Position numbers and translations under genes: made by a program | The notes under the pieces: model-generated | Seen by the model: the letters and a program-made list of their open reading frames with translations, nothing else | What the model was told of the DNA's origin: nothing | Databases searched by the model: none | Part shown: positions 1 through 64,000 of the stretch, piece after piece | How the letters are laid out: every line of letters begins with the position of its first letter | Position numbering within the stretch: position 1 is the first letter of the stretch | Source: a virus | Virus record (IMG/VR): IMGVR_UViG_3300045988_071280 | Length of the DNA: 64,000 nucleotides | Strand: one strand, 5' to 3'

Positions 1-178
1 TATAAGAATCCTACGCATAGCTTAGATCTTGTAATGCCTTTAAAAAAGAAAACAGGATGGGTTAATATATTTATAAATGGCGAATATATATACAACAGAG
101 CAAAGTGCCAAAGTAAATGCGATAATAAACAAAGCTGTTGATACTATTCAGATAGAGTGGTATGAATAAATAAAGATT

Positions 179-877
179 ATGAGTGAGTTTAAAGATCGAT
201 TATTAAAGCAATTAGAGACAGACTATTCAGAAAATGCCAGAGACTGTCTTAAAATATATGAAGCTATTGAAAAGTTAAATGGAGGGAGTGTCCCTAGTGA
301 TCAATGGATGGTATTATCCAGAGTTCAACATTTAGGAACCCATATAGATCCTATGAGAGTTTATTCCCCTTCTAAAATAGGTTATGTATTCCTAAAAGGA
401 TTAGAAAGAAACGACGAGATGAAAACATTACTAATAACAGAAACAGAGGCTAGGATGATTTATTCAAGTATATCCGGAGAATTTAAGAAAAAGCTTGAAG
501 ATATCTTCGGAATAGAAAGACTTACATTGAGTTTCCAGGACCTGGTGAAGACCTATGAGGATGCATGTGAAATCACGGGATCAGTTCCTGATATAGAATG
601 TGATGATAGTTCAGAATTAGCACGCTTAAAACTAATACAGATTTATAAAGCTTGTAATATATTAAACAATAATTGGAAGCCTGGTATTTCTAAAAATGGT
701 TTAGATATATATTACCCGTCTTTTATATGGGATAAAGGTAAATTTAAATATAAAGAAGTGGAACATGGTGCATACATTAACTATGATCCTAAATTATGTT
801 GTGGCAAAAGAGAGGATGCTTTTTACATAGGAACTCGTTTTATTGACTTATATAGGGATTATTTATTACTAGAGTAA
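179..877 (+). CDS. hypothetical protein
   Basis: 232-aa ATG ORF at the head of a tightly spaced co-directional gene array. No motif recognised. Confidence 0.55.
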   Translation: MSEFKDRLLKQLETDYSENARDCLKIYEAIEKLNGGSVPSDQWMVLSRVQHLGTHIDPMRVYSPSKIGYVFLKGLERNDEMKTLLITETEARMIYSSISGEFKKKLEDIFGIERLTLSFQDLVKTYEDACEITGSVPDIECDDSSELARLKLIQIYKACNILNNNWKPGISKNGLDIYYPSFIWDKGKFKYKEVEHGAYINYDPKLCCGKREDAFYIGTRFIDLYRDYLLLE

Positions 878-878
878 A

Positions 879-1064
879 ATGGAAATACAAGAAATAAAAA
901 TTGATGGGATAACATATATAAGGAATAAATGTTCCCGGGTATGTAGTGATTGTGCTGTCAGGGATAAAGTGGATTGTACTATTCTCATTCAAAGTGAACA
1001 AGTTACGCTTTGTCATCTATTTGATGGATATGCACTTAAAGTAAAGGAGGAATATGAGAAATAA
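879..1064 (+). CDS. small Cys-rich hypothetical protein
   Basis: 61-aa ORF starting 2 nt after the previous stop. Contains CSRVCSDC...C..C cysteine clusters. Confidence 0.45.
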   Translation: MEIQEIKIDGITYIRNKCSRVCSDCAVRDKVDCTILIQSEQVTLCHLFDGYALKVKEEYEK

Positions 1065-1272
1065 TAAGGATCTTATTAAAATCAGTAAAGGTCATTATAC
1101 CTATAAGGGTATTCAGATAAACTGCATTGGGTATTATCCTCCGGAAAAAAGAGTAGTATGGGAAGCTGTAGACAAGAATGGCTGTGGTTTCGCCCACTCT
1201 TTTTCCTTAAGAAATACTATTAGGTTAATCGATGAAGATATTAAAATCAAAATTAAATTAAAGGAGGATTAA
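1054..1272 (+). CDS. hypothetical protein
   Basis: 72-aa ORF overlapping the previous stop by 11 nt, with a GGAGG-like sequence upstream. Confidence 0.45.
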   Translation: MRNNKDLIKISKGHYTYKGIQINCIGYYPPEKRVVWEAVDKNGCGFAHSFSLRNTIRLIDEDIKIKIKLKED

Positions 1273-1273
1273 T

Positions 1274-1606
1274 ATGTTTCCAATTAATTTTATAATAGCT
1301 TTTATAATAATTGTTTTATTTCTTATTTTTGTTGCTCAAGAACTTCGTGATAGAGATATTAATTTCTATAACAAATATAAAATTTTTGAGAACAAAAACG
1401 GACATTATGTTGTTAAATATGTAAAATATTATCTCTACGGATTTATTCCTATGTGGAGATGGCTTAAGAAGAAATGTCCTTTTAGCTTGGATGAAGAGGT
1501 TGTCGAATTTCAACATAAAGAATCAGCACATAATATTATGTTAGACTACTACGAATTGGCTCGCCATGATTATAATATAACTAAAATCAAAAATAAAACA
1601 CTTTAA
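1274..1606 (+). CDS. hypothetical membrane protein
   Basis: 110-aa ORF with a hydrophobic N-terminus (FPINFIIAFIIIVLFLIFV). Ends in a TAA TAA double stop. Confidence 0.5.
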   Translation: MFPINFIIAFIIIVLFLIFVAQELRDRDINFYNKYKIFENKNGHYVVKYVKYYLYGFIPMWRWLKKKCPFSLDEEVVEFQHKESAHNIMLDYYELARHDYNITKIKNKTL

Positions 1607-1925
1607 TAAATAACAGAAGAACAAATTAGAGATTATAAAATAGCATCACGAACAAAAATTGCTCTCTTAAACAAACACTCTATAGTTACGGAAAATTTAG
1701 AAATAAATGGTATATTTACTCCTGATATACTTGATAATTGTAGCAGTTTATCTTATAAGTGTTATACAATATATATAGAATTACAAAAAGAAGTTGATGA
1801 TACATTCAAAAAAGCTATTGAAAGAATCACCAATATTATATCTGAAATATAAATATTTAATAAATTAATATCTATATATGAAGATATATTAGATTAAGTA
1901 AATAACTAAATTAATATTTAAAAAG

Positions 1926-2747
1926 ATGTTACCTATATTATATCTAATTAGATATATTCATAATGTTTGTATGAAATTTCTAAAAGAAGTAAACTTCGAT
2001 GAAGCTGTAGATATGTACATAGATGAACGTACTAGATCCAATTGTTTAATTGAAAGAATTAGACTAAATAATTTTCGGAATCTTTTAATGGAAGGTGTAG
2101 AAAACTCTACAGATTTAAAGATTTTTTCAAAAAATTGTATAAAGTTTCTTACTAAAGCTTTTAGTAGCTCTGATATAATAGAAGCTTTTACTCATTGTAA
2201 TGTAAATGGATCGTGGGAGGAATTTGAGTATAGTTATAGGATTTGGTATTCGAATATATTAGAACATAATGTTGTAAATCCTGATATATATAATCTTAAT
2301 TATATACTACAAGGAGGAGAGGGGCTTAAAAATTCCTGGAAAGATAATTCCTGTAATTTTAATCTACTGCTCACTTATATAAACAGATATAATCATGAAC
2401 CTTCTAATTATTATCCAAACGAACTAAAAATATCTATTCTAAAAGATGCTAAACGTATTATAAAATTAAAAAGTATATCAGGGTTATGTTTAGCTCTTAA
2501 GGCATCTTTTCAATGTCAACCAAAATTTTACTATCATAATGGTATAAAAGAAATACCAAATCTATCTACAGCATTACAATATTATTTTCCAGAGTTTAAT
2601 AAGGATAGATTTGCTCCGTATTGTACTGATTATAATGGTTACTGGTGGGATCCTGATGATAAAACTTCAAGAATAGATGTACTATCTATATTAATAGATA
2701 TATACGAAGAAGAATTAAATGATAAAAATCTTTATTATGTTGAATAA
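1926..2747 (+). CDS. hypothetical protein
   Basis: 273-aa ORF. An alternative ATG at 1971 (MKFLKEV) is equally plausible. Confidence 0.5.
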   Translation: MLPILYLIRYIHNVCMKFLKEVNFDEAVDMYIDERTRSNCLIERIRLNNFRNLLMEGVENSTDLKIFSKNCIKFLTKAFSSSDIIEAFTHCNVNGSWEEFEYSYRIWYSNILEHNVVNPDIYNLNYILQGGEGLKNSWKDNSCNFNLLLTYINRYNHEPSNYYPNELKISILKDAKRIIKLKSISGLCLALKASFQCQPKFYYHNGIKEIPNLSTALQYYFPEFNKDRFAPYCTDYNGYWWDPDDKTSRIDVLSILIDIYEEELNDKNLYYVE

Positions 2748-2883
2748 GTTTTTATTAGAACGCATGAAGGAAAATAACTTATACTTTAGGGGGGGGGATT
2801 TAAGTAAAAATATAAGATCTCAGCTATAGAATAATAAATATTATAACTAAATTTAATTATAAACTTTAAAATTTATTATATCT

Positions 2884-3250
2884 ATGGCAAAAGAATTTAT
2901 TACTGAGGACGATGTTAGTACTAGTTACATAACATCCTCAAAAGTTTATGAACTAATTAATGGTGTTAAGCCAAATTACACTACTGTAGGTTCTAATGGG
3001 TATATTACATTTCCGGCGGAATAACTTTTGAATAGGGAAATGTATCAGTAGCATCTGGATCACGAGAAGTAACTGTTAGTTTACCAAAATCCTTGTCCTA
3101 TGTATTTCAAGGGTATGTTAGTGTACAACATTCTGTTAATGAAGGAGCATATGTAGCATATGTAAGATCTATATCTACTACTACATTAAAATTATATAAA
3201 TATGGGTCGATGCAAATACACTTAGGTGGTTTGTTGTAGGAAAGGTTTAA
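2884..3250 (+). pseudogene. disrupted small gene resembling a tail-fibre gp53-like C-terminal domain
   Basis: ATG 2884 reads ...SNGYYISGGITFE, then an in-frame TAG (3031-3033) where homologues usually have Trp (..QWG..). A frame change near 3059-3062 is needed to continue into REVTVSLPKSLSYVFQGYV. A further shift near 3200 may be needed to reach WFVVGKV*. Confidence 0.45.
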
Positions 3251-3341
3251 ATATTTAATATTATTTAAATAAAACATACAAAACTAATTATTCTAATAAT
3301 CACTTAAATCTTTATTTATAAATGAAAGGATAAAATCTCTA

Positions 3342-3707
3342 GTGTATAATAAAAATATCTACACACATCCTACTCCTATAACAGCAAGAGTAGAAGTAGT
3401 TGAGAAAGAAGAAGGATTATACAGTACGTATATATTTAAAGATTTAGATCTAGAAAATGAATATTATATGATAACTAAATATCCAAATTGGAATCAAGGT
3501 CCTATAAATATCGGGGATATTGGATATGTTACTTATTATATAATAATCGCAGGAGTATCTAAATGGTATGTTAATTCTGGAGAAAATGTAAAAGAAGTAT
3601 ATACTCCATATAATTATACTCATTTAGCTCTTGTTAAATTTATTAAAGATAATTCTAATATAATTAAAAAAGATAAAGATAATAAACTTAAAATAAAAAT
3701 TATTTAA
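3342..3707 (+). CDS. hypothetical protein
   Basis: 121-aa ORF with a GTG start and AGGA upstream. Confidence 0.45.
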   Translation: MYNKNIYTHPTPITARVEVVEKEEGLYSTYIFKDLDLENEYYMITKYPNWNQGPINIGDIGYVTYYIIIAGVSKWYVNSGENVKEVYTPYNYTHLALVKFIKDNSNIIKKDKDNKLKIKII

Positions 3708-3719
3708 ACACATAAAGTT

Positions 3720-4580
3720 ATGACATTATTAAAAGAAAGACTATTAGAAGCACAAGAAAGAAAAGAGAATGATATTAAAAACTTTACATGGTTATATCCG
3801 AAAGATAGAGATAATGGAAATGTTCAGAATGAGGTTAAATTAGTATCTTGTACTGAGGAACAACTTAAGGGTTTTTATTCCCACTGTAATAAAATGTTAT
3901 ATAATGACTCTAAGGAAAATCCCGGAAGAGTTAATGTGTTAAAAATAATTCAGGACCAAATTACAAAGATTGGAGTCGAGTTAATGCTTCGAGATTTCGA
4001 AGCTAAAAATGAGAATTTCGATAGATTCTCTTTCGCATTATCTATCGATGAGTTCTTGGAAAAGAATAAAGATGTAGATCCCAAAGTTGCTACAATTAAG
4101 AACTTTATTAAGGTAGCTAGAAAATATGAAGATTTAACTTTACATTCTGTATATGAAGGATGTATTGGGAAGTTGGGATTATTTGAGAATCCTCATATCA
4201 CTAAATCTTTTATTCTTAGAATGGGGCTATGGATGAGTAAAATGGCTGGAGATCATAAGAAATTAAAAGAGTGGGCTGAGTTAAATAAATTATCCAGCTT
4301 AAATCCTATGGATAAAGTATATAAATATTTAAGACTTAAAGAACATGATAAATTAAGATCTAATCCAACCGGATTAACTTTATCCCAGATAAAAGGGATG
4401 TTAGAAATTACTAACCATCCTAAAAAGTATAGTGAATTAACTACAGAACAGCTAACAACTCTTAGATATAGGGTATTGTTAGACTTAAGAACTAGTGTAA
4501 GAAGTCATATCTCAAGATGGGAAACTTTAAAGCATCAGATTGAATTAGTTGCTGAATCTAAAGGATTTAAATTGCTTTAA
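3720..4580 (+). CDS. hypothetical protein
   Basis: 286-aa ORF whose stop overlaps the polymerase ATG (TAATG). Confidence 0.55.
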   Translation: MTLLKERLLEAQERKENDIKNFTWLYPKDRDNGNVQNEVKLVSCTEEQLKGFYSHCNKMLYNDSKENPGRVNVLKIIQDQITKIGVELMLRDFEAKNENFDRFSFALSIDEFLEKNKDVDPKVATIKNFIKVARKYEDLTLHSVYEGCIGKLGLFENPHITKSFILRMGLWMSKMAGDHKKLKEWAELNKLSSLNPMDKVYKYLRLKEHDKLRSNPTGLTLSQIKGMLEITNHPKKYSELTTEQLTTLRYRVLLDLRTSVRSHISRWETLKHQIELVAESKGFKLL

Positions 4581-5935
4581 TGATTTATTACGTAACAAAA
4601 GCTTCTGAACTATATAAATCTAATAGATATACTATTATATCCCCTGAAGAGTCGTTAAAATTACTACATCCATTAAAATATGTAGGAACAGATACTGAAA
4701 CTGAAGGATTAGATTGTCATAGTAAGAAACTTTTATCTATTCAATTTGGATGTAGGGATTTTCAAGTAGTTATAGATTGTACTACTATAAATCCCATTAT
4801 ATATAAAGATTATTTAGAATCCGAAAGAATTTTTCTTTTATGGAATGCTAATTTTGATCTTAAATTCTTCTATAAAATAGGAATCTTTCCAGATAATATC
4901 CGAGACTTGATGTTATCTGAAAAAGCTATATATCTAGGATATCCTTCTGGTATGCATAGTATGGCTTTGAAAGAAGCTGCTTGGAAGTATCTAAAAAAGA
5001 GTCTAGATAAATCTGTTAGAGGAAAAATTATCACTCAAGGTTTAAATGAAGAAACTATCGTATATTCCGCAGAGGATGTTGAGCACTTGGAGGATATAAT
5101 GATTGCTCAACAACCAGAATTAGATAATCAAAATTTAAATGCAGCACTTAAATTAGAAAATGAATATGTTAAAGTAAATGCTTATTTTGAATTTTGTGGA
5201 GCTAAATTAGATATTTCTAAGTGGAAGGAGAAAATGAAGAGGGATCAGGAGAACTTAAATAAAGCTAAAGATATCCTCGATTCATGGGTTGTTGATTGGG
5301 AAAATGATAGAATATCTAGAGAATCTGAGTTAGTATATTTAGATGTTTCCAAATTTAGAGGGGATAATGTTATAGAAGAAGATAGGAAAAAATTAAAATT
5401 TGCAAAGAGAAGAAAAGAGTCCGACATCAGAGAGAAAGATGGCACCTTAATTGCAGAAGCATATGAGAAAGAAGTTAAGAGGAAGTATTCTAGTATAAAT
5501 ACTCAGGGGAATTTATTTTCCGGGTTTGATTTAACCCCTAAGTGTACTATCAACTGGAAAAGCTCTGCACAAGTATTACTTCTATTCGAAGAATTAGGCA
5601 TAAAATGTTCTACAATAGATCCGAAAACCAAAGCTTTCAAAAAGTCTATAAATGAAAAAGTTATAGCTCCACAAAAGAAAAAGTTTCCGATTATTGAGTT
5701 GTATCTTAATTTTAAAGAAGCAGAGAAGTTAGTAGATTCTTTTGGACAGAAATTTTTGGATTTTGTTAATCCAGCTACTGGAAGAATACATTCTACTTTT
5801 CATCAGTTTGGTACGGATACGGGGAGATTGTCGTCTACAAGTCCTAATCTACAGCAATTACCAAAGGATGCACTTACTAGATCATGCTTTGTAGCAGAAA
5901 AAGGGAATAAATGGATTAGTTGTGACTATTCTGGT
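4580..5935 (+). CDS. polA: family A DNA polymerase, exon 1 (3'-5' exonuclease domain through motif A)
   Basis: Contains the DTETEGL exonuclease motif and TGRIHSTFHQFGTDTGRLSSTSPNLQQLP. The ORF breaks inside motif A (ISCDYSG|). Confidence 0.9.
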
Positions 5936-5990
5936 TAAAATTGTCATATATAAATGTAATTTTTCTTCATTAATAAAATTTAATAAAATA

Positions 5991-6022
5991 TTTGGATTAA
6001 TCCTGACTAATCTGTATCTTTG
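5991..6022 (+). promoter_or_regulatory. Bacteroidota-type promoter inside intron polA-i1
   Basis: TTTG (5991-5994), a 20-nt spacer, then TATCTTTG (6015-6022), 24 nt upstream of the endonuclease ATG. Confidence 0.5.
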
Positions 6023-6046
6023 CATATTAATCAATACATTTTTATT

Positions 6047-7105
6047 ATGTCAAAGAGAATCACTAAAAGTCAAGAAAATGAAATTATTAAATTGTATGTA
6101 GAGGAAAATAAATCCTCTAAAGAAATTTCGGAGATTATAGGAATCTCTAGTAGTTCAGTATTAAGAGTTTTAAAGAGAAATAATATTGAAACTAGATCTA
6201 AAGCTCCAGTTAGGATACCTAATAAGTTTGGTGAAGAAAAAGAAAAAGAAATTATTAGATTATATACAGAAGAAAATAAAAGTACATTAGAGATTGCAAA
6301 TATTTTCGAAACTTATAATACTTCTATTAGAAGAGTTTTAGAAAGAAATAATGTAAAAATTCGTTCTTATAGTGAAGCTCAACGCTATATAGAGTTAGAA
6401 GATATATCTCTAAAAGAGGGTACTAGAGACTTTGATTATTTTTTAGGGTTATTAGCTACAGACGGATGTGTAACAGAAAATAAGATAGTATTAGATTTTA
6501 GTGAAGAAAACAAGGAACTTTTAGACTATTGGAATGATTTTTTAGGGAATAAATGTAACATTACTATTTCCATTCATAAAGTTTTTAAAGTTCCACAATA
6601 TAGAATAGCTTTTAGGAATAAAGAAGTTGTTAAATATTTAGCTACCTTTGGAATAGTCCCTAGAAAATCCTTCAATTTGAAACTAAAATACATTAATTGG
6701 GATGTATTAAGAGGCATTATTGACGGGGATGGATGTATTTCTTCTACTAATTCAGGAAATACAATAAAATTAGGAATCACTTCTGCATGTAAAGAATTCC
6801 TAATTCAAATCCAAGAATTTCTAGAAGGCGAAGGAATTACTTCTTTTATAAATGAAAGTAAAAGAAACGAAAATCCAATATTTGATCTTTTTGTATATAA
6901 AACTAATGATTTAATGATAATACATAAACATTTATATACTGATGCTCATTACTTTCTTAAAAGAAAAGAGAGTAATTTTGGCCCAATATTAAAGAAATTT
7001 AATATATGTAACTCCGTAAATTCAGTTAACGATGAGCATTCCAAGACTGAGCCAAGCCTTATAGAGGAAGGTGCAGAGACTAGAAACGGAGAACCTAAGG
7101 AATAG
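6047..7105 (+). CDS. LAGLIDADG homing endonuclease with N-terminal tandem HTH repeats
   Basis: Two LAGLIDADG motifs (FLGLLATDGCV, LRGIIDGDGCIS) and two repeats of SKEISEIIGISSSSVLRVLKRNNIETRS type. ATG 6047 is preferred over the tracked TTG at 6020. Confidence 0.85.
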   Translation: MSKRITKSQENEIIKLYVEENKSSKEISEIIGISSSSVLRVLKRNNIETRSKAPVRIPNKFGEEKEKEIIRLYTEENKSTLEIANIFETYNTSIRRVLERNNVKIRSYSEAQRYIELEDISLKEGTRDFDYFLGLLATDGCVTENKIVLDFSEENKELLDYWNDFLGNKCNITISIHKVFKVPQYRIAFRNKEVVKYLATFGIVPRKSFNLKLKYINWDVLRGIIDGDGCISSTNSGNTIKLGITSACKEFLIQIQEFLEGEGITSFINESKRNENPIFDLFVYKTNDLMIIHKHLYTDAHYFLKRKESNFGPILKKFNICNSVNSVNDEHSKTEPSLIEEGAETRNGEPKE

Positions 7106-7157
7106 TATTAGTATATACTATTCTATGGTTAAGGTATAGTCCAGTGTTGACACACTG

Positions 7158-7745
7158 CAAGAAAGTTTCATTATGGCATCTCTATCCAATGATTCCGCTA
7201 TGTTAGATGAGCTACTTAGGGGATCCGGTGACCTTCATTCGCTAACAGCTCGAATGGTGTTCGAAGAGATACCAGATGATACACCACTTAAAGAAATTAA
7301 GACAAAATACCATGATCTCAGACAAAAAGCTAAAGGTTATGAATTTTGCTTTAATTATGGAGGAAATGCCTCTACTCTAGTAAAAAATTATGGGATAGAT
7401 GAGGATTATGCGAAATCTATTTACGATAACTACATGTCTGGTTTTGATGGTTTATGTAGATATCAGAAAAATCAGAGAGATTTTGTTAATAGATATGGTT
7501 ATATTATATTAAATAAACTAGGTCTTCGTGCTCATATATATGACTTCTCTGATTGGGAATATTTAAAGCAGAATAACCCAAGAGAGTATAGACAAAGGAA
7601 AGCAGCTTCAGAAAAGCAGGCAATCAACTATAAAATACAGGGCTCAGGTGCTGCAATGTGGAAATTGGCAATGGTAAAGATATTTAATTATATTAAAAAG
7701 AATAATTATCTTAATATAGTTAAATTATGTGTGCCAGTACACGAT
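7158..7745 (+). CDS. polA: family A DNA polymerase, exon 2 (motif A remainder through motif C)
   Basis: Reads QESFIMASLSNDSAMLDELL..DLHSLTA and motif B-like INYKIQGSGAAMWK. Ends at motif C (VPVHD|). Confidence 0.85.
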
Positions 7746-8114
7746 AATTCTCAACTTTGTCGTGTTAAAACTTGGTTAATTGCTGGGAATCTTTAAAATA
7801 CTATATACTACAAAAATATTGAAAAATATTTTGAATGTTTTAATAAATATAGTATATCTATGTTAAATATAATATAGAGATAAGACAATCAGCAGCTTTT
7901 TCCTAAGTAATACAATTATAAGGAAAGAAGTTCAGAGACTATCTAGAAATAGAGTAAGCTCCAAGAGGAGTTGAAACGCCAAGGTAAGACAGTATTAGAT
8001 TTTGAATCTCGTTAACTATCTAATATGCTAAATAGAATTGTCTTATAAGATATAGTCCGATACTGCAAGAGATTGCAGAAATATCGCGGAATCGGCGATA
8101 TTGTTAACATAAAG
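7746..8114 (+). mobile_element. ORF-less group I intron polA-i2 (369 nt)
   Basis: A 7-bp P1 forms between exon ACACGAT (7739-7745) and GTCGTGT (7759-7765). R GTTCAGAGACTATC lies near 7930 and S AAGATATAGTCC at 8047-8058. The intron ends ...AACATAAAG|GAAGTC. Confidence 0.85.
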
Positions 8115-8261
8115 GAAGTCAACTTAGAAGCACCAGAGAACATAGCAGATGAGATAGCCTCTGTAGTAGTAACTGCAATGAAGTCTGCTGGAGTATATTT
8201 TTGTCCAAATGCTCCCTTAAATGTTACTTGTGATATAGGGGATTTTTGGATTCATGAATAA
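8115..8261 (+). CDS. polA: family A DNA polymerase, exon 3 (C-terminus)
   Basis: Splicing gives VHD|EVNLEAPENIADE..., completing motif C (HDE). All three exons are in phase 0. Confidence 0.85.
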   Translation, partial: EVNLEAPENIADEIASVVVTAMKSAGVYFCPNAPLNVTCDIGDFWIHE

Positions 8262-8487
8262 TATAAGTTAATTATATGGTAACCAACGAAGAATTATCTC
8301 TTAAACTTGATCAAGTTCTTAGAAATCAGAGGAATTAAAAACAATAGGATTGGTAACAATCCAAATTCTAAATAAATTCATAGAACATGAGAAAGGTCCA
8401 GAAGATTTTATTAGGAATATAATAGCTAATATAACCGGAGATGAAATAGAATGGAATAGAAGAGGACAGTATATAAAATAAGTTAAT

Positions 8488-8739
8488 ATGATAGAGTTAA
8501 AAATACTTCCAAAATTTTATGATGATATTATATATAAGGATAAGAGATTCGAAGTAAGAAATATTATAGATAGAACATTCAAACTCGGAGATCTAATTCT
8601 TTTAAGAGAATATTACAAAGGAGAATATACTGATCGAGAATGTATTATAAAGATTATATATATTCTAAAAGATCCTGAATATTGTAAAGAAAATACATGT
8701 ATCTTTGGATTTGAATTAATTACTACTAATCACATATAA
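8488..8739 (+). CDS. ASCH/DUF3850-like protein
   Basis: ELKILPKFYDDIIYKDKRFEVRN..FKLGDLILLREY matches the DUF3850 pattern from memory. Confidence 0.55.
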   Translation: MIELKILPKFYDDIIYKDKRFEVRNIIDRTFKLGDLILLREYYKGEYTDRECIIKIIYILKDPEYCKENTCIFGFELITTNHI

Positions 8740-9920
8740 TGAAAAAAGAAGATAGAATAAAAGAGTTAGTAGAACTCTGGAGAAAAAATAATGGGAGAGG
8801 TAGAATAATTCTCCCTAATCAATTTGGGAAACAATTATTACTATCTAAAGTATTAGAGCTTTTCTTAGATAAAAATCCTTCTTCTGAGGTATTTATTATA
8901 ACTCAAAATTATTCTTCTTCTTATCAATGGAATATGTGGTTATATACTCAGAAGTTATATAATAAATGTAAAGCTTATAGTATTTCTTATATATTAAGTA
9001 ATTTATCTACCTTTACTAAATTCCCATTCTTGATAATTGATGATGTAACTAATGAGAAAAGTTTATACAGTATTTTAAAGATTCCTTATAAATTCTTATT
9101 ATCTATAACTTCTTTTTACGATTTAAATTATTTAAAATCTCTTCCAATTGTCGGAGAAATTACTAAAGAGGAAGCAATATCTAATAAATGGATTAATAAT
9201 TATAAAGAGTATAAAGTTATTATAGATGTAGATGATTTAGATTTATATAAAGAGCATGATCAGAAGTTTTATAAATATATGAAACTATTTAATTATGATC
9301 TTACTCTAGCAATGAACTGCTTATCATCTAAAGAAGTAAGAGAAGAATTTAGTAAACTCAAGAACTGTAAAATTGAATTAGTTAATGCTTGTACTTTTGG
9401 AGTTTATAGAGAGCTTAAATGGAGAAAAGATTTTGTATTTTTCCACCCAAAAAAGAGAGAATTAACTGAAAAGATTTTAGAGTATAATAAATTTAAAAGA
9501 GTTATTATATTCTCTCCAACTATAGAAGAGTCTTATAAGTATGGAGATATTCAATACAATAGTAAACTATCAGATAAACAGAAGTTCGAAGCATTGAAGC
9601 ATATAAATTTCCCAAGTCCGATATTAGTATCTGCTGTAAATGATATTTCTTATGAAATAAAGTCGCAATTTGATGTGGAAATTATTACATGTAATAATTC
9701 ATCTAATATATTAAAAGAGAATAGATTAAAATTAATAAAAGAAGAAGGTAAGATTTTTACATTTGTTATAAAGAATACTATGGAAGAAGCTTGGTACAAG
9801 TTAAGTACTTTAGATAATGATTATATAACAATCACTGAGAAAATGCTACAAAGAGTCTTAGAAGGAAAAGAAATCTTAGAAGAAAGAATTGAAGGTCCGG
9901 AAATGATTTATAATTATTAA
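8739..9920 (+). CDS. SF2 helicase-like protein with degenerate ATPase motifs
   Basis: Walker A-like NQFGKQLL lacks the GKT/S. Also LIIDDV (motif II-like) and RVIIFSPT / ILVSAVNDISYEI (RecA2-like). Confidence 0.35.
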   Translation: MKKEDRIKELVELWRKNNGRGRIILPNQFGKQLLLSKVLELFLDKNPSSEVFIITQNYSSSYQWNMWLYTQKLYNKCKAYSISYILSNLSTFTKFPFLIIDDVTNEKSLYSILKIPYKFLLSITSFYDLNYLKSLPIVGEITKEEAISNKWINNYKEYKVIIDVDDLDLYKEHDQKFYKYMKLFNYDLTLAMNCLSSKEVREEFSKLKNCKIELVNACTFGVYRELKWRKDFVFFHPKKRELTEKILEYNKFKRVIIFSPTIEESYKYGDIQYNSKLSDKQKFEALKHINFPSPILVSAVNDISYEIKSQFDVEIITCNNSSNILKENRLKLIKEEGKIFTFVIKNTMEEAWYKLSTLDNDYITITEKMLQRVLEGKEILEERIEGPEMIYNY

Positions 9921-9929
9921 ATATTTAAC

Positions 9930-10259
9930 ATGAAAGAATATAACACTCCGTATGATGAGTTTGGTTGTGAACATGGTCCTGGATGGTATGGATTAGTTTA
10001 TCCTATTATATTTGATATAGAAGAATATAATAAGACTCATCCAGATAAATCACAACAAATAGAAATTTTTCAGATAAAACAGAAATTTGGAGAATTACAT
10101 ATTTACTTAGATAATGCTCCAGAAGATATTAAGAAAAAAGTTAGAAAGGCAGAAGAATTATCTAAGAAAATATGTGAAGTATGTGGTTCTCCTATAGATG
10201 TAGTTACATATTCTAAAAATGGATGGATACGTACTCGATGTAAGGATTGTAAAATTTAA
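9930..10259 (+). CDS. conserved phage protein with C-terminal zinc ribbon
   Basis: Contains an IKQKFGELHIY motif and CEVCGS...CKDC. Confidence 0.5.
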   Translation: MKEYNTPYDEFGCEHGPGWYGLVYPIIFDIEEYNKTHPDKSQQIEIFQIKQKFGELHIYLDNAPEDIKKKVRKAEELSKKICEVCGSPIDVVTYSKNGWIRTRCKDCKI

Positions 10260-10264
10260 AAATT

Positions 10265-10525
10265 ATGCCATACTATAGAATATTGATGAATGTACCATGT
10301 ACAAAACTTGCAGAAGTTGAGGTATATGCTAAATCTAAAGAAGAAATTATAGAATTCTTTGAACGTAATAGTTATATAGATAGAGATCCTGAACCAGAAG
10401 AGTATGGAGATATTGCGTATTATAATAGTATAGAAGATCTTGTAGAGGTATCTACTACCGTAGACACATACTATGATGAACTTATATATGAGGATCTTGA
10501 ATCTATAACAGAAATTTCAGATTGA
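10265..10525 (+). CDS. small acidic protein, paralogue A
   Basis: MPYYRILMNVPC...VYAKSKEEIIEFF is similar to the next ORF. Confidence 0.5.
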   Translation: MPYYRILMNVPCTKLAEVEVYAKSKEEIIEFFERNSYIDRDPEPEEYGDIAYYNSIEDLVEVSTTVDTYYDELIYEDLESITEISD

Positions 10526-10528
10526 TTT

Positions 10529-10780
10529 ATGCCATATTACGATATATCGTTAACCATTCCTTGTAATGTAAAAGTCTCAACTACTGTGTATGCAGAGTCC
10601 GAAGAAGAAATTAAATATTTCATAAATAAGGGCTATATAAATAGAAATACCACAAATATAATTGAAGATATTGGTAACTTTTATAATGCTTATGATTTAG
10701 TTGAGCTTGCTAATATAGTTGATATAGAACCAAACGCAATTGGAGAACAATATATAGATCGTATAGAAGAAGTAAACTAA
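10529..10780 (+). CDS. small acidic protein, paralogue B
   Basis: MPYYDISLTIPC...VYAESEEEIKYFI is a tandem duplicate of 10265..10525. Confidence 0.5.
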   Translation: MPYYDISLTIPCNVKVSTTVYAESEEEIKYFINKGYINRNTTNIIEDIGNFYNAYDLVELANIVDIEPNAIGEQYIDRIEEVN

Positions 10781-10827
10781 CACTATTCCATTCACGTAAC
10801 ATCTAATAAACTAGAATTAACCGTGCT

Positions 10828-10863
10828 TGTTTGTGTTATATTGTATAACAATATAAACAAACA
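10828..10863 (+). promoter_or_regulatory. extended hairpin immediately upstream of a start codon
   Basis: TGTTTGTGTTATATTGT / ACAATATAAACAAACA arms with one bulge. The hairpin ends 4 nt before ATG 10867. Confidence 0.3.
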
Positions 10864-10866
10864 TTA

Positions 10867-11523
10867 ATGGAAAAAATCTCAATCTCATTAGATCGTGAAT
10901 TAGATCTAATGACACAATATAATCTATCAGCCGAGGAATGGTGGATTATACAATTATTATTCCTCGCTCAGTATCCAGAGGGAAGGATAGATCCTTTAGA
11001 AAGATATAGTAAAATTGTAGGCGGATTTAAATATAATATAATTGAATCTCTTCAATCTAAAGGAGTATTAAAAAAGATGGTTATTAAAAAAGGAGATCAT
11101 TTTGAGATAGATGATTTACAGTTTAATTATGTAAAAGGTGAAGATAAGAAAACATATCCATTAGATATTCCATTCACTGCTAATTTTATTAAGTCCTATT
11201 TAAAACATTCTGGGGAATTAGGGAAGGAATTGTTCCTAGAATATCCAAGTTTTATATACATTAATAATTCTCCTGTAAATGCTCGTAGTATAACGACTGG
11301 GAATCATTTCGGATCTATGGAAGATTTCTTTTTCTTTTACGGAAAGACTATCAAATGGAATCCAACATTACATAGAGAAATAATTGACCTGCTACAATGG
11401 GGAAAAGAAAATGATATGATAAAAATGGGGATTTCTACATTCGTTATTAACCAATCATGGATTGCTTTAAAAGAGGCTAGGGATAAGGGTATGGGATCGG
11501 TGGATATAAATACTCTTATATGA
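10867..11523 (+). CDS. hypothetical protein (possible helicase-associated factor)
   Basis: 218-aa ORF whose stop overlaps the helicase ATG (ATGA). The function is inferred from position only. Confidence 0.5.
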   Translation: MEKISISLDRELDLMTQYNLSAEEWWIIQLLFLAQYPEGRIDPLERYSKIVGGFKYNIIESLQSKGVLKKMVIKKGDHFEIDDLQFNYVKGEDKKTYPLDIPFTANFIKSYLKHSGELGKELFLEYPSFIYINNSPVNARSITTGNHFGSMEDFFFFYGKTIKWNPTLHREIIDLLQWGKENDMIKMGISTFVINQSWIALKEARDKGMGSVDINTLI

Positions 11524-11666
11524 ATTTAATTGATTCTTTTTATCAAAAAGTAGAAGAAGGGAAGAAAGGGAATAATATGGGTATACCATCTGGATTTCCT
11601 AAATTGGATAAGTATATATATGGTATACAAAGAAGGTTTATGAGCACAGTTATTGCCGATTCGGGT
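11520..11666 (+). CDS. DnaB-like replicative helicase, exon 1 (49 codons)
   Basis: MNLIDSFYQKVEEGKKGNNMGIPSGFPKLDKYIYGIQRRFMSTVIADSG. It is too short for the ORF track and ends in the first half of Walker A. Confidence 0.8.
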
Positions 11667-11979
11667 AAATTAAGTGCCCCTATTTAATACAAATAAATAG
11701 AAAACCATTTGAATTGCTAGGAACTCGCGAAGATTTAGTAACTAAAACATCAGAAGAAATTCTAAATGTGAATGTTAAAAATACTAAATTATGTGATAAT
11801 TAGCAGCTAAGCTCCTAAGGATGTAATCTATGGAGAAAGTTCAACGACTATCTCGAAAGAGAGTAGGGCTAAGTAGCTCGAAGCGGATGGTATAATATTT
11901 TAATATTATAATGAAATAGTCTAATCTTACACGAAAGTGTAAGAGTATATATGGAAACGATATATACGTAATATAATTG
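11667..11979 (+). mobile_element. ORF-less group I intron in the helicase gene (313 nt)
   Basis: P1 pairs GGGT with GCCC. Q-like TTAGCAGC; R GTTCAACGACTATC near 11839; S GAAATAGTCT near 11913. The intron ends ...TAATATAATTG|GCAGGT. Confidence 0.8.
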
Positions 11980-12960
11980 GCAGGTAAGAGTTCTGTGGCC
12001 ATATTTATGTATATCTATAAACCTTTAGTTTATTCCTTAGAACATCCAGAGATACCTGTAAATATTCTCGCATTAAGCTTTGAAATGTCAAAAGAAGTAC
12101 TTCTCGCTAAACTTCTCTCTCTTTATATCCTTGATAAATATCATATTGATATTAGTTATTCTGAAATATTCTCATTAGATAAACCTGTTTCAGACGATAA
12201 ACTTAAATATATCTATGATGCTAGGGATTGGTTAACTAAAATAGATGATAAATTAACTATCTACGATACTCCTTTAAATTCTACTGGAGTATATAATATC
12301 CTCAGAACATGGGCTGGATATTTTGGGAAGTTTGAAACAGATGATAATGGTGAGAGGTATATAAAGAATGATAAAAATCAGTATTTAATAACAGTATTAG
12401 ATCATTGTAAGTTATTAAAGAATAATGGTTCCGGAATTAAGCATGAGATAGATGAAACAGCTAAACATTTTATTTATTACCGTAATTTGTGTGATATGAC
12501 AATATGTGCTGTTCAACAAGCTAATAGACAATTTAAATCTATGGATAGAAGAAATTCCGAACATAATTATCTCGAATTACAAGATGCTCAGGATACTGCG
12601 GACATGACACAAGCATCAGAAATTGTTATTGGTGTCTATCATCCATTCAGAGAGAAGAAGGCTAAGTGTGAAGGGTTTGATATTAAGAAATTACGAGATA
12701 ACTTTAGGTTGATCCAATTGCTTAAAGGACGATTTGGACAGTCTGATGTTGTTGAGGGTTGTATTTTCCAAGGAAGTATAGGATATTTCAAAGAATTAGA
12801 TCCTCCCGAAGATGGAAAGAGATTTGATTACGATAGAGTTCTGAGAATGGATTATTTATTCGAAGAATTTGATAATCAACAAAAGAAAAAAGAAGAGTTA
12901 GATAGAGTTATTAAAGAAGATGAAGAAGATGAAGTACTTGAATTTAATTTTAATGTATAA
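11980..12960 (+). CDS. DnaB-like replicative helicase, exon 2
   Basis: Splicing gives ADSG|AGKSS (Walker A), with VLDH (Walker B-like) downstream. The tracked TTG start at 11977 is an artefact. Confidence 0.8.
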   Translation, partial: AGKSSVAIFMYIYKPLVYSLEHPEIPVNILALSFEMSKEVLLAKLLSLYILDKYHIDISYSEIFSLDKPVSDDKLKYIYDARDWLTKIDDKLTIYDTPLNSTGVYNILRTWAGYFGKFETDDNGERYIKNDKNQYLITVLDHCKLLKNNGSGIKHEIDETAKHFIYYRNLCDMTICAVQQANRQFKSMDRRNSEHNYLELQDAQDTADMTQASEIVIGVYHPFREKKAKCEGFDIKKLRDNFRLIQLLKGRFGQSDVVEGCIFQGSIGYFKELDPPEDGKRFDYDRVLRMDYLFEEFDNQQKKKEELDRVIKEDEEDEVLEFNFNV

Positions 12961-13845
12961 ATGGCTATAGTATTACCAACAAGTAAAATACAACCAACAG
13001 AAACTGAACCTAGGGTATTAGTTATATTCTCGAAGCCAAAATCTGGGAAATCTACAGCTCTAAGCTTATTAGATAATAATTTAATACTAGATACAGAAGG
13101 AGGAACAGCGTATATTGAAGCATTAAAAGTAGATGTTTCCTCAGTTAAAGATATATTAGAAGTATGTAAACAAATTAAAGCAGCAGGATATCCTTATAAA
13201 TACATAACTCTAGATACCTTAACTTCTTTAGAGGAAATTCTACAACCGTATGCTTTAAATCTATGGAAGAAATCTAATGCATATAATCCAGAAAAGAATC
13301 CGGAACAATTAAAAGTAACTGATGTATATACTTTACCCTTTGGATTAGGGCAGAAGTATATGAGAGATTCATATTTAGCAGTAATCGGATTATTACAACA
13401 AGTATGTAAGAGAATTATTCTAGTATGTCATTCAAAAGATGCGAAAATAAATGAGAATGAATTAACTATAAAAGATATTGATTTAGCTGGAAAGTTATCT
13501 GATATTATTGCATCTAAATATGATGGAGCTGGATATTTGTATAGGGATAAAGATGATAATACTATTATTACTTTTGATATAAAACAACTTGCAGCAGAAT
13601 GTAAATGTAGAGTCCCTAGATTAGATGGTAAGAAGTTTGTATTAATCGAGAATCGAGATGGAAAATTAATACCTCATTGGGATCGTATTTATTCTTCCGA
13701 ACCCTATAGTGGAGAAGATGTAATTACTACTCCTCAGATTAATGTTGCAGATATTTCAGATGAAATAGAATTTAACAAAGAAGATCAATCTGAAAATTCT
13801 AATACATCCGAAGAGAAATCTGAAGTAGTGAACTTTCAAATATAG
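12961..13845 (+). CDS. AAA_24 / Sak4-like ATPase
   Basis: VLVIFSKPKSGKSTALSLL..LILDTEGG resembles the phage AAA_24 family. Confidence 0.65.
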   Translation: MAIVLPTSKIQPTETEPRVLVIFSKPKSGKSTALSLLDNNLILDTEGGTAYIEALKVDVSSVKDILEVCKQIKAAGYPYKYITLDTLTSLEEILQPYALNLWKKSNAYNPEKNPEQLKVTDVYTLPFGLGQKYMRDSYLAVIGLLQQVCKRIILVCHSKDAKINENELTIKDIDLAGKLSDIIASKYDGAGYLYRDKDDNTIITFDIKQLAAECKCRVPRLDGKKFVLIENRDGKLIPHWDRIYSSEPYSGEDVITTPQINVADISDEIEFNKEDQSENSNTSEEKSEVVNFQI

Positions 13846-13854
13846 AATTATAAA

Positions 13855-14541
13855 ATGGAAATAGAACTTAATCTTGTAGTTACTCTATCAGATAATTTAA
13901 AAGTTACTGGAGTTAGAATTAATAAACCATCTAACTCTTTTGAAGAAGCAGCTTCTAAAACTATTGCTGTAGTAACTCCTAAAAGATCTAAATCTAAAAA
14001 AGATCAGGATACAATAGTTCTGGAAGATAATAAACTAGTATTAACTCAGAAATTATTAGATATAATTAATGCTGAACCAGGAGATAGATTACTAGTCTCT
14101 TTTAAAGAAGAGAATGGTATTTACTTTCCAGTAATTGCTAAATCAGAAGTTTTTGCGGATCCAGAATCTGGAAATAAATTAACTAAAAGTCTTACTCTTT
14201 CTTATAGAGGAAAACAGAGAGAACAGTTATTAATCTATGGTACAAAATTTAGATTCGAGGAAACTTCCGAAAATTCTAAAACATGTAAATTAATTGGAGA
14301 TAAAGAAGTTAAAGCAGATGATAAAGTTATTAAATCTAATAAAGATATTGTAACTTTTGATTCTGATGAATCGGAAGATGATACAAAGAAAACTTATACA
14401 AGGGAATTAAAAACTCCTTTTGAAGTTACTTTGGAAGATGAGGGAGATTATGAAATTCCAACAGATCTTAAAAACTTAGATTTAGAGGGATTAGAAGAAA
14501 TAAATCTAGATGATAAAACACTTTTTAATTTAACTAATTAA
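13855..14541 (+). CDS. hypothetical acidic protein
   Basis: 228-aa ORF with an acidic C-terminal half. Confidence 0.5.
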   Translation: MEIELNLVVTLSDNLKVTGVRINKPSNSFEEAASKTIAVVTPKRSKSKKDQDTIVLEDNKLVLTQKLLDIINAEPGDRLLVSFKEENGIYFPVIAKSEVFADPESGNKLTKSLTLSYRGKQREQLLIYGTKFRFEETSENSKTCKLIGDKEVKADDKVIKSNKDIVTFDSDESEDDTKKTYTRELKTPFEVTLEDEGDYEIPTDLKNLDLEGLEEINLDDKTLFNLTN

Positions 14542-14555
14542 TTTATTTAAACATT

Positions 14556-15281
14556 ATGGCACTAAATTTTGGAGCAGATTTTAACAACGCAGGAGAACAC
14601 ACATTAGCTAAAGGAAGTTATTTACAAGGTGATAAAATTCACATTGTTAAATTAAAAGAAGCGAAAGCTGATAGACAAAAATTAAAAGATGGAAGGGAAG
14701 TAGATACTATCAACGTAGTATTTGAGGATGAAAATGGAGCAACTTTTGAAGATAGAACCTTTGAATTAACACAAGACTCTATTGAAAGAAAAACATTCGA
14801 GTGGGGAACTTCTGCGTCTATGTATGATTCCGCAGTATTAAAGTTCCGGTGTTATATTGAACACTTCGCACCTAAATATAATGAAAAACTAATTAAAGGA
14901 GAAGTAAAACTTGAAATGAAGAGCTGGAAACAATTCCGGGATTCGATGGTTGCAATTCTCCAAGCTGTTATTAAACAGAAAACTCCTGTATGGTGTAAAC
15001 TTAAATTAATTAAGAATAGCTCAGGATTTGCTAGTCTTCCTTTCTTTGCAGCAGTAGATAAAGAAGGAAATGCGTATGTAAACAATAACTTTATCGGCAA
15101 TGTAGAAATTTTGAAACAACAAGATAGGGATATTGCATTTACTGCTTCTGAAATCAAGAAGATTAGAGCTAGAGAAGAAGCTTCTTCTGGAACTACTACT
15201 TCCACAGAAGAATTAATTTCTTCTAATCCGGAGGAAATTTCGGATATTAATATGGAAGATTTTGAAAATATGACTCTGTAA
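14556..15281 (+). CDS. DUF669-like putative ssDNA-binding protein
   Basis: N-terminus MALNFGADF..., position directly after the AAA_24 ATPase, and an acidic C-terminal tail (DINMEDFENMTL). Confidence 0.4.
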   Translation: MALNFGADFNNAGEHTLAKGSYLQGDKIHIVKLKEAKADRQKLKDGREVDTINVVFEDENGATFEDRTFELTQDSIERKTFEWGTSASMYDSAVLKFRCYIEHFAPKYNEKLIKGEVKLEMKSWKQFRDSMVAILQAVIKQKTPVWCKLKLIKNSSGFASLPFFAAVDKEGNAYVNNNFIGNVEILKQQDRDIAFTASEIKKIRAREEASSGTTTSTEELISSNPEEISDINMEDFENMTL

Positions 15282-16342
15282 TGGGAGTTAACCTCAGTAA
15301 AGTAGATGTTTCTAGTCCTCCTTTAATAGCTGATTACGATTCCATGTTCTCTGAGAAGTTAACTCAAGAATTATTACTTAGATATAATTCAGAAGAAACT
15401 TATATGGAACATTATTTGGGAATTCCAGTTAAAAAAGGGTTATTTAAGTCCCCACTTAGAAAAGATAATACTCCTACATGTGCATTTTTTAGAGATAGTG
15501 CAGGAAGGCTCGTATTTAAAGATTTTAGGGGCGATTTTTATGGAAATTTTATTGAGGTAGTTAAGTATAAATATAATGTTTCTTATTCTAAAGCGTTAGC
15601 AATTATTGCTAATGACTTTGGGATAAGAAAAAATATTAACTTTCCAGTTAATAAATCTTGTATAAAAGAATATACTAATTCGAAATTTGAAAAGACAGAA
15701 GGATCTATTATTAAAGTTAAAGTTAAGGATTTTACGGAAGAGGAATTAAAATGGTGGGGAAAATTTGGAATAAGTCTGAATACTTTAAAGAAATTCTTTG
15801 TATTTTCCTTAGAACTAGTATATTTAAATAATGAAATATTCTCATTTAGCACCTCTAAAAAGTTTCAGTTTGGGTATTACTATCCTACTAAGGACAAAGA
15901 GAAGCAATTGTGGAAAATTTACTACCCAATGAATAAAAAGTATCGCTTCATAACTAATTATAAGAAAAGTATAATTCAAGGTATTCATAACATGCCGAAG
16001 AATGGAGAATATTTAGTAATAACTAAATCTCTTAAAGATGTTATGTGTTTATATGAACTTGGGATACCTGCAATTGCACCTAATTCAGAAAATCAGTTTG
16101 TGAGTGATATTTTATATTCTAAATTAAAAGAAAGATTTAAGAAAATATTCTTGTTTTATGATTCTGATTTAGCTGGGATTAGTAATATGAATAAAATTAG
16201 AAAGAAATTTTCTGATATACTTCCTATATATATTCCGAGGAGATATAAGGCTAAAGATATATCAGATTTCTATTCTAAATATGGAAGTTTAAAGACTTTC
16301 GACTTAATAGAAAATACGAAAAGGTTATATTTAAATGGATAA
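15281..16342 (+). CDS. DNA primase (Toprim domain)
   Basis: LVITKSLKDVMCLYELGIPAIAPNSEN and FLFYDSDLAG are Toprim-type motifs. Confidence 0.6.
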   Translation: MGVNLSKVDVSSPPLIADYDSMFSEKLTQELLLRYNSEETYMEHYLGIPVKKGLFKSPLRKDNTPTCAFFRDSAGRLVFKDFRGDFYGNFIEVVKYKYNVSYSKALAIIANDFGIRKNINFPVNKSCIKEYTNSKFEKTEGSIIKVKVKDFTEEELKWWGKFGISLNTLKKFFVFSLELVYLNNEIFSFSTSKKFQFGYYYPTKDKEKQLWKIYYPMNKKYRFITNYKKSIIQGIHNMPKNGEYLVITKSLKDVMCLYELGIPAIAPNSENQFVSDILYSKLKERFKKIFLFYDSDLAGISNMNKIRKKFSDILPIYIPRRYKAKDISDFYSKYGSLKTFDLIENTKRLYLNG

Positions 16343-16529
16343 AGTACAAAAAATAGAATTAGAAGAATGTATAGTTGATATAGATGCTGCTTTACATAGT
16401 ATTTCTAATTTTAGAAACAAATATCATGATAGTGTTTTTAATACCTTAGAGATAATACATTATCTTGACCTAATAAAAATATATACTAATTCTTTAAAAC
16501 ATCTCCTAAAAAATTCAGTAGAAGAATAA
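16335..16529 (+). CDS. hypothetical protein
   Basis: 64-aa ORF overlapping the primase stop. Confidence 0.4.
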   Translation: MDKVQKIELEECIVDIDAALHSISNFRNKYHDSVFNTLEIIHYLDLIKIYTNSLKHLLKNSVEE

Positions 16530-16567
16530 CAAATATTTAATACATAGAGAAAGATTTAAAGTAATTT

Positions 16568-17068
16568 ATGAAAGATTTAAAAATCATCTGTGATATAGAT
16601 GGAATAGTTGCAGATTTTATGGGACATTATAAAAAATGGTTTAATGTAGATACATATCCATCTAGATTACAAGAGTATGCAATATTAAAAAACGTATATA
16701 ATTTAAGGAATAATAAGAAATTTTGGACAACCGTTCCTAAATTAAGAGATATTAATTTCCCTATAGTTGCTTATTGTACTAAAAGAATTAATTCTAAATC
16801 ATATACTAAGGAATGGATAATTAAAAATAATCTTCCTGATAAACCTATTTATCAAATGGTATGTTATTCAGGTAATAAATCGAGGTTGATTAAGGGGAAA
16901 TGTGATGTATTTATTGAAGATTCTATAGCTAATTTTATAGAGTGTAATAAATCCGGAGTATTTACATTATTACTGACTACTCCAGAGAATAAATATTACG
17001 ATACTCCTCTTAGAATTGATTCATTAAATTACCTAGATATTATAAATAAATATGAAGAATATAATTGA
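16568..17068 (+). CDS. 5'(3')-deoxyribonucleotidase (HAD superfamily)
   Basis: N-terminal ICDIDGIVADF (DxDG motif) and a length typical of NT5C-like enzymes. Confidence 0.6.
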   Translation: MKDLKIICDIDGIVADFMGHYKKWFNVDTYPSRLQEYAILKNVYNLRNNKKFWTTVPKLRDINFPIVAYCTKRINSKSYTKEWIIKNNLPDKPIYQMVCYSGNKSRLIKGKCDVFIEDSIANFIECNKSGVFTLLLTTPENKYYDTPLRIDSLNYLDIINKYEEYN

Positions 17069-17513
17069 ATATAAAAACGAATATGAATCGAGCATAAATA
17101 GTGCTATTTTACGATGTTTAAATACTTGTACTTCTACTAATGATAAAGAGGGATTTTTAAGTCTTATATATTATCTCAAAGAAAAGTATGAAGTCGAAAT
17201 GTATGATATTGAATACTATATTCTGTGTGCATTTCAAAATGATTCAATAGATAGAGTTCTAGGAAATGTATATGAGAGTATATTTAATGAAATAATTAAG
17301 AGTTTATTAGATGATGATGCTTGTGATATATGCAATTTCATAAGTTATCATATTTCAAATATTAATTCCGAGTTTGGATTATCTATAGAATATTTTACAT
17401 ACGAAAATTTTTTAGAGGGAAGAAAGTTCTTTTTTAGTTTAGAAGAACTTCTTCCAGATATTACTATACATGAAACTATAGATGGAGAACTGCAAGATAG
17501 AACTAATATCTAA
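17052..17513 (+). CDS. hypothetical protein
   Basis: 153-aa ORF in the operon. Confidence 0.45.
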   Translation: MKNIIEYKNEYESSINSAILRCLNTCTSTNDKEGFLSLIYYLKEKYEVEMYDIEYYILCAFQNDSIDRVLGNVYESIFNEIIKSLLDDDACDICNFISYHISNINSEFGLSIEYFTYENFLEGRKFFFSLEELLPDITIHETIDGELQDRTNI

Positions 17514-18276
17514 AGAAGTATTATCTAAATTTAAGATAAAAATATTATCAATAAATAGTTTAGATATAACTGATGAAGTATATTTTTCTGATAAATATTC
17601 TAATTATATATCTAATTCTAAATTAAAACTGATAAATCCTAATGAAGGAGGATCATTTAAAACATATTTAGAAGGATTAAAATCTAAATTTACCGGATCT
17701 TTAGATTTAGGATCGGCGGTTCATGAGTTAATTCTACAAAATGAATCGTTTGAATTAAATTCTTATACCAAATTATCTGGTAAAATTGGGAAAGTTATAG
17801 AGGTTGTATTTAAATATAGAAATAAGGGATATTCCATATTAAATGCAATTCGAAAAGCTTCCGAAGAAGTTTCTTATTACATATCTCAATTAACTGATAC
17901 AAGAATATCTAATATAATCTCATCTGGATTTAAATATTATCTTTATTTATATAAAAATAAAGATGTTAAATATGATAAAGAACAAATAATCTTGGATGAG
18001 AAATCTAGGGAAACTTGTATAAAATGTGTAGATTCTATTAGAAGAAATTCTGATGCAATGAATCTCCTTTCCCCAGATGAATTTTCATTAGATCAGTATT
18101 TAAATAAGAATGAGGATACTATTATAATAGAAATTTTAGTATCATTTCCTAATAGTTTAAATAATCCAAATGCACCCATTGTTGAGATTCCTTTAAAACT
18201 AAAAGCTAAGATAGATAATTGGAATTTAAATATAAATGAAGGTATTCTTAATTTAAATGATTTAAAGACTACTGGT
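17482..18276 (+). CDS. PD-(D/E)XK exonuclease (RecE/DUF3799-like), exon 1
   Basis: YISNSKLKLIN...LDLGSAVHELILQ, with the ORF breaking in LNDLKTTG| (D-x-K-T-G nuclease motif). Confidence 0.6.
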
Positions 18277-19551
18277 AAGTAAATTTTTTTTATTGTATTT
18301 TATTTGTTTTATTTCATTAAATGTATTTAATTTGTATATTATTAAATAATACAATAAAAATACATTTATGAATAATTTAAATCAAGCTATTAGTGATTAT
18401 GAACATTTATTTATAGGAATTTGTGAATTAAGTAAAAAATATAAAATTCCTAATAAAGAAATTAGAAAAGCGTTAGAAGATAAAGGATATTATTTAGGAA
18501 AAGGAGTATCTCCAAAAAGTGTTGTGCATATTAAACTTGCAGTAGAGGAATATAAAAATATTCTTAATGCTGGTGAAGAACCTAATATTCATCAACTGGC
18601 ATTAAAGTATGATATTTCCGATACGTCTATAAAAGACAATTTAATTAGATTAAATCTTCCTGTTGTAAGATACCCTAAAAAAATCCATTTTGATGAACAT
18701 GTCTTTGATGTTATAGATACTGAAGAAAAAGCATATTGGCTAGGATTTTTAACTGCTGATGGGTATATTTGTAGTAGAGATAATACATTTGGAATTGGTC
18801 TAGCTAGTATAGATAAGCATCATGTAGAAAAATATGCCACATTTCTTAAATGTCCTCAACATGTTAAATTTAAGAATAACGAACATGCTGGAATATATAG
18901 ATGTGATTTAGGAAACGCTCATGTAAAGCAAGTATTACAAAAATATGGATTTACTGCTTCTAAATCTTTTGACTGTACCTTTTTAAAAGACCAGTTTTTT
19001 GCAAATTCCGATTTAATAAGACATTATATTAGAGGATATTTTGATGGAGATGGCTGTGTCAGTTATAAAAAAAAGTATAGAAAAACAATTAATGCCACTA
19101 TTTATATTCCGATAGTTTCTATAGTTGGAACAGAAGCTTTTTTACAAGAATTAAGAAATAAATCAAGTTTAATTTGTCTTTTTCAGTCACAACAAAATTT
19201 ATGGAATTTATATGGATCTGGAAAAAAGGCAAAAGATTTTCTTTATTACATTTATAATAACGCTACTATTTATCTAGATAGAAAATACAATATTTATAAA
19301 AATTATATTGCCCCACACTTAGAGAAATCGAGTGTTCCGCAGTGGCCAATATCGGTAGATACTGAAATGTAAATACCGAGATAAATTCAGAGATCACGAA
19401 AGGCTCTGAATCATCGTAACGCGTAGAAGGTGAATAAATATAATCCTTCCAAGAGTGGCTGCCACCTTAAAGGGTGAAAATGTACGCTGAACTATATCGA
19501 ATAACAAGATATAGAAATAAAGGATAAAAAGCCTTTATGATAACAAAATTG
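18277..19551 (+). mobile_element. group I-like intron, family 2 (about 1275 nt), carrying a LAGLIDADG endonuclease
   Basis: Structured 3' region 19373-19551 with ATCGTAACGCGTAGAA / GTACGCTGAACTAT pairing (GCGTA/TACGC) and hairpins that covary with the intron at 22754-24063. Ends ...TAACAAAATTG|AAACCA. The 5' site is set by phase and the shared TGGT|AAA junction. Confidence 0.65.
18368..19372 (+). CDS. LAGLIDADG homing endonuclease
   Basis: IDTEEKAYWLGFLTADGYI and IRGYFDGDGCVSY. Homologous to 22855..23910. Confidence 0.85.
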   Translation: MNNLNQAISDYEHLFIGICELSKKYKIPNKEIRKALEDKGYYLGKGVSPKSVVHIKLAVEEYKNILNAGEEPNIHQLALKYDISDTSIKDNLIRLNLPVVRYPKKIHFDEHVFDVIDTEEKAYWLGFLTADGYICSRDNTFGIGLASIDKHHVEKYATFLKCPQHVKFKNNEHAGIYRCDLGNAHVKQVLQKYGFTASKSFDCTFLKDQFFANSDLIRHYIRGYFDGDGCVSYKKKYRKTINATIYIPIVSIVGTEAFLQELRNKSSLICLFQSQQNLWNLYGSGKKAKDFLYYIYNNATIYLDRKYNIYKNYIAPHLEKSSVPQWPISVDTEM

Positions 19552-19863
19552 AAACCATGGTATTTATTCCCAGGATCTATAGTAAATGAAACTGGAGAAT
19601 TTGTTGAAGGGTCCTTCCAGCATTATCATTATTATCGCCAATTAGGTATGTATTACTGGATGTTATTATCTTATTTAAATTCTGAGAATTATGTAGTATC
19701 TAAATCATATTTAAATATTATATCAGTGCAAACTATTCCTAATTATTCTACTGTAGTATTTAGAATCCCGAATAAATGGTTTATTAAAGGATTAAAAGAA
19801 TTTAAAACATTATTATCTTACGCAGCTTATGCTGAATATAATAAAGAAAAAATATTATCATGA
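19552..19863 (+). CDS. PD-(D/E)XK exonuclease, exon 2
   Basis: Continues KPWYLFPGS...QHYHYYRQLGMYYW in phase 0. The tracked ATG at 19537 lies inside the intron. Confidence 0.6.
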   Translation, partial: KPWYLFPGSIVNETGEFVEGSFQHYHYYRQLGMYYWMLLSYLNSENYVVSKSYLNIISVQTIPNYSTVVFRIPNKWFIKGLKEFKTLLSYAAYAEYNKEKILS

Positions 19864-20267
19864 TTCCATATAGAGATGATGTTTTAATATCAGAACAAAT
19901 AGTACAAGATTTAGTCAATCAGTTTAATAACTTAACTCAAGAAGAAAAAGAAAGATTTTTTAAAAAGGTTTTATGTATTGGTTCTTTAGCTGTAGACTCT
20001 TTAGATACTGTTACAGCTTTAATATCTATACTTATTGCTATATATAGAAAATATGCTGAGAAGCATCCGGATGTTTCTATAGAGAAGTTTACTAAAGCAT
20101 TTTTAAAAGATACTATATCTACCTATGATGATTCATGGATGGAGAATTTTTTACCTTTATGTAAAGCCATTACAGATTGTAAAAAAGTAAATCTGTGTGG
20201 GGCAAAGAATCTTGAGGAATGTAAATCTAAGATAAATAGTGTATTAGATAAACTACTTCCATTTTAA
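19860..20267 (+). CDS. hypothetical protein
   Basis: 135-aa ORF with an ATGA overlap with the previous gene. Confidence 0.5.
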   Translation: MIPYRDDVLISEQIVQDLVNQFNNLTQEEKERFFKKVLCIGSLAVDSLDTVTALISILIAIYRKYAEKHPDVSIEKFTKAFLKDTISTYDDSWMENFLPLCKAITDCKKVNLCGAKNLEECKSKINSVLDKLLPF

Positions 20268-20341
20268 TATAGGAGTATCACTACTTTAGATAAAAACAAT
20301 ACCTCACTAGAAATTATTAATAAATTTTTAGTGATTAATAT

Positions 20342-20372
20342 TTTGATAACATTAAAAATCCCCTTATCTTTG
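20342..20372 (+). promoter_or_regulatory. Bacteroidota sigma-A type promoter (-33 TTTG / -7 TAnnTTTG)
   Basis: TTTG 20342-20345, a 19-nt spacer, then TATCTTTG 20365-20372, within the 170-nt non-coding gap upstream of 20438. Confidence 0.55.
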
Positions 20373-20437
20373 TACTATCAAATTAAGGGAAAATATAACA
20401 ACTTAAATATTTATTAACCTATAAAATTTTTAGAATT

Positions 20438-21016
20438 ATGGCAAAATTGTTTATGACCAATGTAAAAGGATTTAGTAAAGAAGAAGCAATGTGTGAACTT
20501 CCGTTAGAAATTAATCAAAATGCAACTGCAAAATGGCGTGCTGCTGGAGAACCTACTTTTGGTTCAGATGATTTCCGAGCATTCGCTGAGAACTTCATCA
20601 GCAACAAACATATGATTACTGGAGCTGGTGCTTATATTCAGAAAACTTCCCCTGTAGCTGATACTCGTACAAAACCTTATAAAATTGTAAACTTCAAGAA
20701 AGAAGGTAAGACTAAATGGGAAACTGTATATAATGTTTGTGAAGCAGAATTTAACTTGGATAAAGAAGGTAAATTTAAATCAATCGAATCAATTGGTATG
20801 CCTGTAGATCAATCTGCTGTTAATAAGGCTGATGCTGAACGTAAAATGCGTGAATTAATTGCTCAAAATAAACGTAATTATGTAGTAAGAAAGACTAAAG
20901 AAGTTGTTGAGGATGAAACTTCTAAGAACGGAGAAATCTTGTGTGCAGGTGTTTATACTCCGTCAATTACTACTAAACAAGGAGAATTTTATGTATTTGG
21001 ATTAGTTAAAGAATAA
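20438..21016 (+). CDS. hypothetical protein in a stand-alone transcription unit
   Basis: 192-aa ORF with its own promoter and a strong terminator. Codon choice is visibly shifted toward GCT/CGT/GGT. Confidence 0.65.
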   Translation: MAKLFMTNVKGFSKEEAMCELPLEINQNATAKWRAAGEPTFGSDDFRAFAENFISNKHMITGAGAYIQKTSPVADTRTKPYKIVNFKKEGKTKWETVYNVCEAEFNLDKEGKFKSIESIGMPVDQSAVNKADAERKMRELIAQNKRNYVVRKTKEVVEDETSKNGEILCAGVYTPSITTKQGEFYVFGLVKE

Positions 21017-21060
21017 TCTTGAATATAATAAAATATTTATACAAATATATAATTAATTAG

Positions 21061-21097
21061 AAGGGTGTAATATTAATTTATTACACCCTTTATTTTT
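21061..21097 (+). terminator. intrinsic terminator
   Basis: 12-bp perfect stem AAGGGTGTAATA/TATTACACCCTT, loop TTAATT, followed by TATTTTT. Confidence 0.7.
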
Positions 21098-21152
21098 AAA
21101 AACATAACAGTAATAATTTTAACAGTGTCGCTACTTAAAGCCGTGATTAAAT

Positions 21153-22310
21153 ATGAAACTAGAATTATCTAAATCGATCTTAGAATCTATCTCAAGTAGA
21201 GTAAATAATGATATTTTTACATTTGATGATGTAGAAAGTGAATATAAATTGGATAATATTCAAGAAAAGTTATATAATAGATTATATAAAAACTATCAGG
21301 ATTTAACTCCACCACAATTTGATTTAGATACGTTTAGATTTACATATAAAATACTTTGTCAAAACTCTGGAGTAAAAAAGACTCCTCAGAAACAATTAAA
21401 TAAAGTTAAGGATAGAAAAATTGTATATGATGCTACTACTGATGAATCTTTCGAAAGTAGAATTGTTGGTTCATCTGTAAGAGATGAAGAAGGTAAAGTA
21501 ACACATTATGAATTTAGAATCCTTATTAGAGATAAAGAATCTTTTGAAGGTACTCTCACGTTATCTGAAATGCAGGATATTTATGTTGGATATTCTAATA
21601 GAGGATATAATTTATCAGCTAGGAAATTGTCTGAGAAATTCCCACAATATGATTTGATTCAATTAAAGAAGATTTTAAGAGCGTTTCAGATTACTAAAGA
21701 TTGTTACCCATTTGCTCCACATATTGCAGAAAGTAAGAGTAAAGAGGAATTAGAAAGGATGTTATTAGATTTAAAATTACATTCTGCTTCTAAGAATGCT
21801 GATAGAGATGAGGTACAAGATAAGAATAAATATATCTTAGAATTAACTAAGGAACTTAATAAGTATAGAGATAAAGAAACATTTGTTAAGGATTTACTTA
21901 GAATTCCTGTTAAATATAATACTCCTATAACGCCTTTATATTCCGATGCTAATGAATATACTAATACGTTAGTTATATTCTTGTCTGATATGCATATCGG
22001 AGCTTATAATCCTAAATATGGATTTATACAATTGGAAGATTATAATAAAGAAGAAATTAGTAGGAGATTAGATAAAGTATATAATTTTATTATTAATAAA
22101 TTATTTGATAATTTAATTATCTGTAATTTAGGAGATAGTGTAGATTCTTATAAAGGTGAAACTGTTAGAGGTCATGAATTACCTACTACTATTACTCCAA
22201 AAGAACAATCTAAGATGTATTTAGATATTATGTTAGGGTTCTTTAATAAATTACTTGATTATGTAGAAAATTCTCATATTAAATACATCTGTATTGGAGA
22301 TTCAAATCAT
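21153..22310 (+). CDS. calcineurin-like metallophosphoesterase, exon 1
   Basis: LSDMHIGA (motif I) and NLGDSVDS (motif II). The ORF breaks in motif III (GDSNH|). Confidence 0.7.
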
Positions 22311-22618
22311 TGATTGTATTTAAATACAATTTGTGCTAATAATAAGAAATTATTATTTGAAACTAGGTTAACTGCTGGGACGCCTGAGATGGTAATCAGC
22401 AACCAAGCTACAGATTTAAATTCTGTAGAAGGCTCATCGACTATTCCTGAAATGGAAGTAGAATCAAGCGATTCGAAATGCCTAGCCCTTAGCATTATAT
22501 CTAATATAGATATAGATATAGATGAAGGTGAAGAGATAGTCAGTTCTCATATTAATAAGGAAGTATGAGGAGGTTTTATTAACCCATATAAGAGTAGCGA
22601 ACTTATATGAACATAAAG
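22311..22618 (+). mobile_element. ORF-less group I intron mpe-i1 (308 nt)
   Basis: Q-like TAATCAGCAAC; R GCTCATCGACTATTC near 22432; S AAGAGATAGTCAG near 22531. Ends ...GAACATAAAG|GATGGT. Splicing restores GDSNH|DGDW (GNHD). Confidence 0.8.
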
Positions 22619-22753
22619 GATGGTGACTGGGGATGGCTAAATAACGTTGTTCTTTCTGCTAAACTTAAAGAACTGAATATAGAATCCCACATTTCTGATC
22701 TTCCAATCGATAAATTTGATATCGGAAACAATTCTATATTATTCATGCATGGT
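22619..22753 (+). CDS. metallophosphoesterase, exon 2 (45 codons)
   Basis: DGDWGWLNNVVLSAKLKELNIESHISDLPIDKFDIGNNSILFMHG. The end could be 3 nt later (after GAT 22756). Confidence 0.65.
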
Positions 22754-22807
22754 GATATATTTTTCATATTTTTAATATAATTATTTAGTTTCCATGGAAA
22801 TAATTTA

Positions 22808-22815
22808 TATATTTG
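22808..22815 (+). promoter_or_regulatory. candidate -7 promoter element inside the intron
   Basis: TATATTTG lies 39 nt upstream of the endonuclease ATG. No clear -33 element. Confidence 0.35.
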
Positions 22816-22854
22816 TTAAATAATAATATATTTAATAAATAATAGAATTATAAC

Positions 22855-23910
22855 ATGGAAAAATTTTTAAATTTATTTTTGAGGAGTGAATTAAGTTTAC
22901 TCGATTTTTGTAAGCAATATAATCTATCTAGAGTTGAATTTGAAGGTTATATTAATGACAAAGGATATTATTGGAAGAATGGAAGGTCTGGCATAAAAGT
23001 TAACCTATTTAAACTGGCAATAGATGATTATGTAAATTCTTTAGAGAGTGTAGGAGCTTCTGCTAAAAGATTTGGAATTAATTCTCAATCTCTTAGTAAA
23101 GATTTAAAAGAATTAGATCTTTATGATGAATCCAGAAAAGGTAAGTCAATAAAAAAATATAATGAACGTATTTTTGATACTATTGACACAGAGGAGAAAG
23201 CATATTGGTTAGGATTTATCTTTGCTGATGGATATATATATTCATCCCCAATCGAAGAGAAAAAATCTAGAACAGATTGGAACTTTGAATTATGTGCTTC
23301 TGGTACTGATAAAGAACACATGGAAAAATTTGCCAAGTTTATAGGATACACTAAAGAATTAAAGATTACTAAAGCTGATAATAAAGGAAATACTAGATGT
23401 AGGGTATGTCTATCTAGTCAACATTTATGGGAAACACTTAATAGTTATGGTTGTACTCCTAGAAAATCTTTAACCTTAAAGTTCCCAAGTCTAAACATAT
23501 TTAAGGACGAGAGTTTAGTATGGGACTTTATAAGAGGTTATATAGATGGAGATGGGTGTATTTCATATGCAACTAAAGATCATTCTAAAATGCTCCTTTC
23601 CTTATTAGGAACAGAAGATTTTTTAAATTCTATACAAGATGTATTTTCTACTAAGTACACTTTGGAATATAATCATAATGATAAGAATTCTAAAACTAGA
23701 GTACTAGAAATAGCTTGTAGACCAGGGCTTAACATTTTACATAAATTATATTCACACTCAAAAATATATTTAAAAAGAAAATATGAAAGATATTTAGAAT
23801 ATTGCCGTCTATATGAGGAATCATATAGAGAATTAGAAACCAATAACGGGGAAGGCTGTGATGTCAATCCCGTGATAAGTACAGAAAGTAAAGAGTCTGT
23901 GCCATCGTAA
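22855..23910 (+). CDS. LAGLIDADG homing endonuclease
   Basis: IDTEEKAYWLGFIFADGYI and IRGYIDGDGCISY. The stop codon lies inside the conserved CATCGTAACGCG core element. Confidence 0.85.
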   Translation: MEKFLNLFLRSELSLLDFCKQYNLSRVEFEGYINDKGYYWKNGRSGIKVNLFKLAIDDYVNSLESVGASAKRFGINSQSLSKDLKELDLYDESRKGKSIKKYNERIFDTIDTEEKAYWLGFIFADGYIYSSPIEEKKSRTDWNFELCASGTDKEHMEKFAKFIGYTKELKITKADNKGNTRCRVCLSSQHLWETLNSYGCTPRKSLTLKFPSLNIFKDESLVWDFIRGYIDGDGCISYATKDHSKMLLSLLGTEDFLNSIQDVFSTKYTLEYNHNDKNSKTRVLEIACRPGLNILHKLYSHSKIYLKRKYERYLEYCRLYEESYRELETNNGEGCDVNPVISTESKESVPS

Positions 23911-24063
23911 CGCGTAGAACTTGAACCTCGAAAGAGAATAAAATAGTTCCAAGAGTGGTTTCTACCCCAACACTTTTATAAGTAGTGGGTAAAAAGGTAC
24001 GCTGGACTATAGCAAAAAGAAGCTATAGAAGTTAGGATAAAAAGCCTAACGATAACAAAATCG

Positions 24064-24360
24064 AAAGATAGCGATTCCCAGTTTAAAGGAATGCCTCTTA
24101 CATTGAATGATAGAACAATAAATTGGGTAAATGATTATATTTATGATTCTGGATTAAAATTTAAAGACAATCTCTATGTAGTAAAAGGAGATTTACATCA
24201 ATATGCTATAACAGAATCTAGAAGATTTCAATATATTTCTGTTCCAAGTTTATATGGATCTTCTAATTATATAGCTGCTAATTTTGGGAAGACTAAATGG
24301 GGAGTAGGTTTTATGGAAGTATTTAATGACCATGTAACAACTGGAGTAATTAAAGAATGA
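24064..24360 (+). CDS. metallophosphoesterase, exon 3
   Basis: KDSDSQFKG...VVKGDLHQY (GxxH-type motif V) in phase 0. Confidence 0.6.
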   Translation, partial: KDSDSQFKGMPLTLNDRTINWVNDYIYDSGLKFKDNLYVVKGDLHQYAITESRRFQYISVPSLYGSSNYIAANFGKTKWGVGFMEVFNDHVTTGVIKE

Positions 24361-24361
24361 T

Positions 24362-24913
24362 ATGATAAATGGAACGTTCGTAGGAGGGAATGCTAAAGTG
24401 ATAATTCCTCTAAGAGATAAAAAGAGTATTTATAAGTATTGCCAGGAACAAAAATATGATACTTCTTTACCATTAAGTTGTGATAGTTCTATTGGATTAA
24501 AATATACACTTTCTTTTCCAAAATCAAATGAACAATCTAATTATTTTATTCTTTTAAATCTTGATGAGGATTTACTTAAGATGTTTATAGAAAGGGAAAT
24601 GACTCTTGATGAAATTGTTTATATAGTTGAAGAATCAGAAAAGTTAGACGATTATGAATTATTTCTCTGTTGTTTATATTATTTTCATAATTATACTAAT
24701 TTAGAAAATTTTGAATATGCACTTAAATCTTTTTTATGTAAAGTAGAAGATGATGAAGATTATATAGATTTATATCTTAGTATATATGGAGATATAATAA
24801 AAGCAACACCATTATTTTCTAGATATATAGACTTTAAAAAGTTCTTTTTGGAACAGTATACCACTATTAGCTTTAATAATACAAACTATATATTTTTATA
24901 TGATAAAATTTAA
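24362..24913 (+). CDS. ArdA-like anti-restriction protein candidate, paralogue 1
   Basis: Acidic protein. The C-terminus SRYIDFKKFFLEQYTTISFNNTNYIF resembles the ArdA terminus (..YIDYQAYGRDL....IS.N.GIFE) from memory. Confidence 0.35.
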   Translation: MINGTFVGGNAKVIIPLRDKKSIYKYCQEQKYDTSLPLSCDSSIGLKYTLSFPKSNEQSNYFILLNLDEDLLKMFIEREMTLDEIVYIVEESEKLDDYELFLCCLYYFHNYTNLENFEYALKSFLCKVEDDEDYIDLYLSIYGDIIKATPLFSRYIDFKKFFLEQYTTISFNNTNYIFLYDKI

Positions 24914-25054
24914 TATAAAGAGAAATGGAAATTCTATTGAGTTTGATAATATTCAAGAATTTATTTAATCCAAAACAATAAATATGTATCTATATAAATC
25001 GAATTATTTAAATAAGGATATTTATTATATACTTAAATAAAATTTTATATAAAC

Positions 25055-25588
25055 ATGGGCTTCGTTTATTTATGTGATACAAAGAAATCAGATACAATTG
25101 AAATAGATTATAACTGGTTAGAATCAAATCCTTCTTTCTACTCCTTACTCTGGAAATGTATAGATAGTGATGAAACAACAAATTCAATACGATTTGTTGC
25201 AAAGGACTTAAAATACTCTGATTATATTATTACTATAAATCCTAATAATATAAATCCTAATTTATCTTATCTGTTAAAAACTAAAGATTGGAGTATTAGC
25301 GAACTATTTTTAATAGCTACAATTCCATATTATTATCACGAAGAAAATATATTTATAATCATCTTAGCATATATTAACTCTATTATTACTAGTCTTGAGG
25401 ATTATCAATATGCTTTAGATAATTATATAGGGAAAATACAAAATAAAGAATGGATAGATTTTATGATAAATACATTAAATATTACTATAGATCCTCGAAT
25501 ATATGAATATGTAGATGCATGTACTTATATAGAAGATAATTTTAATTATGCAAGTTTTGATAACTGCTGTTATATATTTGGATATTAA
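25055..25588 (+). CDS. ArdA-like anti-restriction protein candidate, paralogue 2
   Basis: LEDYQYALDNY...YEYVDACTYIEDNFNYASFDNCCYIF parallels 24362..24913. Confidence 0.3.
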   Translation: MGFVYLCDTKKSDTIEIDYNWLESNPSFYSLLWKCIDSDETTNSIRFVAKDLKYSDYIITINPNNINPNLSYLLKTKDWSISELFLIATIPYYYHEENIFIIILAYINSIITSLEDYQYALDNYIGKIQNKEWIDFMINTLNITIDPRIYEYVDACTYIEDNFNYASFDNCCYIFGY

Positions 25589-25591
25589 TAC

Positions 25592-26353
25592 ATGGAAATA
25601 ACTTTAGAACAATTATTAAAAGGAAAAGCAACGCAAATAGGAAAGAAAGAATTCTATTCTACTAAAGACTACATAGATCCCTTTCTTCAATCAATGAGTA
25701 AATTTACAGATGAATTTATATGTAAAGTAAAAGAGCCAAAACAGATTAGTATTGGAGAAGAAAAAGATATAATGTATAATAGAGTTTATATTCAAGCAGT
25801 TTTACCTAAAAGCTATTGGGAGTATGAAGATCATCAGCAAGTAATATCTTTAATTTATGGATTAGATTGTAAAGTCCCAGTAGTAAAAATTTTTAGGGGA
25901 GGGATTAATATGGCGTGTTTAAATCTTTGTGTGTTTAATGCTACATATTTAAATACACAAGTATTAGAGCCACAAAAGATGTATGATGTTTCTCCTATTA
26001 AAAACCTAATGAATTTAACAGATGATTTAGGAGTTAAGATTAAAAAATTAAAGAATACATTTATATCTAGAGATAAAGTAGATATGACTAATACTCTAGG
26101 TAAATGGGTAGATTTTTGTATTAAATCTGAGTATAAAAGTGATTTTGGAAAAGCTAAATTATCCCCAACTACTGCAATATCTGCATATAAAAATTTAGTT
26201 TTAAATCCCGACTCAGAGTATTATATTCCGGAAGATGAAGAAGTTTCGTTATTTACTGCATATAATGCATTTACTGAATTATTAAGGGATGATAAAGATG
26301 TTGTCAATCCTTTTGAAAAGAATTTACTTTTAAATAATTTATTTGAAATTTAA
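25592..26353 (+). CDS. hypothetical protein
   Basis: 253-aa ORF. No motif assigned confidently. Confidence 0.5.
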   Translation: MEITLEQLLKGKATQIGKKEFYSTKDYIDPFLQSMSKFTDEFICKVKEPKQISIGEEKDIMYNRVYIQAVLPKSYWEYEDHQQVISLIYGLDCKVPVVKIFRGGINMACLNLCVFNATYLNTQVLEPQKMYDVSPIKNLMNLTDDLGVKIKKLKNTFISRDKVDMTNTLGKWVDFCIKSEYKSDFGKAKLSPTTAISAYKNLVLNPDSEYYIPEDEEVSLFTAYNAFTELLRDDKDVVNPFEKNLLLNNLFEI

Positions 26354-26354
26354 T

Positions 26355-27092
26355 ATGTACAATGATCAATCTAATGCTTTAGGAGAATTTATTTTTCAAT
26401 CTAAATATGCTAGATATAATTCTAATCTGAAAAGGAAAGAGACCTTTGAGGAATCTGTAGATAGAATATTACAGATGCATTTAAAACATCTTAAAGATAA
26501 ATATCCAGAAGTATTAAATAATGCAGAATTTAATAATGATTTATTAGAAGCCTTTGAGGAGTATAAAAATAAAAATGTTTATGGATCTCAGAGAGCTTTG
26601 CAATTCGGAGGTGATCCTATTTTAAGAAAGAATGAAAAAATCTTCAATTGTTCATATACTTATATAGATGATCTTGAGAGATTTAAACAAATTGAGTATT
26701 TACTATTATGTGGTTGTGGAGTGGGATGTTCTGTTGAATATAAACATGTGAATACACTTCCTGAGATGGCAGAAGTACTTAATAGTTCAGTTGAAGAGTA
26801 TATAATCGAGGATAGTATTGAAGGATGGTCAAATTCTATAGATAGACTAATTCGATATTATTTTAATTCGGATATAGCATATCCTAGATTTGATTATTCT
26901 AAAATCAGACCTAATGGAAGTTTGATATCAGGAGGATTTTTAGCTCCTGGCCCTGATGGTTTAAGAAATGCTCTAAATAAAATAGACTCTTTACTTAATA
27001 TTATTCATAAAACTACTAAAAGATTATCTCCACTTAACTGTGCTGATATATTATCACACTGTGCTGATTCTGTTCTCAGTGGTGGCGTCCGT
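26355..27092 (+). CDS. nrdJ: class II (RTPR-like) ribonucleotide reductase, exon 1
   Basis: FQSKYARY..RKETFEESVDRIL resembles the monomeric B12-dependent RTPR N-terminus. Breaks at VLSGGVR|. ATG 26355 is preferred over the tracked TTG at 26343. Confidence 0.7.
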
Positions 27093-27317
27093 TAGACATT
27101 GGCGGCTTATAATAGTAATATTATAATGATAATTCTGTGAATTCAGGGAATATCTTATATAGATAAGACAATCCTGATCCAAGCACTTAAATATAGTGAA
27201 GGAGCAACGACTATCCCAGACGTGGGAGTAGGGTAATATCATCTACCCGAAGCGCAGAACATCCTATTAAAGGATGATGATATAGTCTAAACTATATAGT
27301 GATATATAGAGTCTTTG
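27093..27317 (+). mobile_element. ORF-less group I intron rnr-i1 (225 nt)
   Basis: R GAGCAACGACTATCC near 27203 and S GATGATGATATAGTCT near 27275. A P9 hairpin CTATATAGTGATATATAG precedes ...AGTCTTTG|CGATGT. Confidence 0.75.
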
Positions 27318-28737
27318 CGATGTCTACGTGGAGACGATGATATAATAACTAATAAAGGATTAGTTAAATTAAAAAATATTAAAAATGGAGATTTAGTATT
27401 AACACATGATGGATCTTTTCAAAAAGTTATTAACAAGGAAAATAATGGGATTAGAAAAGTAGATAGAATAACTACGAATTTAAATATAAATTATTCTACA
27501 AATAATCATAGGTGGTTAGTATTAAATAATCTTTCTGGAGAATTTAAGGAAGTGTATGCATCAGATTTAAAAGAGGGGGATGTTTTATTATTAAATAACA
27601 GAAGTGTATCAGGAGAATATCAGGATTTTCCTAAATATACTGATTTAAAATTACCTAAATTAGATGAAGATTTAGCTTGGTTTATTGGATATTTCTTAGG
27701 GAATGGTAATGTATCTACTAGAACTAGATCTGATACTGGGTTTGAAGATAATAAATTTAGAGTTTGTATCCCAACTAATTACCCTACTATAGTTAATAAG
27801 GTAAAGAGTATCTTTGAAAAAATTGTTGGAACATATAGTATACATAAAAAGAAAAGTGCTATAGAACTTACATCAAGTAAAAAGTGTTTTGTTGAATATT
27901 TTCTAAATATCAAACAACCTAATACTCCAATCCAAATTCCGGATTTTATAAAACAGAATACATCATCTATACAATTAGCATTCTTAGCTGGAGTATTAGA
28001 TTCAGATGGAAGTGTTAGAAATGATAATAAGAATGGAAAAGGATATGGACAAATTACTTTAAATAGTTCTAAATATTCTATATTTATTACTCAACTTCAA
28101 GCTTTATACAATTTAAATGGAATTATTACTAAGACTCAAACAAAAATTAGAAAAGGAAAATCTAATGAGTATATTCTTAAAACAGTTTCATTTAAATATA
28201 GAAAAGAATGTGTAGAGAAATTAAGTCTATATTCCGAAAAGCTTAAGGAAGATTATATTTTAGAAGAAATTTCTAAAGAGAAAGACGGAATTTATTTTCC
28301 TAAATATTTAGCAATAAGAGGAGAAGGTAATAAGATTTGGAATAGTTGTAAAAGATGTTCTTTAAATAAAGTATTAGAATATTATCCAGATTTAAATTAC
28401 ATTCCTGCTGTAATTACTAATATAGAAAAGGACGTTGAAGAAGTAGAAGTATTTGATATAGAAGTAGAAAATAATCATAACTTTTATGTAAATGGAGTAC
28501 TAACACATAATTCTGCTTTAGCTATATTATTCTCTCCTAATGATGAGGAGATGTATAATTCTAAAGTAGGTAATTGGTTTTATGATAATCCTCAACGTGG
28601 AAGATATAATGCTTCTGTTGCTTTGGAGAGAAGTGATGATAATAAAGAAGTATTTAATAAAATCTTTGAATCTACTAAAGAATATGGAGAACCTGGGTTT
28701 TTCTTTAGGTCTGATTCTGGTATAGGATGTAATCCAT
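27318..28737 (+). CDS. nrdJ: RNR exon 2 (one Arg codon, intein, then SALAILF...GCNP + T)
   Basis: GGVR|R followed by the intein, then SA..., which completes the GGxRRSA motif. The exon ends with the first base of a Cys codon (phase 1). Confidence 0.75.
27321..28511 (+). mobile_element. LAGLIDADG intein (397 aa) in the RNR
   Basis: Starts CLRGDDDIITNKGLV with TNNHRW (block B-like). Has LAWFIGYFLGNGNV and LAFLAGVLDSDGSV. Ends FYVNGVLTHN, followed by extein Ser. Confidence 0.85.
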
Positions 28738-29007
28738 AAAATGATGTGGCTATATATAGTGATATATATAGAAAACTAGGCTAATTCGGGGAATCTCTTA
28801 TTTAATAAGACAATCCCGAGCTAAGTGATTAAATATTTAATCTAAATGTGTAACGACTATCCTGAAAAGGAGTAGAACCAAGTGGTTCGAAATGCCTAGC
28901 GTCTTATATTAAATATATAAGATGATGATATAGTCTAATCTCTATAGTGATATAGAGGATCTTTAATTAGATCAGATAAGAAGTAACGAGCTTATCTTAA
29001 TATAATG
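28738..29007 (+). mobile_element. ORF-less group I intron rnr-i2 (270 nt)
   Basis: P1 pairs CCAT with GTGG (28746-28749). R TGTAACGACTATCC near 28849 and S GATGATGATATAGTCT near 28921. Ends ...TAATATAATG|GTTTTG. Splits a TGT codon (T|GT), giving NPCFEIGF. Confidence 0.75.
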
Positions 29008-29399
29008 GTTTTGAAATAGGTTTTAAACCAGTATTAGAAATACAGAAACCTGATGGAGTATCTAAACAAACTGGGATACAGTTTTGTAATTTGATCTCCA
29101 TCTCAGGTAAAGAATCCACAACAGAAGAGAAATTCTATAAACAATGTAAAGCAGCTGCTACTATTGGAACAATTCAAGCTACATATAATTCCTTCCCTTT
29201 CTTAGGTGAAGTAACAGAGCAATTAGCTAAGAATGATCCATTAATTGGAGTATCTATTAGCGGGATTATGATGAATCCTGATATATTATTAAATAAAAAT
29301 ATTCTACGTAAAGGAGCTGAGATTATTAAAGAGCAAAATAATAAAATAGCTAACTTACTAGGAATTAATCCTGCATCTAGGACTACTTGTATTAAGCCT
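29008..29399 (+). CDS. nrdJ: RNR exon 3
   Basis: (C)FEIGFKP...FCNLISI...RTTCIKP|. The lengths of exons 2 and 3 sum to a multiple of 3. Confidence 0.75.
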
Positions 29400-29440
29400 A
29401 AAAATATGATTAAATAGTAGGTTTATAGTAAGACATTTTT

Positions 29441-29448
29441 TAATTTTG
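29441..29448 (+). promoter_or_regulatory. candidate -7 promoter element inside the intron
   Basis: TAATTTTG lies 33 nt upstream of the HNH ATG. Confidence 0.35.
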
Positions 29449-29481
29449 TAGTATTATAAAAAATACTTAAAATTAAAAAAT

Positions 29482-30516
29482 ATGAAATCACAATTAATAA
29501 TCAAATTAGAAAATTTAAAAAATTTAAAAACTCTTGTTGAAGAAGAACTATATTCTGCAAAGGATATATGTAACTTTCTAGAATTACCAGAAGAAAAAAA
29601 TACTATTAGAAATATTAATAGTTACTTAAGACGATATAAAATAAAGTCTCCTTATCCAAAAATAACAGATCGTAATTCTAGAATTATAGAAAAATATAAA
29701 TCAAAAGTACCTGAATGGTGGAATCATCCAAAATTAAAAACTGTAATTGAATTTAAACTAAAAAATAATTTAGTTATAAATTATGCAGATAAGGATAAAA
29801 AAATTGCTAGATATGTAATCTCTGTAAAATATCATCCAAGAGCTTCATCTGCAAATCAAGTAAAGGCTCATATTATATTATGGGAATTACATAATAAACA
29901 ATTATTTCCTGATAATTATGTAATGATTCCAAAAGACGGAAATTTTTTAAATTTAAATATTGATAATTTTGATGTAATGTCAAACGAAGAATATAGATCT
30001 ATCACAGCTACTAGTAAAAAAAATCATTTTTATACTACTGGTAGTAAATCTGGAGTATGTTATAAAGGAGGATGGAAAACTATCTCTAAAAAATTTCTTC
30101 AGACAAATACATCATGCGAAATATGTGGATGTTCAAATAAATATAAGTTAAATGTACATCATATAATTAGCTACTATTTATTTGATAAATCTAAGGATGC
30201 ACATTTTTTAGAAAACTTAATTTGTTTATGTGATTCATGTCATCAAAATCTACATTTAGGAAAATTAAACTTATTGGGCATCTTATCTGAAAAGATAAGA
30301 TTAAAACTTCTTAAATTGCTGGAAACACTTAAAGAAAAATTTAAAAATGATGATAAATTATTATTAGTAAATTTTTCAATTAAGTCAATCAGCAGCCAAG
30401 CTGATTTGAAATCAGAAGGTTCAACGACTATCTCGAAAGAGAGTACATCACAAGCTAATGGTGATGGAAATAGGAAGCATCTTAACTCAAATGAGAAAGA
30501 TGATGATATAGTCTAA
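29482..30516 (+). CDS. HNH homing endonuclease
   Basis: CEICGCSNKYKLNVHHII...NLICLCDSCHQNLH. The C-terminal ~40 codons are read from the Q, R and S core elements. Confidence 0.8.
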   Translation: MKSQLIIKLENLKNLKTLVEEELYSAKDICNFLELPEEKNTIRNINSYLRRYKIKSPYPKITDRNSRIIEKYKSKVPEWWNHPKLKTVIEFKLKNNLVINYADKDKKIARYVISVKYHPRASSANQVKAHIILWELHNKQLFPDNYVMIPKDGNFLNLNIDNFDVMSNEEYRSITATSKKNHFYTTGSKSGVCYKGGWKTISKKFLQTNTSCEICGCSNKYKLNVHHIISYYLFDKSKDAHFLENLICLCDSCHQNLHLGKLNLLGILSEKIRLKLLKLLETLKEKFKNDDKLLLVNFSIKSISSQADLKSEGSTTISKESTSQANGDGNRKHLNSNEKDDDIV

Positions 30517-30588
30517 TCTATATGGTGACATATAGCAGTTCATAGGAGAACGTATATAAGAGTTGCGTCTTATATAGAATATATAATG

Positions 30589-31686
30589 GATGGAAATATA
30601 AGTACCTTAACTGGAAACACTCCTGGATGTCATGGTCAACATGCGAAAAGATATATCCGGAGAGTTCAGGTTAATAAAGAAGAAGAAGCAGGTAAAGTAT
30701 ACGCTAAATATAATCCTAAAGCAGTAGTAGAATCTGTTTGGTCTAATAATCATACTGATAATTGTATTATGTTCGCAATAGAATCGGATGATAACGTTAA
30801 AACCAAATCGGAATTATTAGGAATTAGACAATTAGAAGTAGTTAAATTACTATATAATAACTGGATTCTTCCAGGAATGGTAGATCCTACTAATCCTGTA
30901 TGTAATAATGTATCTAATACTGTTATAGTTCCAAATCAAGATTGGCATAGAGTAAAAGATTGGGTATGGAATAATAAAAACTTTATTGCTGGAGTATCAT
31001 TTATTCCTTCAACTGGAGACATTACTTTTACACAACCTCCATACTCAGAAGTATTTATTCCAGAAGAATTGGTAGAAATGTATGGAGACGGAGTAATATT
31101 TGCCTCAGGTTTAATCGTAGACGCAGAAAAAACTTTCGGAAATTTATGGAGAGCTTGCGATACATTTAATTATAAAGGGGAGAAGTTATATTCTACTGTT
31201 GAAGATGCTAAAGAATTTATTAAAGAACTTAATGTAACAGAAGATCCCTCTTATTTAAATAAACCTCATTCTGAATGGGTAAAAGCTAATTCAATTCAAT
31301 ATAATAATTGGGTTAAAGTATTATCCACATTGGGATATACAGAAGAATTTATAGATGAAATTTTAGATTCTGACATAGAAATTCCAATTGCAGAAATTCA
31401 GAAGTATTTAGATAAAACAGCATTTACTAATGTAAAAAATCTAAATGCTAAGAGAGATATAATGCGGAGAATGAAAAAATTCGGAGATACATATTTTGGA
31501 GAAGATTATAACACTATGATTGAAGCTCTTAAATATGTACAATTATATCACGATTGGTGTGATATAACTAGAAACTATACTCCTATCGACTGGACTATAG
31601 TTAAATGGAAAAAAGTACTGATCGATGCAGATACAACAGGAGCTCAGGCCTGTTCTGGAGGACAATGTGATATAACTAAAATATAA
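30589..31686 (+). CDS. nrdJ: RNR exon 4 (C-terminus)
   Basis: IKP|DGNISTLTGNTPGCHGQHAKRYIRRV, with a C-terminal CSGGQC cysteine pair. Confidence 0.7.
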   Translation, partial: DGNISTLTGNTPGCHGQHAKRYIRRVQVNKEEEAGKVYAKYNPKAVVESVWSNNHTDNCIMFAIESDDNVKTKSELLGIRQLEVVKLLYNNWILPGMVDPTNPVCNNVSNTVIVPNQDWHRVKDWVWNNKNFIAGVSFIPSTGDITFTQPPYSEVFIPEELVEMYGDGVIFASGLIVDAEKTFGNLWRACDTFNYKGEKLYSTVEDAKEFIKELNVTEDPSYLNKPHSEWVKANSIQYNNWVKVLSTLGYTEEFIDEILDSDIEIPIAEIQKYLDKTAFTNVKNLNAKRDIMRRMKKFGDTYFGEDYNTMIEALKYVQLYHDWCDITRNYTPIDWTIVKWKKVLIDADTTGAQACSGGQCDITKI

Positions 31687-31693
31687 TAAGTAT

Positions 31694-31888
31694 ATGAAAT
31701 ACAGAATTACTTATACAGTATCTTGTGATTCTACATTTTATGTAGATATCGATGCAGATAATGAAAAAAAAGCAATAGATGAATTTAATTCTGGATACTG
31801 GGATTATGATGAAGACATACTTATAGACTCTTCTTGTTTAGATCCAGAAATAGAGAATATTCAAGTAGTAGATGAGGAGGATGTCTGA
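31694..31888 (+). CDS. small acidic hypothetical protein
   Basis: 64-aa ORF, loosely similar in style to 10265/10529. Confidence 0.4.
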   Translation: MKYRITYTVSCDSTFYVDIDADNEKKAIDEFNSGYWDYDEDILIDSSCLDPEIENIQVVDEEDV

Positions 31889-32079
31889 TGAAATATACTA
31901 TTCACAATTTAAACAACGGATTATATTGGGACGATACTTGTGAGTTATTTAGAACTGGAGGATTAGTTCCATTATATAATACAGAAGATGAAGCTAAAGA
32001 TGTTATAATTAAAAAAGAATTGAAAGAATGTGAAGTACTTCCTGTTTTACTAATTCCAAATCCTGACGATAATGATTAA
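31888..32079 (+). CDS. hypothetical protein
   Basis: 63-aa ORF with an overlapping TGATG junction. Confidence 0.4.
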   Translation: MKYTIHNLNNGLYWDDTCELFRTGGLVPLYNTEDEAKDVIIKKELKECEVLPVLLIPNPDDND

Positions 32080-32257
32080 ATCTTTTTATGCTATATATAA
32101 TCCTAAATTATCTAATTATTACAATCCTATAACAAAAGAGTTTGGAGTGTATAATACTAATGCTATTTATGATAAAGATACTGCTCTTAAATATATAGAT
32201 CAAGATGGATTAAAAGGTTGTGAGTTAAAAATTATATATAAATATTTTAAATCATGA
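32072..32257 (+). CDS. hypothetical protein
   Basis: 61-aa ORF overlapping its neighbours. Confidence 0.4.
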   Translation: MIKSFYAIYNPKLSNYYNPITKEFGVYNTNAIYDKDTALKYIDQDGLKGCELKIIYKYFKS

Positions 32258-32553
32258 TATTAAATTTTATATATAATAGTCTGGAATCTGATATTGATCC
32301 TTTTGAGATTCTTCCTCCTGATAATGATATAGAGAATTTAAATATAAATTATTATGATATATCATATACTAAAGATAAGAAAAAAGGAAGAGCTATATTA
32401 AATAAATATGCTGCTAGAGAACTTCCGGTATTTGAATTAACAGATGACAATGGGAATTATTTATATTTTTCTTATGCAGAAAGTAGATTATATAAATTAA
32501 CTAAGGAATTTATTATATCTAAAGTAAAAGAATACGAACATAATAAAGAATAA
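32254..32553 (+). CDS. hypothetical protein
   Basis: 99-aa ORF with an ATGA overlap. Confidence 0.45.
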   Translation: MILNFIYNSLESDIDPFEILPPDNDIENLNINYYDISYTKDKKKGRAILNKYAARELPVFELTDDNGNYLYFSYAESRLYKLTKEFIISKVKEYEHNKE

Positions 32554-32566
32554 ATATATTTTATTT

Positions 32567-32821
32567 ATGTTAGCAGAAGATCTCAAAATTGGAGATATTA
32601 TACTTGTAGAAGGAGGAAGTAGTAATTATAATATAGAAATTTTGGATATATTATCTCCTAATATTAAATATAGATATACTGATTTACCTAAAACTAATAA
32701 TTGGGCGGATTATTCTATATTTAATAAAACTTTTAAAATACTTGAATTATTAAAAGAAGGAGATGGAAAAAGAAAAGGAAATAAAACTATAACAGTATCA
32801 AAGAAATCTAAGAAAAAATGA
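32567..32821 (+). CDS. hypothetical protein
   Basis: 84-aa ORF with a basic C-terminus. Confidence 0.45.
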   Translation: MLAEDLKIGDIILVEGGSSNYNIEILDILSPNIKYRYTDLPKTNNWADYSIFNKTFKILELLKEGDGKRKGNKTITVSKKSKKK

Positions 32822-33336
32822 AAGTAAAAATATATAATAAATCTAATAACGAACTACCTAAATATAAAACATCTGGAGCAGCTGGAATGGACGCAAGAGC
32901 TAGCTTTAGTAATATTGATCCAAAAGATTTAATTAAATATGGTCCTGTTGTATATACTTTAGATACGGAAACGAAAAAAATTAAATCTATCTCAATGCAG
33001 CCAGGGTCAAGAGTTTTAGTTCCTTTAGATATTCATACAAGTATTCCGGAAGGTTATATGATTACTTTACATATTCGTAGTGGAGTAGCTCTTAAAGATG
33101 GATTAATTCTTGGAAATGCAACTGGGATTATAGATTTTGATTATAGAGGGAATTATGGAGCTATTTTAGTAAATCCTTCATGGAATAAACCTGTAGATAT
33201 CTCAGAAGGAGATAGAATTTGCCAATTAATTCTTCAAAAGGTAGAGATATGTGAATGGGAAGAAGTAGATAATTTAGAAGATTTAGATATAACAAATAGA
33301 GGGATTGGTGGATTTGGATCAACTGGAAAACAATGA
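32818..33336 (+). CDS. dut: dUTP diphosphatase (trimeric dUTPase)
   Basis: SGAAGMDARA, RSGVALKDGLILGNATGIIDFDYRG, GDRICQLIL, RGIGGFGSTG. Confidence 0.9.
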   Translation: MKVKIYNKSNNELPKYKTSGAAGMDARASFSNIDPKDLIKYGPVVYTLDTETKKIKSISMQPGSRVLVPLDIHTSIPEGYMITLHIRSGVALKDGLILGNATGIIDFDYRGNYGAILVNPSWNKPVDISEGDRICQLILQKVEICEWEEVDNLEDLDITNRGIGGFGSTGKQ

Positions 33337-33626
33337 TGCTTATATTAGAAATATTAGGAACTGAATTTTCTACTCCGAATAAATCAGGATGTAAAATATT
33401 ATTCGATGAAATAGAGAATATAGATCTTATTAGGAAAGCTTCTAGATGTATATATAGTTACCAACAAGATTTAAATTTTAAAACATTACAGAATATATTC
33501 TTCTGTAATCTTAATGTAGATCAAGATTTAATGAATTATATAGAAGTAATGTCAGAAGATTTTGATTATATTTCTAACATAGTAATACATACTGTAAAAC
33601 ATATAAATGAAGAGATTATGTTCTAA
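33333..33626 (+). CDS. hypothetical protein
   Basis: 97-aa ORF with ATGA overlaps on both sides. Confidence 0.45.
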   Translation: MMLILEILGTEFSTPNKSGCKILFDEIENIDLIRKASRCIYSYQQDLNFKTLQNIFFCNLNVDQDLMNYIEVMSEDFDYISNIVIHTVKHINEEIMF

Positions 33627-34996
33627 TGGAGAATGCAAATAACATATTTTCTGAATTTGGAAGTGCTTTAATACAAGAAAAAGAAGATCAAGAGTTGGAA
33701 TCTGAAATAAAAGGATTCCATACTCTGGATTTTGAATTATCTTGGGAACAATTATCTGCAATTAAGAAAATTATTAAGTTTATAAATAATAAAAATATTA
33801 GTAACAAAGACAATACTGATAATAATAAATTATTATTATCTGGAAAAGCTGGAACAGGCAAAACTTCTGTTATATCACAAGTAATAGCATATTTAGATAA
33901 TCATAGCTATGATTATGTAGTGTGTGCTCCAACTCATAAAGCTAGAATTAATTTAGAAAAACTTACTAAGACTGAAACATTAACACTACACCAATTATTA
34001 TTATTAAAACCCAATCTAGAAATTGAACAATTAAATATTAAAGAATTAGAATTTCAAAGTGGATTAAAACATAATTGGAAAGCTAGAATTCCTAGATTAG
34101 TAATAGTAGATGAATGTAGTATGATAACCTCTGATTTATATGAGTTTATAGATAAAGAGTTAGTATCAAAAAGAAATGTAAAAATAGTTTTTCTAGGTGA
34201 TTCAGCGCAACTACGAGGAGTTAAAGATTTGGAAATATCTAAAGTATTCTCTTTAAAGAATAAAATAGAATTAACCAAAATATATCGGCAGAAAGACGAA
34301 GCTCCGTTATTATATTTATTAGATGAATTAAGAACATCTCCGCATTTTGGTAAGTTTAAAGAATTTAAATCTGACTATGGATCTTTATATAACTGTAGTA
34401 ATGTAAAAGATTTTATAATCAAAGCTGGAAAGAATTTTAAGAAGGCTATTAGTAAAGAAGATCCGTACTTATGTAGAATTCTTACATATACAAATAAAAG
34501 ATTAAATGAGTATAACACTGTACTTAATAAACTTTTATTTAATAATAATGAAGAATATAATATCGGAGGATTCCTAACTGGATATGATAACTTTGAGTCC
34601 GATGATTATTTTGGAAAAATATATAATTCTCTAGATTATATAATAAAAGATGTAAAACCTTATATTAAACCTCCATCTCAGATATTTCCTCTAGAATTAA
34701 AGGGATTTATATTAACTTTAAAAGATTTTATATATGAAGATGATATAGAAGTATTTATTATATCTAAATATATAGATCCTGAAATATTAAATTCTTTTAT
34801 ATCCTTATTTGAAACAACTAGACTAACCGCTCTAAAAGTAGACAAGAAAGTAAATTCTAGATTATATGGAGCATTATGGGGTAAATACTATAAGTTACAA
34901 CAATACTTTGCATCTCCAATTGATTTATATTATGACGGGAGATTAATAAAATCAGCAACGCTAAAGCCTGGATATGCTATTAGCACGCATAAGAGT
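33626..34996 (+). CDS. SF1 Dda/RecD-like DNA helicase, exon 1
   Basis: LLLSGKAGTGKTSV (Walker A), VIVDECSM (Walker B), FLGDSAQL. Breaks in AISTHKS|. Confidence 0.8.
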
Positions 34997-35233
34997 TGAT
35001 TTTTTGGCTCTTGTAAAACCTACTTAATTGACGGGAACATCCTTAGAGATTATCCTACTAAATTATAACAGTAATGTATATAATGGTGAGATTAACTACC
35101 TCAGTATAGTAAAAAAGGATAATATTGGACAATCCGCAGCTAAATTTCCATGTATGGAAAAGAGTTCAGAGACTATCTCGAAAGAGAGTACATTTAAATT
35201 ATTAAAATTTATTTGGAAACAGTAGGGTATTTA

Positions 35234-35265
35234 TTTGGACTTATGAATTTTTATGGTTACTTTTG
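35234..35265 (+). promoter_or_regulatory. Bacteroidota-type promoter inside the intron
   Basis: TTTG 35234-35237, a 20-nt spacer, then TACTTTTG 35258-35265, upstream of the GIY-YIG ATG at 35308. Confidence 0.5.
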
Positions 35266-35307
35266 TGTATTGAAATCAATATAAATAGTAACTTAAAAAT
35301 TCGTATA

Positions 35308-36066
35308 ATGGAACAATGTTATTTACCAAATCAAAAAGACAAATTAGTTAGGTTAGGATTTATTTATGCTTTAAAAAATCCTGACACAGGAGAAATTTTT
35401 TATGTAGGTGCTACCGAATCTACTCCAAAAGATAGATTAGCAGGACACTATAATCATTTTATAGAAGCTTTAGAAGGAAAGCGAAAAATGAATAAAAAAT
35501 TTGAATATTTTAAAAAAATTTATCCTAAAACAGCAGATTGGGAAGTATTAAAAATAGTAGAAAATGATTATTTATATAAGATAGAAGTAGAATATATAGA
35601 AAAATATTCAAAACTATGGAATTTAACTAATCAAACTAAAGGAGGAGAAGGAGGAGATACTTTTACAATGCAGGATTCTATTGCTAAAAAACGTATATCA
35701 GAATTAATATCTTCTAAAATTGTTGGGAGACCAAAACCAGAAGGTTTTGGAGAGAATTTATCTAAAGCTAGGATGGGAGGAAATAATCCAGCTGCCGGAA
35801 AAACTAGATATAACGTTGCAATTTTCAATAATAAAGAGGAGTTTATTAAAATTATTCACTACCCCTATGAAATTACTGATTTTCTTGATGGAGTTTTTCC
35901 GGAAGAGCCACATGAAAAACATGCTAAAACAGCTGGAAACGTAATGGCAGGAATAAGAAAAAACCAGAGTAAAACTTCAAAAAACAATGGTTATATATTT
36001 AAAGATGTTTCTATTTGTCCACAAGAAATACAAGATATAGTCCAATCTACAAATGAAAGTTTGTAG
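35308..36066 (+). CDS. GIY-YIG homing endonuclease
   Basis: GFIYALKNPDTGEIFYVGAT..R..GH, with NUMOD3-like GRPKPEGFGENLSKARMGGNNPAAGK. The C-terminus overlaps the S element. Confidence 0.8.
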   Translation: MEQCYLPNQKDKLVRLGFIYALKNPDTGEIFYVGATESTPKDRLAGHYNHFIEALEGKRKMNKKFEYFKKIYPKTADWEVLKIVENDYLYKIEVEYIEKYSKLWNLTNQTKGGEGGDTFTMQDSIAKKRISELISSKIVGRPKPEGFGENLSKARMGGNNPAAGKTRYNVAIFNNKEEFIKIIHYPYEITDFLDGVFPEEPHEKHAKTAGNVMAGIRKNQSKTSKNNGYIFKDVSICPQEIQDIVQSTNESL

Positions 36067-36073
36067 TATTATG

Positions 36074-36205
36074 CAAGGAAGCTCAATTACTAATGTTTAT
36101 ATAGATATGAAAGATATTTTAAGATGTAAAGATGAAGAGGAATTAAGACAATTACAATATGTAGCATTGTCCAGAACTAAAAATAACATTTATTTATTAA
36201 ATTAA
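36074..36205 (+). CDS. SF1 helicase, exon 2 (43 aa)
   Basis: THKS|QGSSITNVYID...YVALSRTKNNIYLLN restores the HKSQG and ALSR motifs. Not in the ORF track. Confidence 0.8.
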   Translation, partial: QGSSITNVYIDMKDILRCKDEEELRQLQYVALSRTKNNIYLLN

Positions 36206-36206
36206 A

Positions 36207-36746
36207 ATGGATTATAATATAGACTTAAATTTTCCAAAAGATATTCCTGTAGAAATCTATACCCCGGAAGGAGAATTACTTACCACTGTAACTACTCAAA
36301 CTGAACTTTTATATATCACAAATCAGATTAGATCACAGAAATTAGAAGGATTCTATATTAAGTTCAAAGATTTAGAAATACATATAACTAAAGATGGAAA
36401 TTTAGAAAGTACTCCTGAGGAAATGTTCTATAATTATCGTAAAATTATTAATGAGACTATGTATGGAATACCTATTGAAGAATATAATAAAGTAAAGATA
36501 GAAGTAGATGAAAACGGAGTCTTAACCGAAGTATATTATAAAGGTAATTTCTATGCTAAATATCTTTCTAGAATGAGTAAAGACTCTTTTACAATAAAAA
36601 CATATCCAGAATGGATGGATGTAATGACTTCTACAGAAATGGAAGGAACAACTCAAAGGAAGATATTAGAAGAACTTTCTAATGGAATATCTTTTACAAT
36701 TATATGTAATCTTTTACTATCTAATGAGAACAACGTACAAGAATGA
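36207..36746 (+). CDS. hypothetical protein
   Basis: 179-aa ORF. Confidence 0.5.
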   Translation: MDYNIDLNFPKDIPVEIYTPEGELLTTVTTQTELLYITNQIRSQKLEGFYIKFKDLEIHITKDGNLESTPEEMFYNYRKIINETMYGIPIEEYNKVKIEVDENGVLTEVYYKGNFYAKYLSRMSKDSFTIKTYPEWMDVMTSTEMEGTTQRKILEELSNGISFTIICNLLLSNENNVQE

Positions 36747-37947
36747 ATTAATATCTAGAGATTCTAAAGGAAAAATTAGAGTAGTATATGCTAGTGCTAA
36801 ATACCTTCCTCTAGTTAACGAATTTAGAATCTTTAAAAAAACTGGATTATTTAAAGGAAAACTTATTGAACAGCCTGAGAAAGTTATTACAGAAGGTAAA
36901 GCTAAAAGAACTGTTCATCAACAAGGAGATTTAGAATATAATTCTACTATATCTAAGTATTTAGATAAAGGGTATAAGAAAGTAGAAGAATTATTCACAA
37001 AGCCTTTAGATAAGTTATCGGAAGAGGAAATAAATGAAAAACTTCCGTTAATAAAAACTAATGCCGATAATGTTCCTATTCCAATGGGATGTAAAAAATA
37101 TACGGAAGTAGCCACTAAAGCTTTTGATAAAGAATATTTAGCTTCAAGAAAATTAGATGGAGTAAAGTGTATCTTCTATCAAAGAGATGGGAAGATTAGG
37201 ACAAGTTCTAGGGGTGGTAAAGACTACAATATAGCAGCAGAGCATTTAATTAATGATCCTGCTATGATAGAGATATTTAAAAAGTATCCAGATATAATGT
37301 TAGATGGAGAAATTTATAAACACGGATGGCCATTACAAAAAATCTCTGGATTAGCTAGAACTAAGGAAATTACTCCTGAAAAATATCAAGATATTATCCA
37401 ATTACAGTATTGGATATACGATATCGCTGATGATAAAATGAAGTTTGAGGATAGATGGGAGTTAATGCAGGAATTAGAACCTATTATATCTAAATCATCT
37501 CACTTAAAATTAGTAGAACAAACTCCAATTTCTGGATGGTTAGGAATCGATAAATTAAATAAGAAATATGTAGCAGAAGGATTTGAAGGAGTAGTCATTA
37601 AACGATTAGACGCATATTATGGATACGGAAAGAAGACTAGCGCGGCTATAAAGATTAAGGACTATAAGGATGAAGAATTTCTCATTGTTGGATGGGTTCC
37701 AGGATTAAGACCTGAAGAGGATATGTGTTTTGTAATGGAGACTAAATCTGGAAAGAGATTTAAAGCAAAACCTGTAGGAGATAGGAATACTAAATTAGAT
37801 TATGTAGAGAATATATCTAATATTATTGGACATATGGGTACTGTTACATATTTTAGTATGTCAGAAGATGGAATTCCGACTCAGCCTGTATTTAAAACTA
37901 TTAGATATGAAGAAGATATATATAATAATTATGATGAAGAGGATTAA
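36724..37947 (+). CDS. ATP-dependent DNA ligase
   Basis: SRKLDGVK (motif I KxDG), MLDGEIY, EGVVIK, IKIKDY. ATG 36724 is preferred over 36682. Confidence 0.85.
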   Translation: MRTTYKNELISRDSKGKIRVVYASAKYLPLVNEFRIFKKTGLFKGKLIEQPEKVITEGKAKRTVHQQGDLEYNSTISKYLDKGYKKVEELFTKPLDKLSEEEINEKLPLIKTNADNVPIPMGCKKYTEVATKAFDKEYLASRKLDGVKCIFYQRDGKIRTSSRGGKDYNIAAEHLINDPAMIEIFKKYPDIMLDGEIYKHGWPLQKISGLARTKEITPEKYQDIIQLQYWIYDIADDKMKFEDRWELMQELEPIISKSSHLKLVEQTPISGWLGIDKLNKKYVAEGFEGVVIKRLDAYYGYGKKTSAAIKIKDYKDEEFLIVGWVPGLRPEEDMCFVMETKSGKRFKAKPVGDRNTKLDYVENISNIIGHMGTVTYFSMSEDGIPTQPVFKTIRYEEDIYNNYDEED

Positions 37948-37960
37948 ATAATAATTAAAT

Positions 37961-38188
37961 ATGAAAATTAATAATAGGAAATCGATCTACGACGATCTTC
38001 AAAAATACGATTGTTTAAAGAATAAGTCTTCTTTTATAGAAATAACCGAATGGACTAATGGAGAAGGATGGGATATAACTATAGATGAAAAAATGTTTAA
38101 TCTAACTTATGGAGAACTTGAAGCTATAAATTATCTTGTTAAAGCATTAGATTATGAATCCGATAAAGTCAAAAATAAAGATTATTAA
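37961..38188 (+). CDS. hypothetical protein
   Basis: 75-aa ORF. Confidence 0.4.
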   Translation: MKINNRKSIYDDLQKYDCLKNKSSFIEITEWTNGEGWDITIDEKMFNLTYGELEAINYLVKALDYESDKVKNKDY

Positions 38189-38630
38189 TAAATATAATAA
38201 TCCTCTTTATTATTGGTGGAAAGTTAGAAAAATATTTAAAAGACCTAAATGCCATCTTATAATTAAGAAAAATTTCTGGTTTTTTGGACTTCCTGCTAGA
38301 AGAGATTATTATAATTCTGTTATAGATATAAGATTCTCAGGGCTAGGATGGAAATGGAAATATGATGAAGTTAGACATGAATGGGATCCTTATATTCAGA
38401 TATGTTTATTTCGGAAATATCATATTATATGGATATTTAATTGGGTAAATAAACATGATAAATTAAATTCCGATATAATAAGTATGTCTACATGGGAAGC
38501 TATATTAGATTATTTGTATAATCATAAAACTATACAAGAATGTGTAAATTTTCATGCTTGGAAGTATAATAGAGAAATTCTAACTATAAAAGAAAATATA
38601 AAGAAAAAGTATTTAAAAACTTTAAAATAA
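38154..38630 (+). CDS. hypothetical protein
   Basis: 158-aa Trp-rich ORF. Confidence 0.45.
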   Translation: MNPIKSKIKIINKYNNPLYYWWKVRKIFKRPKCHLIIKKNFWFFGLPARRDYYNSVIDIRFSGLGWKWKYDEVRHEWDPYIQICLFRKYHIIWIFNWVNKHDKLNSDIISMSTWEAILDYLYNHKTIQECVNFHAWKYNREILTIKENIKKKYLKTLK

Positions 38631-38644
38631 TAAACATAAATTAT

Positions 38645-38672
38645 ATTAGAGATAATTTATTTTATCTCTAAT
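38645..38672 (+). terminator. terminator-like hairpin
   Basis: 11-bp stem ATTAGAGATAA/TTATCTCTAAT with a 6-nt loop. The downstream T-run is weak. Confidence 0.35.
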
Positions 38673-38688
38673 ATTTAAATCATAATTT

Positions 38689-38958
38689 ATGAAATATAAA
38701 AAGAAACCAGTAATCATAGAAGCTATACAACTTTTAAATAATAATTCTTCTATAGAAGAATGTTTAAAGTTTATATATAATGTTTTTATAACTGACGATG
38801 ATATAGAAACTGTTAAAAATGATAAACATATACGTATTCAAACTTTAGAAGGAGATATGAAAGCTTCTTTTGGAGATTATATTATTAAAGGAGTAAATGG
38901 AGAATTTTATCCATGTAAACCGGATATTTTTGAAAAAACATATGAAAGTATTGAATAA
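38689..38958 (+). CDS. hypothetical protein
   Basis: 89-aa ORF. Confidence 0.45.
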   Translation: MKYKKKPVIIEAIQLLNNNSSIEECLKFIYNVFITDDDIETVKNDKHIRIQTLEGDMKASFGDYIIKGVNGEFYPCKPDIFEKTYESIE

Positions 38959-38959
38959 T

Positions 38960-39832
38960 ATGAGGAGAATATTTATTTTTATAACATTAATATCATTAGT
39001 ATTTTTATTAACAAAATGTAATGGAGACATATATAAAAAGAATAAAAGTGAGTTAGTTAAAACACTTTCTTCTATGAATTTATATACAGTTCCAGTGAAA
39101 GAAAATTTATCTACTATAGTAACATTCGGAAAGGATACTTTAGCGGTAACTAATACTCCTATAAATATATATATTCCAAATGTATTAAATAGATTTGATA
39201 GTCTTAAATTAGATACTATTGCTGTAGATACTAATAACTTATTTAGTCAATATGCTCAAACCATATTATTTGAAGATATAGAGAGCAAAGATTATGATTT
39301 TAACGATCTTGTGATTTATATTAAAAATAAATGTAAGTATTTAAATAATAAAGATTACTTCTTGCAATCTATAGAAATCCAACCTATTGCTCTAGGAACA
39401 ACTCAGAATATAAAACTAGGATGTGTATTAAGTAACGGTTCAGAATATATTATATCTAATAATGTTAGAGAAGAGTTATTTAATAATCATAAAGGATATA
39501 TAAATACAATATCAGGAAAAGGAAATATTAAATTTAAATCCTATTTAGCACTTGATAGTATTAGATTAAATAAAGACTCTAATCCATATATTGCTTGGTT
39601 CATTGAAATAAATAAAGCTAGATATTATGCAGTGTGTTCTGAAATAAATTATGAGGAATATAATATGTTTGGAGATAAAGATATTCCATATGGATTAGTC
39701 TTTTATAATACTTTTACATATCCGGAAGAAGGAAATTCTATATTTGAAGTATATAAAGACTTCTATCTCTGGAGAGATGGAAAGAGATCTTCAATAGGAG
39801 AATATTCCGAGTCTAAATGCTATAAGTATTAA
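38960..39832 (+). CDS. lipoprotein with LruC/DUF4842-like domain
   Basis: MRRIFIFITLISLVFLLTKC is a signal peptide plus lipobox Cys. FEDIESKDYDFNDLVIYI resembles the FEDxWPxxGDYDFNDLVV signature of LruC-domain proteins, from memory. Start moved from 38897 to ATG 38960. Confidence 0.5.
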   Translation: MRRIFIFITLISLVFLLTKCNGDIYKKNKSELVKTLSSMNLYTVPVKENLSTIVTFGKDTLAVTNTPINIYIPNVLNRFDSLKLDTIAVDTNNLFSQYAQTILFEDIESKDYDFNDLVIYIKNKCKYLNNKDYFLQSIEIQPIALGTTQNIKLGCVLSNGSEYIISNNVREELFNNHKGYINTISGKGNIKFKSYLALDSIRLNKDSNPYIAWFIEINKARYYAVCSEINYEEYNMFGDKDIPYGLVFYNTFTYPEEGNSIFEVYKDFYLWRDGKRSSIGEYSESKCYKY

Positions 39833-39849
39833 AAACATCATTTAAATAA

Positions 39850-40146
39850 ATGAAAGATTTATATAACACTATAAATAAAATAATTAATAACAAATCTTTA
39901 AATTCTGAGGAAGCAACTAACTTAGTTCATATATATATTACAGAAGAGTTAGGAAAAGAACCAACTTCCGAAGAACTTACAGAAGTATTAAAATTACTAC
40001 AAAGAGGTATATTTGATTTTGAATATATGTTGGATATTATATTAAAGAAACCTCATGTATATGGATTATATACTTGTAGTATTTATTCTTCGTTAGATGA
40101 AAGTGGGAATAGAAAATTTATAAAAAGAACTCTTTATAGAAATTAG
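39850..40146 (+). CDS. hypothetical protein
   Basis: 98-aa ORF. Confidence 0.45.
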   Translation: MKDLYNTINKIINNKSLNSEEATNLVHIYITEELGKEPTSEELTEVLKLLQRGIFDFEYMLDIILKKPHVYGLYTCSIYSSLDESGNRKFIKRTLYRN

Positions 40147-40147
40147 A

Positions 40148-40315
40148 ATGGAAACTTATATTGATTTTGATGAACCTTATACATCGGATGTATTTGATGA
40201 TGTAGATCCTTTATTGGAAGTAGAAGAACTTCCGAAAGAAATTAGAAATGAATTATTTAAAGAAATCGAAAAAGAATTTGAAGAGGAAGAGGAGTCCGAT
40301 TTATTAAAAGATTGA
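40148..40315 (+). CDS. small acidic hypothetical protein
   Basis: 55-aa ATG ORF filling the gap. Below the ORF-track length cutoff. Confidence 0.35.
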   Translation: METYIDFDEPYTSDVFDDVDPLLEVEELPKEIRNELFKEIEKEFEEEEESDLLKD

Positions 40316-40317
40316 TT

Positions 40318-40530
40318 ATGAGAAATTTTAAAATTACTTTATCAACCGAAGAAATTATTTCAGAAGAAGAATTACTTGATATTATAAATTATTGTTATGA
40401 TACTAATTATTTAACTTTTTCTGATATCCCAAAAGAACTAATAAAAGAATATATAATTGATGAAATGGGAAGTATATTTTCTTTCGAAACCTCTAATATA
40501 GATATTAAAGAAGTACATTGTGAAGAATAA
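40318..40530 (+). CDS. hypothetical protein
   Basis: ATG 40318 (MRNFKITL) is preferred over TTG 40312. Confidence 0.4.
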   Translation: MRNFKITLSTEEIISEEELLDIINYCYDTNYLTFSDIPKELIKEYIIDEMGSIFSFETSNIDIKEVHCEE

Positions 40531-40792
40531 ATATATTGATATTACTAGGGAAGATTGGATTAGTCTAATCTCCCTAGATAAAAATAATCCAATAAATAAA
40601 AAATTGGGAGCAAAATTTATTTGTCAAGAAGAAATTAAGAAGACGGAGGAAACTATTTTATATAGAATATGTATAGAAGATATAAAATCAAAACGATTAT
40701 TTTGTGTTAAATATATTCTATTTAAAGATTCTGAAGGAAAGCCTGATATAGCAGTAAATACTGAATATACTGATAAGTTATATAAAATCTAA
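40520..40792 (+). CDS. hypothetical protein
   Basis: 90-aa ORF with a GTG start overlapping the previous stop. Confidence 0.4.
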   Translation: MKNKYIDITREDWISLISLDKNNPINKKLGAKFICQEEIKKTEETILYRICIEDIKSKRLFCVKYILFKDSEGKPDIAVNTEYTDKLYKI

Positions 40793-40796
40793 TAAA

Positions 40797-41846
40797 ATGC
40801 TTACATATTATTTAAGAAACTTCTGGCAGGATTGTAAAATAGATTCAATTCAAAAAATTCGAGAAGCTATTCCAAATATAGATGATGAAACACTTCTAGA
40901 AATTTTAGAAGGTAAAAAGAAAGCTGTAACTGAGGATGGTATAAATTTTACTATAGAAGATGATCATGAGGAAGATAGAATGTATTTAAGTAGAGATAGT
41001 ATACAAGAATCTTTTGAATACAAATTTAGGGATTTAGCTTCTCAGGTTATGGGATATTCAAAAGGATTGTATCTTGATACAGATGAGGATAGAAAACATT
41101 ATTACTCTCTTTTAGAAAATACTTTTAAAAAGATTCACGAATTGGAGGATAATTGGAAAGCTTTCTGTGTTTTGATAAAATGTAATATAAATCTAAAAAT
41201 TGAGGATTATCTTTATGACGAAGATTCTTTGGAAGTAGATGATGTTGATACATTTACTTGTGTGTCTGAATATTTAGATTCTCCTAATAAAGCTTCTTCT
41301 TACAAGGACCTTGTTTCTGCATACCTATCCACACTAAACTTTAGTTTTAAATATGCTCTAGATTATTTAACAAGAGAACATAACTATCAAACTATAGAAT
41401 TATTAAAATTAGATTTATCTAACGGATTAAAATATATCCCAGAGCATAAAAAAGCCCAATCTGAATTAGACACTCTTAGAGGAGATGATATCTTTCCAGA
41501 AGATATTCTTGAATGTATATGGAATAGTGGTTGGTTATCTCCAAATGGAGAATTATATGGATGTCCAGATTATGATCATATAAATTTCTCTGATAGATTA
41601 GTTAAATATTTAAATTTATCAGGAACAAATTCTGATAGAATATTAGAAACTAATGGATATATTAAATTCTCATGTGGAAGATGGTTATATATGGAGAAAG
41701 ATTTTACTCCTACTATAGCCCAATTAGAAACAATTTTAAAGTGGAATAAGGAAAAGAATAAAAGTCTTAAAATTTGTATTGGAGATGGATTATCAATGGT
41801 TAATGTAGATATTATAGAGTCTAAATTAAATTCTTTAAATAAATAA
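40797..41846 (+). CDS. hypothetical protein
   Basis: 349-aa ORF. Confidence 0.55.
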   Translation: MLTYYLRNFWQDCKIDSIQKIREAIPNIDDETLLEILEGKKKAVTEDGINFTIEDDHEEDRMYLSRDSIQESFEYKFRDLASQVMGYSKGLYLDTDEDRKHYYSLLENTFKKIHELEDNWKAFCVLIKCNINLKIEDYLYDEDSLEVDDVDTFTCVSEYLDSPNKASSYKDLVSAYLSTLNFSFKYALDYLTREHNYQTIELLKLDLSNGLKYIPEHKKAQSELDTLRGDDIFPEDILECIWNSGWLSPNGELYGCPDYDHINFSDRLVKYLNLSGTNSDRILETNGYIKFSCGRWLYMEKDFTPTIAQLETILKWNKEKNKSLKICIGDGLSMVNVDIIESKLNSLNK

Positions 41847-41847
41847 A

Positions 41848-42213
41848 ATGAAAGTACATAATTTCCAAATAGAGAAAAGAATGGAATTATTTAATCGGTG
41901 GGTTAAGAAAAGGGGCGAGAGAGATAACGATTTCATTAAATATTTTTATGATGGAGGTAATGATATATACATAACCCCATATCAATTACAAGATCCGGAT
42001 TATATCATCCCAGAATGGAATAAGACTATCCCTTCAAGTTTAAGAAAGTTATATAATAAAATAGGAAAATTATGTAAAATCGATGGTGATGTTATTGGAT
42101 ATTTTGCTGGGATAGTATGTGATTATACTGATTTTTATTATAGAATAGTATTAGAAGATGAACCTAGAAGTATTTTACATTCATGTGTTGGAAATATAGA
42201 TTTTATTGATTAG
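41848..42213 (+). CDS. hypothetical protein
   Basis: 121-aa ORF. Confidence 0.5.
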   Translation: MKVHNFQIEKRMELFNRWVKKRGERDNDFIKYFYDGGNDIYITPYQLQDPDYIIPEWNKTIPSSLRKLYNKIGKLCKIDGDVIGYFAGIVCDYTDFYYRIVLEDEPRSILHSCVGNIDFID

Positions 42214-42238
42214 TATTAACATTTTAAATATATTTATT

Positions 42239-42514
42239 ATGAATTATTCAGAGGTTATGGAATTACTAACTGATGAAATACTTGAGTTGTACGAAATAAA
42301 AAATAGTGATTACGGAAATTCTTTTTATAAGCAATTAGATGAGGATGGATTATTAGTATCTAAGATTAGATTACAGGATAAATTAAGTAGATTTTCATCT
42401 ATTATTAAAAAAGGTACTATAGAAGTAAAAGATGAGAAGCTTAGAGACACATTAATTGATCTCGCTACATACAGTATAATGACTGTTGCCTGGTTAGATA
42501 ATAAACAGAAGTAA
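42239..42514 (+). CDS. DUF1599-like protein (nucleotide-modification-associated domain 1)
   Basis: KNSDYGNSF...KIRLQDKLSRF...DEKLRDTLIDLATYSIM fits the DUF1599 pattern from memory. ATG 42239 preferred. Confidence 0.5.
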   Translation: MNYSEVMELLTDEILELYEIKNSDYGNSFYKQLDEDGLLVSKIRLQDKLSRFSSIIKKGTIEVKDEKLRDTLIDLATYSIMTVAWLDNKQK

Positions 42515-42527
42515 ATGAAATTATTTT

Positions 42528-42899
42528 ATGAAAAAGAAAACGTTTAGTGACTTAAAAGGAGGAGATTTTTTATATAAAATATGTAATAAAAAAGTTACTA
42601 AAGAAGAAGTATGTAGTACATATAAATATCCATCCGGAATGATTTATACTACTTTAATGTGCGATCTTCCATTTGAAGCTCCTGAATCAGAATCTGTATT
42701 TAAAGTCAAAAAATCTACTCATTACTATTACTATGTAATAAATAAAGAAGATATTGTTAAATACCAACTTATAATAGCAAAAGAAAAATTAAATGAGATG
42801 GAAGAACAATTAATTCCATCAATAGAGAAATTAAAAAAGCAACAAGAAAATTATTTAGAACAACTTAAATATGTTCAGGAGCTAGAAAGTAAAATATAA
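42528..42899 (+). CDS. hypothetical protein, paralogue A
   Basis: KKTFSDLKGGDFLY...YYYVINKEDIVKYQ. Confidence 0.5.
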   Translation: MKKKTFSDLKGGDFLYKICNKKVTKEEVCSTYKYPSGMIYTTLMCDLPFEAPESESVFKVKKSTHYYYYVINKEDIVKYQLIIAKEKLNEMEEQLIPSIEKLKKQQENYLEQLKYVQELESKI

Positions 42900-42900
42900 A

Positions 42901-43320
42901 ATGTTGATCATGAAAACTTTTAAAGATTTAAAAGAAGGGGATACAGTATGGATTATTGATTATAAAGATATTAAAGAATATAAAGTTCATTATTGTATAC
43001 CTTATAATGGTTATTATTGTCTAGTAATAGAAGGCTTTGGTATGGATCCATTTCGTAATGGAGAAGGGATTTGTGAAGAACATACTGTACGTCCTGATGA
43101 GAGTATCTACTATATTTATTATTATAAAAATATTAATTTTGAAACTAAAGGTTATATAATACTTAATAAAGAAGATATCAATAAATATCAATCTAAACTT
43201 CTTAAAGGTTATAGGAAACATCTATATAAAAGATTAAAAAAGGTAAGAAATTTAGAGAATTTATACATAAGACAGATAGACGAAGTTGAGGATATAATAA
43301 AACTTAAATCTAATGGATAA
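42901..43320 (+). CDS. hypothetical protein, paralogue B
   Basis: MKTFKDLKEGDTVW...GYIILNKEDINKYQ is a tandem duplicate of 42528..42899. Confidence 0.5.
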   Translation: MLIMKTFKDLKEGDTVWIIDYKDIKEYKVHYCIPYNGYYCLVIEGFGMDPFRNGEGICEEHTVRPDESIYYIYYYKNINFETKGYIILNKEDINKYQSKLLKGYRKHLYKRLKKVRNLENLYIRQIDEVEDIIKLKSNG

Positions 43321-43696
43321 TTTTAAAGTTGCTATAGTTAATTATATTTGTCCTATCTGTGGAAGAGTTGCGGAAGAAAATATCATATGTAATAGTTTAT
43401 TAACCCCAAAAGTAGCTTCCGAAGTAGAAAAACTTCATAATCAAAATGTAGGATATTCTGATCATGCTTGTAAAAATTGTGCTAAATATAAAGATGATGT
43501 AGTGTATTTTGTAGGAATTAACGAAGAAAAATCTACTAATAAAGATGTATATAGAACAGGTCAAATTGCAGGAGTAAGAAAAGAAGCTTCTTTAGTTTCA
43601 GAAGTTGAAAAGTTTATAATTACTTTAAAAGATGAAACTAAATTTTGCTTTATTGATGTGAATATAGGAAAACAAATAGGATTGTGGAATGATTAA
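43313..43696 (+). CDS. zinc-finger hypothetical protein
   Basis: CPICGR...CKNC. Confidence 0.5.
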   Translation: MDNFKVAIVNYICPICGRVAEENIICNSLLTPKVASEVEKLHNQNVGYSDHACKNCAKYKDDVVYFVGINEEKSTNKDVYRTGQIAGVRKEASLVSEVEKFIITLKDETKFCFIDVNIGKQIGLWND

Positions 43697-43706
43697 ATTT
43701 TAATAA

Positions 43707-44786
43707 ATGAAATTAATTAAATCAAATGTAGAAATATGGGATCAGGAAGAGGGTCTTGACGGGATTTATAAAAGTATTGAACGTGCAGGACGTATTTGTT
43801 ATAAAAGTTCTGATAAAATAACAGAAGATTCTGCTAAACTTTTTGTGGATAAAATGATTAACTTAAAGCATTATTCAATGCTTGAGCATGGTACTGTATA
43901 TTTACGACAGGATATATCTATAGAAGAATTAGCTTCACAGATTGCTCAGGGCAATAGTAATCCAGAATTATTAGATATATATGGAAAAAATCCATATTCT
44001 ACAGTTTATGGAGGACGGTTATTTGACGAAGATACATTCTCAATCTTAGTCACTACAAATTATAGAGTAATTATAGAGCATAACCGGATAAATGATTTAA
44101 AGTACTTGTGTGAACCTACGAAATTTCATGAGAAGAGAATTAGTGTTCATTTTACATGTGATAGGGGGGTATGGAATGAATTTATTAGACATAAAACTCT
44201 ACAAAGGGGAGATGATTGTGAAGTATATCTAATTGTAGACTATGATACTGAGCAGAATAATTCATTTGCCCAGGAATCTACGAGGTATTGTAATTTCTCT
44301 AAAAATAAATTCAATAATGAGATTACTTATATAATTCCAACATGGTTAGATATTCCAGAAGGAAAAATTACTATTAAACCTCACATTGGGGGAGATTGTA
44401 TTAAATCAACTCCATTTATTGATGATGATTCATTTATATCATATCATAAAGAATATGGTTCAGATAAACAAAGAGGAGGATATTATATAAATGATTTCCA
44501 TTTAAGTGATATAGATAATTCTCCTATATCTCTATTTATTAGATCTTTAGAATTTACAGAACAAGTATATTTAAATCTAGTTTCTTCTAATTGGACCCCA
44601 CAACAAGCAAGACAAGTACTACCTAACGCTCTTAAAACAGAACTTGTAATGACTGGATTTATTTCTGACTGGAAACATTTTATAGATCTTAGATATAGAG
44701 GAACTACTGGAAAACCTCATCCAGATGCATTTTATTTAGCAGAGAAATTATATAATTTATTTAAAGAAAAAGGTATTGATGTATAA
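43707..44786 (+). CDS. thyX: flavin-dependent thymidylate synthase (ThyX/Thy1), divergent and enlarged
   Basis: RICYKS, MLEHGTVY, RHK...SFAQESTRY (ThyX motif with an insert), LPNALKTELVMTG..HFIDLR. Confidence 0.7.
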   Translation: MKLIKSNVEIWDQEEGLDGIYKSIERAGRICYKSSDKITEDSAKLFVDKMINLKHYSMLEHGTVYLRQDISIEELASQIAQGNSNPELLDIYGKNPYSTVYGGRLFDEDTFSILVTTNYRVIIEHNRINDLKYLCEPTKFHEKRISVHFTCDRGVWNEFIRHKTLQRGDDCEVYLIVDYDTEQNNSFAQESTRYCNFSKNKFNNEITYIIPTWLDIPEGKITIKPHIGGDCIKSTPFIDDDSFISYHKEYGSDKQRGGYYINDFHLSDIDNSPISLFIRSLEFTEQVYLNLVSSNWTPQQARQVLPNALKTELVMTGFISDWKHFIDLRYRGTTGKPHPDAFYLAEKLYNLFKEKGIDV

Positions 44787-45112
44787 TGAAAGAATACATT
44801 CGATTTGGAGAAATTCCTGATAATGAACGTTCTGGTATATATAACAATGAAGGAGAGTTAATTGGAAGAGAGCGTGGAGTATCATGTTATGAATGTATAT
44901 GTTTTAATAATCAATATAGAGTCCTATTACCATATAGACCTACTAGATATACATGTATAACATTACATAATCTATATGAACGATATTTTGGCGGAGACAT
45001 TAACATGTACATTGTAACAGGAATTGCAGTTGGATACGGAAGTGATAATGAACCATTATTAAGAAATGTAAAGGTAGTAAAGAAACTTAATATAAAATCT
45101 TTTAAATCTTAG
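44786..45112 (+). CDS. hypothetical protein
   Basis: 108-aa ORF with a TAATG overlap. Confidence 0.5.
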   Translation: MKEYIRFGEIPDNERSGIYNNEGELIGRERGVSCYECICFNNQYRVLLPYRPTRYTCITLHNLYERYFGGDINMYIVTGIAVGYGSDNEPLLRNVKVVKKLNIKSFKS

Positions 45113-45138
45113 TTTTTATATATTAAATTAAACATAAT

Positions 45139-45612
45139 ATGTCAATAAAAATAAAGTCTAAAGTTTTAAAAGCTTCCGAATATACTCATTCCTTAATATT
45201 ATTCTCTAATAAATTCTTGGAAAATGAAAATTTTACTTCAAAAATAATATATTATACAGCTAAAGGTATCTTAAATCTCTTTTCAGTATCTAAATTAGGA
45301 GATTTTTTATCTGGATATGTTCTTCAAAAAGTATTTAAACATAGAGGAATATTTGAATATTGGGTAAAAAACAAATGCCAAACTAAAATTATATATAATA
45401 TACCTCGCTACCAATTAGACACCCTTATCGAACGTTGTGATAAAGAAAATATTCCAACCTATCAAGATATCGATTTTAAAACAAAAGAGTGTGTAGGTCT
45501 TTATATAGGACCTTATTGGACAAATAAATTATATTATGTCTTAGATAACAGAATCATCCAAGAAAAATTTGAATCAGATTTAGATATAAAGAATGATGAT
45601 AAAAATGTGTAA
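45139..45612 (+). CDS. hypothetical protein
   Basis: 157-aa ORF. Confidence 0.5.
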   Translation: MSIKIKSKVLKASEYTHSLILFSNKFLENENFTSKIIYYTAKGILNLFSVSKLGDFLSGYVLQKVFKHRGIFEYWVKNKCQTKIIYNIPRYQLDTLIERCDKENIPTYQDIDFKTKECVGLYIGPYWTNKLYYVLDNRIIQEKFESDLDIKNDDKNV

Positions 45613-45632
45613 AATAGATTTTAGAATTTAAT

Positions 45633-46340
45633 ATGAATAAAAATAAAAATCCTTTCGTATCATATTCGGAGTTTTTTACTAAATTAGATCCTAATACAGA
45701 GAAAGTATCTCCAGAAATATTAGATATGAAATTTAAAGATTTAACAAATGATAGAAACAATATTTCTAACAGCCCTAGCAATAATGATTCTGGGGTATCT
45801 ACTAACAGCAGCTCCGATAATTTTAATTTTACTAAACCAGCTGATTCTAGCAATTTGGAAACTAGTAGAGCCAATGTGGGACAAAATCAAAAGAATGAAT
45901 TAAAGAAGCAGATTACTTCTTATATAAATTCTTTAGACATAGAAAATGATTATAAGAAATATTTAATTAGATTAGCTGAAAGAGAGAGTAATTTTAATCC
46001 AGAAGTAATAAATGCACAAGGATTTAAAGGATTATTTCAATTTGGGGATGATGCTTTAAGAGACATTGGGATGACTACTTCTGATTATATGTCAGACTGG
46101 AAGAAGCAGATTGATGCTGTTATTAAATTTACTAATTTAAATAGAGAAAGACTTAGAAATACTCTAAGAGGAACTAATGGAAAAGATATAGATGGGACTA
46201 AAATAAATGAATGGGGCTTGTTAGGAGCTGCGCATTTAGGTGGTGTTAGAGGAGTAAACAAGTTCCTGTTTAAAGGAGCCAATCCAGTTGATGCGAATAA
46301 TACTAGTATAAAAGATTATTTAATATACTTTAGTAAGTAA
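45633..46340 (+). CDS. lytic transglycosylase (SLT domain) / lysin candidate
   Basis: AERESNFNPEVINAQGFKGLFQF matches the SLT E-S...GLMQ signature. The N-terminal region is low-complexity and Ser/Asn-rich. Confidence 0.65.
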   Translation: MNKNKNPFVSYSEFFTKLDPNTEKVSPEILDMKFKDLTNDRNNISNSPSNNDSGVSTNSSSDNFNFTKPADSSNLETSRANVGQNQKNELKKQITSYINSLDIENDYKKYLIRLAERESNFNPEVINAQGFKGLFQFGDDALRDIGMTTSDYMSDWKKQIDAVIKFTNLNRERLRNTLRGTNGKDIDGTKINEWGLLGAAHLGGVRGVNKFLFKGANPVDANNTSIKDYLIYFSK

Positions 46341-46645
46341 TGAAATATAAAGATATTGTATTAATATTCTATTGTTTATTAATTGTAATATTAACATTTG
46401 GAATTGGAAGAATCTCAGGAAAGATTTCATATCAAAGTGATATATTAAAAGAGAATTTAAATATACAAAACTATCTTCCATCTATAGATATTAGAAGATA
46501 TTCTCCGGTAAGTGAGACCGAACAATCTTTATTAAATAAAATGAGTAAAGAAGGTTATTGCTTAGTTGATGTAACAACTGAAAATGGAAGAGTATTTTAC
46601 TATTTTCAAAAGATAGTATATAAGAAAGAATTTAATTTAAAATAA
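46340..46645 (+). CDS. small membrane protein (possible lysis accessory)
   Basis: N-terminal TM segment IVLIFYCLLIVILTFGIG, with a start overlapping the lysin stop. Confidence 0.45.
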   Translation: MKYKDIVLIFYCLLIVILTFGIGRISGKISYQSDILKENLNIQNYLPSIDIRRYSPVSETEQSLLNKMSKEGYCLVDVTTENGRVFYYFQKIVYKKEFNLK

Positions 46646-46647
46646 AG

Positions 46648-46690
46648 AAACCCTAGCAGTGCATTATGCATTGTTAGGGTTTTTCTTTTT
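46648..46690. terminator. bidirectional intrinsic terminator at the strand switch
   Basis: Long hairpin AAACCCTAGCAGTGCA-TTA-TGCATTGTTAGGGTTT, flanked by A-rich 5' and T-rich 3' runs, between convergent genes. Confidence 0.75.
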
Positions 46691-47161
46691 TTATTTGGCT
46701 GGATATTTTTTATTAGATATGTATTTTAAGAATTTAAATTGAAATAATTTTCTAGTATTTAAATATTCTGAATTATTTTCATTATATCTAGCCTCAGTTT
46801 CAAAACATATATTTTTATACGCCATATTATATGGAGGTAGAATTATTTCTATAATCCAACATATTACATATATTAATAATGGAAGTAAAGGAGTAGCTAA
46901 AATCCACCATAAAGAGAGATTAAATATTAAACAAGATAGAACTGCTATAATAATAGATGTAATCCAAATCTCAGTCTGTTGATATACATGAATTGTTTCA
47001 TGTCTAAAAAATCTTTCATTAAGTCTTCTAGTATCACCTTTATATTCGCTTCTTATCCATAAAATAAAAATAGTTACCATAGCAAGAAATCCTTTAACTG
47101 GAATTAGTGGATTATATATTACTAATGGTAAAAGTTTATGTTTTTGTTTTGATGTAGTCAT
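46691..47161 (-). CDS. integral membrane protein with HExxH motif
   Basis: About four hydrophobic segments, with HETIH at 46988-47002. Confidence 0.5.
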   Translation of the reverse strand: MTTSKQKHKLLPLVIYNPLIPVKGFLAMVTIFILWIRSEYKGDTRRLNERFFRHETIHVYQQTEIWITSIIIAVLSCLIFNLSLWWILATPLLPLLIYVICWIIEIILPPYNMAYKNICFETEARYNENNSEYLNTRKLFQFKFLKYISNKKYPAK

Positions 47162-47174
47162 ATATAATAAGTAT

Positions 47175-50100
47175 TTATTCTTCCGAATTTAATAAATTAA
47201 ACACATTCTGAGTTTGTTTTATTACATAAAAATTCTTAGGAACCTCTTTTCCAAAAGAACTTTCTCCTTTAACTATTCTAATAGTAGAGTCTTTCAGTCT
47301 TTCTAAAAAACTAAGAGCTACTGGAGTATCTAAAGAAAGTCCTAGAGGAGCCCAAAATACAAGTTCATCAGTGGAATTTAATAAAGTTTGTCTTAGAATA
47401 TTCTTAGTTAAGGGATCAAATTCTTCTCCACTTTCTTCTTTATCTTCCATTATTAATCTAAATAATAATGCAAGTAAAGCAGCCCACATAGAATCTGCTA
47501 ATAATTGTCTAGCATTTCTAATTCTATAATCTTTATGTTCTAAAGTTGCATCAGTATCCTTATTTATATAATATTTAAATAAATATTGCATATAATAGAA
47601 AGTACTATTCACCATTCCTTCTATAAATCTTCCAGACCATTCCTTTGCAGGGATATCTGTAACTTCTGTAGTTTCTATTAAATGAGATTCTCCATCCTCA
47701 CCTATCACAGATTTTAAATAAAGTAAATTTCCTTCTTCATCTGTTTTTTGTTTCCATTCTCCTTTAGGTGTTTTATCAGTTCCTCCTAAGAAGAATCTTT
47801 CACGAGTAGATGAGAAATAAGATTTAAATTGGAATAGTATCTTACCTACAAATTTATGTCTAGCAGCAAATGCATTTTCATGATCCATATATCCGAATAA
47901 TGAATCGGCAGAAGATTTTATATTTCTCTTTTCTGCTATAGTATATGCGGAAGGTAATGCTACTGGATTAGATTCGTTAAATTTTAATTCTTCCCAATCA
48001 AGATCATTCTCATGTTCAATATTAAATTGAGTTAGATGTGCGATATAATCTGCTTTTTGTTTATTATATAAAGGATGCGATTTATCTCCAGATGCGAATA
48101 TAGAATATCTCCCATCTTTAGTCCAATCATATATCAATTCTCCATCTTTAGACATATGGTGAGCTTTCAAACAATCATCATGAATCATTTGAGCTACTAT
48201 AAATACCATTCTATTTAAAAAATCTGGAGCAGTAGTAGCCCAATAAGCACCTCTTCTTAATAATCCTTTATAACCTTTTCTATCAGAATTTAATTCGTAC
48301 GCTAACGAATTAGCATCCATTCTAGTCATCCCATAAAAATGGTTTAAAGCTTCTACTAAAGTCCAATTATCAGAACTTACACCGGTATTTCCCATAACTA
48401 TACCATAAGCTTTAGCAGCATCGGCAGTAGTAAAACCATTATCTCCTAACAACCGTCCAGCAGCTCTAGTCATTAGAAGATAAAATCCTTGAATTGGCTC
48501 TCTAACTAATGAATTAAGATTTAATGCCAACATTGAAACTCGTGCAGCAGTAGTAATAGGTTGAAATACTTTATAGAATTTTTGATTGGATTTTTCTATA
48601 GAACTTTCTCCGAATATAACAGTTTTTAAATAAATATCAATTTGCTTATTTAAATTCTCGAAATTAATATTAGTATCATAAGATTGTAAATAGATAGCAT
48701 GTCTTATATCATTAATAAGGGGAAGAATAGTATCAAAAGAAGATTTCCTTATATAAGCATGAACAAATACATCCTCTAATAACTCTAAGTTAGTCTCCCA
48801 ATAAGAGGTATCTTGCTCTGAAAGATATTTTTCTCTAGTAGTTGGAGAGACGTTTAGAAAATTATACATTGTTAAATAATCATTCTTCCCAGCTTCGGAA
48901 TCCTGTTCAATTGTCTCTTCTTGTGCTTTAGTAGCTCTTCTTATATCAACTTGTTCGTTCCATTTATCTTGTATCCACGAAAAGAATCCTTTACTTTTCA
49001 ATTGTGAAAATGCAGTACCTCTTAACAATGGGATATCAAAATAATGTCCACTTTGAATTAATTCTTGAACTGGAGTAGTTTTTATTGCTTCTTCTTCTGT
49101 CAAATTATAATCAACTCCGCGCTTTATTCTATTTACATTCCATAAGAAAGATTTCAACCATTTTCGTTCGGCTTGAGAAAGATCATTTGTCATATCATAA
49201 GGATTCTTTGCTCTAAAATTACGAGCTATTCTTCCAGTAGAATCTCTCTCAAACATATTTTTAAATGCGTTAGTTGAATCTTTAAAAGTCCATCGTTCTA
49301 CTTGAGTAAATCCTTTTGATTTATATAACTCTAACACTCGTTGTAAAGATTTCTCCTTATATTTCTCAAACCATTCACGCATCTTCTGGAATTGTAATTC
49401 AGTTAGATCTACTATATCTTTCATTAAAGGGATCATTTCGGGATTTTCTACATAATACCCTCCTAAGGTCATAGTTTCAGATATGTTTTTGAGGTTGAAA
49501 CTTATTTGACTTATATCATGATCTGAATCGAAATAAATACGTTTATAATGTAGAATAGTTCTAGATATTTGGGAATATAATAAAGATAATCCAGTTGGAT
49601 CGGAATCATAATTATTATCTGCTCTAATAATTAATCTATTTCCAGCTACTTCCCTAATAATCTCTTGTAGTTTTCTTAATTGTTCTATTTTATACTTTCC
49701 TGTCTCATTATCTAATTTATAATTATTATAGAAATCATAAATTAAATCAGAAGCTCCTTTTACTAATTCTGTTCTATCTTGTCCTAGAATAGTTAATAGT
49801 CTTAATTTTAAAGCTTCTATCCTATCTGCAATTATTAATTCTGATTTAAAGTAATTTGTAATACCTAATTCCTTAGATAAAATATTAAAATTATGCGTTA
49901 ATTTATTTATATCTATAGGATAAGATTGTCCTTCTTTATAATTAATTACTTGAATATTTCCTATTTTAAAGTTACTAAAATAATCATGTAATTCATTTAT
50001 AACTAACATTGTCTCTAATAACTTAGCGTTTCCTACAGTATTGGATAATAGATTTTTTAATTTCTTATATTTAGCCTCAGATCCTAAATTTCCAAAGATA

Positions 50101-51647
50101 TTATGAGATCCATTATTCCAATTAAGTTTTTTTGTTAAATTTATATCTGTCATAGATATAATATCTACTATGTTATTAGCTACATCTCTAAACGCATAAA
50201 TTCCTATTTCTGCTAATTCTGGAAGGTCTAATACTTCATATCCTGGATTATCTATGTAATTACAAAATACTCTAGTTAGATATGTATTTGCTTTTTGTGG
50301 AAGGTATTTAAATTTATTTTTATCTTCTAAAGATTCAGAAGTCTTTTTTAAATAATCAAACTCTTTCCATAAAGTAAAATAGTAAGATTCACTTCTATCC
50401 TCCATTTTTTCTTGATACTCTCTAGCTTTTTCTAATAATTCTTCTTTAGTTGGAGCTTCTATTACGGGAATATCTTGTCCCTTTCTTTTAGATATATAAT
50501 CATTAAAGAACCATACTTTTCTATAATTATCATATTTAGCCACCCTCTCTACAAATTCTTTCGGAGTTTCTTTAGATAATTTCCCAAAAGCGATTTCTGA
50601 GTATTTAGCCACATTTTTAGTAGCTTCTGTATTATAACTTACTTCTGATACATTTGCTCTAATATGTTCTTGTACTATCCTAGTTATATATCCATTAGGA
50701 TAAGATAATCTTTGCATAGATTTTCCTTCGGTAGTTTTGTTTATAGGTTCTTCAACTTTATAAGATGTAAATGTCTCATTATTATAATCTATATCCGATA
50801 TAATAATAGGAACTATATTTAAAGAAGCTAACTTTACCCCAATTCCATTATTAGCTAATAACGCTCTATATGCAGCTAATTGATAATCTATTGTTAATTG
50901 TTTAGAAGAATACCATGTTTCATATGGTTTATTTGAGATTTTAAAATCATAAATTTCTACATTTCCTCTTTCATCTATAGCTAATAAATCTAATCGTCCT
51001 ATGATAGGATCAGATTCATCATCAGAAGTTTGTAGTGTTAATTCCGGGATAAATTTATACTTTTTTCCTTTACTAATTTTAGATTCTAAATTCTTAAATG
51101 TAAAATATAAATTTTCGATTGTATCATATGGAAGATCAACAATCTGAGATATTGTATTTAAATCCTGATTTTTGAAATATAACTCAGCTACTTTATGTAC
51201 TTTATCTCCAATCTTTGCTAGATGTCCCCAATTTTCTATATCAAATTCTATCTGTCTCTTTGCGTCTTCTTCTGATAATCCTTCTTTAGTTAAAAGTTTT
51301 AACTGATTCTTTTTATATTCCTCTACTTTAAATTCTGGAATTACACGATCTCCATTAGAATTTAGCCAAGTAGTTATAGCTGTAGTTACTCCTAATCTCT
51401 TAGGGGTAACTACTTCATTTTCTTGCGTTGACTGATTAAATTTGGACTCTTGTACAGTAGAATTTAACGCTAAGAGTTTATTATATATAGAATCCTGAAT
51501 AGTATTACTTTCATCAAATACCGCATCTCCATATTTATTATAATAGAGCATATTTCCATAATTCTTGGCTATGAAAGCATCTAAGTCTCGTTCAGAATTA
51601 AAGGAATGCTTAGATCCGTTTATTGTTAAAAAATATTTACATGCCAT
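47175..51647 (-). CDS. 1490-aa protein with N-terminal PD-(D/E)XK nuclease-like motif (possible virion/ejected protein)
   Basis: GRLDLLAIDERGNVEIYDFKIS near 50942-51000. The virion role is inferred only from position beside the RNAP-like gene. Confidence 0.6.
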   Translation of the reverse strand: MACKYFLTINGSKHSFNSERDLDAFIAKNYGNMLYYNKYGDAVFDESNTIQDSIYNKLLALNSTVQESKFNQSTQENEVVTPKRLGVTTAITTWLNSNGDRVIPEFKVEEYKKNQLKLLTKEGLSEEDAKRQIEFDIENWGHLAKIGDKVHKVAELYFKNQDLNTISQIVDLPYDTIENLYFTFKNLESKISKGKKYKFIPELTLQTSDDESDPIIGRLDLLAIDERGNVEIYDFKISNKPYETWYSSKQLTIDYQLAAYRALLANNGIGVKLASLNIVPIIISDIDYNNETFTSYKVEEPINKTTEGKSMQRLSYPNGYITRIVQEHIRANVSEVSYNTEATKNVAKYSEIAFGKLSKETPKEFVERVAKYDNYRKVWFFNDYISKRKGQDIPVIEAPTKEELLEKAREYQEKMEDRSESYYFTLWKEFDYLKKTSESLEDKNKFKYLPQKANTYLTRVFCNYIDNPGYEVLDLPELAEIGIYAFRDVANNIVDIISMTDINLTKKLNWNNGSHNIFGNLGSEAKYKKLKNLLSNTVGNAKLLETMLVINELHDYFSNFKIGNIQVINYKEGQSYPIDINKLTHNFNILSKELGITNYFKSELIIADRIEALKLRLLTILGQDRTELVKGASDLIYDFYNNYKLDNETGKYKIEQLRKLQEIIREVAGNRLIIRADNNYDSDPTGLSLLYSQISRTILHYKRIYFDSDHDISQISFNLKNISETMTLGGYYVENPEMIPLMKDIVDLTELQFQKMREWFEKYKEKSLQRVLELYKSKGFTQVERWTFKDSTNAFKNMFERDSTGRIARNFRAKNPYDMTNDLSQAERKWLKSFLWNVNRIKRGVDYNLTEEEAIKTTPVQELIQSGHYFDIPLLRGTAFSQLKSKGFFSWIQDKWNEQVDIRRATKAQEETIEQDSEAGKNDYLTMYNFLNVSPTTREKYLSEQDTSYWETNLELLEDVFVHAYIRKSSFDTILPLINDIRHAIYLQSYDTNINFENLNKQIDIYLKTVIFGESSIEKSNQKFYKVFQPITTAARVSMLALNLNSLVREPIQGFYLLMTRAAGRLLGDNGFTTADAAKAYGIVMGNTGVSSDNWTLVEALNHFYGMTRMDANSLAYELNSDRKGYKGLLRRGAYWATTAPDFLNRMVFIVAQMIHDDCLKAHHMSKDGELIYDWTKDGRYSIFASGDKSHPLYNKQKADYIAHLTQFNIEHENDLDWEELKFNESNPVALPSAYTIAEKRNIKSSADSLFGYMDHENAFAARHKFVGKILFQFKSYFSSTRERFFLGGTDKTPKGEWKQKTDEEGNLLYLKSVIGEDGESHLIETTEVTDIPAKEWSGRFIEGMVNSTFYYMQYLFKYYINKDTDATLEHKDYRIRNARQLLADSMWAALLALLFRLIMEDKEESGEEFDPLTKNILRQTLLNSTDELVFWAPLGLSLDTPVALSFLERLKDSTIRIVKGESSFGKEVPKNFYVIKQTQNVFNLLNSEE

Positions 51648-51651
51648 ACTG

Positions 51652-54600
51652 TTAACATTTTTCTAGTAATTGTGTATTTGGATTTTTAGAATTTAATAAA
51701 CTACTTTTTATATTAGTAATATTCCTGTTCTTAAATGCTTCTGATACATTTTCTGGATTAAATAAAGAGAATCTTTTATTTCCGGCAGAGAGTAATAAAC
51801 TATTAAATTCTGTTATTATTTTTTCAATTGGCATCTTACTTAATTCCCTACTTAAAGTTTCTGATGTTTTTTCTGGAAGAGTATTTAAATCTAGAGATAA
51901 CGTAGAATCTAATACTTTTAAATATTCTCCAAAGAAATCTGTAGAAGATAATAAATTATTTATATTAAATTCCTCACTACTAAATACTCCACTTAAACTA
52001 TCTGCTATAAATTCTACGAAAGCTTCTTCTTTAGCATCATTTAATGTTCTATTAGTAAGTATATTTCTAAATCTCTCATTAAATTCTGGGAGAGTAGCAA
52101 CTTTATCTAGTAAAGAGGAATATAAAGAATAATTCTTACTTCTCAATGCTCCCATTATTAAATGCATTAATTCATGTAATGGAGAAGAGATATCGGCTCT
52201 ATTAATATTTACATATATTTTCCCATTCCAAATAAACGCTCCTGCTCTAGAAAACGAATCAGCTAAAGTACTATTTAGATTTTCAGAATCAACCAATTCT
52301 TGAATTTTAGCATCATCTATTACGTTAATAATATTATTATATGTTGAATTAACATTTTCTATAACCCTATTTAGAATTTTCTTTTTATCAAATTTATCAT
52401 AAGTATCAGTAAAGTATTCTACCTTTTTTATTTGAGGAACCTCATCTGTTATAGATAAATTCTCTAATTCTTTTTGTCTAGTTTTATTTATTGGATAATA
52501 TAATTCTGAAATAAGATATTTTCCGGATTTAATATCATTAAAATTTATATACCAAGAGTTATTATATATCTCTCCATTTAATCCTACTATTTCAGACTCT
52601 AAATTGATTCCTTTATCAGTTATAGATTTAATTCTAAGATATTTAGTAAATTTATCATTATACTTAATCTTTACAACATCATTTACTTCTATGATATTAA
52701 TAACTTGTTCTGGAGAACGTTGATATATTCTAGGATCGTAATAAAATCCAGTCGAATCATTTACCTGAATTCCGGTTCTTATATTCTTTAACCCATAAAT
52801 TTTAGTATCTTTTACATTATTAGCTTTTATATATTCAGAAGTGAGATCTATCAACTCTCCATTTTTAATCATATCTAATATTGTTGGAGTTAATAGTGTT
52901 ACTCTACCATGAGGAAGAGTTTTCTTTTTTGAATCTTGATAACTTTCTTTAAATTCTCTCTCTGTAATATTCTTAGGAATTACATACACTGCCTCTTGTT
53001 CAATTACCCAATCTTGGGATTTGTTCAGGAGGTTTTTCTTTTTCAAGATTTCTTCTAGAGAATAACCATAAGTGCTATGATTTAAATCATATAATCTACT
53101 TAAACGTTTTTTATTATATTCAGAAATCTCTTTATGTCCAATTATTCCTAATTCATAATTTGGATTTATAGCAAATCCGATATATTCTAATTGCTGTGGA
53201 GATACTATTTTCCTAAAAGATCTCCCTTTTAAATATCCAGATCTATAACTACCTGGAACAATAATAGTTCCTGTTATAGGATCATAATTAGATACTACTC
53301 CAATAAATGTTATATCATTTTCTTTAAATCTAATAATATCTCCTCTTTGTAATTTAGCAGTTTCTTGTTCTGCATTAGAAGAGTCTATATTTATAATATA
53401 ATATAAATCTTTTAAAGGAATATAGTTAGAATTAGGATCAAATACTATTTTATCATCGACTCTAGTAAAAGCTTTACTAGCATTCTCTTTTTTAATATTT
53501 AAATCTTCTACTAATTCTAAATCGGAAGTATTATTATAATGTATAGCTGATAGTGATGGAATATTTATTCTCTGTCCTTTAGAATTTTCTGATAATGGAA
53601 ATTCTGTTTTTAAATCTACAAATCCTATTTTAGGAGCAGAGTCATTTGTTGTTCTATTTAAAAAGTATATTCTATCCCCACTTATCCCAACTACTATATG
53701 TTTACTAATAACAGGTGATCCATCAGTTCTTTTTAAATCCCATTCAATAGAAATAGAGTCACCAATACGTAAAGATCTAACTTTATCTCTTCTATATTTA
53801 ATAACAGATTCCCTATCTAAATTATCAGAGAAGTCTCCTTCTAATTTCCGATAAGGTTGTTGGTCAGATTTTAGAATATTTAAATTGAACCAGATAGATT
53901 GATATTTACTTTTATCTTTAGTATTTAAAGAATAAGTATCATAATCATTAATGAACTGATTATATATATTATCTAAATCCGGATGATTTTCTTTAGTAAA
54001 TATCACTGTCTCTATATTCCGAAAAGGAATTTTTTTAGTAAAGTATTTACCATCTTTATTCTTTAAAGCTACTTCTACTATTGTACCTATAGTTCTAATT
54101 ACAGGAGCATAATATGTAAAAGAATCCCATTCACTATTCTCATCCTCTTTATTCCAAGATCTTAATTTAATTATATCATTTTGACGTAATTCTTGGGTTA
54201 TAGTAGCATTAGTTCCGTTAGAAACATCTAATTTAAATCCTGATTTTCCTACTGTGTAATACTTGAATGAGAGTCCTTTTCTGTCGAATCCTATAGATTT
54301 AATCAGTGGTTGATTATTATAATCTTCTGATTCAATATTTCTTTCATAAGTATCTCTTATATTCTTTATTAAATCTTCCGGAAGATTTGGATCTTTCAAT
54401 GCTCCATATAACTTTCTAAATACAATTTGTTTGTTTTTTTCTAGAGATAATTTAACTAAATCAGTATAAGATATAGTAAAATGTCCTATATTAGATCCGT
54501 ATTTATTAACTAATGTGATAAATGTTTCCCCATTTCTATTCTTCCAAACAGATTGAATTGGATGATATTTAGCATAAGAAAAATAATCATCATCAAATTT

Positions 54601-55845
54601 ACCGTATATTATATTCTTATCTCTATTAAAATTTGGGATTAGTAATAAATCTCCTGGGACTAAGGAATATAACTGAGCTTCTGTGGTTAATTTAACAGGT
54701 TCTGAGTAATTTAAATTATATAAATCCTTCTTAGGATTACCTTCCGAATCTAATACTGTTGATTCATAATTCTTCCAGATTATTTCTGATATTTGTTGAT
54801 AGGATACGTTTTTAGATTTCGGGATTTCGAGTTCTATATAATAAGAATCATTTTTACCAACGAAAGGAACATTATCATATTCCCATCTATTATTTTCTCT
54901 AGAAAAATAAAAGAAATAATTTTTGTTAATTTTAGATACATTTCCATCCCATATTTCTTCTTTGTGTGTAGAATGATTATAATATTTTGTACCAACTAGA
55001 GGATATCTATTATTTAATGGATTTATAATTTCTAACTCTTGATTTGATCCTTGGATAAAAGGATTTATATCCATAGAAAATAATCTCCCAATAAACTCAT
55101 TAAATAAATCAGAGTTATTTATATTTAAAACATCTCTATATTTAGGTTCTGATACTAAATATGCAATAAATTCATTTAAGTCATAACTAGATCCTTTAGA
55201 TACTTTATTAACAAATTCCTTTATATAAGGATCTTTATCCTGATTTTGTTTAGCAGTAGTATATATATTATAAGCTATTTCATTTACTCTCTCAAAATTA
55301 GGATCAGATTTATTTATTTTAGAATAATATAAATGAAGTAGTTCGTGATATAAATCTCTAAGAGTAGCTTCATTAAATATTCCATTAGTTTTTAAGATAA
55401 TAAATTCATTATTTAATAAAGTCCCTCTAACATCTACATTTCCATCGATATTTAATGATTCTATATCTTCATCTAATAATAATATATTTGGTTGAGATGG
55501 ATTAATAGCATTCATATCTATTAACTTATTAATTAATAGAAGAAAATCTTCCTGTAAAGATTTATTAGGTACATAAGAAACTAAAGACCTAATATCATTT
55601 ATAGTGGCGTTTCCGATTAAAGGTTCTCCATTAGAATATACTACTTTAGTAGATAAAAGATTTAAATCTGAAAGAGTACTTAATAATGTATTTAAAGAAT
55701 CTATATCTAATCCAGAAATAGCCTCACTTAAACTAACTGCATTAACTTCGTCATATGAATTTAAGTTGGTAGGAATAATCCCACCAACTTTTTCTTCTCC
55801 ATCTACAATATATTGTATTTCTATGTTACATCCCATATTTAACAA
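51652..55845 (-). CDS. 1397-aa protein with two HExxH zincin-like motifs
   Basis: HELLH at 55333-55347 and HELMH at 52162-52176. The start overlaps the stop of the upstream gene. Confidence 0.6.
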   Translation of the reverse strand: MLNMGCNIEIQYIVDGEEKVGGIIPTNLNSYDEVNAVSLSEAISGLDIDSLNTLLSTLSDLNLLSTKVVYSNGEPLIGNATINDIRSLVSYVPNKSLQEDFLLLINKLIDMNAINPSQPNILLLDEDIESLNIDGNVDVRGTLLNNEFIILKTNGIFNEATLRDLYHELLHLYYSKINKSDPNFERVNEIAYNIYTTAKQNQDKDPYIKEFVNKVSKGSSYDLNEFIAYLVSEPKYRDVLNINNSDLFNEFIGRLFSMDINPFIQGSNQELEIINPLNNRYPLVGTKYYNHSTHKEEIWDGNVSKINKNYFFYFSRENNRWEYDNVPFVGKNDSYYIELEIPKSKNVSYQQISEIIWKNYESTVLDSEGNPKKDLYNLNYSEPVKLTTEAQLYSLVPGDLLLIPNFNRDKNIIYGKFDDDYFSYAKYHPIQSVWKNRNGETFITLVNKYGSNIGHFTISYTDLVKLSLEKNKQIVFRKLYGALKDPNLPEDLIKNIRDTYERNIESEDYNNQPLIKSIGFDRKGLSFKYYTVGKSGFKLDVSNGTNATITQELRQNDIIKLRSWNKEDENSEWDSFTYYAPVIRTIGTIVEVALKNKDGKYFTKKIPFRNIETVIFTKENHPDLDNIYNQFINDYDTYSLNTKDKSKYQSIWFNLNILKSDQQPYRKLEGDFSDNLDRESVIKYRRDKVRSLRIGDSISIEWDLKRTDGSPVISKHIVVGISGDRIYFLNRTTNDSAPKIGFVDLKTEFPLSENSKGQRINIPSLSAIHYNNTSDLELVEDLNIKKENASKAFTRVDDKIVFDPNSNYIPLKDLYYIINIDSSNAEQETAKLQRGDIIRFKENDITFIGVVSNYDPITGTIIVPGSYRSGYLKGRSFRKIVSPQQLEYIGFAINPNYELGIIGHKEISEYNKKRLSRLYDLNHSTYGYSLEEILKKKNLLNKSQDWVIEQEAVYVIPKNITEREFKESYQDSKKKTLPHGRVTLLTPTILDMIKNGELIDLTSEYIKANNVKDTKIYGLKNIRTGIQVNDSTGFYYDPRIYQRSPEQVINIIEVNDVVKIKYNDKFTKYLRIKSITDKGINLESEIVGLNGEIYNNSWYINFNDIKSGKYLISELYYPINKTRQKELENLSITDEVPQIKKVEYFTDTYDKFDKKKILNRVIENVNSTYNNIINVIDDAKIQELVDSENLNSTLADSFSRAGAFIWNGKIYVNINRADISSPLHELMHLIMGALRSKNYSLYSSLLDKVATLPEFNERFRNILTNRTLNDAKEEAFVEFIADSLSGVFSSEEFNINNLLSSTDFFGEYLKVLDSTLSLDLNTLPEKTSETLSRELSKMPIEKIITEFNSLLLSAGNKRFSLFNPENVSEAFKNRNITNIKSSLLNSKNPNTQLLEKC

Positions 55846-57962
55846 TTTATAATAAGTTTTATTTTATTAAGTCTCATTAGATCATTTAGAAGTTCAACTG
55901 TCTTAATAGCTTTTTCAGATTTATTAATAGTTTCTTTTAATTTATAATTGTAATTACTTCTTATTAGATAATATCTCTCATCTCCTAAAAGTTCTACATC
56001 CTTATAGCTCTTATTCTTATTATCATTTCCTAATCTTTCTTGTAATTGATATTTACCTAAGTTCTCATTATATACTTTTACATATTTATTATTTGAAACA
56101 AGAGCTTCGAAACTATCTTTAATTGGAGCCATTCTAAGAAGAACATCATCTATATTAACATCATCCATTGTTACTTTATCACTTTTTGAATCATAAATTA
56201 CTCCCGGAGTTATAGTATTTAAATCTAGTCCTCCAATGTATTTAAAGTAATCTACAATTAAACTTCCCGGATTAAATACTGATCCTTGTAATACTTTTAA
56301 TATACTATCTTGTCCTTTTCTTCCTTTATGAGTAATTAGATTATATATAAAAAACAAGTCAGATAATTTAATACCCCTAAATTCAACATTTTCAATTTCT
56401 CCAAATGCTGAAACTTGTTTATCAAATTCAGGATTGTTTATAGTAGTAACCATATTTATAGATGGCCTATAATATATATAATTAGATCCATCTAATTTAG
56501 AAGTATTATCAGTTATAATTAATCCATTTAAAAATGCGTTATTAACTAACTGCGATCCAAAAGTCATTACTCCTTTAGAATTAATTGTATATCCACTCTT
56601 TAACATTGGAATTACATAAGATTCCATATATAATTTAAAGGATGCTAAACCATCATCATTAGATAAAGAATAAGATGTTTGCTCAGTAGCGGTAAGCATT
56701 TCCCCATTTAAGAAATAATTTTGGCCTTTAGGAACTGAAATAGATAAATTTTTATTTTTTAAATATTTTCTAATTATTAATTCATCTATATAATCTCTAA
56801 TAATATTTAGTTGAGATTCAGATAATTTATTAGGCATAGTAATTTTACCAATTCTCCTTCTCATTATTATATTTTCTAAATTATCTATAATAGCGTTTGA
56901 TAATGCATATTTAACACTTCCTAATTTAGAATTTTGTTCATTTATATAATAAGCATTAATAAACGATTTATAATGTGGAAGAGAATTTATTAAATCAAAT
57001 ACATTTATTACAGACTTTATTAAGTTATAGAATTTAATAACAGACTCTGTATAATCAGGTTGTTCCAAGAACTTAGCTATATCAAACTTCATACTAGAAA
57101 AAGTTCCATTTGAAGACATTTTATCTAGAGCATCTCCAACTATAGAAGATAATTCTTGGTCTGTATATATATTCCCAATATTAGGATTATATTTTTTTAA
57201 TGCTCCAATGAAATCATTAGCTGTATCTCCAGTTAATTGAAGTTTATCTAACCCGTTTTGAATTAATGTATTAAAGGACTTACTGAAATTATATCTATCA
57301 TATTGCTTAGTCTTTATACCTCCATTAATTCCTAAAATTTGACCTAACGTAGCTATTTCTTTTGCTCCAGTGTAAGCTTTTACAAAGGTAGTAAAATTTG
57401 TTTTAGATTTTACTGATGAATCAAATAAATCTTTTAAATCCTTAAATTTCTTCACTTGTTTAAAATATCTAATCAAACCCTGCACTACTTCCTCAGAAGA
57501 TCTAACTAATGCTAATTCATCCCACTCTGACATAGAATCTAAGAATGTCAAAGCATACTCTTCATCAAGAAATCTCTCATTAACAAAATTATATTTAGTA
57601 GTTTCGAGATCATTGATAATTTCGTTTATATCATTTGATGTTAGTTCATTAAGTTTAAATGCGGAGATTATCTTAGAATTATATAATGTATTTAAATATA
57701 ATGAAACAGATTTTACATATCCTTTCCCAATAAAATTTGTAAGTGATGGTCCTTTTTCTATATTTCTTAATGTAGAATCTATAGTGGCGTATTGATCGTA
57801 CATTCTATTAACTGTAGCTGCTTGAACTATAGCATTAACCTCTGAACTAGTCATAAGATCTGAGATATTATCAAATGATAAGCCTTGGATTAATAAATAT
57901 ACATATACTCCAGCTAGATCGGGACCAGCATTAATCTTTGATAAGATCAATTCTTTAGCATT
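55839..57962 (-). CDS. giant RNA polymerase-like protein, exon 3 (707 aa)
   Basis: Begins NAKELILSK directly after intron-terminal G 57963. The tracked TTG at 57965 is an artefact. Confidence 0.65.
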   Translation of the reverse strand, partial: NAKELILSKINAGPDLAGVYVYLLIQGLSFDNISDLMTSSEVNAIVQAATVNRMYDQYATIDSTLRNIEKGPSLTNFIGKGYVKSVSLYLNTLYNSKIISAFKLNELTSNDINEIINDLETTKYNFVNERFLDEEYALTFLDSMSEWDELALVRSSEEVVQGLIRYFKQVKKFKDLKDLFDSSVKSKTNFTTFVKAYTGAKEIATLGQILGINGGIKTKQYDRYNFSKSFNTLIQNGLDKLQLTGDTANDFIGALKKYNPNIGNIYTDQELSSIVGDALDKMSSNGTFSSMKFDIAKFLEQPDYTESVIKFYNLIKSVINVFDLINSLPHYKSFINAYYINEQNSKLGSVKYALSNAIIDNLENIIMRRRIGKITMPNKLSESQLNIIRDYIDELIIRKYLKNKNLSISVPKGQNYFLNGEMLTATEQTSYSLSNDDGLASFKLYMESYVIPMLKSGYTINSKGVMTFGSQLVNNAFLNGLIITDNTSKLDGSNYIYYRPSINMVTTINNPEFDKQVSAFGEIENVEFRGIKLSDLFFIYNLITHKGRKGQDSILKVLQGSVFNPGSLIVDYFKYIGGLDLNTITPGVIYDSKSDKVTMDDVNIDDVLLRMAPIKDSFEALVSNNKYVKVYNENLGKYQLQERLGNDNKNKSYKDVELLGDERYYLIRSNYNYKLKETINKSEKAIKTVELLNDLMRLNKIKLIINC

Positions 57963-58285
57963 CAATTATGTTACTGTTATATCGTTTCCATATAACATCT
58001 CTATATTTCTATAGAAGTTCTGACTATATCTTAGCCAATAAGGCTCTCCCCATTTCGGAATTACTAATTCCTACGATACTCGATTCTATTTGTTTAAATA
58101 GTCTTTCTCTAGTCGATGCTCTTTTATCCTATTAGGATACTTAGATCAGGATTATCCAATCTTTATACTTGTTACTATACCTGAGTAATTAGTTCAGCCA
58201 TTTAAATATTACTATTTAAATTTAGTATATAAAGCTCTAAGGATGTTCCCTGAGTTAAAGGAGTTTTTTACAACAAACCACGCAT

Positions 58286-59353
58286 TTAATTAAAATATTT
58301 AAGTTTATATTTCATTTCTGGAATAATATAAGGTAATATCAATTCTTCGAAGTGTTTTCTGCTTTTCTCTTTGATATAAAAAAGATTCCAATTTTTGTCT
58401 TTTACAATTCGAATAGTGGTTTCAATATTAAATTTAGTTAATAACCACTTAGATAGTAGACTACATTCCTGTAAAGTAAAGGAACATGTAGCAATAGTCC
58501 CATTCGAACTCCCATCATCCATAAACCAATAAGCCAATGCTATTGGATGATAGATTTTGGATAGATACTCTTCTGTAACAGTTTTTACTTTATTTATATA
58601 AAGAATGTCATATATATTAGTGAATATGGGATGACTATAACTATTTCCTCTATACGTTTGATAAACATTTCCAGTTCTCGAATCTGGGGAAGGTGTTTCT
58701 AATCTATATGCTCCCATAAATTCCCCTAATATCTCAACCTTCTTCATAAATAACGCCTTTTGTTTGACGGAATGTACTATTGTTAGTCTTGAATTATTAT
58801 GTCTATTACTCTGTGGATGTGATAAATTTAAATCTCCTAAAAGAGAACCTAAAATCATTTGTTCCTGTTCTTCCGTTAGAGAGACATCTAATTGAGAGAA
58901 ATATCTTTGTTGTTTCAAATTTAATATTCCTCTATGTCTCCTAACAGTAGGAATAGAACAATTAAAATATTCAGCTAATTGTTCATCGGAATATCCAGAC
59001 TCAAATAGGTCTATTAATTCTGGATATTGATCTTCTGTAATAGACTTTAAAGATCTAGGTTGTATTCCTAATTTTCTAAGATGAAATCCTATAGTTTTCC
59101 CACTTTTACCTAGAATTTTTCCTATCTCTTCTGCTGTTTTTCCTTCTTCATAAAGAGATTTTATTTTTTCTAAATATTCCTTATCTACTCTAGTTTCACC
59201 TTTTCTAGATCTTCTAGTTACATTAGCTTTTCTTAAAATGTCCTGAATTGTTCTAGGGTTTTTTCCTTCTTTTTCAGCGATTTCTTTTGCTTCTAATCCT
59301 GAGTTGTACATATCTACAACTCTTTGAATGTATTCTTCACTACGTTTTTGCAT
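58286..59353 (-). CDS. LAGLIDADG homing endonuclease with three N-terminal HTH repeats
   Basis: ILGSLLGDLNL and AYWFMDDGS motifs, with repeated ..EIAEKEGKNPRTIQDILRKANVTRRS-type HTH units. Confidence 0.8.
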   Translation of the reverse strand: MQKRSEEYIQRVVDMYNSGLEAKEIAEKEGKNPRTIQDILRKANVTRRSRKGETRVDKEYLEKIKSLYEEGKTAEEIGKILGKSGKTIGFHLRKLGIQPRSLKSITEDQYPELIDLFESGYSDEQLAEYFNCSIPTVRRHRGILNLKQQRYFSQLDVSLTEEQEQMILGSLLGDLNLSHPQSNRHNNSRLTIVHSVKQKALFMKKVEILGEFMGAYRLETPSPDSRTGNVYQTYRGNSYSHPIFTNIYDILYINKVKTVTEEYLSKIYHPIALAYWFMDDGSSNGTIATCSFTLQECSLLSKWLLTKFNIETTIRIVKDKNWNLFYIKEKSRKHFEELILPYIIPEMKYKLKYFN

Positions 59354-59386
59354 AAAATTTTATTTGATTAAAAATTATTATTTATG

Positions 59387-59394
59387 CAAATATA
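59387..59394 (-). promoter_or_regulatory. candidate -7 promoter element for the intron endonuclease
   Basis: TATATTTG on the minus strand, 33 nt upstream of ATG 59353. Confidence 0.35.
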
Positions 59395-59451
59395 GATATT
59401 ATATTTTATTATTCCTAATGATTTCAATAAATATTTTGACGGCTTTGGATC

Positions 59452-60507
59452 AGTTGCTGCCGAGATTAAACTTGAGATAACGAGAGATTTGTCTTCTTGA
59501 AATCTATTTTGTGTAAGATCTATTGCATCTTTCACACTAATACTTTTATCTCTAGCTTCATTTAAAAGATCATATACAAACTCAATATCATCAAGATTAA
59601 TGTTAGCCAAACTATTTGTGAATAATTTAATGAGTTCCCCATCACTCTTCCCTTCATTTCCAGGAATATTTTTATAAATCTCAAAAACATTATTGAAATA
59701 TAAATTTGATTTTAATAAATCTTCTACAGTCAATCCTTTTTCAGCTAATTTTCTTATTTCCTGATTAAAGTACTGAGTTGCAGCTAAAAATACTTTTTGT
59801 CCTACAGCACTTATACCAATAACCTCTTTTCCAGCCATATTTTCGAAGAATAAGTTCCATTTAACAGACGGACAAAAATCAGTAACTGTTTTTGCATAAG
59901 CTCCAGCTTCTGATTTAGCAGCAGCAGCTTGTGGATCTCCCATACTAATAGGTGATTCAGCAGCTACAAGATTTTTAAAGTTATCGGAGATCTGATATAT
60001 CTTATTATATACGAAATTCTTTGTAGCGGATAAAAGTTTATTTGGACTTATTTCTTTAAGGTGTCTAGATATATCAATATCTAAATTCTCTATCATATTT
60101 GATATAAGTATTCTGGCACTTTCTATATCCTCATTCCTTGATTTATCATCTGAATTTTCTTTTATATAATTTAAATCATTAACTAAATCAGGATTGTAAT
60201 ATAATTGTATATTAGTTTGTTTGAATCTATCTACCTTATTTAAAACGTCTACAGCTAATTTTAATCTAGTATTATCCCCATCATATTCTCCGTTTAAGAT
60301 AGATGAGATTTCAGAAGTTATATCTATATAAGGTATTTCCGGATTTATTTCAGAAGTTATTGTATATTTTAAATCTGAATTTGGAAATGGTAATTGTTTT
60401 GAGAGTTCAAATGATTCATTATCTCTATAATTAAATAACGATGACCATGCTTCATAAATTCCATTTTTATTTATTAAAGGCATTGTCATGTAGACTTTAT
60501 CAATATC
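59452..60507 (-). CDS. giant RNA polymerase-like protein, exon 2 (about 352 aa)
   Basis: Starts DIDKVYMTMPLINK immediately after intron-terminal G 60508. The 3' end is uncertain (see intron rnap-i2). Confidence 0.65.
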
Positions 60508-60844
60508 CGTTTGACCTTTATATTTTCATATAAAGACTGACTATATCATCACTTTTAAAGTGCCTCCCGCTTCGGATTATTTAAATCCTACTCTACTAAG
60601 TTCTATTTAAATATTAAATAGCTTTTCGATAGTCGATGAACTTTTCTCTTATATAAGAGACTTAGCTGCGGATTACCCAATCTTAACACTTTTTACTGTA
60701 CTGAGGTAATTATTCTCACCATTTAAATATTACTATTTAAACTTAGTATATTAAGCTCTAAGGGATTTCCCGCAATTCAAGAGGTTTATTATAGTGATTA
60801 CAATTTTATACTGTCGTCTAACTCAAACTTAAAAATTTAGACCA
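60508..60844 (-). mobile_element. ORF-less group I intron rnap-i1 (337 nt)
   Basis: A perfect 9-bp P1 forms between exon AGTGATTAT (60853-60845) and GTAATCACT (60801-60793). Q GGGTAATCCGCAGCTAAG, R GTTCATCGACTATCG, S GATGATATAGTCAG. Ends ...GGTCAAACG|GATATT. Confidence 0.85.
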
Positions 60845-63800
60845 ATAATCACTACCTTCCAGCCATGTTTGATACAAGCTGACATAAGCTTCATTACTTT
60901 CTGCATCAGAAAATCCTACTACATCCATTGCCATAATAGACTGAAATGCTTGTGCAGGAATACGATTCGCTGTTATTTTTAAACTCTCAATAAATGATCT
61001 ATATATCTTCTTAGAATCTCTTTTGATTCTTTTATTTATGTAATTATTATATTTATCATTTAACTCTTCTATACTACTATTATCTATATCTAATTCTTCT
61101 CCCAATCTTGAATCTGTCATATTTATATAATCTCTTAACTCTTTAATATTATCAGAATTAAAATTATACCATATTCCTATATAATCGTCAGAAGAATTAA
61201 ATACATTAACTAAATTCCCTAAATTAGAAAGATCTACAACAATTACTTCTTGAACTATTCCATTACTAGTATCCTGATAAAAATGAAGTCCAGATGTTTT
61301 ATATACAGCTTCTCCATTTTCATTTAATCTCCATTCTTCTCCATCTATAACTTCTGTTAATATTTCTATTGGAGTTAGTGAAGATATATAATTTTCAGAA
61401 CTAGGCTTATTTATAATAATTCTAGTATTATCTAAACTATTCTTTAAAAATTCTATATCATTTGGAAGAGGATCTGATTTAGCTTTATTATATGTTCTTA
61501 ATAGTTTCTGTCTAAAGTACTCCCCATCACTATTAATAATATTCGCAATATTATCTCCAGTTCGTAATCCGAATATAGATTGATATACCTTAGATATTAC
61601 AGCCTGTGCTCTTTTTATATTTAAATCATGTATTCTTACTCCTTGAAGTCCTTCGCCAAATTCTATTATATCATTATTATCTATAATTGTTTGATATTCA
61701 GGCATTCTAGGATCTAATAACATAATATTCTCATCCAACAATCCAATGTATCTATTAACAAAGTGTTGAAGTGCTAGAATTTCCTCTTTAGATGCTTTAG
61801 ACTCTCTTAATCTAAACATATCTTCGATTATCGGATGGTCATAAATATTATATTTCTTATTTACTCCATCAATACTCCAAGTAGCTCTAAAAGGTTGAAG
61901 TTCTTTTCTGATTCCTTTTAAATTAGTTACTGTAGTATTTAAATTTCGATAATGTTTAAATTTATCATAAGTATTTATATCCACCTGTTCTCCGGTAGTA
62001 GGATCTAATATAATATCGCCAAACTCTATTAAATCCGTAGATATTTCTTGTGTTAAATTTCCTGTTTCTAAATATCTATCTAAACCAGATTTAAGAATAT
62101 TTCCATTTTCATCAGTAAAAGAATAATAACCAGCTTCATTAGCTATATGTATTAAATCTTCCTGAGAATAATACCCTCTTAAAACATTTCTATTAGAATC
62201 AAATAAATTCTCAGATCCATCAAAATAATAATGTTTTATAGATCCATAAGAAGGAATCATTACAGCTCCCATACCAGAGAAGGTTCTTTTAATACTATCA
62301 GAGTTCATTTTAGATGCTAACATAGTTATAAAAGAACTATTTATACTTCCGGAACTAAATGGAATTTTAAATCTTAAATCTCTAGCATTAAATAATTCAT
62401 TATTTAAATTCTCCTCAAACTCTCTTGCAGCTTCTTCTAAATAACCAGTAATTACTCCATCTCCAGAGCTCCCTTCGAAGGCTTTAATAGTTGCTTTAGC
62501 TAGAAGTTTATATAATAATGTTTTATTAGCTTCTCCTAATTCTGTAAGAGTTTCTAAGTTATTAGCTTGATTATGTGCTTCAAAATACTTCTTTAAAGTA
62601 GTATTTACTACAGAACCTAAAGCTCTATAAGCTGCATCAGCTAAATCTGATGTATATCCATTAGCTGCTAAAGTACTAATAATCTGAGTAGATTCAGTAA
62701 CAGTAGATAAATCAGCATGGTGATCTGCATCCATTTGAATACCCATGAATTGTGTACCAACTCTACCATAGGATAAAGGAGTATCATCGTATCTAGCACT
62801 AGCTGGATTTGTATTAAACGCTCCAACTTTTATTGATGTTCCATTTGCTAGATAATGTATATCAGAGTATTTAAGAGGTTGATATATATAATTCTGATCT
62901 AGTATTACTCTTAATTTTCTTTGTTCGTCTAATATATAACTAGAATCTTCTGGAATATTGTTAAATGTAAATGGAAGATCTTGTTTAGATATAATTGTAT
63001 TTAATAAATCTAAATCACCATTAACCATATTTAATAGATCTCTCTTAGTTATATAATATCCGGTTTTATTCATAAACTGTACTGTAGCATTTACAGAAGC
63101 CTCTCCTTTATCTCCGGAATTAGTTAAATAAGGATCTAAAGGATTAGAATTATCTAATGAATAAGAATACTCTCCACCTAGAGCTTTCCATAATTTATAA
63201 TTACTATCTATTACTACAGTTCTTGTTACATTTTTACTATTTTGAGTATCTCCTCCGTTTTTATTAACTCTTCGTTCTATAATATTATAAGTATTATTTC
63301 CTAGAGATTCTAAATCAATTATTCTATAATATTCTCCATTATTCGTATTATAATAATATAAATCCTCGGATATAATATCTCTAAGATGACGTTTATTACC
63401 ATTAAAATCTTGCATTAAATTAATAATAGGAACATCCCATTTTCTATCAGTCATTTTTTGCAACAATTTAACTTTCTCTGGAGACTTTCTCATTCGATAA
63501 TTAGTTATAGAGAATATAGCACATTTCATTAATAACCCATTACCAAATTCAGGATCTACATTATATCCAAAATTCTTTCTATTATATCCAGCACTAGAGC
63601 TAAACATTGAATTATTCTCTAATACATTCTGAAATGGATTACATTCCATAGAGCCATCTAATACCTTTACATTATCAGTCTCCCCAGAAGGATTAAATAC
63701 AGGAGCTTCTATATCTTTGATAATTGCTACATTTATAGTTGGAGTTGTTCCTTCTAATGCTTTTTGATAATAATTGTGTATAGTAGCTTGCATAGCAACC

Positions 63801-63997
63801 ATACGTTTATATTGAGCTAATAATCTATTAGCATGATCCCGGATAAAATATTCCGGATTTATAGATCCATCGGAATTTAAATAATACACACCTCTTAATT
63901 TAGATGGATGTGCATAAGGTTCTCCTACACTTACTTGAAGGAATTGGTTAGATAAGAACCCATCTAAAAAGAAATATTTTTCTAATATAGGATTCAA
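60845..63997 (-). CDS. giant RNA polymerase-like protein, exon 1 (N-terminus lies beyond the window)
   Basis: Open to the window edge. The C-terminal part NRIPAQAFQSIMAMDVVGF...SLYQTWLEGSDY resembles the catalytic double-psi beta-barrel leading into the metal-binding motif. Confidence 0.7.
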
Positions 63998-64000
63998 TTT

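Follow-up and report, generated by a model that had tools for sequence, protein, structure and literature searches.

Why do the open reading frames (ORFs) of seven genes in one stretch of viral DNA stop inside conserved motifs and resume in phase further downstream? The question is raised by a window of 64,000 nt, the whole stretch analysed here, from IMG/VR record IMGVR_UViG_3300045988_071280, for which an initial annotation proposed twelve group I introns and a single intein, together about 16% of the DNA. We consider it very likely that the DNA belongs to an uncultured crAss-like phage in which seven genes have been invaded by twelve self-splicing group I introns and the class II ribonucleotide reductase (RNR) by a LAGLIDADG intein, the window comprising a replication/nucleotide-metabolism module and the start of a giant-gene block. 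All 13 elements were found (Table 1), and the count is supported by covariance-model matches, by structure and covariation at the RNA level, by genes for homing endonucleases, and by the exact presence or absence of the insertions among relatives, with conserved motifs restored in frame. With a corrected intron total of 9,381 nt and an intein of 1,191 nt, they occupy 16.5% of the window, the local intron density being one per 5.3 kb. The earlier intron total of 9,384 nt was reproduced exactly, as was that of the intein, with one intron (RNAP-1) placed provisionally at 60820–60481, and changed when that intron was corrected; the lower bound of the size range (225 nt) stood, while the upper bound is 1486 rather than 1489 nt.

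Table 1. Interrupted genes, introns and intein in the window. A slash in a motif marks the junction; scores are in bits (RF, Rfam RF00028, gathering score 50; R1, model trained on six introns of the window); L numbers are related loci.
Feature	Position	Strand	Length	Site or content	ORF	Core	Score	Absent from
polA gene	4580–8261	+	696 aa spliced	3 exons
polA-1	5936–7157	+	1222 nt	polymerase motif A, DYSG/QESF	LAGLIDADG, 6020–7105	~6976–7157	R1 12.8 (7040–7161)	10 loci
polA-2	7746–8114	+	369 nt	motif C, VHD/EVNLEAP	none		RF 46, E=1e-10 (local scan, below gathering score); R1 50.9	4 loci, exact junction
DnaB-like helicase intron	11667–11979	+	313 nt	Walker A, ADSG/AGKS	none		RF 84.2	5 loci
Exonuclease-gene (exo) intron	18277–19551	+	1275 nt		LAGLIDADG, 18368–19372	~19340–19551, type B	R1 19.3 (19369–19515)	L057
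MPE-1 (metallophosphoesterase)	22311–22618	+	308 nt	GDSNH/D	none credible		RF 62.5	10 loci
MPE-2	22754–24063	+	1310 nt		LAGLIDADG, 22855–23910	~23860–24063, type B	R1 15	L057, L059
Class II RNR gene	26355–31686	+	818 aa mature	4 exons + intein
RNR-1	27093–27317	+	225 nt	GGVR/R	none		RF 99	at least 20 loci, with intein
Intein	27321–28511	+	397 aa	Cys start, His-Asn end, then Ser; LAGLIDADG endonuclease domain				at least 20 loci, with RNR-1
RNR-2	28738–29007	+	270 nt	inside catalytic-Cys codon of NPC motif (phase 1)	none		RF 92.3	21 loci, exact junction
RNR-3	29400–30588	+	1189 nt	TTCIKP/DGNIS	HNH, 29482–30516	30256–30535	RF 80.1	13 loci
Dda-like SF1 helicase intron	34997–36073	+	1077 nt	THKS/QGS	phrog_314, 35263–36066		R1 41.2	22 loci
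Giant gene	55839–64000	−		3 exons, first runs off window
RNAP-2 (giant-gene intron 2)	57963–59448	−	1486 nt		LAGLIDADG_2, 59353–58286	~58306–57963	R1 66.4; RF 33, E=7e-7 (local scan, below gathering score)	at least 3 loci, exact junction
RNAP-1 (giant-gene intron 1)	60508–60844 (predicted)	−	337 nt		none		RF 59.1 (60840–60517)	none of 21 relatives covering the site

Junctions were taken from intron-less alleles in a comparison set of 92 related IMG/VR loci. For eleven of the 12 introns and for the intein, some relatives (85–100% identical) precisely lack the insertion, which fixes these junctions to the nucleotide, and joining the flanks brings known motifs back into frame. None of the seven spliced genes contains an internal stop codon, and in the alignment with intact homologues that the initial annotation had suggested all seven are colinear; its claims that the genes are broken within conserved motifs and resume in phase, that every 5′ exon ends in T and that every intron ends in G (12 of 12 in both cases) were borne out at the junctions found here. 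Spliced PolA gave one continuous Pfam DNA_pol_A match (positions 29–379 of 381; 231 bits, against 89 and 97 bits for the fragments) and is similar over its full length to Crassvirales PolA (45–52% identity), a full-length DnaB_C match (1–250 of 255) was obtained from the spliced product only, and a UvrD_C_2 match spans the spliced Dda junction. The spliced RNR, which matches 1L1L, is colinear in one piece with an intact phage ribonucleoside-triphosphate reductase (RTPR; 98% coverage, E=9e-168). Here RNR-1 is inserted one codon upstream of the intein, and the relatives that lack both have the restored mature sequence SGGVRRSALAILF. The intein itself is in frame, precisely missing from relatives and matched by Pfam Intein_splicing (2e-14), LAGLIDADG_3, Hom_end and Hint_2; the host protein aligns to 1L1L straight across its site, where VRRSA is conserved. 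Where alleles with and without an intron are compared, substitutions cluster near the insertion sites: their density within 30 nt of a junction is 10.7% versus 4.7%, about 2.3-fold higher, an excess that fits co-conversion or target-site divergence.

The exception is RNAP-1, for which all 21 relatives covering the site carry the intron. Its junction probably lies at 60844–60508, because of stop codons in two distant homologues (L093 and L094, 44–45% identity) and a compensatory change in its 11-bp P1. Placement at about 60820–60481 was rejected, as those stop codons exclude it and P1 agrees; the predicted splice sites thus move 24 and 27 nt upstream of those read from the ORF ends, and the mature protein would run ...WLEGSDY/DIDKVYMTMPLIN... 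across the junction. The spliced giant gene has no stop codons; in the relative L092 it spans about 3,180 aa, with a first exon of 2130 aa. The RNAP-like label given to it earlier, retained here only in the intron names, is unsupported, the gene having no match in Pfam, PHROG, PDB or annotated phages and no DxDGD motif.

Ribozyme signatures were sought with covariance models. A plain RF00028 scan, as the initial annotation had advised, matched only three of the 12 introns, the speed filters hiding others; six (RNR-1, RNR-2, RNR-3, DnaB, MPE-1 and RNAP-1) score above the gathering threshold. Whole-window RF00028 scans gave no match for Dda, polA-1 or MPE-2. Model R1, a covariance model trained only on the six introns above the gathering score, recovered RNAP-2, polA-2 and Dda, and gave weak matches that coincide exactly with the cores predicted for exo, MPE-2 and polA-1 and are marginal (E = 0.016–0.47), with no other strong match. 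The core strings that had been reported for ten introns were confirmed; they sit inside introns and are enriched, the Q-like string with 13 matches versus 1.95 expected (none of 100 shuffles reached 13), the S-like with 13 versus 6.9 and the R-like with 12 versus 6.9. Pairings P1 and P10 with a U.G wobble at the splice site were found, including P1 of 7 bp with a terminal U.G and P10 of 5 bp in polA-2, 8 and 7 bp in Dda, and P10 of 9 bp in RNR-1; P1 is short (3–4 bp) in MPE-1, polA-1, exo and RNAP-2. The polA-1 core is compact and canonical, and its RNAfold minimum-energy structure contains P2, P3 (CUCCGU/ACGGAG), P4, P6, P8 and P9 in canonical order.

The two remaining introns, exo and MPE-2, carry a variant of the core strings, as the earlier count of ten implied, and could be read as another class of intervening element. 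The exo core had no RF00028 match even in a dedicated small-region scan, the R1 scores of both are low and P1 is short. We nevertheless hold this reading to be very unlikely. Their shared 'type B' core, missed by Rfam, differs from the classical R/S strings by two compensating P7 pair swaps (GACUA/UAGUC to GCGUA/UACGC), and its helix order (P3, P4/5, P6, P7, P7.1, P3′, P8, P7′, P9, P9.1) with a P3/P7 pseudoknot is group I topology with many compensatory changes. Covariation is strong: in alignment A3, pairing holds for 97% of cells versus 25–45% with the partner slid, and double changes occur in 24 of 49 pairs; the structure was hand-derived from the same six sequences that were later counted, which makes this control somewhat favourable. 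The exon ends in U, the intron in G, a guide sequence followed by P2 is present (GCCGT in MPE-2, positioned 3′ of the ORF), and the weak R1 matches fall exactly on the predicted cores. Group II signatures (5′ GUGYG, domain V) were absent from both, and without its ORF the element is only about 250–300 nt long. Relatives of type B were found in 79 phage records.

An ORF is present in six introns, in every case an endonuclease (four LAGLIDADG, one HNH, one phrog_314), and six are ORF-less. In five introns the ORF occupies the P1 loop; that of polA-1 extends from there into the core and matches Pfam LAGLIDADG_3 and phrog_4645, that of MPE-2 also matches phrog_4645 (3e-49), that of RNR-3 overlaps the core and matches Pfam HNH, that of RNAP-2 matches Pfam at 8e-30, and that of Dda, downstream of P7.1, matches phrog_314 ('homing endonuclease'). 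ORF-less versions also occur among relatives, of 304 nt for Dda (L002, L018 and L019) and about 281 nt for RNR-3 (about 23 loci). These endonuclease genes would also suit unspliced cassettes or dead mobile elements, the host genes being pseudogenes or fragments that assemble after translation, and public gene callers do annotate the exons separately (P0001, P0003 and P0004 start at an in-frame Met just before PLINKNG/PLINNNG). Such an explanation appears extremely improbable, however: the six insertions without any ORF have full ribozyme cores, which score above the Rfam gathering threshold except in polA-2, the breaks lie inside catalytic motifs and in RNR-2 inside a codon, so that the fragments could not fold alone, the downstream exons lack start codons, and the interrupted genes encode essential replication enzymes that are intact in sister genomes. 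An assembly artefact, a metagenomic chimera of intron-plus and intron-minus strains, is scarcely credible: many strains with differing intron sets co-occur in sample 3300045988, the window's exact combination is in no single fetched locus and the 1189-nt RNR-3 is in none of 36, but every other element is found in several independent contigs, always with the same boundaries, and chimerism could alter the observed combination, not create elements or precise junctions.

For self-splicing introns, we infer from this anatomy the following course in infected cells. Each intron, apparently seated at a highly conserved and functionally critical codon, would fold in the transcript into a P1–P10 ribozyme; guanosine would attack after the U that ends the exon, which pairs with the internal guide sequence as a U.G wobble, and the terminal G would then direct exon ligation, restoring the reading frame. 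The intein would be removed at the protein level. The endonucleases presumably cleave the intron-less alleles of relatives infecting the same cell, the intron being copied in by repair, and the six ORF-less introns may be 'passengers' or survivors.

Introns of T4 (td, nrdB and nrdD(sunY)) and of Staphylococcus phage Twort have group IA-type cores with P7.1/P7.2 and lie at conserved motifs of nucleotide-metabolism/replication genes, some with homing endonucleases, and in Twort several may occupy one gene; the window resembles them in core type, target genes, conserved-motif insertion, endonucleases and multiple introns per gene. The endonuclease ORFs of T4 lie in P6 or P9, in contrast to the P1 loop used by five introns here. 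In T4, three introns are spread over 169 kb, compared with twelve in 64 kb here, and relative to T4 the density is indeed very unusual, as had been claimed.

The load is real and striking, yet matching overloads are on record for some crAss-like and jumbo gut phages. Zeta crAss-like phages carry up to 14 introns and three inteins per genome (PMC7886860, Yutin et al. 2021). The window is like intron- and intein-rich crAss-like phages, especially Zeta (PMC7886860; 'Echekviridae', PMC12386605), in being gut-derived with a crAss-type PolA, in its forward replication/nucleotide-metabolism block followed by a reverse block, in related contigs that reach 167 kb, in having core genes with numerous group I introns and inteins, and in close strains that differ mainly in mobile elements; class II RTPR, the class found here, is reported in some Zeta phages (PMC7886860; PMC12386605). 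As differences from these phages, no stop-codon reassignment, tRNA or recognisable virion RNAP motif was found within the window; Lera phage PV725988 was not among the matches, and the window offers no TerL, MCP or portal gene for Zeta placement. One intron per 5.3 kb is denser than the highest whole-genome value published, about one per 12 kb, although this sets a hotspot against whole genomes, and the published counts rest on endonuclease domains, so that ORF-less introns, which make up half of those in the window, would be missed. Jug (jumbo gut) phages of 360–402 kb have about 18.5 introns per genome, roughly one every 20 kb, detected using cmscan and subtype models; many group I introns, endonucleases and inteins break up terL, nrdD and DNA polymerase of these Bacteroidota gut phages, and metatranscriptome reads confirmed splicing for 37 of 76 predicted introns (PMC12880540). 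The Jug RNR is class III whereas that of the window is class II, and there is no sign that the window belongs to the Jug clade. In PhiPA3, a case of interference competition, the intron-encoded endonuclease gp210 sits in an essential gene, and related phages lack the intron (PMC11620839); the window likewise has intron endonucleases in essential genes and intron-less relatives, and this case suggests a functional reason why intron sets differ between strains, with a competitive role that is hypothetical here.

The window was compared by BLAST with 92 related loci, which were obtained from four IMG/VR searches with the window proteins and lie mostly on contigs whose proteins are 85–100% identical to those of the window; segments were listed where their flanks are contiguous in a relative, and the coordinates of the initial annotation were left unused. 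This comparison revealed precise presence/absence polymorphism for 11 of the 12 introns proposed in that annotation and for the proposed intein, and the junctions were set by nucleotide-level reading of the empty sites in intron-less alleles (Table). The twelve introns and one intein claimed for seven genes between 4580 and 63997 are all present, 11 introns and the intein being precisely absent from relatives. At the junctions fixed by comparison all upstream exons terminate in T and all introns in G (12 of 12 each), exactly as had been described, and none of the seven spliced genes contains an internal stop. Excision leaves a continuous reading frame at each site, backed by intron-less alleles for 11 introns and by distant homologues for RNAP-1, one of the two introns of a giant minus-strand gene, and intact homologues align colinearly with the spliced proteins. 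Two earlier candidate ends were dropped: polA-2 at 8078, where the Rfam alignment ends, since intron-less alleles give 8114 (...ACATAAAG), and RNR-1 at 27309 or 27311, for which alleles without intein and intron give 27317. The initially reported 9,384 nt of intron is reproduced with RNAP-1 placed provisionally at 60820-60481 and becomes 9,381 nt once that junction is corrected; the 1,191 nt given for the intein stands, and introns and intein together make up 16.5% of the window after the correction, in line with the original estimate of about 16%.

Table. Positions of the introns and the intein in the window, with the protein context of each site (caret, insertion point; exo, exonuclease; MPE, metallophosphoesterase; RNR, class II ribonucleotide reductase; RNAP, giant minus-strand gene)
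Element	Position	Strand	Context
polA-1	5936-7157	+	DYSG^QESF
polA-2	7746-8114	+	VHD^EVNLEAP
DnaB-like	11667-11979	+	ADSG^AGKS
exo	18277-19551	+	TTG^KPW
MPE-1	22311-22618	+	GDSNH^D
MPE-2	22754-24063	+	MHG^KDSD
RNR-1	27093-27317	+	GGVR^R
intein	27321-28511	+	C...HN^S
RNR-2	28738-29007	+	within Cys codon of NPC
RNR-3	29400-30588	+	IKP^DGN
Dda	34997-36073	+	THKS^QGS
RNAP-1	60844-60508	-	...WL(E/Q)GSDY^D(I/V)DK(V/A)Y... (mature protein, from L093 and L094)
RNAP-2	59448-57963	-	SAATD^NAKE

RNAP-1 has no empty site, as the intron is present in every relative, and a protein search found only homologues starting at its downstream exon. Its junction was fixed with two related loci, L093 and L094, whose homologues of 44–45% identity are both interrupted, in the fetched contigs, at the RNAP-1 position or at most 6 nt away; in L094 a TGA directly follows GSDY and a TAA precedes ACG^GAT. 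The guide pairing joins exon GTGATTAT with GTAATCAC in the window, where P1 reaches 11 bp, and GTGACTAT with GTAGTC AC in L094, a compensatory change. Because the mature sequence in these loci and the guide pairing agree, we assign RNAP-1 a length of 337 nt at the position in the Table; the homologues rule out the placement that reproduced the original total, and the match to the Rfam group I intron model RF00028 at 60840-60517 falls wholly inside the corrected bounds. In eight relatives (L092:6893-7460; L074, L078, L082, L086, L087, L089 and L090) another group I intron lies 16 nt upstream of RNAP-1, at the equivalent of window position ~60860, where the window has none. The 16-nt mini-exon between the two introns, CCAAGGATCGGACTAT, encodes L-QGSDY, and each of the adjacent introns has a separate P1 (ATGGCT/GGTCAT and GACTAT/GTAGTC).

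The spliced translations were then set against intact homologues, a check put forward with the initial annotation, and proved colinear for PolA and RNR. The Pfam DNA_pol_A profile is split across ORFs (positions 29-160 in one, 165-336 in the next), and the spliced PolA gives a single match over 29-379 of 381; its best full-length matches are from Crassvirales (cr111_1, 52%; PhiCrAssBcn and Kehishuvirus, 45%). The helicase is recognisable as a DnaB_C protein only once spliced. The reductase is a class II monomeric ribonucleoside-triphosphate reductase (RTPR) whose alignment to 1L1L passes straight through two junctions and which aligns without a break to an intact phage RTPR, both the exonuclease and the metallophosphoesterase have their PHROG matches in exonuclease families, and the spliced metallophosphoesterase shows the DxH, GD and GNHD motifs. 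A pair of overlapping DNA ligase ORFs (36207-36746 and 36682-37947) was checked for a split gene and none was indicated. No deposited phage is closely related to the window, which contains no tRNA genes, and the Lera phage (Zeta) PV725988 was not among the tblastn matches in the phage collection searched; the TerL, MCP and portal genes lie outside the window and the fetched flanks.

Scans with RF00028, also proposed at the outset, bore out the group I assignment in part. In the whole window, at the gathering score (50 bits) or an E-value threshold, full-length matches were obtained for only 3 of the 12 introns (RNR-1, 99 bits; RNR-2, 92.3 bits; RNR-3, 80.1 bits), and polA-1, Dda and MPE-2 gave none. 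Scans of small regions (350–450 nt), which loosen the Rfam filters, brought the number at or above the gathering score to six by adding DnaB (84.2 bits), MPE-1 (62.5 bits) and RNAP-1 (59.1 bits); polA-2 (46 bits) and RNAP-2 (33 bits) fell under that score and were locally significant, and a dedicated small-region scan of the exo core gave no match. What hides five further introns in this AT-rich window (27% G+C) is the filtering for speed and bias and not the RF00028 model itself, and the Rfam alignments span the full model (1-253) in eight introns. The six introns passing the gathering score were used to train a covariance model, R1; their MAFFT alignment as whole introns (441 columns) was of low quality at the 5' end and over-long for a model, and it was cut to the part from the Q motif to P9. 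Run unfiltered on the window, R1 recovered three introns outside its training set (RNAP-2, 66 bits; polA-2, 51 bits; Dda, 41 bits) and gave weak matches exactly at the predicted cores of exo, MPE-2 and polA-1 (19, 15 and 13 bits); as it gave no other strong match, the window holds no thirteenth classical intron. The core strings reported initially are indeed enriched at the proposed introns (Q-like, 13 versus 1.95 expected; S-like, 13 versus 6.9; R-like, 12 versus 6.9). Taken together, the identification of the twelve insertions as group I introns, alongside one intein, is supported.

Folding of the cores points the same way. The unconstrained minimum-energy fold of polA-1 (6975-7157) contains the guide region, P2, P3 (CUCCGU/ACGGAG), P4, P6, P8 and P9 in canonical order, and the intron also has a P7 (GACUA/UAGUC). 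The Dda core is broken by its ORF, and in its 5' half it shares 77% identity with RNAP-1. The introns of exo and MPE-2 resemble each other, both being without the classical R and S strings and having P7 as GCGUA/UACGC in place of GACUA/UAGUC. This variant core, termed type B, was aligned with four further distinct copies from relatives and forms eight helices (P3, P4/5, P6, P7, P7.1, P8, P9 and P9.1), with a pseudoknot between P3 and P7. Standard pairs occupy 97.1% of the alignment cells, compared with 25–45% when the 3' partners are slid, and double-sided changes occur in 24 of the 49 pairs, including five of the six in P3, values reached by almost no shuffle; these counts come from six sequences only, the same ones from which the structure was derived. 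Relatives of the type B core were found in 79 phage records (Staphylococcus, Clostridium, Bacillus and several crAss-like phages), where they are mostly unannotated or adjoin endonuclease genes. A P1 with a terminal U.G could be located for all twelve introns, often with a P10 as well. The pairing of P1 and P10 is strong in polA-2 (7 + 5 bp), Dda (8 + 7), RNAP-1 (11 + 3) and RNR-1 (4 + 9), whereas P1 is short in MPE-1, polA-1 and exo (3 bp each) and in RNAP-2, and measures 4–5 bp in most other introns.

By Pfam searches of the ORF fragments, five of the gaps contain a LAGLIDADG or HNH endonuclease, and the ORF of the Dda intron, which had no Pfam match, was identified through PHROGs; all six intron ORFs are endonucleases. 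The guide sequence follows the ORF in polA-1, exo, MPE-2, RNR-3 and RNAP-2, which places the ORF in the P1 loop. The HNH ORF of RNR-3 (29482-30516) enters the core by ~260 nt, up to the S element, and the LAGLIDADG ORF of polA-1 (6020-7105) extends through P3-P8. The intein begins with CLRGDDD..., ends with ...THN and is followed by Ser, and matches Intein_splicing (2e-14), Hint_2, LAGLIDADG_3 and Hom_end in Pfam; at least 20 relatives lack it precisely and read GGVRR^SALAILF at the site. The intein is in frame, with a Hint domain and the Cys, His-Asn and +1 Ser residues, and is accordingly a predicted protein-splicing element. The 3' splice site of RNR-1 lies one codon (CGA, 27318-27320) ahead of the intein insertion site, so two different mobile elements target the GGVRR^S motif; both are present in three loci (L051, L054 and L066) and both absent in at least 20.

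Among the related loci, intron occupancy varies by site and by strain, and the Dda, RNR-3 and polA-2 sites have versions with and without the ORF. When the window is compared with intron-less alleles, substitutions amount to 10.7% up to 30 nt from the junctions and 4.7% at more than 60 nt, figures that are indicative only as the alleles are non-independent. Relatives carry extra introns at sites empty in the window, in polA (~5823/5847 and 7630), DnaB (12724) and RNR exon 1 (26718, 26826 and 26948), where R1 found classical cores; further insertions occur at the equivalents of 1856, 4707, 17080, 24060, 24960, 33120 and 38631. The extra insertions measure 240–3,460 nt and at least seven have classical group I cores. 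Since relatives have introns where the window has none, we infer at least 20 intron sites in the 64-kb module across the population; the RNR gene has up to about six (three in the window and three in relatives) plus the intein. Other window-specific segments (1054-1253, 1954-3189, 10388-10752 and 54882-55024) were checked as missed introns. The region 1500-3200 was rejected as a variable intergenic or accessory cassette that interrupts no conserved ORF and is without intron features; within it, 1954-3189 (ORF 1926-2747, no family match) is swapped for other sequence in relatives, some of which have insertions of 772 or 1557 nt at 1856, and 1054-1253 also lies in a variable accessory region. 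The segment 54882-55024 (minus strand) was rejected as an in-frame indel of ~141 nt inside an uninterrupted 1397-aa ORF, again without intron features; ~141 nt are replaced by ~15 nt in 18 relatives and ~155 nt by ~29 nt in two more.

The 3' core of RNR-3 (30416-30583) shares 80–96% identity over 54–170 nt with sequences from unrelated phages, namely Salmonella Vi06 (within or adjacent to its DNA polymerase), Proteus phage sequences, Bacillus SerPounce and Claudi, and the crAss-like cr53_1 and cr118_1, which suggests that this intron lineage spread widely by horizontal transfer. We regard it as a tentative and rather doubtful possibility that introns are kept in active exchange within the population, in a combination that differs in every sampled strain, that the endonucleases would act as weapons between co-infecting strains and not purely as selfish passengers, and that standard pipelines (Rfam and endonuclease-domain searches) would undercount such introns two- to four-fold.

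These results fit the known picture of intron-rich gut phages. Introns and inteins of crAss-like phages have been detected through endonuclease domains (PMC7886860), close strains of Zeta phages, a few of which encode a class II RTPR, differ mainly in endonuclease-bearing elements according to a 2025 study (PMC12386605), Jug phages have ~18.5 group I introns per 360–402-kb genome, metatranscriptome reads having confirmed 37 of the 76 that were predicted (PMC12880540), and competition between co-infecting phages through an intron endonuclease has been demonstrated (PMC11620839). One intron per 5.3 kb puts the window at the top of the described range, although a hotspot module is here set against whole-genome averages; the density had been called very unusual, which holds relative to T4 but is moderated by the intron-rich gut phages already published. 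The observation itself is confirmed and its interpretation supported, the adjustments being one junction, one gene label and a novelty tempered by the literature, and the current understanding of group I introns is unchanged. The by-products are exact coordinates, the undercounting by standard scans and the polymorphism data set. Since default Rfam settings recover three of the 12 introns, and six would come out of a search by endonuclease domain, published intron counts for gut phages are likely underestimates. Seven essential genes of an abundant type of gut phage can be read only with the introns taken out, and in public gene calls their exons stand as separate hypothetical proteins. Near-identical relatives with differing intron sets, comprising empty sites, versions with and without ORFs, and flanking substitution tracts, form a natural homing data set that could serve to test endonuclease-mediated competition between strains.

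The label 'RNAP-like' given initially to the giant gene is unsupported in every sequence-level test and remains a guess: Pfam, PHROGs, phmmer against PDB (run twice) and tblastn against annotated phages gave no family match, and a motif scan found no DxDGD. The neighbouring 1397-aa and 1490-aa ORFs likewise have no Pfam, PHROG or PDB match and no DxDGD, the nearest string in the three genes being NSDGDN, and a crAss-type virion RNA polymerase could lie outside the window. The giant gene encodes ~3,180 aa in the related locus L092, where exon 1 accounts for 2130 aa. The three giant genes (~3,180, 1,397 and 1,490 aa) form a block at 47175-64000 on the minus strand without a detectable family, and the only database relatives of this block are unannotated human-faecal 'Bacteriophage sp.' records (MT835470, MT835492 and MT837483; 24–30% identity). 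In public protein collections the exons of the giant gene are stored as separate 'proteins' (P0001, P0003 and P0004), one cluster having 1,520 members, and the fragmentation therefore propagates into databases.

Follow-up and report, generated by a model that had tools for sequence, protein, structure and literature searches.

Putative IA-like group I introns of one family, with LAGLIDADG genes in their P1 loops, in the exonuclease and metallophosphoesterase genes of a virus

Two genes of the window, a viral DNA of 64,000 nucleotides, are interrupted by insertions which are very probably self-splicing group I introns of one family, IA-like in subgroup and each with a LAGLIDADG homing endonuclease gene in the loop of helix P1. 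One lies in a PD-(D/E)xK exonuclease gene and the other in a metallophosphoesterase gene (Table 1). The coordinates and sequence features proposed for both introns in the original prediction, which was made from the sequence alone, were found to be correct.

The two interrupted genes

Joined in frame, the exonuclease exons encode a protein of 368 amino acids, identical in length to the uninterrupted homologues P0001-P0003 (95, 90 and 86% identity), with which the exons aligned without gaps across TTG|KPW (the bar marks the junction); homologues without the interruption restore ..DLKTTG|KPW.. exactly. Similarly, the phosphoesterase homologues P0123-P0130 were continuous through HG|KD, with the restored reading ..HG|KDS... 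Besides these uninterrupted homologues, the intron-less alleles that the original prediction proposed to look for include an empty exonuclease site in L132 DNA, ACTACTGGT|AAAATGTGG, which reads ACTACTGGT|AAAATG and is the candidate substrate of the intron's endonuclease. The exonuclease intron was absent from the relatives L128-L130, and the phosphoesterase gene of L128 carried a 282-nt ORF-less derivative of the intron at the same site, a pattern of presence and absence as expected of mobile introns. Judged by these sequence comparisons, both insertions are real introns.

Protein alignment alone leaves the exact nucleotide boundary loose, since the exonuclease junction could slide by 1-2 nt and the identical phosphoesterase protein is obtained from GGT|AAA or GG|GAAA. 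TGGT|...G|AAA was chosen in both genes on account of the P1 pairing and of the group I rules, by which U stands at position -1 and the intron ends in G. The last intron base is G in both copies, and the first 90 nt or so at the 5′ end of the introns are AT-rich and unconserved. The identical TGGT|AAA junction claimed for both genes is supported.

The ORFs within the introns are predicted to encode LAGLIDADG homing endonucleases, as each chain carries a double motif (YWLGF[LI].ADGY and IRGY[FI]DGDGC; LGFLTADGY and IRGYFDGDGC in the exonuclease intron) together with a Pfam match, to LAGLIDADG_3 (PF14528, E 1.4e-9) in the exonuclease intron and to LAGLIDADG_1 (PF00961, E 1.7e-5) in the phosphoesterase intron. 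As previously proposed, the two proteins are homologous (32% identity, E 2e-45).

Predicted ribozyme core and internal guide

Table 1. Features of the two interrupted genes, by position in the window (all on the + strand; ribozyme elements are predicted)
Feature	Exonuclease gene	Phosphoesterase gene	Basis
Exons	17482-18276 and 19552-19863	22619-22753 and 24064-24360 (flanking the intron)	
Group I intron	18277..19551	22754..24063	Homologues, empty site, covariance model (exonuclease); uninterrupted homologues, ORF-less relative, covariance model (phosphoesterase)
LAGLIDADG homing endonuclease ORF, in P1 loop	18368..19372 (334 aa)	22855..23910 (351 aa)	Pfam, motifs (exonuclease); Pfam (phosphoesterase)
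P1, 5′ strand	18274..18278, exon GGU(18276) + intron AA, pairs with 19308-19312	22749..22758, exon AUGGU(22753) + intron GAUAU, 10-bp helix with 23799-23808	
Internal guide	19308..19312, UU-G-CC, G19310 pairs with U18276	23799..23828 (with P2), AUAUU-G-CCGU, G23804 pairs with U22753	
P2 hairpin	19315..19335, ACACU..AGUGU	23809-23828, CUAUAUGA-GGAA-UCAUAUAG	Read from sequence (exonuclease)
Intron core		23836..24063	Covariance model, pair counts
P3-P6 segment	19342..19415		
P3, 5′ strand	19342-19347, then J3/4	23836-23841	Pair counts (exonuclease)
P4	19352-19356 / 19375-19379	23846-23850 / 23869-23873	Pair counts (exonuclease)
P5	19360-19362 / 19369-19371	Present	Pair counts (exonuclease)
P6	19380-19392 / 19404-19415	23874-23906	Pair counts (exonuclease)
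Segment enclosed by P7, with J8/7	19419..19488		
P7	A19419, bulged C19420, GCGUA 19421-19425 / UACGC-U 19483-19488	23910, 23912-23916 / 23998-24003	Double changes (exonuclease)
P7.1	19426-19430 / 19445-19449	23917-23921 / 23945-23949, extra inserted hairpin	Double changes (exonuclease)
P3, 3′ strand	19457-19462	23957-23962	Double changes (exonuclease; P3/P7 pseudoknot)
P8	19463-19466 / 19473-19476	23963.. / ..23991	Double changes (exonuclease)
P9 to intron end	19492..19551		
P9	19492-19498 / 19508-19514	24007-24013 / 24022-24028	
P9.1	19519-19523 / 19532-19536	24033-24036 / 24045-24048	
3′ tail and omega-G	GAUAACAAAAUUG, omega-G 19551	omega-G 24063	

The sequence blocks shared by the two introns, correctly noticed at the outset, aligned between 19373-19551 and 23885-24063. 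This 3′ block covers P6-P9.1 of a group I ribozyme, the core of which begins about 60 nt 5′ of the block, within the end of each LAGLIDADG ORF. The three hairpins described as differing by compensatory changes are all real and correspond to P9 (CTATATC/GATATAG in the exonuclease intron vs CTATAGC/GCTATAG in the phosphoesterase intron), P9.1 (AAAGG/CCTTT vs TAGG/CCTA) and P6 (ATTCAGAG/CTCTGAAT vs GTACAGA/TCTGTGC). In the complete fold, P3 and P7 form a pseudoknot, P7 is bulged, P4-P6 make up a domain and a P7.1 hairpin is present, together with U-1 and omega-G; the position homologous to P2 is occupied in other members by a covarying hairpin whose loop is mostly of the GNRA type.

Analysis of the 52 proposed pairs in 34 family members showed that 98.1% of cells were paired, compared with 70.5% after shuffling (0/500 shuffles as high as the real pairing) and 31-41% in the slid control, and that 41 of the pairs had double-sided changes. 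Every helix from P3 to P9 was paired in 85-100% of cells, with double changes. When P3 was retested using an alignment model from which it had been omitted, 84.6% of its cells were paired in a set of 107 distinct sequences (slid, 31-51%). Within P7, columns 101/194 covary across a one-nucleotide bulge (AU 16, GC 15, CG 3), and columns 103/193, next after the bulge pair, are G-C in 34/34 sequences; P7, with its bulge beside this conserved G-C pair, is the predicted helix for guanosine binding. The original prediction that these introns lack the GACTAT/ATAGTC core holds for the sequence but not for the structure, where GCGTA/TACGC forms the equivalent helix, P7. Its second intron family, shared by two unrelated genes, stands as one family whose P7 sequence is distinct from that of the GACTAT/ATAGTC introns of the window.

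The family covariance model scored 220.6 bits at 19342-19556 and 162.4 bits at 23836-24068, and in a reciprocal search it matched two RF00028 introns of the window with 31.7 and 28.7 bits (E ~1e-7). In its end-to-end alignment with the Rfam Intron_gpI introns at 27133-27353 and 28776-28992, P4, P6, P7, P8, J8/7-P7′ and P9 coincided. The structure alignment proposed earlier yielded a group I fold strongly supported by covariation and by alignment with group I introns, which answers the first objection foreseen in the original prediction, that no such fold could be built. An extra pairing, P7.1, between P7 and the P3 3′ strand is a subgroup IA trait; the P7.1 hairpin (19426-19449) was paired in 100% of cells with covariation in 5/5 pairs, and by this single criterion, and with one hairpin only, the introns are best called IA-like. 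For the finer classes IA1, IA2 and IA3, subtype covariance models exist (GISSD; Selles Vidal 2025, cited in PMC12880540).

Alternatively, the insertions could be no ribozymes at all but free-standing endonuclease genes, their hosts being split into fragments that are translated separately, or else decayed pseudogenes, with the conserved 3′ block serving as a protein-binding or terminator element. Homologous split genes are indeed entered as separate CDS in public records, and Rfam RF00028 gave no match in 18000-24400, even at E<=10. This silence is weak evidence because the model, which matched the window at 27083-27309, 28728-28957 and 30256-30535, also misses two of its GACUAU/AUAGUC-type insertions, one of them with a homologue-verified junction. 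The block, however, folds into a pseudoknotted structure of 52 pairs with massive covariation, is aligned in register with recognised group I introns and, following an exon that ends in U, invariably has G as its last base; in-frame joining of the exons matches uninterrupted homologues residue for residue, and exactly P1-P9.1 is kept in ORF-less copies of 282-330 nt. A non-ribozyme nature is already contradicted by these data, and we give it hardly any credence.

The guide of the proposed ribozyme, which could not be located in the original prediction, was found in the 3′ end of each endonuclease ORF, where it pairs exactly with the shared junction nucleotides. It reads 5′-UU-G-CC-3′ (19308-19312 in the exonuclease intron, 23802-23808 in the phosphoesterase intron), and its position inside the ORF tail places each ORF in the P1 loop. 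The last ~25 codons of the exonuclease-intron ORF overlap the guide, P2, P3, P4 and P5, and the 3′ end of the phosphoesterase-intron ORF overlaps the guide and P2-P6. In the exonuclease intron, P1 pairs with UUGCC as G-C, G-C, U.G, A-U and A-U, and beyond a 3x3 internal loop 18282-18288 may pair with 19298-19304; its duplex had -7.6 kcal/mol compared with -4.3 for shuffled sequences (20/300 shuffles as good), an energy not far from the shuffled range, and this P1 has only five contiguous pairs at the splice site. The phosphoesterase P1 duplex had -9.6 kcal/mol, and the minimum free energy fold of the ORF-less L128 copy is exactly the phosphoesterase P1 plus P2, helices likewise present in the minimum free energy folds of compact family members. 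UAUUGCC is read in different frames in the two ORFs (YIA vs YCR), which argues for conservation at the RNA level. Pairing of the shared guide with GGU|AA explains the common TGGT|AAA junction; the sequence allows a P10 of no more than 2 bp, in which AA from the 3′ exon would pair with the UU that precedes the guide G.

Following the established group I mechanism, from which we infer the splicing steps, the RNA would fold into P1 (..GGU and the first intron bases with the guide ~1 kb downstream), P2, the P3/P7 pseudoknot, P4-P6, P7.1, P8, P9 and P9.1. A guanosine held in P7 by the bulged nucleotide would attack after U-1 (U18276 or U22753), the terminal G (19551 or 24063) would then take its place, and the freed exon would attack the 3′ splice site to give TGGT-AAA. 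The seven shared junction nucleotides would represent the footprint of the guide, GGU with GCC in P1 and AA with UU just 5′ (P10 or an extension of P1). Spread between alleles presumably occurs by endonuclease homing.

Family members and origin of the shared junction

This ribozyme family is widespread in phages and is missed by the standard Rfam model. BLAST connected it with genes for tape-measure proteins and terminases in phages of Staphylococcus, Clostridium and Bacillus, among them the tape-measure gene of a B. thuringiensis phage. A GGU| exon end paired to a GCC guide is the family rule (16/20 compact sites), and the same sub-family occupies two more crAss-like sites, TCTGGT|AAA in the cr118_1 helicase and ACAGGT|AAG in the cr6_1 ATPase gene; because the guide is conserved across the family, many genes with no relation to each other carry a member at a GGU|A site. 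The ribozyme cores of our two introns share 74.6% identity. Several copies from other contigs (L095, 79.0%; L097, 78.0%) are nearer to the exonuclease core than the phosphoesterase copy is, and for the phosphoesterase core L095 ranked first (75.7%) and the exonuclease copy second in the compared set. At this divergence of cores and endonucleases, the two copies are old relatives.

The identical junction had been put forward as a trace of ectopic spread between the two genes. As stated, this is not supported, given the divergence of the copies, the GGU|-GCC rule and the two further crAss-like genes. As most family members and these two genes have the intron at GGU|A, and as functional copies must keep P1, the junction reflects a conserved guide and is no specific trace of a recent jump. 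Reverse splicing is possible, and the junction pattern cannot separate it from endonuclease-driven transposition followed by selection for splicing.

If, within this phage lineage, one copy had nevertheless given rise to the other, or the two had shared a recent donor, the route could be reverse splicing into a UGGU|AAA mRNA followed by reverse transcription and recombination, the 7 nt being the scar. The exonuclease, phosphoesterase, cr118_1 helicase and cr6_1 ATPase genes are unrelated, and their four sites are indeed alike only from -5 to +3, the P1/P10 footprint, without the extended similarity to be expected from a LAGLIDADG enzyme, which normally reads about 18-22 bp. The guide is also conserved rather than fitted to each site, and the GGU| preference is common to HNH, GIY-YIG and ORF-less members. 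Against such a transfer, the copies are old by the identity of both endonucleases and cores, copies on other contigs are nearer to the exonuclease core, no reverse transcriptase came to notice in the region examined, and surviving introns must keep P1 by any route, so that selection alone would enrich GGU|A; we regard it as unlikely. A DNA-level explanation, illegitimate homing, in which related LAGLIDADG endonucleases keep a central GGTAA preference while their flanking specificity drifts, seems to us doubtful. New genes would then be cut and invaded, and the guide would match since the central bases are constant. GGT|AA at the insertion point and a LAGLIDADG ORF or remnant are found at 4/4 sub-family sites (recognisable ORF-tail codons in cr118_1; cr6_1 gp43 annotated as endonuclease), in line with relaxed-specificity cleavage as a recognised route to ectopic sites (PMC3984707). 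GGU, however, also precedes the insertion in members of the ribozyme family that carry an HNH or GIY-YIG gene or no gene at all. The family of the endonuclease is no predictor of the site motif.

Comparison with known introns

The family shares with the subgroup IA phage introns (T4 td/nrdB/sunY, Twort orf142, SPO1 DNA polymerase) the P3/P7 pseudoknot, the P4-P6 domain, the bulged P7, the extra P7-P3′ pairing, U-1 and omega-G, as well as an optional homing-endonuclease ORF in a peripheral loop and conserved phage genes as targets. It differs from them in its P7 (GCGUA/UACGC, not GACUA/UAGUC), in having one P7.1 hairpin only, the 14-nt loop of which hardly varies (UGAAUAAAUAUAAU), in a conserved L9.1 (GAUAAAAAG) and 3′ tail (GAUAACAAAAU), in the place of the ORF in the window copies, inside the P1 loop and extending over the guide and P2-P5/P6, and in being unscored by RF00028.

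Homologous group I introns of Bacillus cereus-group prophages (tape-measure IVS1/IVS2, IVS3 and terminase; IA1/IA2) have been described (Tourasse and Kolsto 2008, PMC2504315). Like those studied here, they are related ribozymes, 65-80% identical, at different phage positions or genes, and have lost endonuclease genes by internal deletion leaving remnants; their P1 and guide diverged for each site, whereas in the present family the guide is retained and its complement is common to the sites. Delta/Zeta crAss-like phages are intron-dense (Yutin et al. 2021, PMC7886860), many of their genes being likewise split by introns with LAGLIDADG and other endonucleases. The only close match of the window in the phage collection is a crAss-like phage, and relatives lie on contigs of 137-164 kb. 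The 2021 study found introns via endonuclease protein domains and gave no description of the RNA family, its fold or its guide. For nuclear rDNA group I introns, whose heterologous sites are likewise similar only in the few guide-pairing bases, reverse splicing has been argued from their distribution (Bhattacharya et al. 2005, PMC1299323). Their target is rRNA, abundant and stable, whereas the targets here are phage mRNAs, and the presence of endonuclease genes makes a DNA route equally available.

Splice junctions and intron-less alleles of the host genes

Comparative analyses were performed on the exonuclease and phosphoesterase genes of the window, in which two related introns inserted at a common TGGT|AAA target had been predicted. 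The exonuclease frame reads ..DLKTTGK up to a stop at 18282 and continues from 19552 as KPWYLF.., and the phosphoesterase frame breaks at 22753 after ..FMHG and resumes at 24064 with KDSDSQ... Joining 18276 to 19552 produced an exonuclease of 368 amino acids, exactly the length of uninterrupted database proteins (95, 90 and 86% identity), which align without gaps across DLKTTG-K[PMA]W. At the DNA level, contig L132 carries an empty site, ACTACTGGT|AAAATGTGG, and the exonuclease intron is absent from the close phage relatives L128-L130 (contigs up to 137 kb). Regarding the phosphoesterase, ..HGKD.. is unbroken in six full-length homologues (46-51% identity) and in one 91%-identical fragment, and L128 harbours an ORF-less intron of 282 nt at this site. 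Database homologues were used for junction mapping because those of phage cr6_1 were too distant for both genes. Protein comparison left a slack of 1-2 nt, and the rule of a U before the 5' splice site and a terminal G, together with P1 pairing, fixed TGGT|...G|AAA in both genes. The match of the joined exons to uninterrupted homologues and, for the exonuclease, the empty L132 site confirmed both insertions as introns with the junctions originally predicted, and the same comparisons supplied the intron-less alleles. The lack of domain V/VI and of a long 5' RNA, the in-frame stop codons and the 1.3-kb size of the inserts led to the exclusion of three alternatives, namely group II intron, intein and translational bypass.

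The LAGLIDADG ORFs of the two introns are 32% identical (E 2e-45). The last ~180 nt of both gaps can be aligned, with long identical runs, and the first ~90 nt cannot; every sequence block and the three compensatory hairpins described previously were present.

Coordinates and sequences of the features analysed in the window and in related records
Feature	Record	Coordinates	Details
LAGLIDADG ORF, exonuclease intron	window	18368-19372	Pfam LAGLIDADG_3, E 1.4e-9
LAGLIDADG ORF, phosphoesterase intron	window	22855-23910	Pfam LAGLIDADG_1, E 1.7e-5
P1 strands, exonuclease copy	window	18274-18278 / 19308-19312	GGU|AA / UU-G-CC
P1 strands, phosphoesterase copy	window	22749-22758 / 23799-23808
P3 strands, exonuclease copy	window		GUGGCC/GGCUGC
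P3 strands, phosphoesterase copy	window		GAAACC/GGUUUC
P3 strands, family copies			UCGAGC/GCUCGA; UCCCGU/GCGGGA; CAGGGC/GUCCUG
Near-invariant unpaired segments, exonuclease intron	window	19431-19444, 19524-19531, 19393-19403, 19539-19549	homologous positions in phosphoesterase intron
Rfam-recognised group I introns	window	27083-27309, 28728-28957, 30256-30535	99, 92, 80 bits
Third insertion, phosphoesterase gene	window	22311-22618	308 nt, CAT|TGATTG...ATAAAG|GATGGT
Helicase insertion	window	~11668-11979	~310 nt
Helicase intron	cr118_1		GSG|K, TCTGGT|AAATCC; LAGLIDADG-in-P1 sub-family, ORF remnant only
P-loop ATPase intron	cr6_1		GTG|K, ACAGGT|AAGACT; LAGLIDADG-in-P1 sub-family
Split helicase	L003 (cr118_1)	2365-2688	halves annotated as separate CDS
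Split P-loop ATPase	L001 (cr6_1)	3226-4293	halves annotated as separate CDS
Split terminase large subunit	L006 (Staphylococcus phage SA2)	~2447-2672	halves annotated as separate CDS
Split RecD-like helicase	L135 (Bacillus phage PJN02)	between 1497 and 2721	halves annotated as separate CDS
Three family copies	L088	1839-2050, 6257-6446, 11498-11700
Three family matches	L026
Two family matches each	L056, L095, L069, L011, L053, L067

Ribozyme fold and guide sequence

When copies of the ribozyme family holding both introns were read side by side, conservation reached about 60 nt upstream of the block originally described. A 6-nt strand found there is complementary to 6 nt just 3' of CAAGAGU, and this helix crosses GCGUA/UACGC, forming a P3/P7 pseudoknot as in group I introns. 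The elements follow the order P3, A-rich J3/4, P4-P5-P4', a long P6, J6/7, P7 with one bulged nucleotide, P7.1 (loop UGAAUAAAUAUAAU), CAAGAGU, P3', P8, J8/7, P7', P9, P9.1 and a tail ending in G. An assignment of GCGUA/UACGC as P3, obtained with the 3' block alone and leaving no P7, was rejected when the true upstream P3 strand was found in the ORF tail. Four unpaired segments are near-invariant across the family, namely L7.1 (the P7.1 loop), L9.1 AUAAAAAG, L6 AUYACGAAAGG and the 3' tail GAUAACAAAAU, and presumably make tertiary contacts.

To test the pairing, 34 diverse copies were aligned with MAFFT, with no structure fitted. The 52 proposed pairs were standard in 98.1% of cells, compared with 70.5% after shuffling and 31-41% when one strand was slid; both sides changed in 41 of them, and none of 500 shuffles reached any of five measures. 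Covariation (A-U, G-C, C-G) is seen in the pair that spans the P7 bulge, and the pair after it is an invariant G-C (34 of 34 copies), an arrangement expected of the guanosine site. A covariance model built without P3 was used to align 116 matches from 100 sources, and on that alignment P3 paired in 84.6% of cells (slid controls, 31-51%); the shortfall may stem from copies in which an ORF in P5 displaces the upstream P3 strand.

Two strong copies, and no more, were detected in the window with this covariance model, hereafter the family model (220.6 and 162.4 bits). Two Rfam-recognised introns of the window were matched too, weakly but end to end (31.7 and 28.7 bits), and P4, P6, P7, P8, J8/7-P7' and P9 were in register with both, GCGUA falling on GACUA (P7) and UACGC on UAGUC (P7'), so that the helix labels are cross-checked against accepted group I introns. 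A covariation-supported group I fold and a structural alignment, with which the original prediction was to be checked, are therefore available for both introns. By its additional hairpin, located between P7 and P3', the family is assigned to subgroup IA.

The guide, which the original prediction had not located, was found in the ORF tails, where it pairs with the common junction nucleotides. The ORF-less phosphoesterase intron of L128 starts with CAUGGU|GAUAUAAUAUAUAUCUAAUAUUGCCGUC followed by CUAUAUGA-GGAA-UCAUAUAG, and its minimum-free-energy fold contains P2 and a 10-bp P1 (AUGGU|GAUAU with AUAUU-G-CCGU). In the window phosphoesterase copy the endonuclease gene separates the P1 strands, hence the P1 loop contains the ORF, whose final codons also specify the guide and P2-P6. 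In the exonuclease copy an internal loop separates the facing P1 strands from a 7-bp extension of A-U pairs. The UAUUGCC motif is translated as Tyr-Ile-Ala in one ORF and as Tyr-Cys-Arg in the other, so that its conservation is at the RNA level. The opening AA of the 3' exon is complementary to the guide UU, giving a possible P10 of 2 bp, and with the P1 pairing this makes the common TGGT|AAA a footprint of the guide. The AT-rich stretch of 90 nt that follows the 5' splice site contained no guide candidate; in the ORF-less copies L003 and L128 it is dispensable except for its first few bases.

Insertion sites and routes of spread

The four sites of the sub-family with a LAGLIDADG ORF in P1 (exonuclease, phosphoesterase, helicase and ATPase) are alike only at -5..+3. 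Regardless of the endonuclease carried, the exon end GGU lies opposite GCC in 16 of the 20 compact copies with P1 visible in minimum-free-energy folds. Site statistics were based on compact members and the four curated sites; an automated search for 5' splice sites in ORF-containing members, using guide complementarity and an open frame, returned mostly false positives in AT-rich sequence. A probable GACUAU-type intron in the window helicase, unrelated to the family, is also located 3' of TCGGGT. The cores of the two window copies are 74.6% identical and that of the exonuclease is nearer to copies on other contigs than to the phosphoesterase copy, which indicates that they are not recent duplicates.

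The common junction thus shows that the guide is conserved and that the family habitually occupies GGU|A sites. The original prediction had read it as the mark of ectopic spread. Guide-directed integration by reverse splicing would fit the pattern, but the junction is not specific to it: DNA-level transposition followed by survival only where P1 forms would fit equally well, and so would related endonucleases with a retained preference for the central bases. Direct evidence for reverse-splicing mobility of group I introns is still lacking, according to a review (PMC3984707). On a reading that we consider unlikely, one guide, UU-G-CC, serves the whole family, which would enter new genes by RNA-guided integration, in other words reverse splicing, at GGU|AAR; such sites are Gly-Lys codon pairs, among them Walker A loops. 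If true, reverse splicing would account for this motif despite unrelated or absent endonucleases, in at least four unrelated crAss-like genes and many genes in phages of distant hosts, and would provide unusually clean comparative evidence for the process in group I introns, notable only if demonstrated. The many independent sites with only the guide footprint in common constitute a data set for the question of an RNA versus a DNA route.

Distribution of the family and other introns of the window

Searches with the 3' block (blastn) matched 87 phage records, with hosts including Staphylococcus, Clostridium, Clostridioides, Bacillus, Prevotella (Lak phage) and Leptolyngbya, and several crAss-like records; the Lak phage genomes are metagenome assemblies, and isolated phages carry the family in the other five genera. 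Matches often separated the halves of a gene for a terminase, helicase, polymerase or tape-measure protein, and an exact-pattern scan retrieved >120 IMG/VR DNA stretches. Several viral contigs carry 2-3 copies within ~10 kb; a single phage genome thus commonly harbours more than one copy. GIY-YIG-like ORFs (..KIYIGQT..) occupy the P8 loop in L010, L016 and L021, 3' of the P3 3' strand, and HNH ORFs in the P5 loop of L007, L008 and similar contigs end just 5' of the P5/P4 3' strands; one core with different endonucleases in different loops implies repeated independent ORF invasion. In the terminase copies L004 (cr7_1, 2400-2680), L092 and L068, the upstream frame ends with ..THNC DPL.., resembling an intein C-terminus, and the downstream exon frame DDHDDSF.. 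requires one additional nucleotide from exon 1. In-frame TAG codons in cr7_1 suggest stop-codon recoding.

No Rfam group I match was obtained in 18000-24400, even at E<=10, or on seven related loci of the family (gathering threshold and E<=10). This silence was judged uninformative because two GACUAU/AUAGUC-type insertions of the window were missed too. The sole close match of the window in the phage collection is a crAss-like phage. Large crAss-like genomes are dense in group I introns and inteins, found via endonuclease domains (PMC7886860), and in B. cereus prophages, group I introns related to one another occupy different positions in phage genes (PMC2504315). A pair of related group I introns is in itself expected in a crAss-like phage so rich in introns; the analysis adds a fold, a guide and a working model for a phage ribozyme family that is widespread but escapes the Rfam model. 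More than 100 viral contigs carry the family, which the standard Rfam group I model fails to detect; as a consequence, gene halves (of helicase, terminase, ATPase and exonuclease) are listed in public records as separate proteins. With the fold and family model such genes could be rejoined, and several split-gene annotations are corrected. In L003, L001, L006 and L135, a family intron unannotated in public records lies between each pair of CDS.

The three Rfam-recognised introns are clustered 3' of an ORF starting at 26343, a gene that appears to be cut at least three times. The ORF-less third insertion of the phosphoesterase gene contains GACTAT/ATAGTC and CAGCAACCAAGC, which are characteristic of canonical group I introns of phages, and gave no Rfam match even at E<=10; its site is unbroken (GDSNHDGDWGW) in the relatives P0121 and P0122. 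In L129, a 315-aa LAGLIDADG ORF immediately follows the first phosphoesterase exon. The DnaB-type helicase of the window is split into ORFs 11520-11687 and 11977-12960 (..IADSG | AGKSS..). The ORF-less insertion there, with CAACGACUAUCUCGAAAGAGAGUAGGG...AAUAGUCUAAUC, had no Rfam match at the gathering threshold and a weak family-model match (14.7 bits, E 0.014). This insertion probably represents a canonical group I intron located 3' of TCGGGT, and GCCC nearby could serve as its guide.

What the first reader, a model, noticed from the sequence alone, without database searches (positions are those of the whole stretch)
26355..31686. One RNR gene invaded four times: three group I introns and a LAGLIDADG intein
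The exons are 26355-27092, 27318-28737, 29008-29399 and 30589-31686. Splicing restores GGVR|R...SA, GCNP|CFEIGF (a TGT codon split T|GT, with exon lengths 1420+392 summing to a multiple of 3) and TTCIKP|DGNIS. Introns 1 and 2 are ORF-less (225 and 270 nt), and intron 3 carries an HNH endonuclease. The intein has a Cys1 N-terminus, two LAGLIDADG blocks and a THN|S C-terminus. Producing an active enzyme requires three RNA splicing events plus one protein splicing event.
Basis: partly seen in the sequence, partly recalled or inferred. Interest (0 to 1): 0.8.

Follow-up and report, generated by a model that had tools for sequence, protein, structure and literature searches.

The report
Phage RNR gene with four self-splicing inserts

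Summary
Rfam finds three group I intron cores (99, 92 and 80 bits; cutoff 50). Removing a 397-aa Cys1...His-Asn|Ser LAGLIDADG intein leaves an 818-aa protein.

A sibling phage contig (L001) carries the same gene uninterrupted. The spliced, intein-deleted CDS aligns to it without gaps (2457 = 2457 nt, 94.8% identity), so all four boundaries are exact.

Each intron follows a U paired to a G in P1 and ends in G. Each guide sequence matches its own exon, with compensatory changes. Exteins, intein and endonuclease domain are all under purifying selection (dN/dS about 0.1).

Across about 40 related contigs every insert is independently present or absent, and some alleles carry five inserts. Sibling alleles have an intein 1 nt from the intron 2 site. 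Intron 1 and the intein, 3 nt apart, are never found separately among close relatives.

The enzyme is a divergent RTPR-like class II RNR, and the phage is probably a Zeta-group crAss-like phage.

Precedents exist: Brochothrix phage A9 nrdE (three introns plus an intein), SPbeta, Twort, Trichodesmium, and Zeta crAss-like phages. Verdict: new member of a known kind, interest about 0.4.

The parts
26355..27092 (+). RNR exon 1 (246 codons, ends ...SGGVR)
   Evidence: ORF. Ungapped match to the uninterrupted allele L001 10001-10738. The last 33 nt carry 12 synonymous differences from the empty allele.
27093..27317 (+). Group I intron 1, ORF-less, 225 nt. P1 pairs are U27092.G27102, G27091-C27103, C27090-G27104 and C27089-G27105. 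The terminal base is G27317. An in-frame TAG is the first intron codon.
   Evidence: Rfam RF00028, 99 bits. Absent from L001. P1 with covariation. Stop codon.
27318..27320 (+). Single extein codon CGA (Arg247) between intron 1 and the intein
   Evidence: The empty allele has AGG here.
27321..28511 (+). LAGLIDADG intein, 397 aa: Cys1, block B TNNH, LAGLIDADG blocks FIGYFLGNGN and LAGVLDSDGS, block F/G DIEVENNHNFYVNGVLTHN, +1 residue Ser
   Evidence: Pfam Intein_splicing E 2e-14, LAGLIDADG_3 E 8e-11, Hom_end and Hint_2. C-terminal block aligns to the gp41-1 intein 6QAZ. Absent in-frame from P0001/L001. dN/dS 0.11-0.14 with no stops in 3 alleles.
28512..28737 (+). RNR exon 2 remainder (SALAILF...GCNP plus the first base of the Cys323 codon)
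   Evidence: 99.6% identical to L001 10742-10967.
28738..29007 (+). Group I intron 2, ORF-less, 270 nt, inside the TGT codon of the thiyl-radical Cys (T|GT). P1 pairs are U28737.G28746, A28736-U28747, C28735-G28748 and C28734-G28749. The terminal base is G29007. A TAA stop is created at the junction.
   Evidence: Rfam 92.3 bits. Exact empty-site comparison. Compensatory exon/guide change in L012, L029 and L031.
29008..29399 (+). RNR exon 3 (GT of the Cys codon ... TTCIKP)
29400..30588 (+). Group I intron 3, 1189 nt. The guide sequence GGGC at 30276-30279 pairs with G29396-U29399 (U.G at the splice site). The HNH gene is inserted in the P1 loop. The ribozyme core runs from ~30276 to 30588. The terminal base is G30588.
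   Evidence: Rfam 80.1 bits at 30256-30535. ORF-less 269-nt version at the same site in L004, L013 and others, whose 5' end AAAATATTGGGCAT shows the P1. 99.8% identical copy in L003.
29482..30516 (+). Intron-encoded HNH homing endonuclease ORF (344 aa). The HNH motif is at aa 212-258. The C-terminal ~85 codons overlap the ribozyme core.
   Evidence: Pfam HNH 27.7 bits above the 21.4 cutoff, plus HNH_3 and HNH_2. The exact protein is on 6 contigs.
30589..31686 (+). RNR exon 4 (DGNIS... to the C-terminal CSGGQC redox pair and stop)
   Evidence: 96.9% identical to L001 11360-12457.

Best explanation
This is one functional gene for a divergent RTPR-like (class II, monomeric-type) ribonucleotide reductase of a crAss-like gut phage. 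It is colonised by four selfish self-splicing elements.

How the enzyme is made:
- The ~5.3 kb primary transcript must lose three subgroup-IA-like group I introns by guanosine-initiated self-splicing.
- Each intron pairs its own guide sequence with the last 4 exon bases, with a U.G wobble at the 5' splice site and a terminal G at the 3' site.
- Ribosomes reading unspliced RNA stop 0, 0 and 5 codons into the introns.
- The spliced mRNA encodes a 1215-aa precursor.
- The 397-aa intein then removes itself by the standard class 1 route: Cys1 acyl shift, attack by Ser+1, cyclisation of the terminal Asn. This restores the GGVRR|SA motif and gives the 818-aa enzyme.

How the elements spread at the DNA level:
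- They spread by homing during co-infection.
- The intein's LAGLIDADG endonuclease and intron 3's HNH endonuclease cut or nick empty alleles. Repair then copies in the element plus a variable tract of flanking exon.
- Introns 1 and 2 have no endonuclease and depend on others.
- Intron 1 most likely rides with the intein, which lies 3 nt away.

Shown: the architecture, the exact boundaries, the structural hallmarks, purifying selection and presence/absence polymorphism.
Inferred: actual RNA and protein splicing, endonuclease activity and cobalamin dependence.
For: Introns:
- Rfam scores are 80-99 bits.
- The consensus fold of 13 family members recovers P1, P7, P8 and P9.
- The U.G at the splice site is invariant in 13 of 13 sequences.
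- 11 of 37 pairs show double compensatory changes.
- Each guide matches its own exon.
- Exon CCA to CCG is compensated by guide GUGG to GCGG in intron 2.

Intein: Pfam domains plus the Cys1, TxxH and HN|S residues.

Functionality:
- There are no stops or frameshifts in the exons.
- The catalytic residues are intact: Cys99, Asn321-Pro-Cys323-x-Glu325, Cys349 and the C-terminal CxxxxC.
- dN/dS is 0.14 for the exteins, 0.11-0.14 for the intein and 0.12-0.14 for its endonuclease part.

Mobility:
- Among phages more than 88% identical, alleles exist with no insert, intron 2 only, intron 3 only, introns 2+3, NP|C intein + intron 3, and up to five inserts.
- Clusters of synonymous changes hug the occupied sites: 12 in the 33 nt 5' of intron 1, and 6 in the 27 nt 3' of intron 2.
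- The tract length varies between alleles.
- All 14 intron-1 loci have GGTGGCGTCCGT before the intron, while close empty alleles have GGTGGTGTGCGC.

Enzyme family: best hits are PDB 1L1L RTPR and TIGR02505 RTPR at E 1e-45.
Against: No transcript or protein data exist, so splicing is inferred.

The first LAGLIDADG motif carries Asn instead of the usual acidic residue in every allele, so the intein endonuclease could be a nickase or inactive.

The RTPR model score is below NCBI's equivalog cutoff and Pfam RNR domains are barely detected, so cofactor and substrate are not established.

Flanks of intron 3 show no co-conversion signature.
Confidence: 0.88

Rival explanations
1. Three invasions, not four. 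Intron 1 and the intein form one composite mobile unit. The ORF-less intron sits one codon upstream of the intein, and the intein's LAGLIDADG endonuclease moves both in a single homing and co-conversion event. This would be collaborative homing between an intron and an intein.
For: Intron 1 ends 3 nt before the intein.

In 14 loci with intron 1, every one that extends far enough has CGA plus the intein next. That covers at least 7 distinct alleles at 90-99% identity.

Junction patterns for intein-without-intron and intron-without-intein found nothing in IMG/VR.

Intron 1 has no endonuclease gene.

Collaborative homing of ORF-less introns with separate endonucleases is documented (PMC3984707).
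Against: With only 3 nt between them, linkage is expected from descent alone, so co-occurrence does not prove co-mobilisation.

A 58%-identical homolog (P0028) has the orthologous intein without intron 1, so the two arose separately.

Endonuclease activity is untested and its first catalytic motif is atypical.
Confidence: 0.45
2. The gene is a decaying pseudogene, overrun by mobile elements and no longer yielding active enzyme.
For: Four interruptions; no expression data; the atypical first LAGLIDADG motif. Some phage RNR genes with insertions have been suggested to be degenerating (PMC3653736).
Against: The exons are intact and collinear. Catalytic residues are conserved. Extein dN/dS is 0.08-0.14. 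All splicing hallmarks are present, with covariation. The allele recurs in several independent assemblies of 100-160 kb genomes.
Confidence: 0.06
3. The inserts are retained because they regulate the enzyme, for example conditional RNA or protein splicing that times dNTP synthesis during infection, rather than being purely selfish.
For: The inserts sit at or next to catalytic residues (the GGVRR|SA loop, the thiyl Cys codon, KP|DG). Purifying selection acts on the intein. The literature speculates on regulatory roles of phage introns (PMC3653736).
Against: Every insert is dispensable. Near-identical phages carry none of them or any subset. This is the pattern of selfish elements, not of a required regulator.
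Confidence: 0.08
4. Assembly artefact or chimera of several phage variants.
For: The source is metagenomic.
Against: An identical arrangement is found in L005 from a different assembly. Related multi-insert alleles appear in IMG/VR, ENA and Logan contigs. The junctions are exact and in frame.
Confidence: 0.01

Closest known systems
Brochothrix phage A9 nrdE (as summarised in Dwivedi et al. 2013, PMC3653736)
   Same: A phage RNR large-subunit gene split into four coding pieces by three introns, plus an intein-encoded homing endonuclease. This is the same count and mix of elements.
   Different: It is a class Ib nrdE in a SPO1-like Firmicutes phage. Here it is an RTPR-like class II enzyme in a crAss-like Bacteroidota-type phage. 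The insertion sites and element lineages are unrelated as far as tested.
Bacillus prophage SPbeta RNR genes (Lazarevic et al. 1998; 'Lightning strikes twice', Derbyshire & Belfort 1998; cited via PMC3653736)
   Same: [quoted passage not shown] An endonuclease-bearing intron is in the partner gene.
   Different: Fewer elements per gene, and class Ib. I could not read the primary papers, so site-level comparison is not verified.
[quoted passage not shown]
   Same: A single RNR gene needs multiple RNA-splicing and multiple protein-splicing events. It holds the record of seven elements.
   Different: It is a cellular gene with group II rather than group I introns. From my own memory it is class II; this is unverified here.
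Zeta-group crAss-like phages (Yutin et al. 2021, PMC7886860)
   Same: [quoted passage not shown] The contigs here are 113-182 kb. PolA is 44-54% identical to crAss-like PolA. At least 5 group I introns plus 1 intein lie in this 64 kb.
   Different: The paper illustrates MCP, TerL, PolB and RNAP genes, not the RNR gene. Membership of this window in the Zeta group is inferred, not shown: the contig names were not found in its supplements.
Phage T4 td/nrdB/nrdD and Staphylococcus phage Twort nrdE group I introns (PMC3653736, PMC3984707)
   Same: Subgroup-IA-type self-splicing introns in nucleotide-metabolism genes, inserted at conserved catalytic sites. Some carry HNH endonucleases and some are ORF-less. 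Early in-frame stops are present.
   Different: One or two introns per gene and no intein.
Collaborative homing of ORF-less introns with separate endonucleases (Bonocora & Shub 2009; Zeng et al. 2009; reviewed in PMC3984707)
   Same: An ORF-less intron and an endonuclease encoded elsewhere converge on the same conserved target.
   Different: There the endonuclease is free-standing. Here the candidate helper is intein-encoded and lies one codon away. This is untested.

Membership tests
Group I intron (Rfam RF00028) | Conserved catalytic core (P3-P9) scoring above the curated threshold | tested here: met
   99, 92.3 and 80.1 bits against a gathering score of 50, with full model coverage 1-253.
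Group I intron (Rfam RF00028) | 5' splice site after a U that forms a U.G wobble with the internal guide sequence in P1 | tested here: met
   In the consensus fold, columns 8/18 are U.G in 13 of 13 sequences. Neighbouring P1 pairs covary (CG, GC and AU types) so that each guide matches its own exon. For intron 3 this was resolved through the ORF-less allele L004.
Group I intron (Rfam RF00028) | Terminal guanosine (omega G) at the 3' splice site | tested here: met
   G27317, G29007 and G30588 immediately precede exon sequence, as defined by the empty allele.
Group I intron (Rfam RF00028) | Autocatalytic, guanosine-dependent splicing | not testable with these tools
   Needs in vitro transcription and splicing, or RNA-seq.
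Intein with LAGLIDADG homing endonuclease (class 1) | In-frame insertion absent from orthologous exteins | tested here: met
   1191 nt (397 codons) present in the window and absent from P0001/L001, with exact restoration of GGVRR|SALAILF.
Intein with LAGLIDADG homing endonuclease (class 1) | Splicing residues: Cys/Ser1, block B TxxH, C-terminal His-Asn, and a nucleophilic +1 residue | tested here: met
   C1; STNNH; THN; Ser+1. Pfam Intein_splicing at 54 bits against 35.8, and Hint_2. The C-terminal block aligns with the solved gp41-1 intein.
Intein with LAGLIDADG homing endonuclease (class 1) | Two LAGLIDADG motifs, each with a catalytic acidic residue | tested here: inconclusive
   LAGLIDADG_3 scores 42.6 bits against 22.5. 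The second motif, LAGVLDSDGS, is canonical. The first motif, FIGYFLGNG(N/S), has Asn in all alleles. The endonuclease part has dN/dS 0.12-0.14.
Intein with LAGLIDADG homing endonuclease (class 1) | Protein splicing and site-specific DNA cleavage | not testable with these tools
   Needs expression and cleavage assays.
HNH intron-encoded homing endonuclease | HNH nuclease motif above the curated threshold, encoded inside the intron | tested here: met
   PF01844 at 27.7 bits against 21.4, aa 212-258. The ORF 29482-30516 lies within intron 29400-30588. There is no informative PDB relative.
Class II adenosylcobalamin-dependent RNR, RTPR type (TIGR02505; PDB 1L1L) | Sequence membership at the curated equivalog threshold | tested here: not met
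   TIGR02505 is the best family (E 1e-45), but 156 bits is below the 340 cutoff. 1L1L matches at E 3e-13 over aa 148-410. It works like RTPR and is most similar to it, but is a divergent clade.
Class II adenosylcobalamin-dependent RNR, RTPR type (TIGR02505; PDB 1L1L) | Catalytic residues: thiyl Cys in N-P-C-x-E, redox Cys pair, C-terminal CxxxxC | tested here: met
   These residues are invariant in an alignment of 8 homologs: C99, N321-P322-C323, E325, C349, C808 and C813. By eye the NPC-x-EI and CNL motifs correspond to the 1L1L sequence shown.
Class II adenosylcobalamin-dependent RNR, RTPR type (TIGR02505; PDB 1L1L) | Adenosylcobalamin dependence and NTP substrate | not testable with these tools
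   Biochemistry is required.
Zeta-group crAss-like phage (Yutin et al. 2021) | Placement in TerL/MCP phylogeny; 145-192 kb genome; high intron and intein density | tested here: inconclusive
   Size (113-182 kb contigs), density and crAss-like PolA all fit. No TerL or MCP lies in the window, and the contig names are not in the paper's supplements.

The most novel reading that the evidence does not exclude
The RNR gene of this phage clade is a natural arena in which RNA-level and protein-level parasites compete and cooperate at the same few codons.

[quoted passage not shown] The co-converted exon bases double as the intron's P1 partner.

(b) At the thiyl-radical cysteine codon, a group I intron (T|GT) and an unrelated intein (|TGT) are mutually exclusive occupants in near-identical phages. 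Each destroys the other's homing site.

An intron mobilised by an intein-encoded endonuclease has, to my knowledge, not been demonstrated.
Probability: 0.35. Interest if true: 0.6.

Novelty: new member of a known kind. Interest (0 to 1): 0.4.

Why it matters
For annotation: this 5.3-kb stretch is one gene, not five ORFs. Gene callers split it into pieces of 246, 474, 108, 344 and 366 aa.

Rfam at default thresholds missed at least two further introns in the same window. Intron load in these abundant gut phages is therefore probably under-counted.

For biology: the clade offers a natural series of near-identical genomes, ranging from no inserts to five in one gene. There are at least ten distinct insertion sites, several directly in front of catalytic cysteines.

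This series is ready-made material for studying three questions: the homing cycle, co-conversion tract lengths, and intron versus intein competition for one site. It does not change what is known about how such elements work.

Tried and rejected
1. Megablast of the region against GenBank phages gave only short intron-core matches, including crAss-like phages cr53_1 and cr118_1. The genome itself is not in that collection.

2. I first read a proximal AGGUUU (29421-29426) as the intron 3 guide, which would give a U-A at the splice site. I rejected this after the ORF-less allele L004 showed the GGGC guide, which lies at 30276-30279 in the window.

3. Rfam scans of sibling loci returned nothing for L018, L087, L090 and L091. 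Yet the L018 intron is 268/269 identical to the L020 intron that scored 101.7 bits. I treat this as a tool quirk, not as absence.

4. Permissive Rfam (E<=1) over 17-37 kb found no further introns. BLAST against the RNR introns then showed that 22311-22618 and the helicase insert are group I introns.

5. The PDB search with the HNH protein was uninformative.

6. The metagenome pattern for the intein start found nothing, because the alleles read GATGATGTA rather than GATGATATA. The second scan, with an intron-1 pattern, worked.

7. The primary papers of Derbyshire & Belfort 1998 and Lazarevic 2001 are not held.

8. The supplements of Yutin 2021 do not list the contig accessions I recovered.

9. 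I considered a genes-in-pieces RNR assembled from separate polypeptides, as for Aeh1 NrdA. I rejected it because the exons lack starts and one junction lies inside a codon.

Full report

Yes, at exactly the stated coordinates.
- The ORF map shows four co-directional pieces of one protein plus an extra ORF.
- Rfam finds three full-length group I intron cores. They lie at 27083-27309 (99 bits), 28728-28957 (92.3 bits) and 30256-30535 (80.1 bits), against a gathering score of 50.
- Joining 26355-27092, 27318-28737, 29008-29399 and 30589-31686 gives 3648 nt, an open frame of 1215 codons plus stop.
- Within it lies an in-frame 397-aa element at 27321-28511. It starts CLRGDDD and ends VLTHN, followed by Ser. 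Removing it leaves 818 aa.
- Pfam calls this element Intein_splicing, LAGLIDADG_3, Hom_end and Hint_2. It calls the ORF 29482-30516 an HNH endonuclease above threshold.

**2. The decisive control: an empty allele.**
- A protein search with the 818-aa product found P0001. It is also 818 aa, 96% identical over its full length, and is encoded on ~160-kb contigs.
- Its locus L001 has the same neighbours: a 253-aa gene upstream, then four small genes and dUTPase downstream. Its RNR gene is an uninterrupted 2457 bp.
- BLAST of the window against L001 breaks exactly at the proposed boundaries.
- The spliced, intein-deleted window CDS aligns to L001 without any gap (2457 = 2457 nt, 94.8% identity).
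- The first and last bases of each intron differ from the adjoining exon bases, so there is no positional ambiguity.
- Seven uninterrupted homologs down to 49% identity are collinear across all junctions. GGVRRSA, NPCxE and KPDG are invariant.
- PDB 1L1L (L. leichmannii RTPR) aligns straight through junctions 1 and 3.

**3. Are the elements intact?**

Introns:
- Each 5' splice site follows a U and each intron ends in G.
- I aligned 13 non-identical members of this intron family, taken from the three sites in several contigs. The consensus fold recovers P1, P7, P8 and P9.
- The splice-site U.G is invariant. 11 of 37 pairs show double compensatory changes. Each guide sequence fits its own exon.
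- In intron 2, alleles whose Pro codon is CCG instead of CCA have guide GCGG instead of GUGG.
- For intron 3, the ORF-less 269-nt allele in L004 begins AAAATATTGGGCAT. The window guide is therefore GGGC at 30276-30279.
- It follows that the HNH gene sits in the P1 loop, and that the ORF simply reads on through the core to a stop in the conserved GUCUAA.
- Ribosomes entering unspliced RNA meet stops after 0, 0 and 5 codons.
- The three introns are paralogous. Introns 1 and 2 are 82% identical over 191 nt.
- The 37-42-nt insert after GACUA in the Rfam alignments looks like the P7.1/P7.2 pair of subgroup IA. This is my inference.

Intein:
- It has Cys1, a TNNH block B, a canonical block F/G and Ser+1.
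- Its C-terminal block aligns with the solved gp41-1 intein.
- Between the window and two other alleles it has no stops and dN/dS of 0.11-0.14. The endonuclease part alone gives 0.12-0.14.
- One oddity: the first LAGLIDADG block reads FLGNG(N/S), with Asn where an acidic residue is expected, in all alleles.

Exteins: dN/dS is 0.14 overall, and 0.08 for codons 231-818.

**4. Evidence of mobility.**
- I mapped the gene in about 40 related contigs from IMG/VR, ENA, Logan and JGI-indexed records.
- Among phages more than 88% identical, the following alleles exist:
  - no insert (L001, L002, L006);
  - intron 2 only (L010, L012, L033);
  - an ORF-less intron 3 only (L004, L013-L017);
  - introns 2+3 (L020);
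  - a different intein at NP|C plus intron 3 (L003, L018);
  - alleles with extra inserts after Gly157 (GIY-YIG-type ORF), after Pro198 (HNH-type ORF), at Gly120|Cys121 (a second LAGLIDADG intein) and before Cys349.
- L125, L127 and L128 carry five inserts each, so the window allele is not the maximum.
- More distant homologs have inteins directly before Cys99 and Cys349, and the same RR|S intein without intron 1.
- Synonymous substitutions pile up next to occupied sites: 12 in the 33 nt 5' of intron 1 plus CGA versus AGG for Arg247, and 6 in the 27 nt 3' of intron 2. There are none beside intron 3.
- The recoded tract is shorter in other intron-1 alleles, as expected for variable co-conversion.
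- All 14 intron-1 loci read GGTGGCGTCCGT before the intron, the bases that form P1. Close empty alleles read GGTGGTGTGCGC, which could not form that P1. The flank therefore arrived with the intron by DNA-level homing.

**5. Intron 1 and the intein.**
- They are separated by a single codon.
- Every locus with intron 1 that extends far enough has CGA plus the intein next.
- Patterns for either element alone found nothing in IMG/VR.
- This fits a composite cassette moved by the intein endonuclease, analogous to collaborative homing (PMC3984707). Tight physical linkage alone would give the same pattern, so I rate this reading at about 0.45.
- At the catalytic Cys323 codon, intron 2 (T|GT) and the NP|C intein (|TGT) are alternative occupants. 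I saw no allele with both.

**6. What enzyme and what phage?**
- The best family is adenosylcobalamin-dependent RTPR: TIGR02505 at E 1e-45, but 156 bits against a 340-bit cutoff, and 1L1L at E 3e-13.
- The catalytic Cys, Asn and Glu residues and the C-terminal CxxxxC are conserved.
- I file it as RTPR-like, not as an equivalog. Cofactor use is inferred.
- The window's PolA fragment is 44-54% identical to crAss-like phage PolA.
- Relatives sit on 113-182-kb human-gut contigs.
- The window holds at least two more group I introns (22311-22618 and 34982-36073 in the helicase gene), plus further endonuclease-bearing inserts.
[quoted passage not shown] Membership is not proven.

**7. Comparison with what is known.**
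- Brochothrix phage A9 nrdE is described there as four fragments separated by three introns, plus an intein-encoded endonuclease. SPbeta nrdE has an intron plus an intein, and Twort nrdE has two introns (PMC3653736).
[quoted passage not shown] 2003, citation seen).
- RNR is the second most intein-rich bacterial protein (PMC4760082).
- The present case is therefore a new member of a known kind.
- What is modestly new is the host enzyme class (RTPR-like), the lineage, the one-codon intron-intein adjacency, the intron-or-intein alternation at the thiyl cysteine codon, and the rich allele series.

**8. Verdict.**
- Observation: confirmed.
- Interpretation: supported, with the qualifications given above.
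- Novelty: new member of a known kind.
- Interest: 0.4.

Noticed in passing
window 22311-22618: A 308-nt ORF-less insert splits a gene that is 439 aa and uninterrupted in L001. It follows a T, ends in G and is 81% identical to the core of RNR intron 2. It is therefore a further group I intron, missed by Rfam even at E<=1.
   Followed up: partly
window 34982-36073 (ORF 35263-36066): A ~1.09-kb insert splits the PIF1/RecD-like helicase at the STHKS|QGS motif. The helicase is 500 aa in L001. The insert follows a T, ends in G and shares a 34-nt core segment (91%) with intron 3. Its 5' exon flank is synonymously recoded. It is probably a group I intron with a 267-aa ORF of no known family.
   Followed up: partly
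window 4580-7796: The family A DNA polymerase appears split. ORF 4580-5938 holds the exonuclease domain plus the first third of the polymerase domain. It is followed by a LAGLIDADG_3+HTH ORF (6020-7105) and then ORF 7173-7796. There is no Rfam hit and no similarity to the RNR introns.
   Followed up: no
window 18279-19557: A ~1.28-kb insert relative to L001 carries a 334-aa LAGLIDADG_3 ORF (18368-19372).
   Followed up: no
window ~24965 vs L001 7590-8605: L001 has about 1 kb (two small genes of 179 and 187 aa) that the window lacks.
   Followed up: no
window 26655-27044 (RNR codons 101-230): This is a mosaic block. dS against L001 is 0.47 here, compared with 0.02 for codons 1-100 and 0.15 downstream. 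It holds 24 of the 36 amino-acid differences. This suggests recombination with a more divergent allele upstream of the intron 1/intein site.
   Followed up: partly
L125, L127, L128, L129, L090/L091, L029, L019 (RNR gene): Sibling alleles carry up to five inserts. They use extra sites after Gly157 (GIY-YIG-type ORF), after Pro198 (HNH/AP2-type ORF with an intron-3-like 3' core), Gly120|Cys121 (a second LAGLIDADG intein) and before Cys349 (an intein). Distant homologs have inteins before Cys99 and Cys349, the latter ending in Gln.
   Followed up: partly
window 22855-23910 (+) and 58286-59353 (-): These look like free-standing LAGLIDADG-type endonuclease ORFs. The first is present in L001 too.
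   Followed up: no
window 47175-63997 (-): A block of very large ORFs (1490, 1397, 708 and >1059 aa) has almost no PHROG hits. tblastn with the 1490-aa ORF found only distant unannotated human-gut phage records. This may be the divergent crAss-like transcription or virion block.
   Followed up: no
L018, L087, L090, L091: The Rfam tool returned no hits for these loci, although they contain introns nearly identical to ones scoring >100 bits in other loci. This is a tool behaviour to be aware of, not biology.
   Followed up: yes

What the first reader, a model, noticed from the sequence alone, without database searches (positions are those of the whole stretch)
57963..60844. Two sibling introns in the same giant gene, one empty and one with an endonuclease in the P1 loop
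The cores of rnap-i1 and rnap-i2 are near-identical over about 45 nt. The plus-strand sequences are CCATTTAAATATTACTATTTAAA[CT]TTAGTATAT[TA]AAGCTCTAAGG at 60719-60765 and 58199-58245. They are clearly homologous elsewhere too. In rnap-i1 the guide sequence follows the 5' splice site after a 43-nt loop. In rnap-i2 the homologous guide position (GGTTTGTTG, 58279-58271) lies just after the 1068-nt LAGLIDADG ORF. The ORF with its promoter therefore appears to occupy the P1 loop, which is an uncommon location. This suggests intragenic intron duplication followed by endonuclease gain or loss.
Basis: partly seen in the sequence, partly recalled or inferred. Interest (0 to 1): 0.7.

Follow-up and report, generated by a model that had tools for sequence, protein, structure and literature searches.

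The report
Two related phage self-splicing introns
Two related self-splicing group I introns, one of them carrying a homing-endonuclease gene in its first loop, interrupt the two most conserved motifs of a giant crAss-like phage gene; they belong to a widespread mobile intron family that the standard Rfam RNA model misses.

Summary
On the minus strand a giant gene is split by intron i1 (60844-60508, 337 nt, no ORF) and intron i2 (59448-57963, 1486 nt).

- **Intron identity.** Intron-less relatives fix both junctions (GSDY|DIDK and SAATD|NAKEL). A hand-built group I model is 96% paired across 24 distinct relatives, with 38 of 72 pairs showing compensatory changes. Rfam RF00028 finds neither intron.
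- **Endonuclease position.** The I-SceI-like LAGLIDADG gene does lie between the 5' splice site and the guide sequence. The guide covaries with the exon's Thr codon in six lineages, across more than 1.1 kb in the five ORF-bearing ones. Close relatives carry the same intron with the ORF, without it, or lack the intron precisely.
- **Relatedness.** The two ribozymes are about 71% identical. The near-identical 45 nt lies in a peripheral P5 extension, not the catalytic core.
- **Origin.** A duplication within this genome is not supported. i2 is equally close to site-2 introns of more distant phages, is a patchwork, and ORF-bearing site-2 introns are widespread.
- **Promoter.** The promoter claim is only a consensus match.

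This is a new member of a known kind. Its wider value is that ORF-less introns of this family could explain reported breaks in crAss-like polymerase genes.

The parts
60845..63997 (-). Exon 1 of the giant gene. It is cut off by the window end and finishes ...GGT AGT GAT TAT (GSDY).
   Evidence: ORF list and spliced translation. Homologues read through GSDYDIDK without interruption. In relative L001 this exon is 2130 aa.
60508..60844 (-). Intron i1: 337 nt, a group I intron with no ORF, inserted inside the DxDxD-type motif (DY|DID).
   Evidence: Junction fixed by the intron-less homologue P0003 and by many homologues of about 3000 aa. Structure and covariation. Helix coordinates. No Rfam hit even at E<=10.
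60802..60844 (-). L1 (P1 loop) of i1, 43 nt.
   Evidence: Read directly from the sequence.
60793..60801 (-). Internal guide sequence of i1, GUAAUCACU. It pairs with exon AGUGAUUAU (60853-60845) and puts a U.G pair at the splice site.
   Evidence: Compensatory variants: L001 has exon AGUGACUUU with guide GAAGUCACU. L032 has exon GACUAU with guide GUAGUC.
59449..60507 (-). Exon 2, 353 codons, from DIDKVYM... to ...SSLISAATD.
57963..59448 (-). Intron i2: 1486 nt, a group I intron with an endonuclease ORF in L1, inserted between the invariant residues D|N of SAATDNAKEL.
   Evidence: P0001 (98% identical) and P0002 (72%) read straight through the site. The site is a precise join in 8 related contigs.
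59354..59448 (-). 5' leader of L1 in i2, 95 nt. The exon-2 reading frame runs on to a TAA at 59370-59368. The leader contains TTGAAA-18-TATAAT (59427-59398) and TATATTTG 41 nt before the ATG.
   Evidence: The stretch GTCAAAATATTTATTGA..ATTAGGAATAATAA is shared with the ORF-less variant.
58286..59353 (-). Homing-endonuclease gene, 355 aa: three N-terminal helix-turn-helix repeats followed by a double-motif LAGLIDADG nuclease of the I-SceI type.
   Evidence: Pfam PF03161, E 8e-30, plus HTH families. PDB I-SceI 1r7m, E 5e-17, over residues 150-351. 327 homologues at E<=1e-5.
58271..58279 (-). Internal guide sequence of i2, GGUUUGUUG. It pairs with exon CAACUGAU|C (59456-59448), with a U.G pair at the splice site and one U.U mismatch.
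   Evidence: It occupies the same position as the guides of six site-2 lineages, which covary with the Thr codon.
57963..58270 (-). Ribozyme body of i2: P3-P9 plus a P9.1 hairpin that i1 lacks, ending in the terminal G at 57963.
58198..58242 (-). The 45-nt stretch that is almost identical to 60719-60763. It spans P5, P5a and the GUAA-capped hairpin P5b.
   Evidence: P5b is 21/21 identical between i1 and i2 but only 11/21 against L010.
60719..60763 (-). The i1 copy of that 45-nt stretch.
55839..57962 (-). Exon 3, NAKELILSKINAGPDL... to the stop codon.

Best explanation
i1 and i2 are two members of one family of mobile group I introns. Both interrupt the same giant gene of a crAss-like phage, presumably its virion RNA polymerase.

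**Anatomy.** The ribozymes look like subgroup IA: hairpins P7.1 and P7.2 lie between P7 and the 3' strand of P3. They have no P2 and carry a three-hairpin P5 extension. i1 sits inside the DxDxD-type motif and i2 inside the invariant SAATD|NAKEL motif.

**Splicing (inferred).** Each is removed from the pre-mRNA by guanosine-initiated self-splicing. In i2 the whole homing-endonuclease gene lies in the loop of P1, so the guide sequence has to pair with a 5' splice site 1.17 kb upstream.

**Mobility (inferred).** The I-SceI-type endonuclease presumably cuts intron-less alleles during co-infection and copies the intron in. This would account for the presence/absence pattern seen among near-identical phages.

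**Coupling (inferred).** The ORF ends 6 nt before the guide here and overlaps it in some relatives. Translation of the endonuclease and formation of P1 are therefore probably mutually exclusive on a single transcript.

**Origin (inferred).** The two introns share an ancestor that already carried an endonuclease in L1, and they have exchanged segments since. i2 was not made by a recent duplication of i1 in this genome.

**Shown versus inferred.** Shown: junctions, structure, covariation, P1 pairing, the position and family of the ORF, population polymorphism, and mosaicism. Inferred: actual splicing, cleavage, the translation/splicing conflict, and the direction of the evolutionary events.
For: **Junctions**
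- P0001 and P0002 read through site 2. P0003 and many homologues of about 3000 aa read through site 1.
- Both insertion sites fall in invariant columns of a 20-protein alignment.

**Structure**
- 96.0% of cells are paired, against 38-48% when the 3' partners are slid by 1-3 columns.
- 38 of 72 pairs show changes on both sides, and none of 500 shuffles reaches the observed values.

**P1**
- Three compensatory variants exist at site 1.
- Six exist at site 2: ACCGAU/GUCGGU (twice), GACUGAU/GUCAGUU, GACAGAU/GUCUGUU, AACUGAU/GUCAGUU, and the window's CAACUGAU/GUUUGUUG.

**ORF in L1**
- In all 9 ORF-bearing family members examined (window, L003, L018 twice, L027 site 1', L039-L042), the ORF ends from 9 nt inside the guide to a few nt before it or the ribozyme core.

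**Polymorphism among contigs 89-99% identical in the exons**
- i2 absent: 8 contigs.
- i2 present without the ORF: 2 contigs.
- i2 present with the ORF: 5 contigs.

**Endonuclease**
-.

**Mosaicism**
- Of 74 informative sites, 35 favour i1 and 39 favour L010. They are clustered in runs (permutation p = 0.002).

**Phage affinity**
- The best hits of the family-A DNA polymerase are crAss-like phages, at 44-54% identity.
Against: - No experimental or transcript evidence of splicing is available.
- Rfam RF00028 does not score either intron, even at E<=10.
- P1 of i2 has a U.U mismatch and two G.U pairs, so it is weaker than in relatives.
- A short alternative pairing, UGAU/GUCA, lies 9 nt into i2.
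- The polymerase identity of the host protein could not be confirmed by sequence or fold.
- The clustering test for mosaicism is inflated because paired helix positions do not vary independently.
Confidence: 0.85

Rival explanations
1. One reading: i2 arose by duplication or ectopic transposition of i1 within this gene in this phage lineage, and then acquired the endonuclease gene.
For: - A neighbour-joining tree places the i1 and i2 clades as sisters.
- P5b is 21/21 identical, and the P7.1 hairpin is shared by i1 and i2 but not by L010.
- i1 or another site-1 intron is present in every close relative that covers the site, whereas i2 is sporadic.
Against: - i2 is 72% identical to the site-2 intron of a more distant phage and 71% to i1. 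Informative sites split 35 to 39.
- P4, P5c and P9.1 of i2 are of the site-2 or site-1' type.
- Site-2 introns with a homologous endonuclease in the same L1 position occur in phages whose endonucleases are only 46-53% identical. The combination of site 2 and ORF is therefore older than this lineage.
- The site-1' endonuclease is homologous over both the HTH and nuclease parts, at 34% identity. An ancestor already bearing an ORF is thus more economical than a late gain.
Confidence: 0.12
2. These are not functional introns. The gene would be fragmented into separately translated pieces, or be a pseudogene. The LAGLIDADG gene would be a free-standing endonuclease between fragments, and the conserved RNA-like sequences would be relics.
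For: - Rfam does not recognise i1 or i2.
- Published analyses of Zeta-group crAss-like phages describe polymerase ORFs broken by stops and frameshifts, and invoke unknown mechanisms (PMC7886860).
Against: - Relics would not keep 96% pairing with compensatory changes in every helix.
- Nor would they keep guide sequences that track synonymous codon changes in the exon.
- The exon frames join exactly to the sequence of uninterrupted homologues at two invariant motifs.
- Exon 3 has no start codon in a sensible context. The frame opens directly after the terminal G.
Confidence: 0.03
3. The near-identical 45-nt patch reflects functional constraint on a tertiary-contact module (the GUAA tetraloop hairpin), not recent exchange between the two introns.
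For: The loop GUAA and the flanking CCUUAGAG...UACUAA are invariant or nearly so across the family.
Against: Other family members build the same hairpin from different stem sequences through compensatory changes. Five of eight P5b pairs covary, and L010 matches at only 11/21. Primary sequence is therefore not constrained.
Confidence: 0.15

Closest known systems
Subgroup IA group I introns of phage protein genes (T4 td, nrdB and nrdD; three introns in one gene of Staphylococcus phage Twort). From my own knowledge; reviewed in PMC3984707.
   Same: Self-splicing introns lie in conserved motifs of phage replication and nucleotide-metabolism genes. P7.1 and P7.2 are present. Some carry an endonuclease ORF and some do not. 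Several related introns can sit in one gene. Presence or absence varies among close relatives.
   Different: There is no P2. The ORF is in L1 rather than in the P6, P8 or P9 loops. The endonuclease is LAGLIDADG rather than GIY-YIG or HNH. RF00028 does not detect these introns.
Nuclear rDNA group I introns with the endonuclease gene as a P1 extension: myxomycete S1389 introns (PMC8395846) and Physarum PpLSU3 with I-PpoI (the latter from my own knowledge).
   Same: The endonuclease gene lies between the 5' splice site and the guide sequence, so P1 closes over a kilobase-scale loop.
   Different: Those are subgroup IC1 introns in eukaryotic rRNA genes and encode His-Cys box enzymes. Here the intron is IA-like, sits in a phage protein gene and encodes a LAGLIDADG enzyme, and in some relatives the ORF overlaps the guide.
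I-SceI and the yeast mitochondrial LSU rRNA (omega) intron
   Same: The nuclease domain is the closest solved relative (E 5e-17): a monomeric double-motif LAGLIDADG enzyme encoded inside a group I intron.
   Different: The phage protein has about 150 extra N-terminal residues forming three helix-turn-helix repeats. The host gene, the ribozyme subgroup and the ORF position all differ.
Intron-rich Zeta-group crAss-like phages (Yutin et al. 2021, PMC7886860)
   Same: - Gut-metagenome phages, with related contigs of about 82-173 kb.
- Many group I introns.
- A LAGLIDADG intron ORF drawn within the transcription gene block.
- Polymerase ORFs broken inside the DxDxD motif.
- Gene boundaries that vary among close relatives.
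   Different: That study found introns through their protein domains only. It left the ORF-less breaks unexplained ('unknown expression mechanisms'). Here the RNA structure, exact junctions, ORF-less members and ORF position are worked out. That the window belongs to the Zeta group is inferred, not shown.

Membership tests
Group I intron | P1 is formed by the 5' exon end and an internal guide sequence, with a U.G pair at the splice site. | tested here: met
   i1 forms 9 bp and i2 forms 8 of 9. Compensatory exon/guide changes occur in 3 lineages at site 1 and 6 at site 2.
Group I intron | A conserved core of P3-P8 with the P3/P7 pseudoknot, supported by covariation. | tested here: met
   96% of cells are paired against 38-48% in slid controls. 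38 of 72 pairs are compensatory. P3 has 5/6 covarying pairs, P6 5/6 and P8 4/4.
Group I intron | A guanosine-binding P7 with the J8/7-P7 consensus, and a terminal G at the 3' splice site. | tested here: met
   GACUA/UAGUC is invariant in 24 sequences. (A/U)GAUAUAGUC precedes it. The introns end in G at 60508 and 57963.
Group I intron | A score above the gathering threshold of Rfam RF00028. | tested here: not met
   No RF00028 hit in 57500-61300, even at E<=10. Three other introns in the window score 80-99 bits. This reflects a limit of the model, as also noted for phage introns in PMC11878797.
Group I intron | Guanosine-dependent self-splicing. | not testable with these tools
   This needs in vitro transcription or RNA data.
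Subgroup IA (Michel-Westhof classification) | P7.1 and P7.2 hairpins lie between P7 and the 3' strand of P3. | tested here: met
   Both hairpins are present. P7.2 has 3 of 5 covarying pairs.
Subgroup IA2 (T4-type phage introns) | A P2 helix lies between P1 and P3. | tested here: not met
   Only 7-8 unpaired nucleotides (AUAAUAAA or UAAAAAA) separate the guide from P3.
LAGLIDADG homing endonuclease (I-SceI type) | A Pfam LAGLIDADG_2 domain above its cut-off, and two LAGLIDADG motifs with acidic residues. | tested here: met
   104.4 bits against a cut-off of 25. The motifs LLGDLNL and WFMDDGS are in the translation. I-SceI matches at E 5e-17.
LAGLIDADG homing endonuclease (I-SceI type) | Site-specific cleavage of the intron-less allele. 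| not testable with these tools
   Only the indirect signature is available: precise presence or absence at the site among 89-99% identical contigs.
crAss-like virion RNA polymerase | A DFDxD catalytic motif in a giant protein of the transcription gene block. | tested here: met
   The motif is DYDID in the window and DFDID in L001. GSD[YF]DIDK is invariant in homologues of about 3000-3600 aa. The motif definition comes from bioRxiv 10.1101/2020.03.07.982082.
crAss-like virion RNA polymerase | Sequence or fold similarity to a solved two-barrel polymerase. | tested here: inconclusive
   phmmer and a profile search of the PDB gave nothing relevant. The AlphaFold2 model had a mean pLDDT of 66, with low confidence at the motif, and Foldseek gave no hit at E<=0.001.

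The most novel reading that the evidence does not exclude
The breaks reported in the polymerase genes of Zeta-group crAss-like phages fall inside the DxDxD motif, and the gene boundaries differ between close relatives. They have been attributed to 'unknown expression mechanisms'. They could instead be caused by this family of compact group I introns, which lack P2 and are invisible to Rfam. Many members have no ORF. Some are stacked 6-16 nt apart, which in some relatives leaves a 16-nt micro-exon. In ORF-bearing members the endonuclease gene fills the P1 loop and abuts or overlaps the guide sequence, which would give a built-in switch between endonuclease translation and splicing.
Probability: 0.5. 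Interest if true: 0.65.

Novelty: new member of a known kind. Interest (0 to 1): 0.55.

Why it matters
Three things follow if this is right.

- **Annotation.** A whole family of phage group I introns escapes the standard Rfam model. ORF-less copies therefore show up only as unexplained stops and frameshifts in essential genes. A covariance model built from this family would let the giant transcription genes of intron-rich crAss-like phages be annotated correctly. It would also test whether the 'unknown expression mechanisms' proposed for them are simply splicing.
- **A natural series of alleles.** Near-identical phages carry no intron, the intron without the ORF, or the intron with the ORF, and three insertion sites lie within 22 nt. 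This is a ready-made system for studying homing, endonuclease loss and retargeting.
- **A mechanistic question.** It is unclear how P1 forms efficiently across 1.2 kb of translated RNA. The position of the ORF right against the guide sequence makes that question experimentally approachable.

Tried and rejected
**Searches that found nothing useful**
- Rfam at the gathering threshold and at E<=10 found nothing for i1 or i2.
- Megablast of the 8.2-kb region against GenBank phages gave no match.
- Pfam and PHROGs on the host exons gave no family.

**Attempts to confirm the polymerase identity (all failed)**
- phmmer of the spliced protein against the PDB gave no hit.
- A profile of 8 homologues against the PDB gave only a chance hit at E = 0.12.
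- AlphaFold2 on a 9-sequence alignment gave a mean pLDDT of 66.
- Foldseek against the PDB then gave no meaningful match.

**Other checks**
- Contig NFYZ01000001 was not found in the supplements of Yutin 2021 or in the paper library. Motif strings were not found in those supplements either.
- My first covariation run used one bracket type, which mis-paired P3 and P7 because they form a pseudoknot. I reran it with separate brackets.

**Readings considered and rejected**
- A guide sequence near the 5' end of i2 (GUCA, 4 bp, 9 nt into the intron). The homologous guide position next to P3 covaries with the exon in other lineages.
- A free-standing endonuclease between split genes. Intron-less alleles join the exons exactly.

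**Not attempted:** I used nhmmer profiles instead.
Full report
**What is in the sequence**

The region lies on the minus strand inside a chain of long ORFs: 63997-60818, 60489-59368 and 57965-55839. Between them are a 337-nt gap with no ORF and a 1.5-kb gap holding a 355-aa ORF.

They match at 43 of 45 positions, and shuffled sequence gives no match. Similarity extends well beyond them. The repeat finder reports 138 nt at 78%, and alignments give about 71% identity over some 280 columns.

**Splice junctions**

Reading the frames gives this model:
- exon 1 ends ...GGT AGT GAT TAT at 60845;
- i1 is 60844-60508;
- exon 2 is 60507-59449, 353 codons;
- i2 is 59448-57963;
- exon 3 starts at 57962.

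The joined product reads ...WLEGSDY|DIDKVYM... and ...ISAATD|NAKELILSKINAGP..., with no stop before the natural end of the gene.

Database homologues settle the junctions. P0001 (98% identical) and P0002 (72%) read straight through SAATDNAKEL. P0003 (29%) reads through both WLQGSDYDIDK and SAATDNAKEL. An exhaustive search found 741 homologues, typically 3000-3600 aa long. In a 20-protein alignment, G-D-D-D of GSD[YF]DIDK and S-ATDNAKE of SAATDNAKEL are invariant columns. Both introns therefore sit in the two most conserved motifs of the protein.

**Are they group I introns?**

Rfam RF00028 does not report either one, even at E<=10 on the 3.8-kb region. It does find three other introns in the window at 80-99 bits.

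The sequence nonetheless shows the textbook elements:
- AAUUGCGGGAAA and AAUCCGCAGC, the two strands of P4;
- CAUCGACUA and GAUAUAGUC, the two strands of P7 with J8/7;
- a terminal G.

I collected relatives in two ways. An exact-pattern scan of IMG/VR returned 33 loci. Contig look-ups for the host protein and for endonuclease homologues returned more. I aligned 24 distinct ribozymes and scored a hand-built model. The model comprises P3, P4, P5, P5a, P5b, P5c, P6, P7, P7.1, P7.2, P8, P9 and P9.1, with P3/P7 written as a pseudoknot.

Results of that test:
- 96.0% of cells are standard pairs, against 38-48% when the 3' partners are slid by 1-3 columns.
- 38 of 72 pairs carry changes on both sides.
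- None of 500 shuffles reaches the observed values.

The ribozyme has P7.1 and P7.2, the mark of subgroup IA, but no P2. Only 7-8 unpaired nucleotides link the guide sequence to P3. i1 lacks the P9.1 hairpin that i2 and most relatives have.

**P1 and the position of the endonuclease gene**

In i1 the guide GUAAUCACU (60801-60793) pairs perfectly with exon AGUGAUUAU, putting U.G at the splice site, after a 43-nt loop. Two relatives carry different synonymous exon sequences with matching guides:
- L001: AGUGACUUU with GAAGUCACU;
- L032: GACUAU with GUAGUC.

In i2 the guide GGUUUGUUG (58279-58271) occupies the homologous position just before P3. It pairs with CAACUGAU|C at the 5' splice site 1.17 kb upstream, with one U.U mismatch.

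The decisive evidence comes from other site-2 introns:

| Lineage | Exon | Guide |
|---|---|---|
| L039 | ACCGAU | GUCGGU |
| L040 | GACUGAU | GUCAGUU |
| L041 | GACAGAU | GUCUGUU |
| L042 | ACCGAU | GUCGGU |
| L010 (no ORF) | AACUGAU | GUCAGUU |

The guide follows the Thr codon across the whole ORF, so the ORF is topologically in the P1 loop.

In all nine ORF-bearing family members examined, the ORF ends just before or inside the guide, or just before the ribozyme core. The guide starts 6-7 nt after the stop in the window and L042, and 4 nt after it in the L027 site-1' intron. The ORF overlaps the guide by 8-9 nt in L039, L040 and L041.

**The endonuclease**

It is a double-motif LAGLIDADG enzyme: Pfam LAGLIDADG_2, E 8e-30. 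Its closest solved relative is I-SceI, at E 5e-17. Three N-terminal helix-turn-helix repeats precede the nuclease domain. At least 327 homologues with the same architecture exist, mostly on contigs of 100-240 kb.

**Population variation**

Among contigs 89-99% identical in the exons:
- i2 is precisely absent in L001, L002, L007, L012, L023, L029, L031 and L034;
- i2 is present without the ORF in L019 and L021;
- i2 is present with a 99%-identical ORF in L027, L030, L032, L037 and L038.

The ORF-less form has a 62-nt L1. It shares GTCAAAATATTTATTGA..ATTAGGAATAATAA with the ORF-bearing form. The ORF cassette therefore lies between that point and the guide.

Site 1 varies as well:
- the window-type i1;
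- the same i1 preceded 16 nt upstream by a further small intron (see 'Noticed in passing');
- in L027, L038 and L003, a different ORF-bearing intron inserted 6 nt upstream (GS|DY; guide GCUACC).

The endonuclease of that last intron is 34% identical to the i2 enzyme over both the HTH and nuclease parts. This is the signature of active or recently active homing.

**Are they siblings by duplication?**

They are clearly homologous, and a neighbour-joining tree puts the i1 and i2 clades together. However:
- i2 is as close to the site-2 intron of a more distant phage (L010, 196/273) as it is to i1 (197/277).
- It is a patchwork. P5b is 21/21 identical to i1 but 11/21 to L010. P5c is 20/21 to L010 but 12/21 to i1. 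P4 is of the L010 type. P9 is 22/22 identical to the site-1' intron.
- Informative sites split 35 to 39 and occur in runs, with permutation p = 0.002. Paired positions are not independent, so that value is optimistic.
- Site-2 introns with a homologous endonuclease in L1 occur in phages whose enzymes are only 46-53% identical.

The most economical history has three steps. An old family already bore an ORF and diversified onto neighbouring conserved sites. ORFs were later lost in some copies, including probably the i1 lineage and the L019 type. Co-resident introns exchanged segments. A recent duplication in this genome is not needed and fits the data less well.

**Promoter**

TTGAAA-18-TATAAT at 59427-59398 is the best sigma-70-type match in the region. 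Such matches are not more frequent than in shuffles: 22 found against 18.7 +/- 4.2 expected. The -10 half lies in the cassette, and the -35 half lies in sequence shared with the ORF-less form.

A TATATTTG motif lies 41-49 nt before the ATG in the window, L039 and L041, but not in L040 or L042. It resembles the Bacteroidota -7 element as I recall it. The background frequency is 0.67 per kb per strand, so it is only a lead.

**What the host gene and the phage are**

I could not confirm the polymerase identity by sequence or fold. It rests on three things:
- the DYDID/DFDID motif, which matches the DFDxD motif stated for crAss-like virion polymerases in bioRxiv 10.1101/2020.03.07.982082;
- the size of the protein, about 3180 aa in L001;
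- the block of giant genes around it.

The window's family-A DNA polymerase has crAss-like phages as its best hits, at 44-54% identity. Related contigs are 82-173 kb long.

Yutin et al. 2021 describe a Zeta group of crAss-like phages of 145-192 kb with up to 14 group I introns, and they draw a LAGLIDADG intron ORF in the transcription block. [quoted passage not shown] A 2023 review repeats this (PMC10136315).

Those authors found introns through endonuclease domains. The ORF-less i1 documented here sits exactly in that motif, and Rfam misses it. It is a concrete candidate explanation. That the window belongs to the Zeta group is my inference.

**Comparison with what is known, and verdict**

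Each individual feature has a precedent:
- group I introns in conserved motifs of phage genes;
- several related introns in one gene;
- polymorphism for the endonuclease ORF;
- endonuclease genes placed as P1 extensions, seen in myxomycete rDNA introns (PMC8395846).

What is new is the family itself. It is IA-like, lacks P2, is invisible to Rfam, and carries an I-SceI-type enzyme consistently in L1, right against the guide sequence. I found no description of these ORF-less ribozymes or of the ORF's position in the papers searched here. I rate it a new member of a known kind. Its interest is moderate, raised by the link to an openly stated annotation puzzle.

Noticed in passing
window 34997-36073 (+): A third member of the same ribozyme family interrupts the Dda-like helicase gene at HKS|QGS (nhmmer E 1.8e-34). 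Rfam gives only 27.5 bits, below its threshold. Its P1 is exon AUAAGAGU with guide GCUCUUGU, and its L1 is only 10 nt. Its ORF (35263-36066; phrog_314 'homing endonuclease', E 1.4e-8; no Pfam hit) lies after P7 and runs through P7' and P9. The same ribozyme family therefore carries a different ORF in a different loop.
   Followed up: partly
window 11667-11979 (+): A fourth family member has no ORF and is 313 nt long. It splits a DnaB-like helicase in its P-loop (ADSG|AGKS). Its P9.1 loop and 3' end (GUAAUAUAAUUG) are almost the same as those of i2. It matched the nhmmer profile at E 2.4e-11 and was not reported by Rfam at the gathering threshold.
   Followed up: partly
window 27083-30535 (+): Three group I introns detected by Rfam (80-99 bits) lie in a ribonucleotide reductase gene. 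The third overlaps an HNH endonuclease ORF (29482-30516). The first is distantly similar to the i1/i2 family (nhmmer E 1e-12). The 64-kb window thus contains at least seven group I introns.
   Followed up: partly
L032 about 4715-4447 (-); also L008, L012, L022, L023, L024, L029, L034: In these close relatives a further small group I intron of about 265 nt sits 16 nt upstream of i1. Its P1 is exon AUAUGGCU with guide GGUCAUAU. A 16-nt micro-exon (CCAAGGTTCGGACTAT) is left between the two introns. The window lacks this intron.
   Followed up: partly
L027 3383-4845; L038; L003 about 1-1178: A different ORF-bearing intron occupies a site 6 nt upstream of i1 (GS|DY; guide GCUACC). Together with the site of the small intron above, this gives three distinct insertion sites within 22 nt of the DxDxD-type motif.
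   Followed up: partly
L039 5078-5086; L040 5078-5086; L041 5085-5092: In these relatives the last two or three codons of the endonuclease ORF and its stop codon overlap the internal guide sequence. Translation of the ORF's end and formation of P1 must then compete.
   Followed up: yes
window 59370-59351 (-): The exon-2 reading frame continues 26 codons into i2 and stops at TAA 59370-59368, only 14 nt before the endonuclease ATG (59353). Expression by termination-reinitiation on unspliced RNA is possible. In L039 the equivalent gap is about 65 nt, so the arrangement is not conserved.
   Followed up: no
window 59394-59387 (-); L039 and L041 upstream of the endonuclease ATG: TATATTTG (TAnnTTTG) lies 41-49 nt before the endonuclease ATG in three of five site-2 introns. 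It resembles a Bacteroidota -7 promoter element as I recall it. Background frequency is 0.67 per kb per strand.
   Followed up: partly
window 1-64000: ARAGORN finds no tRNA genes in the window. G+C content is 23-30% throughout. The GC skew changes sign near 46-48 kb, where gene orientation switches.
   Followed up: no
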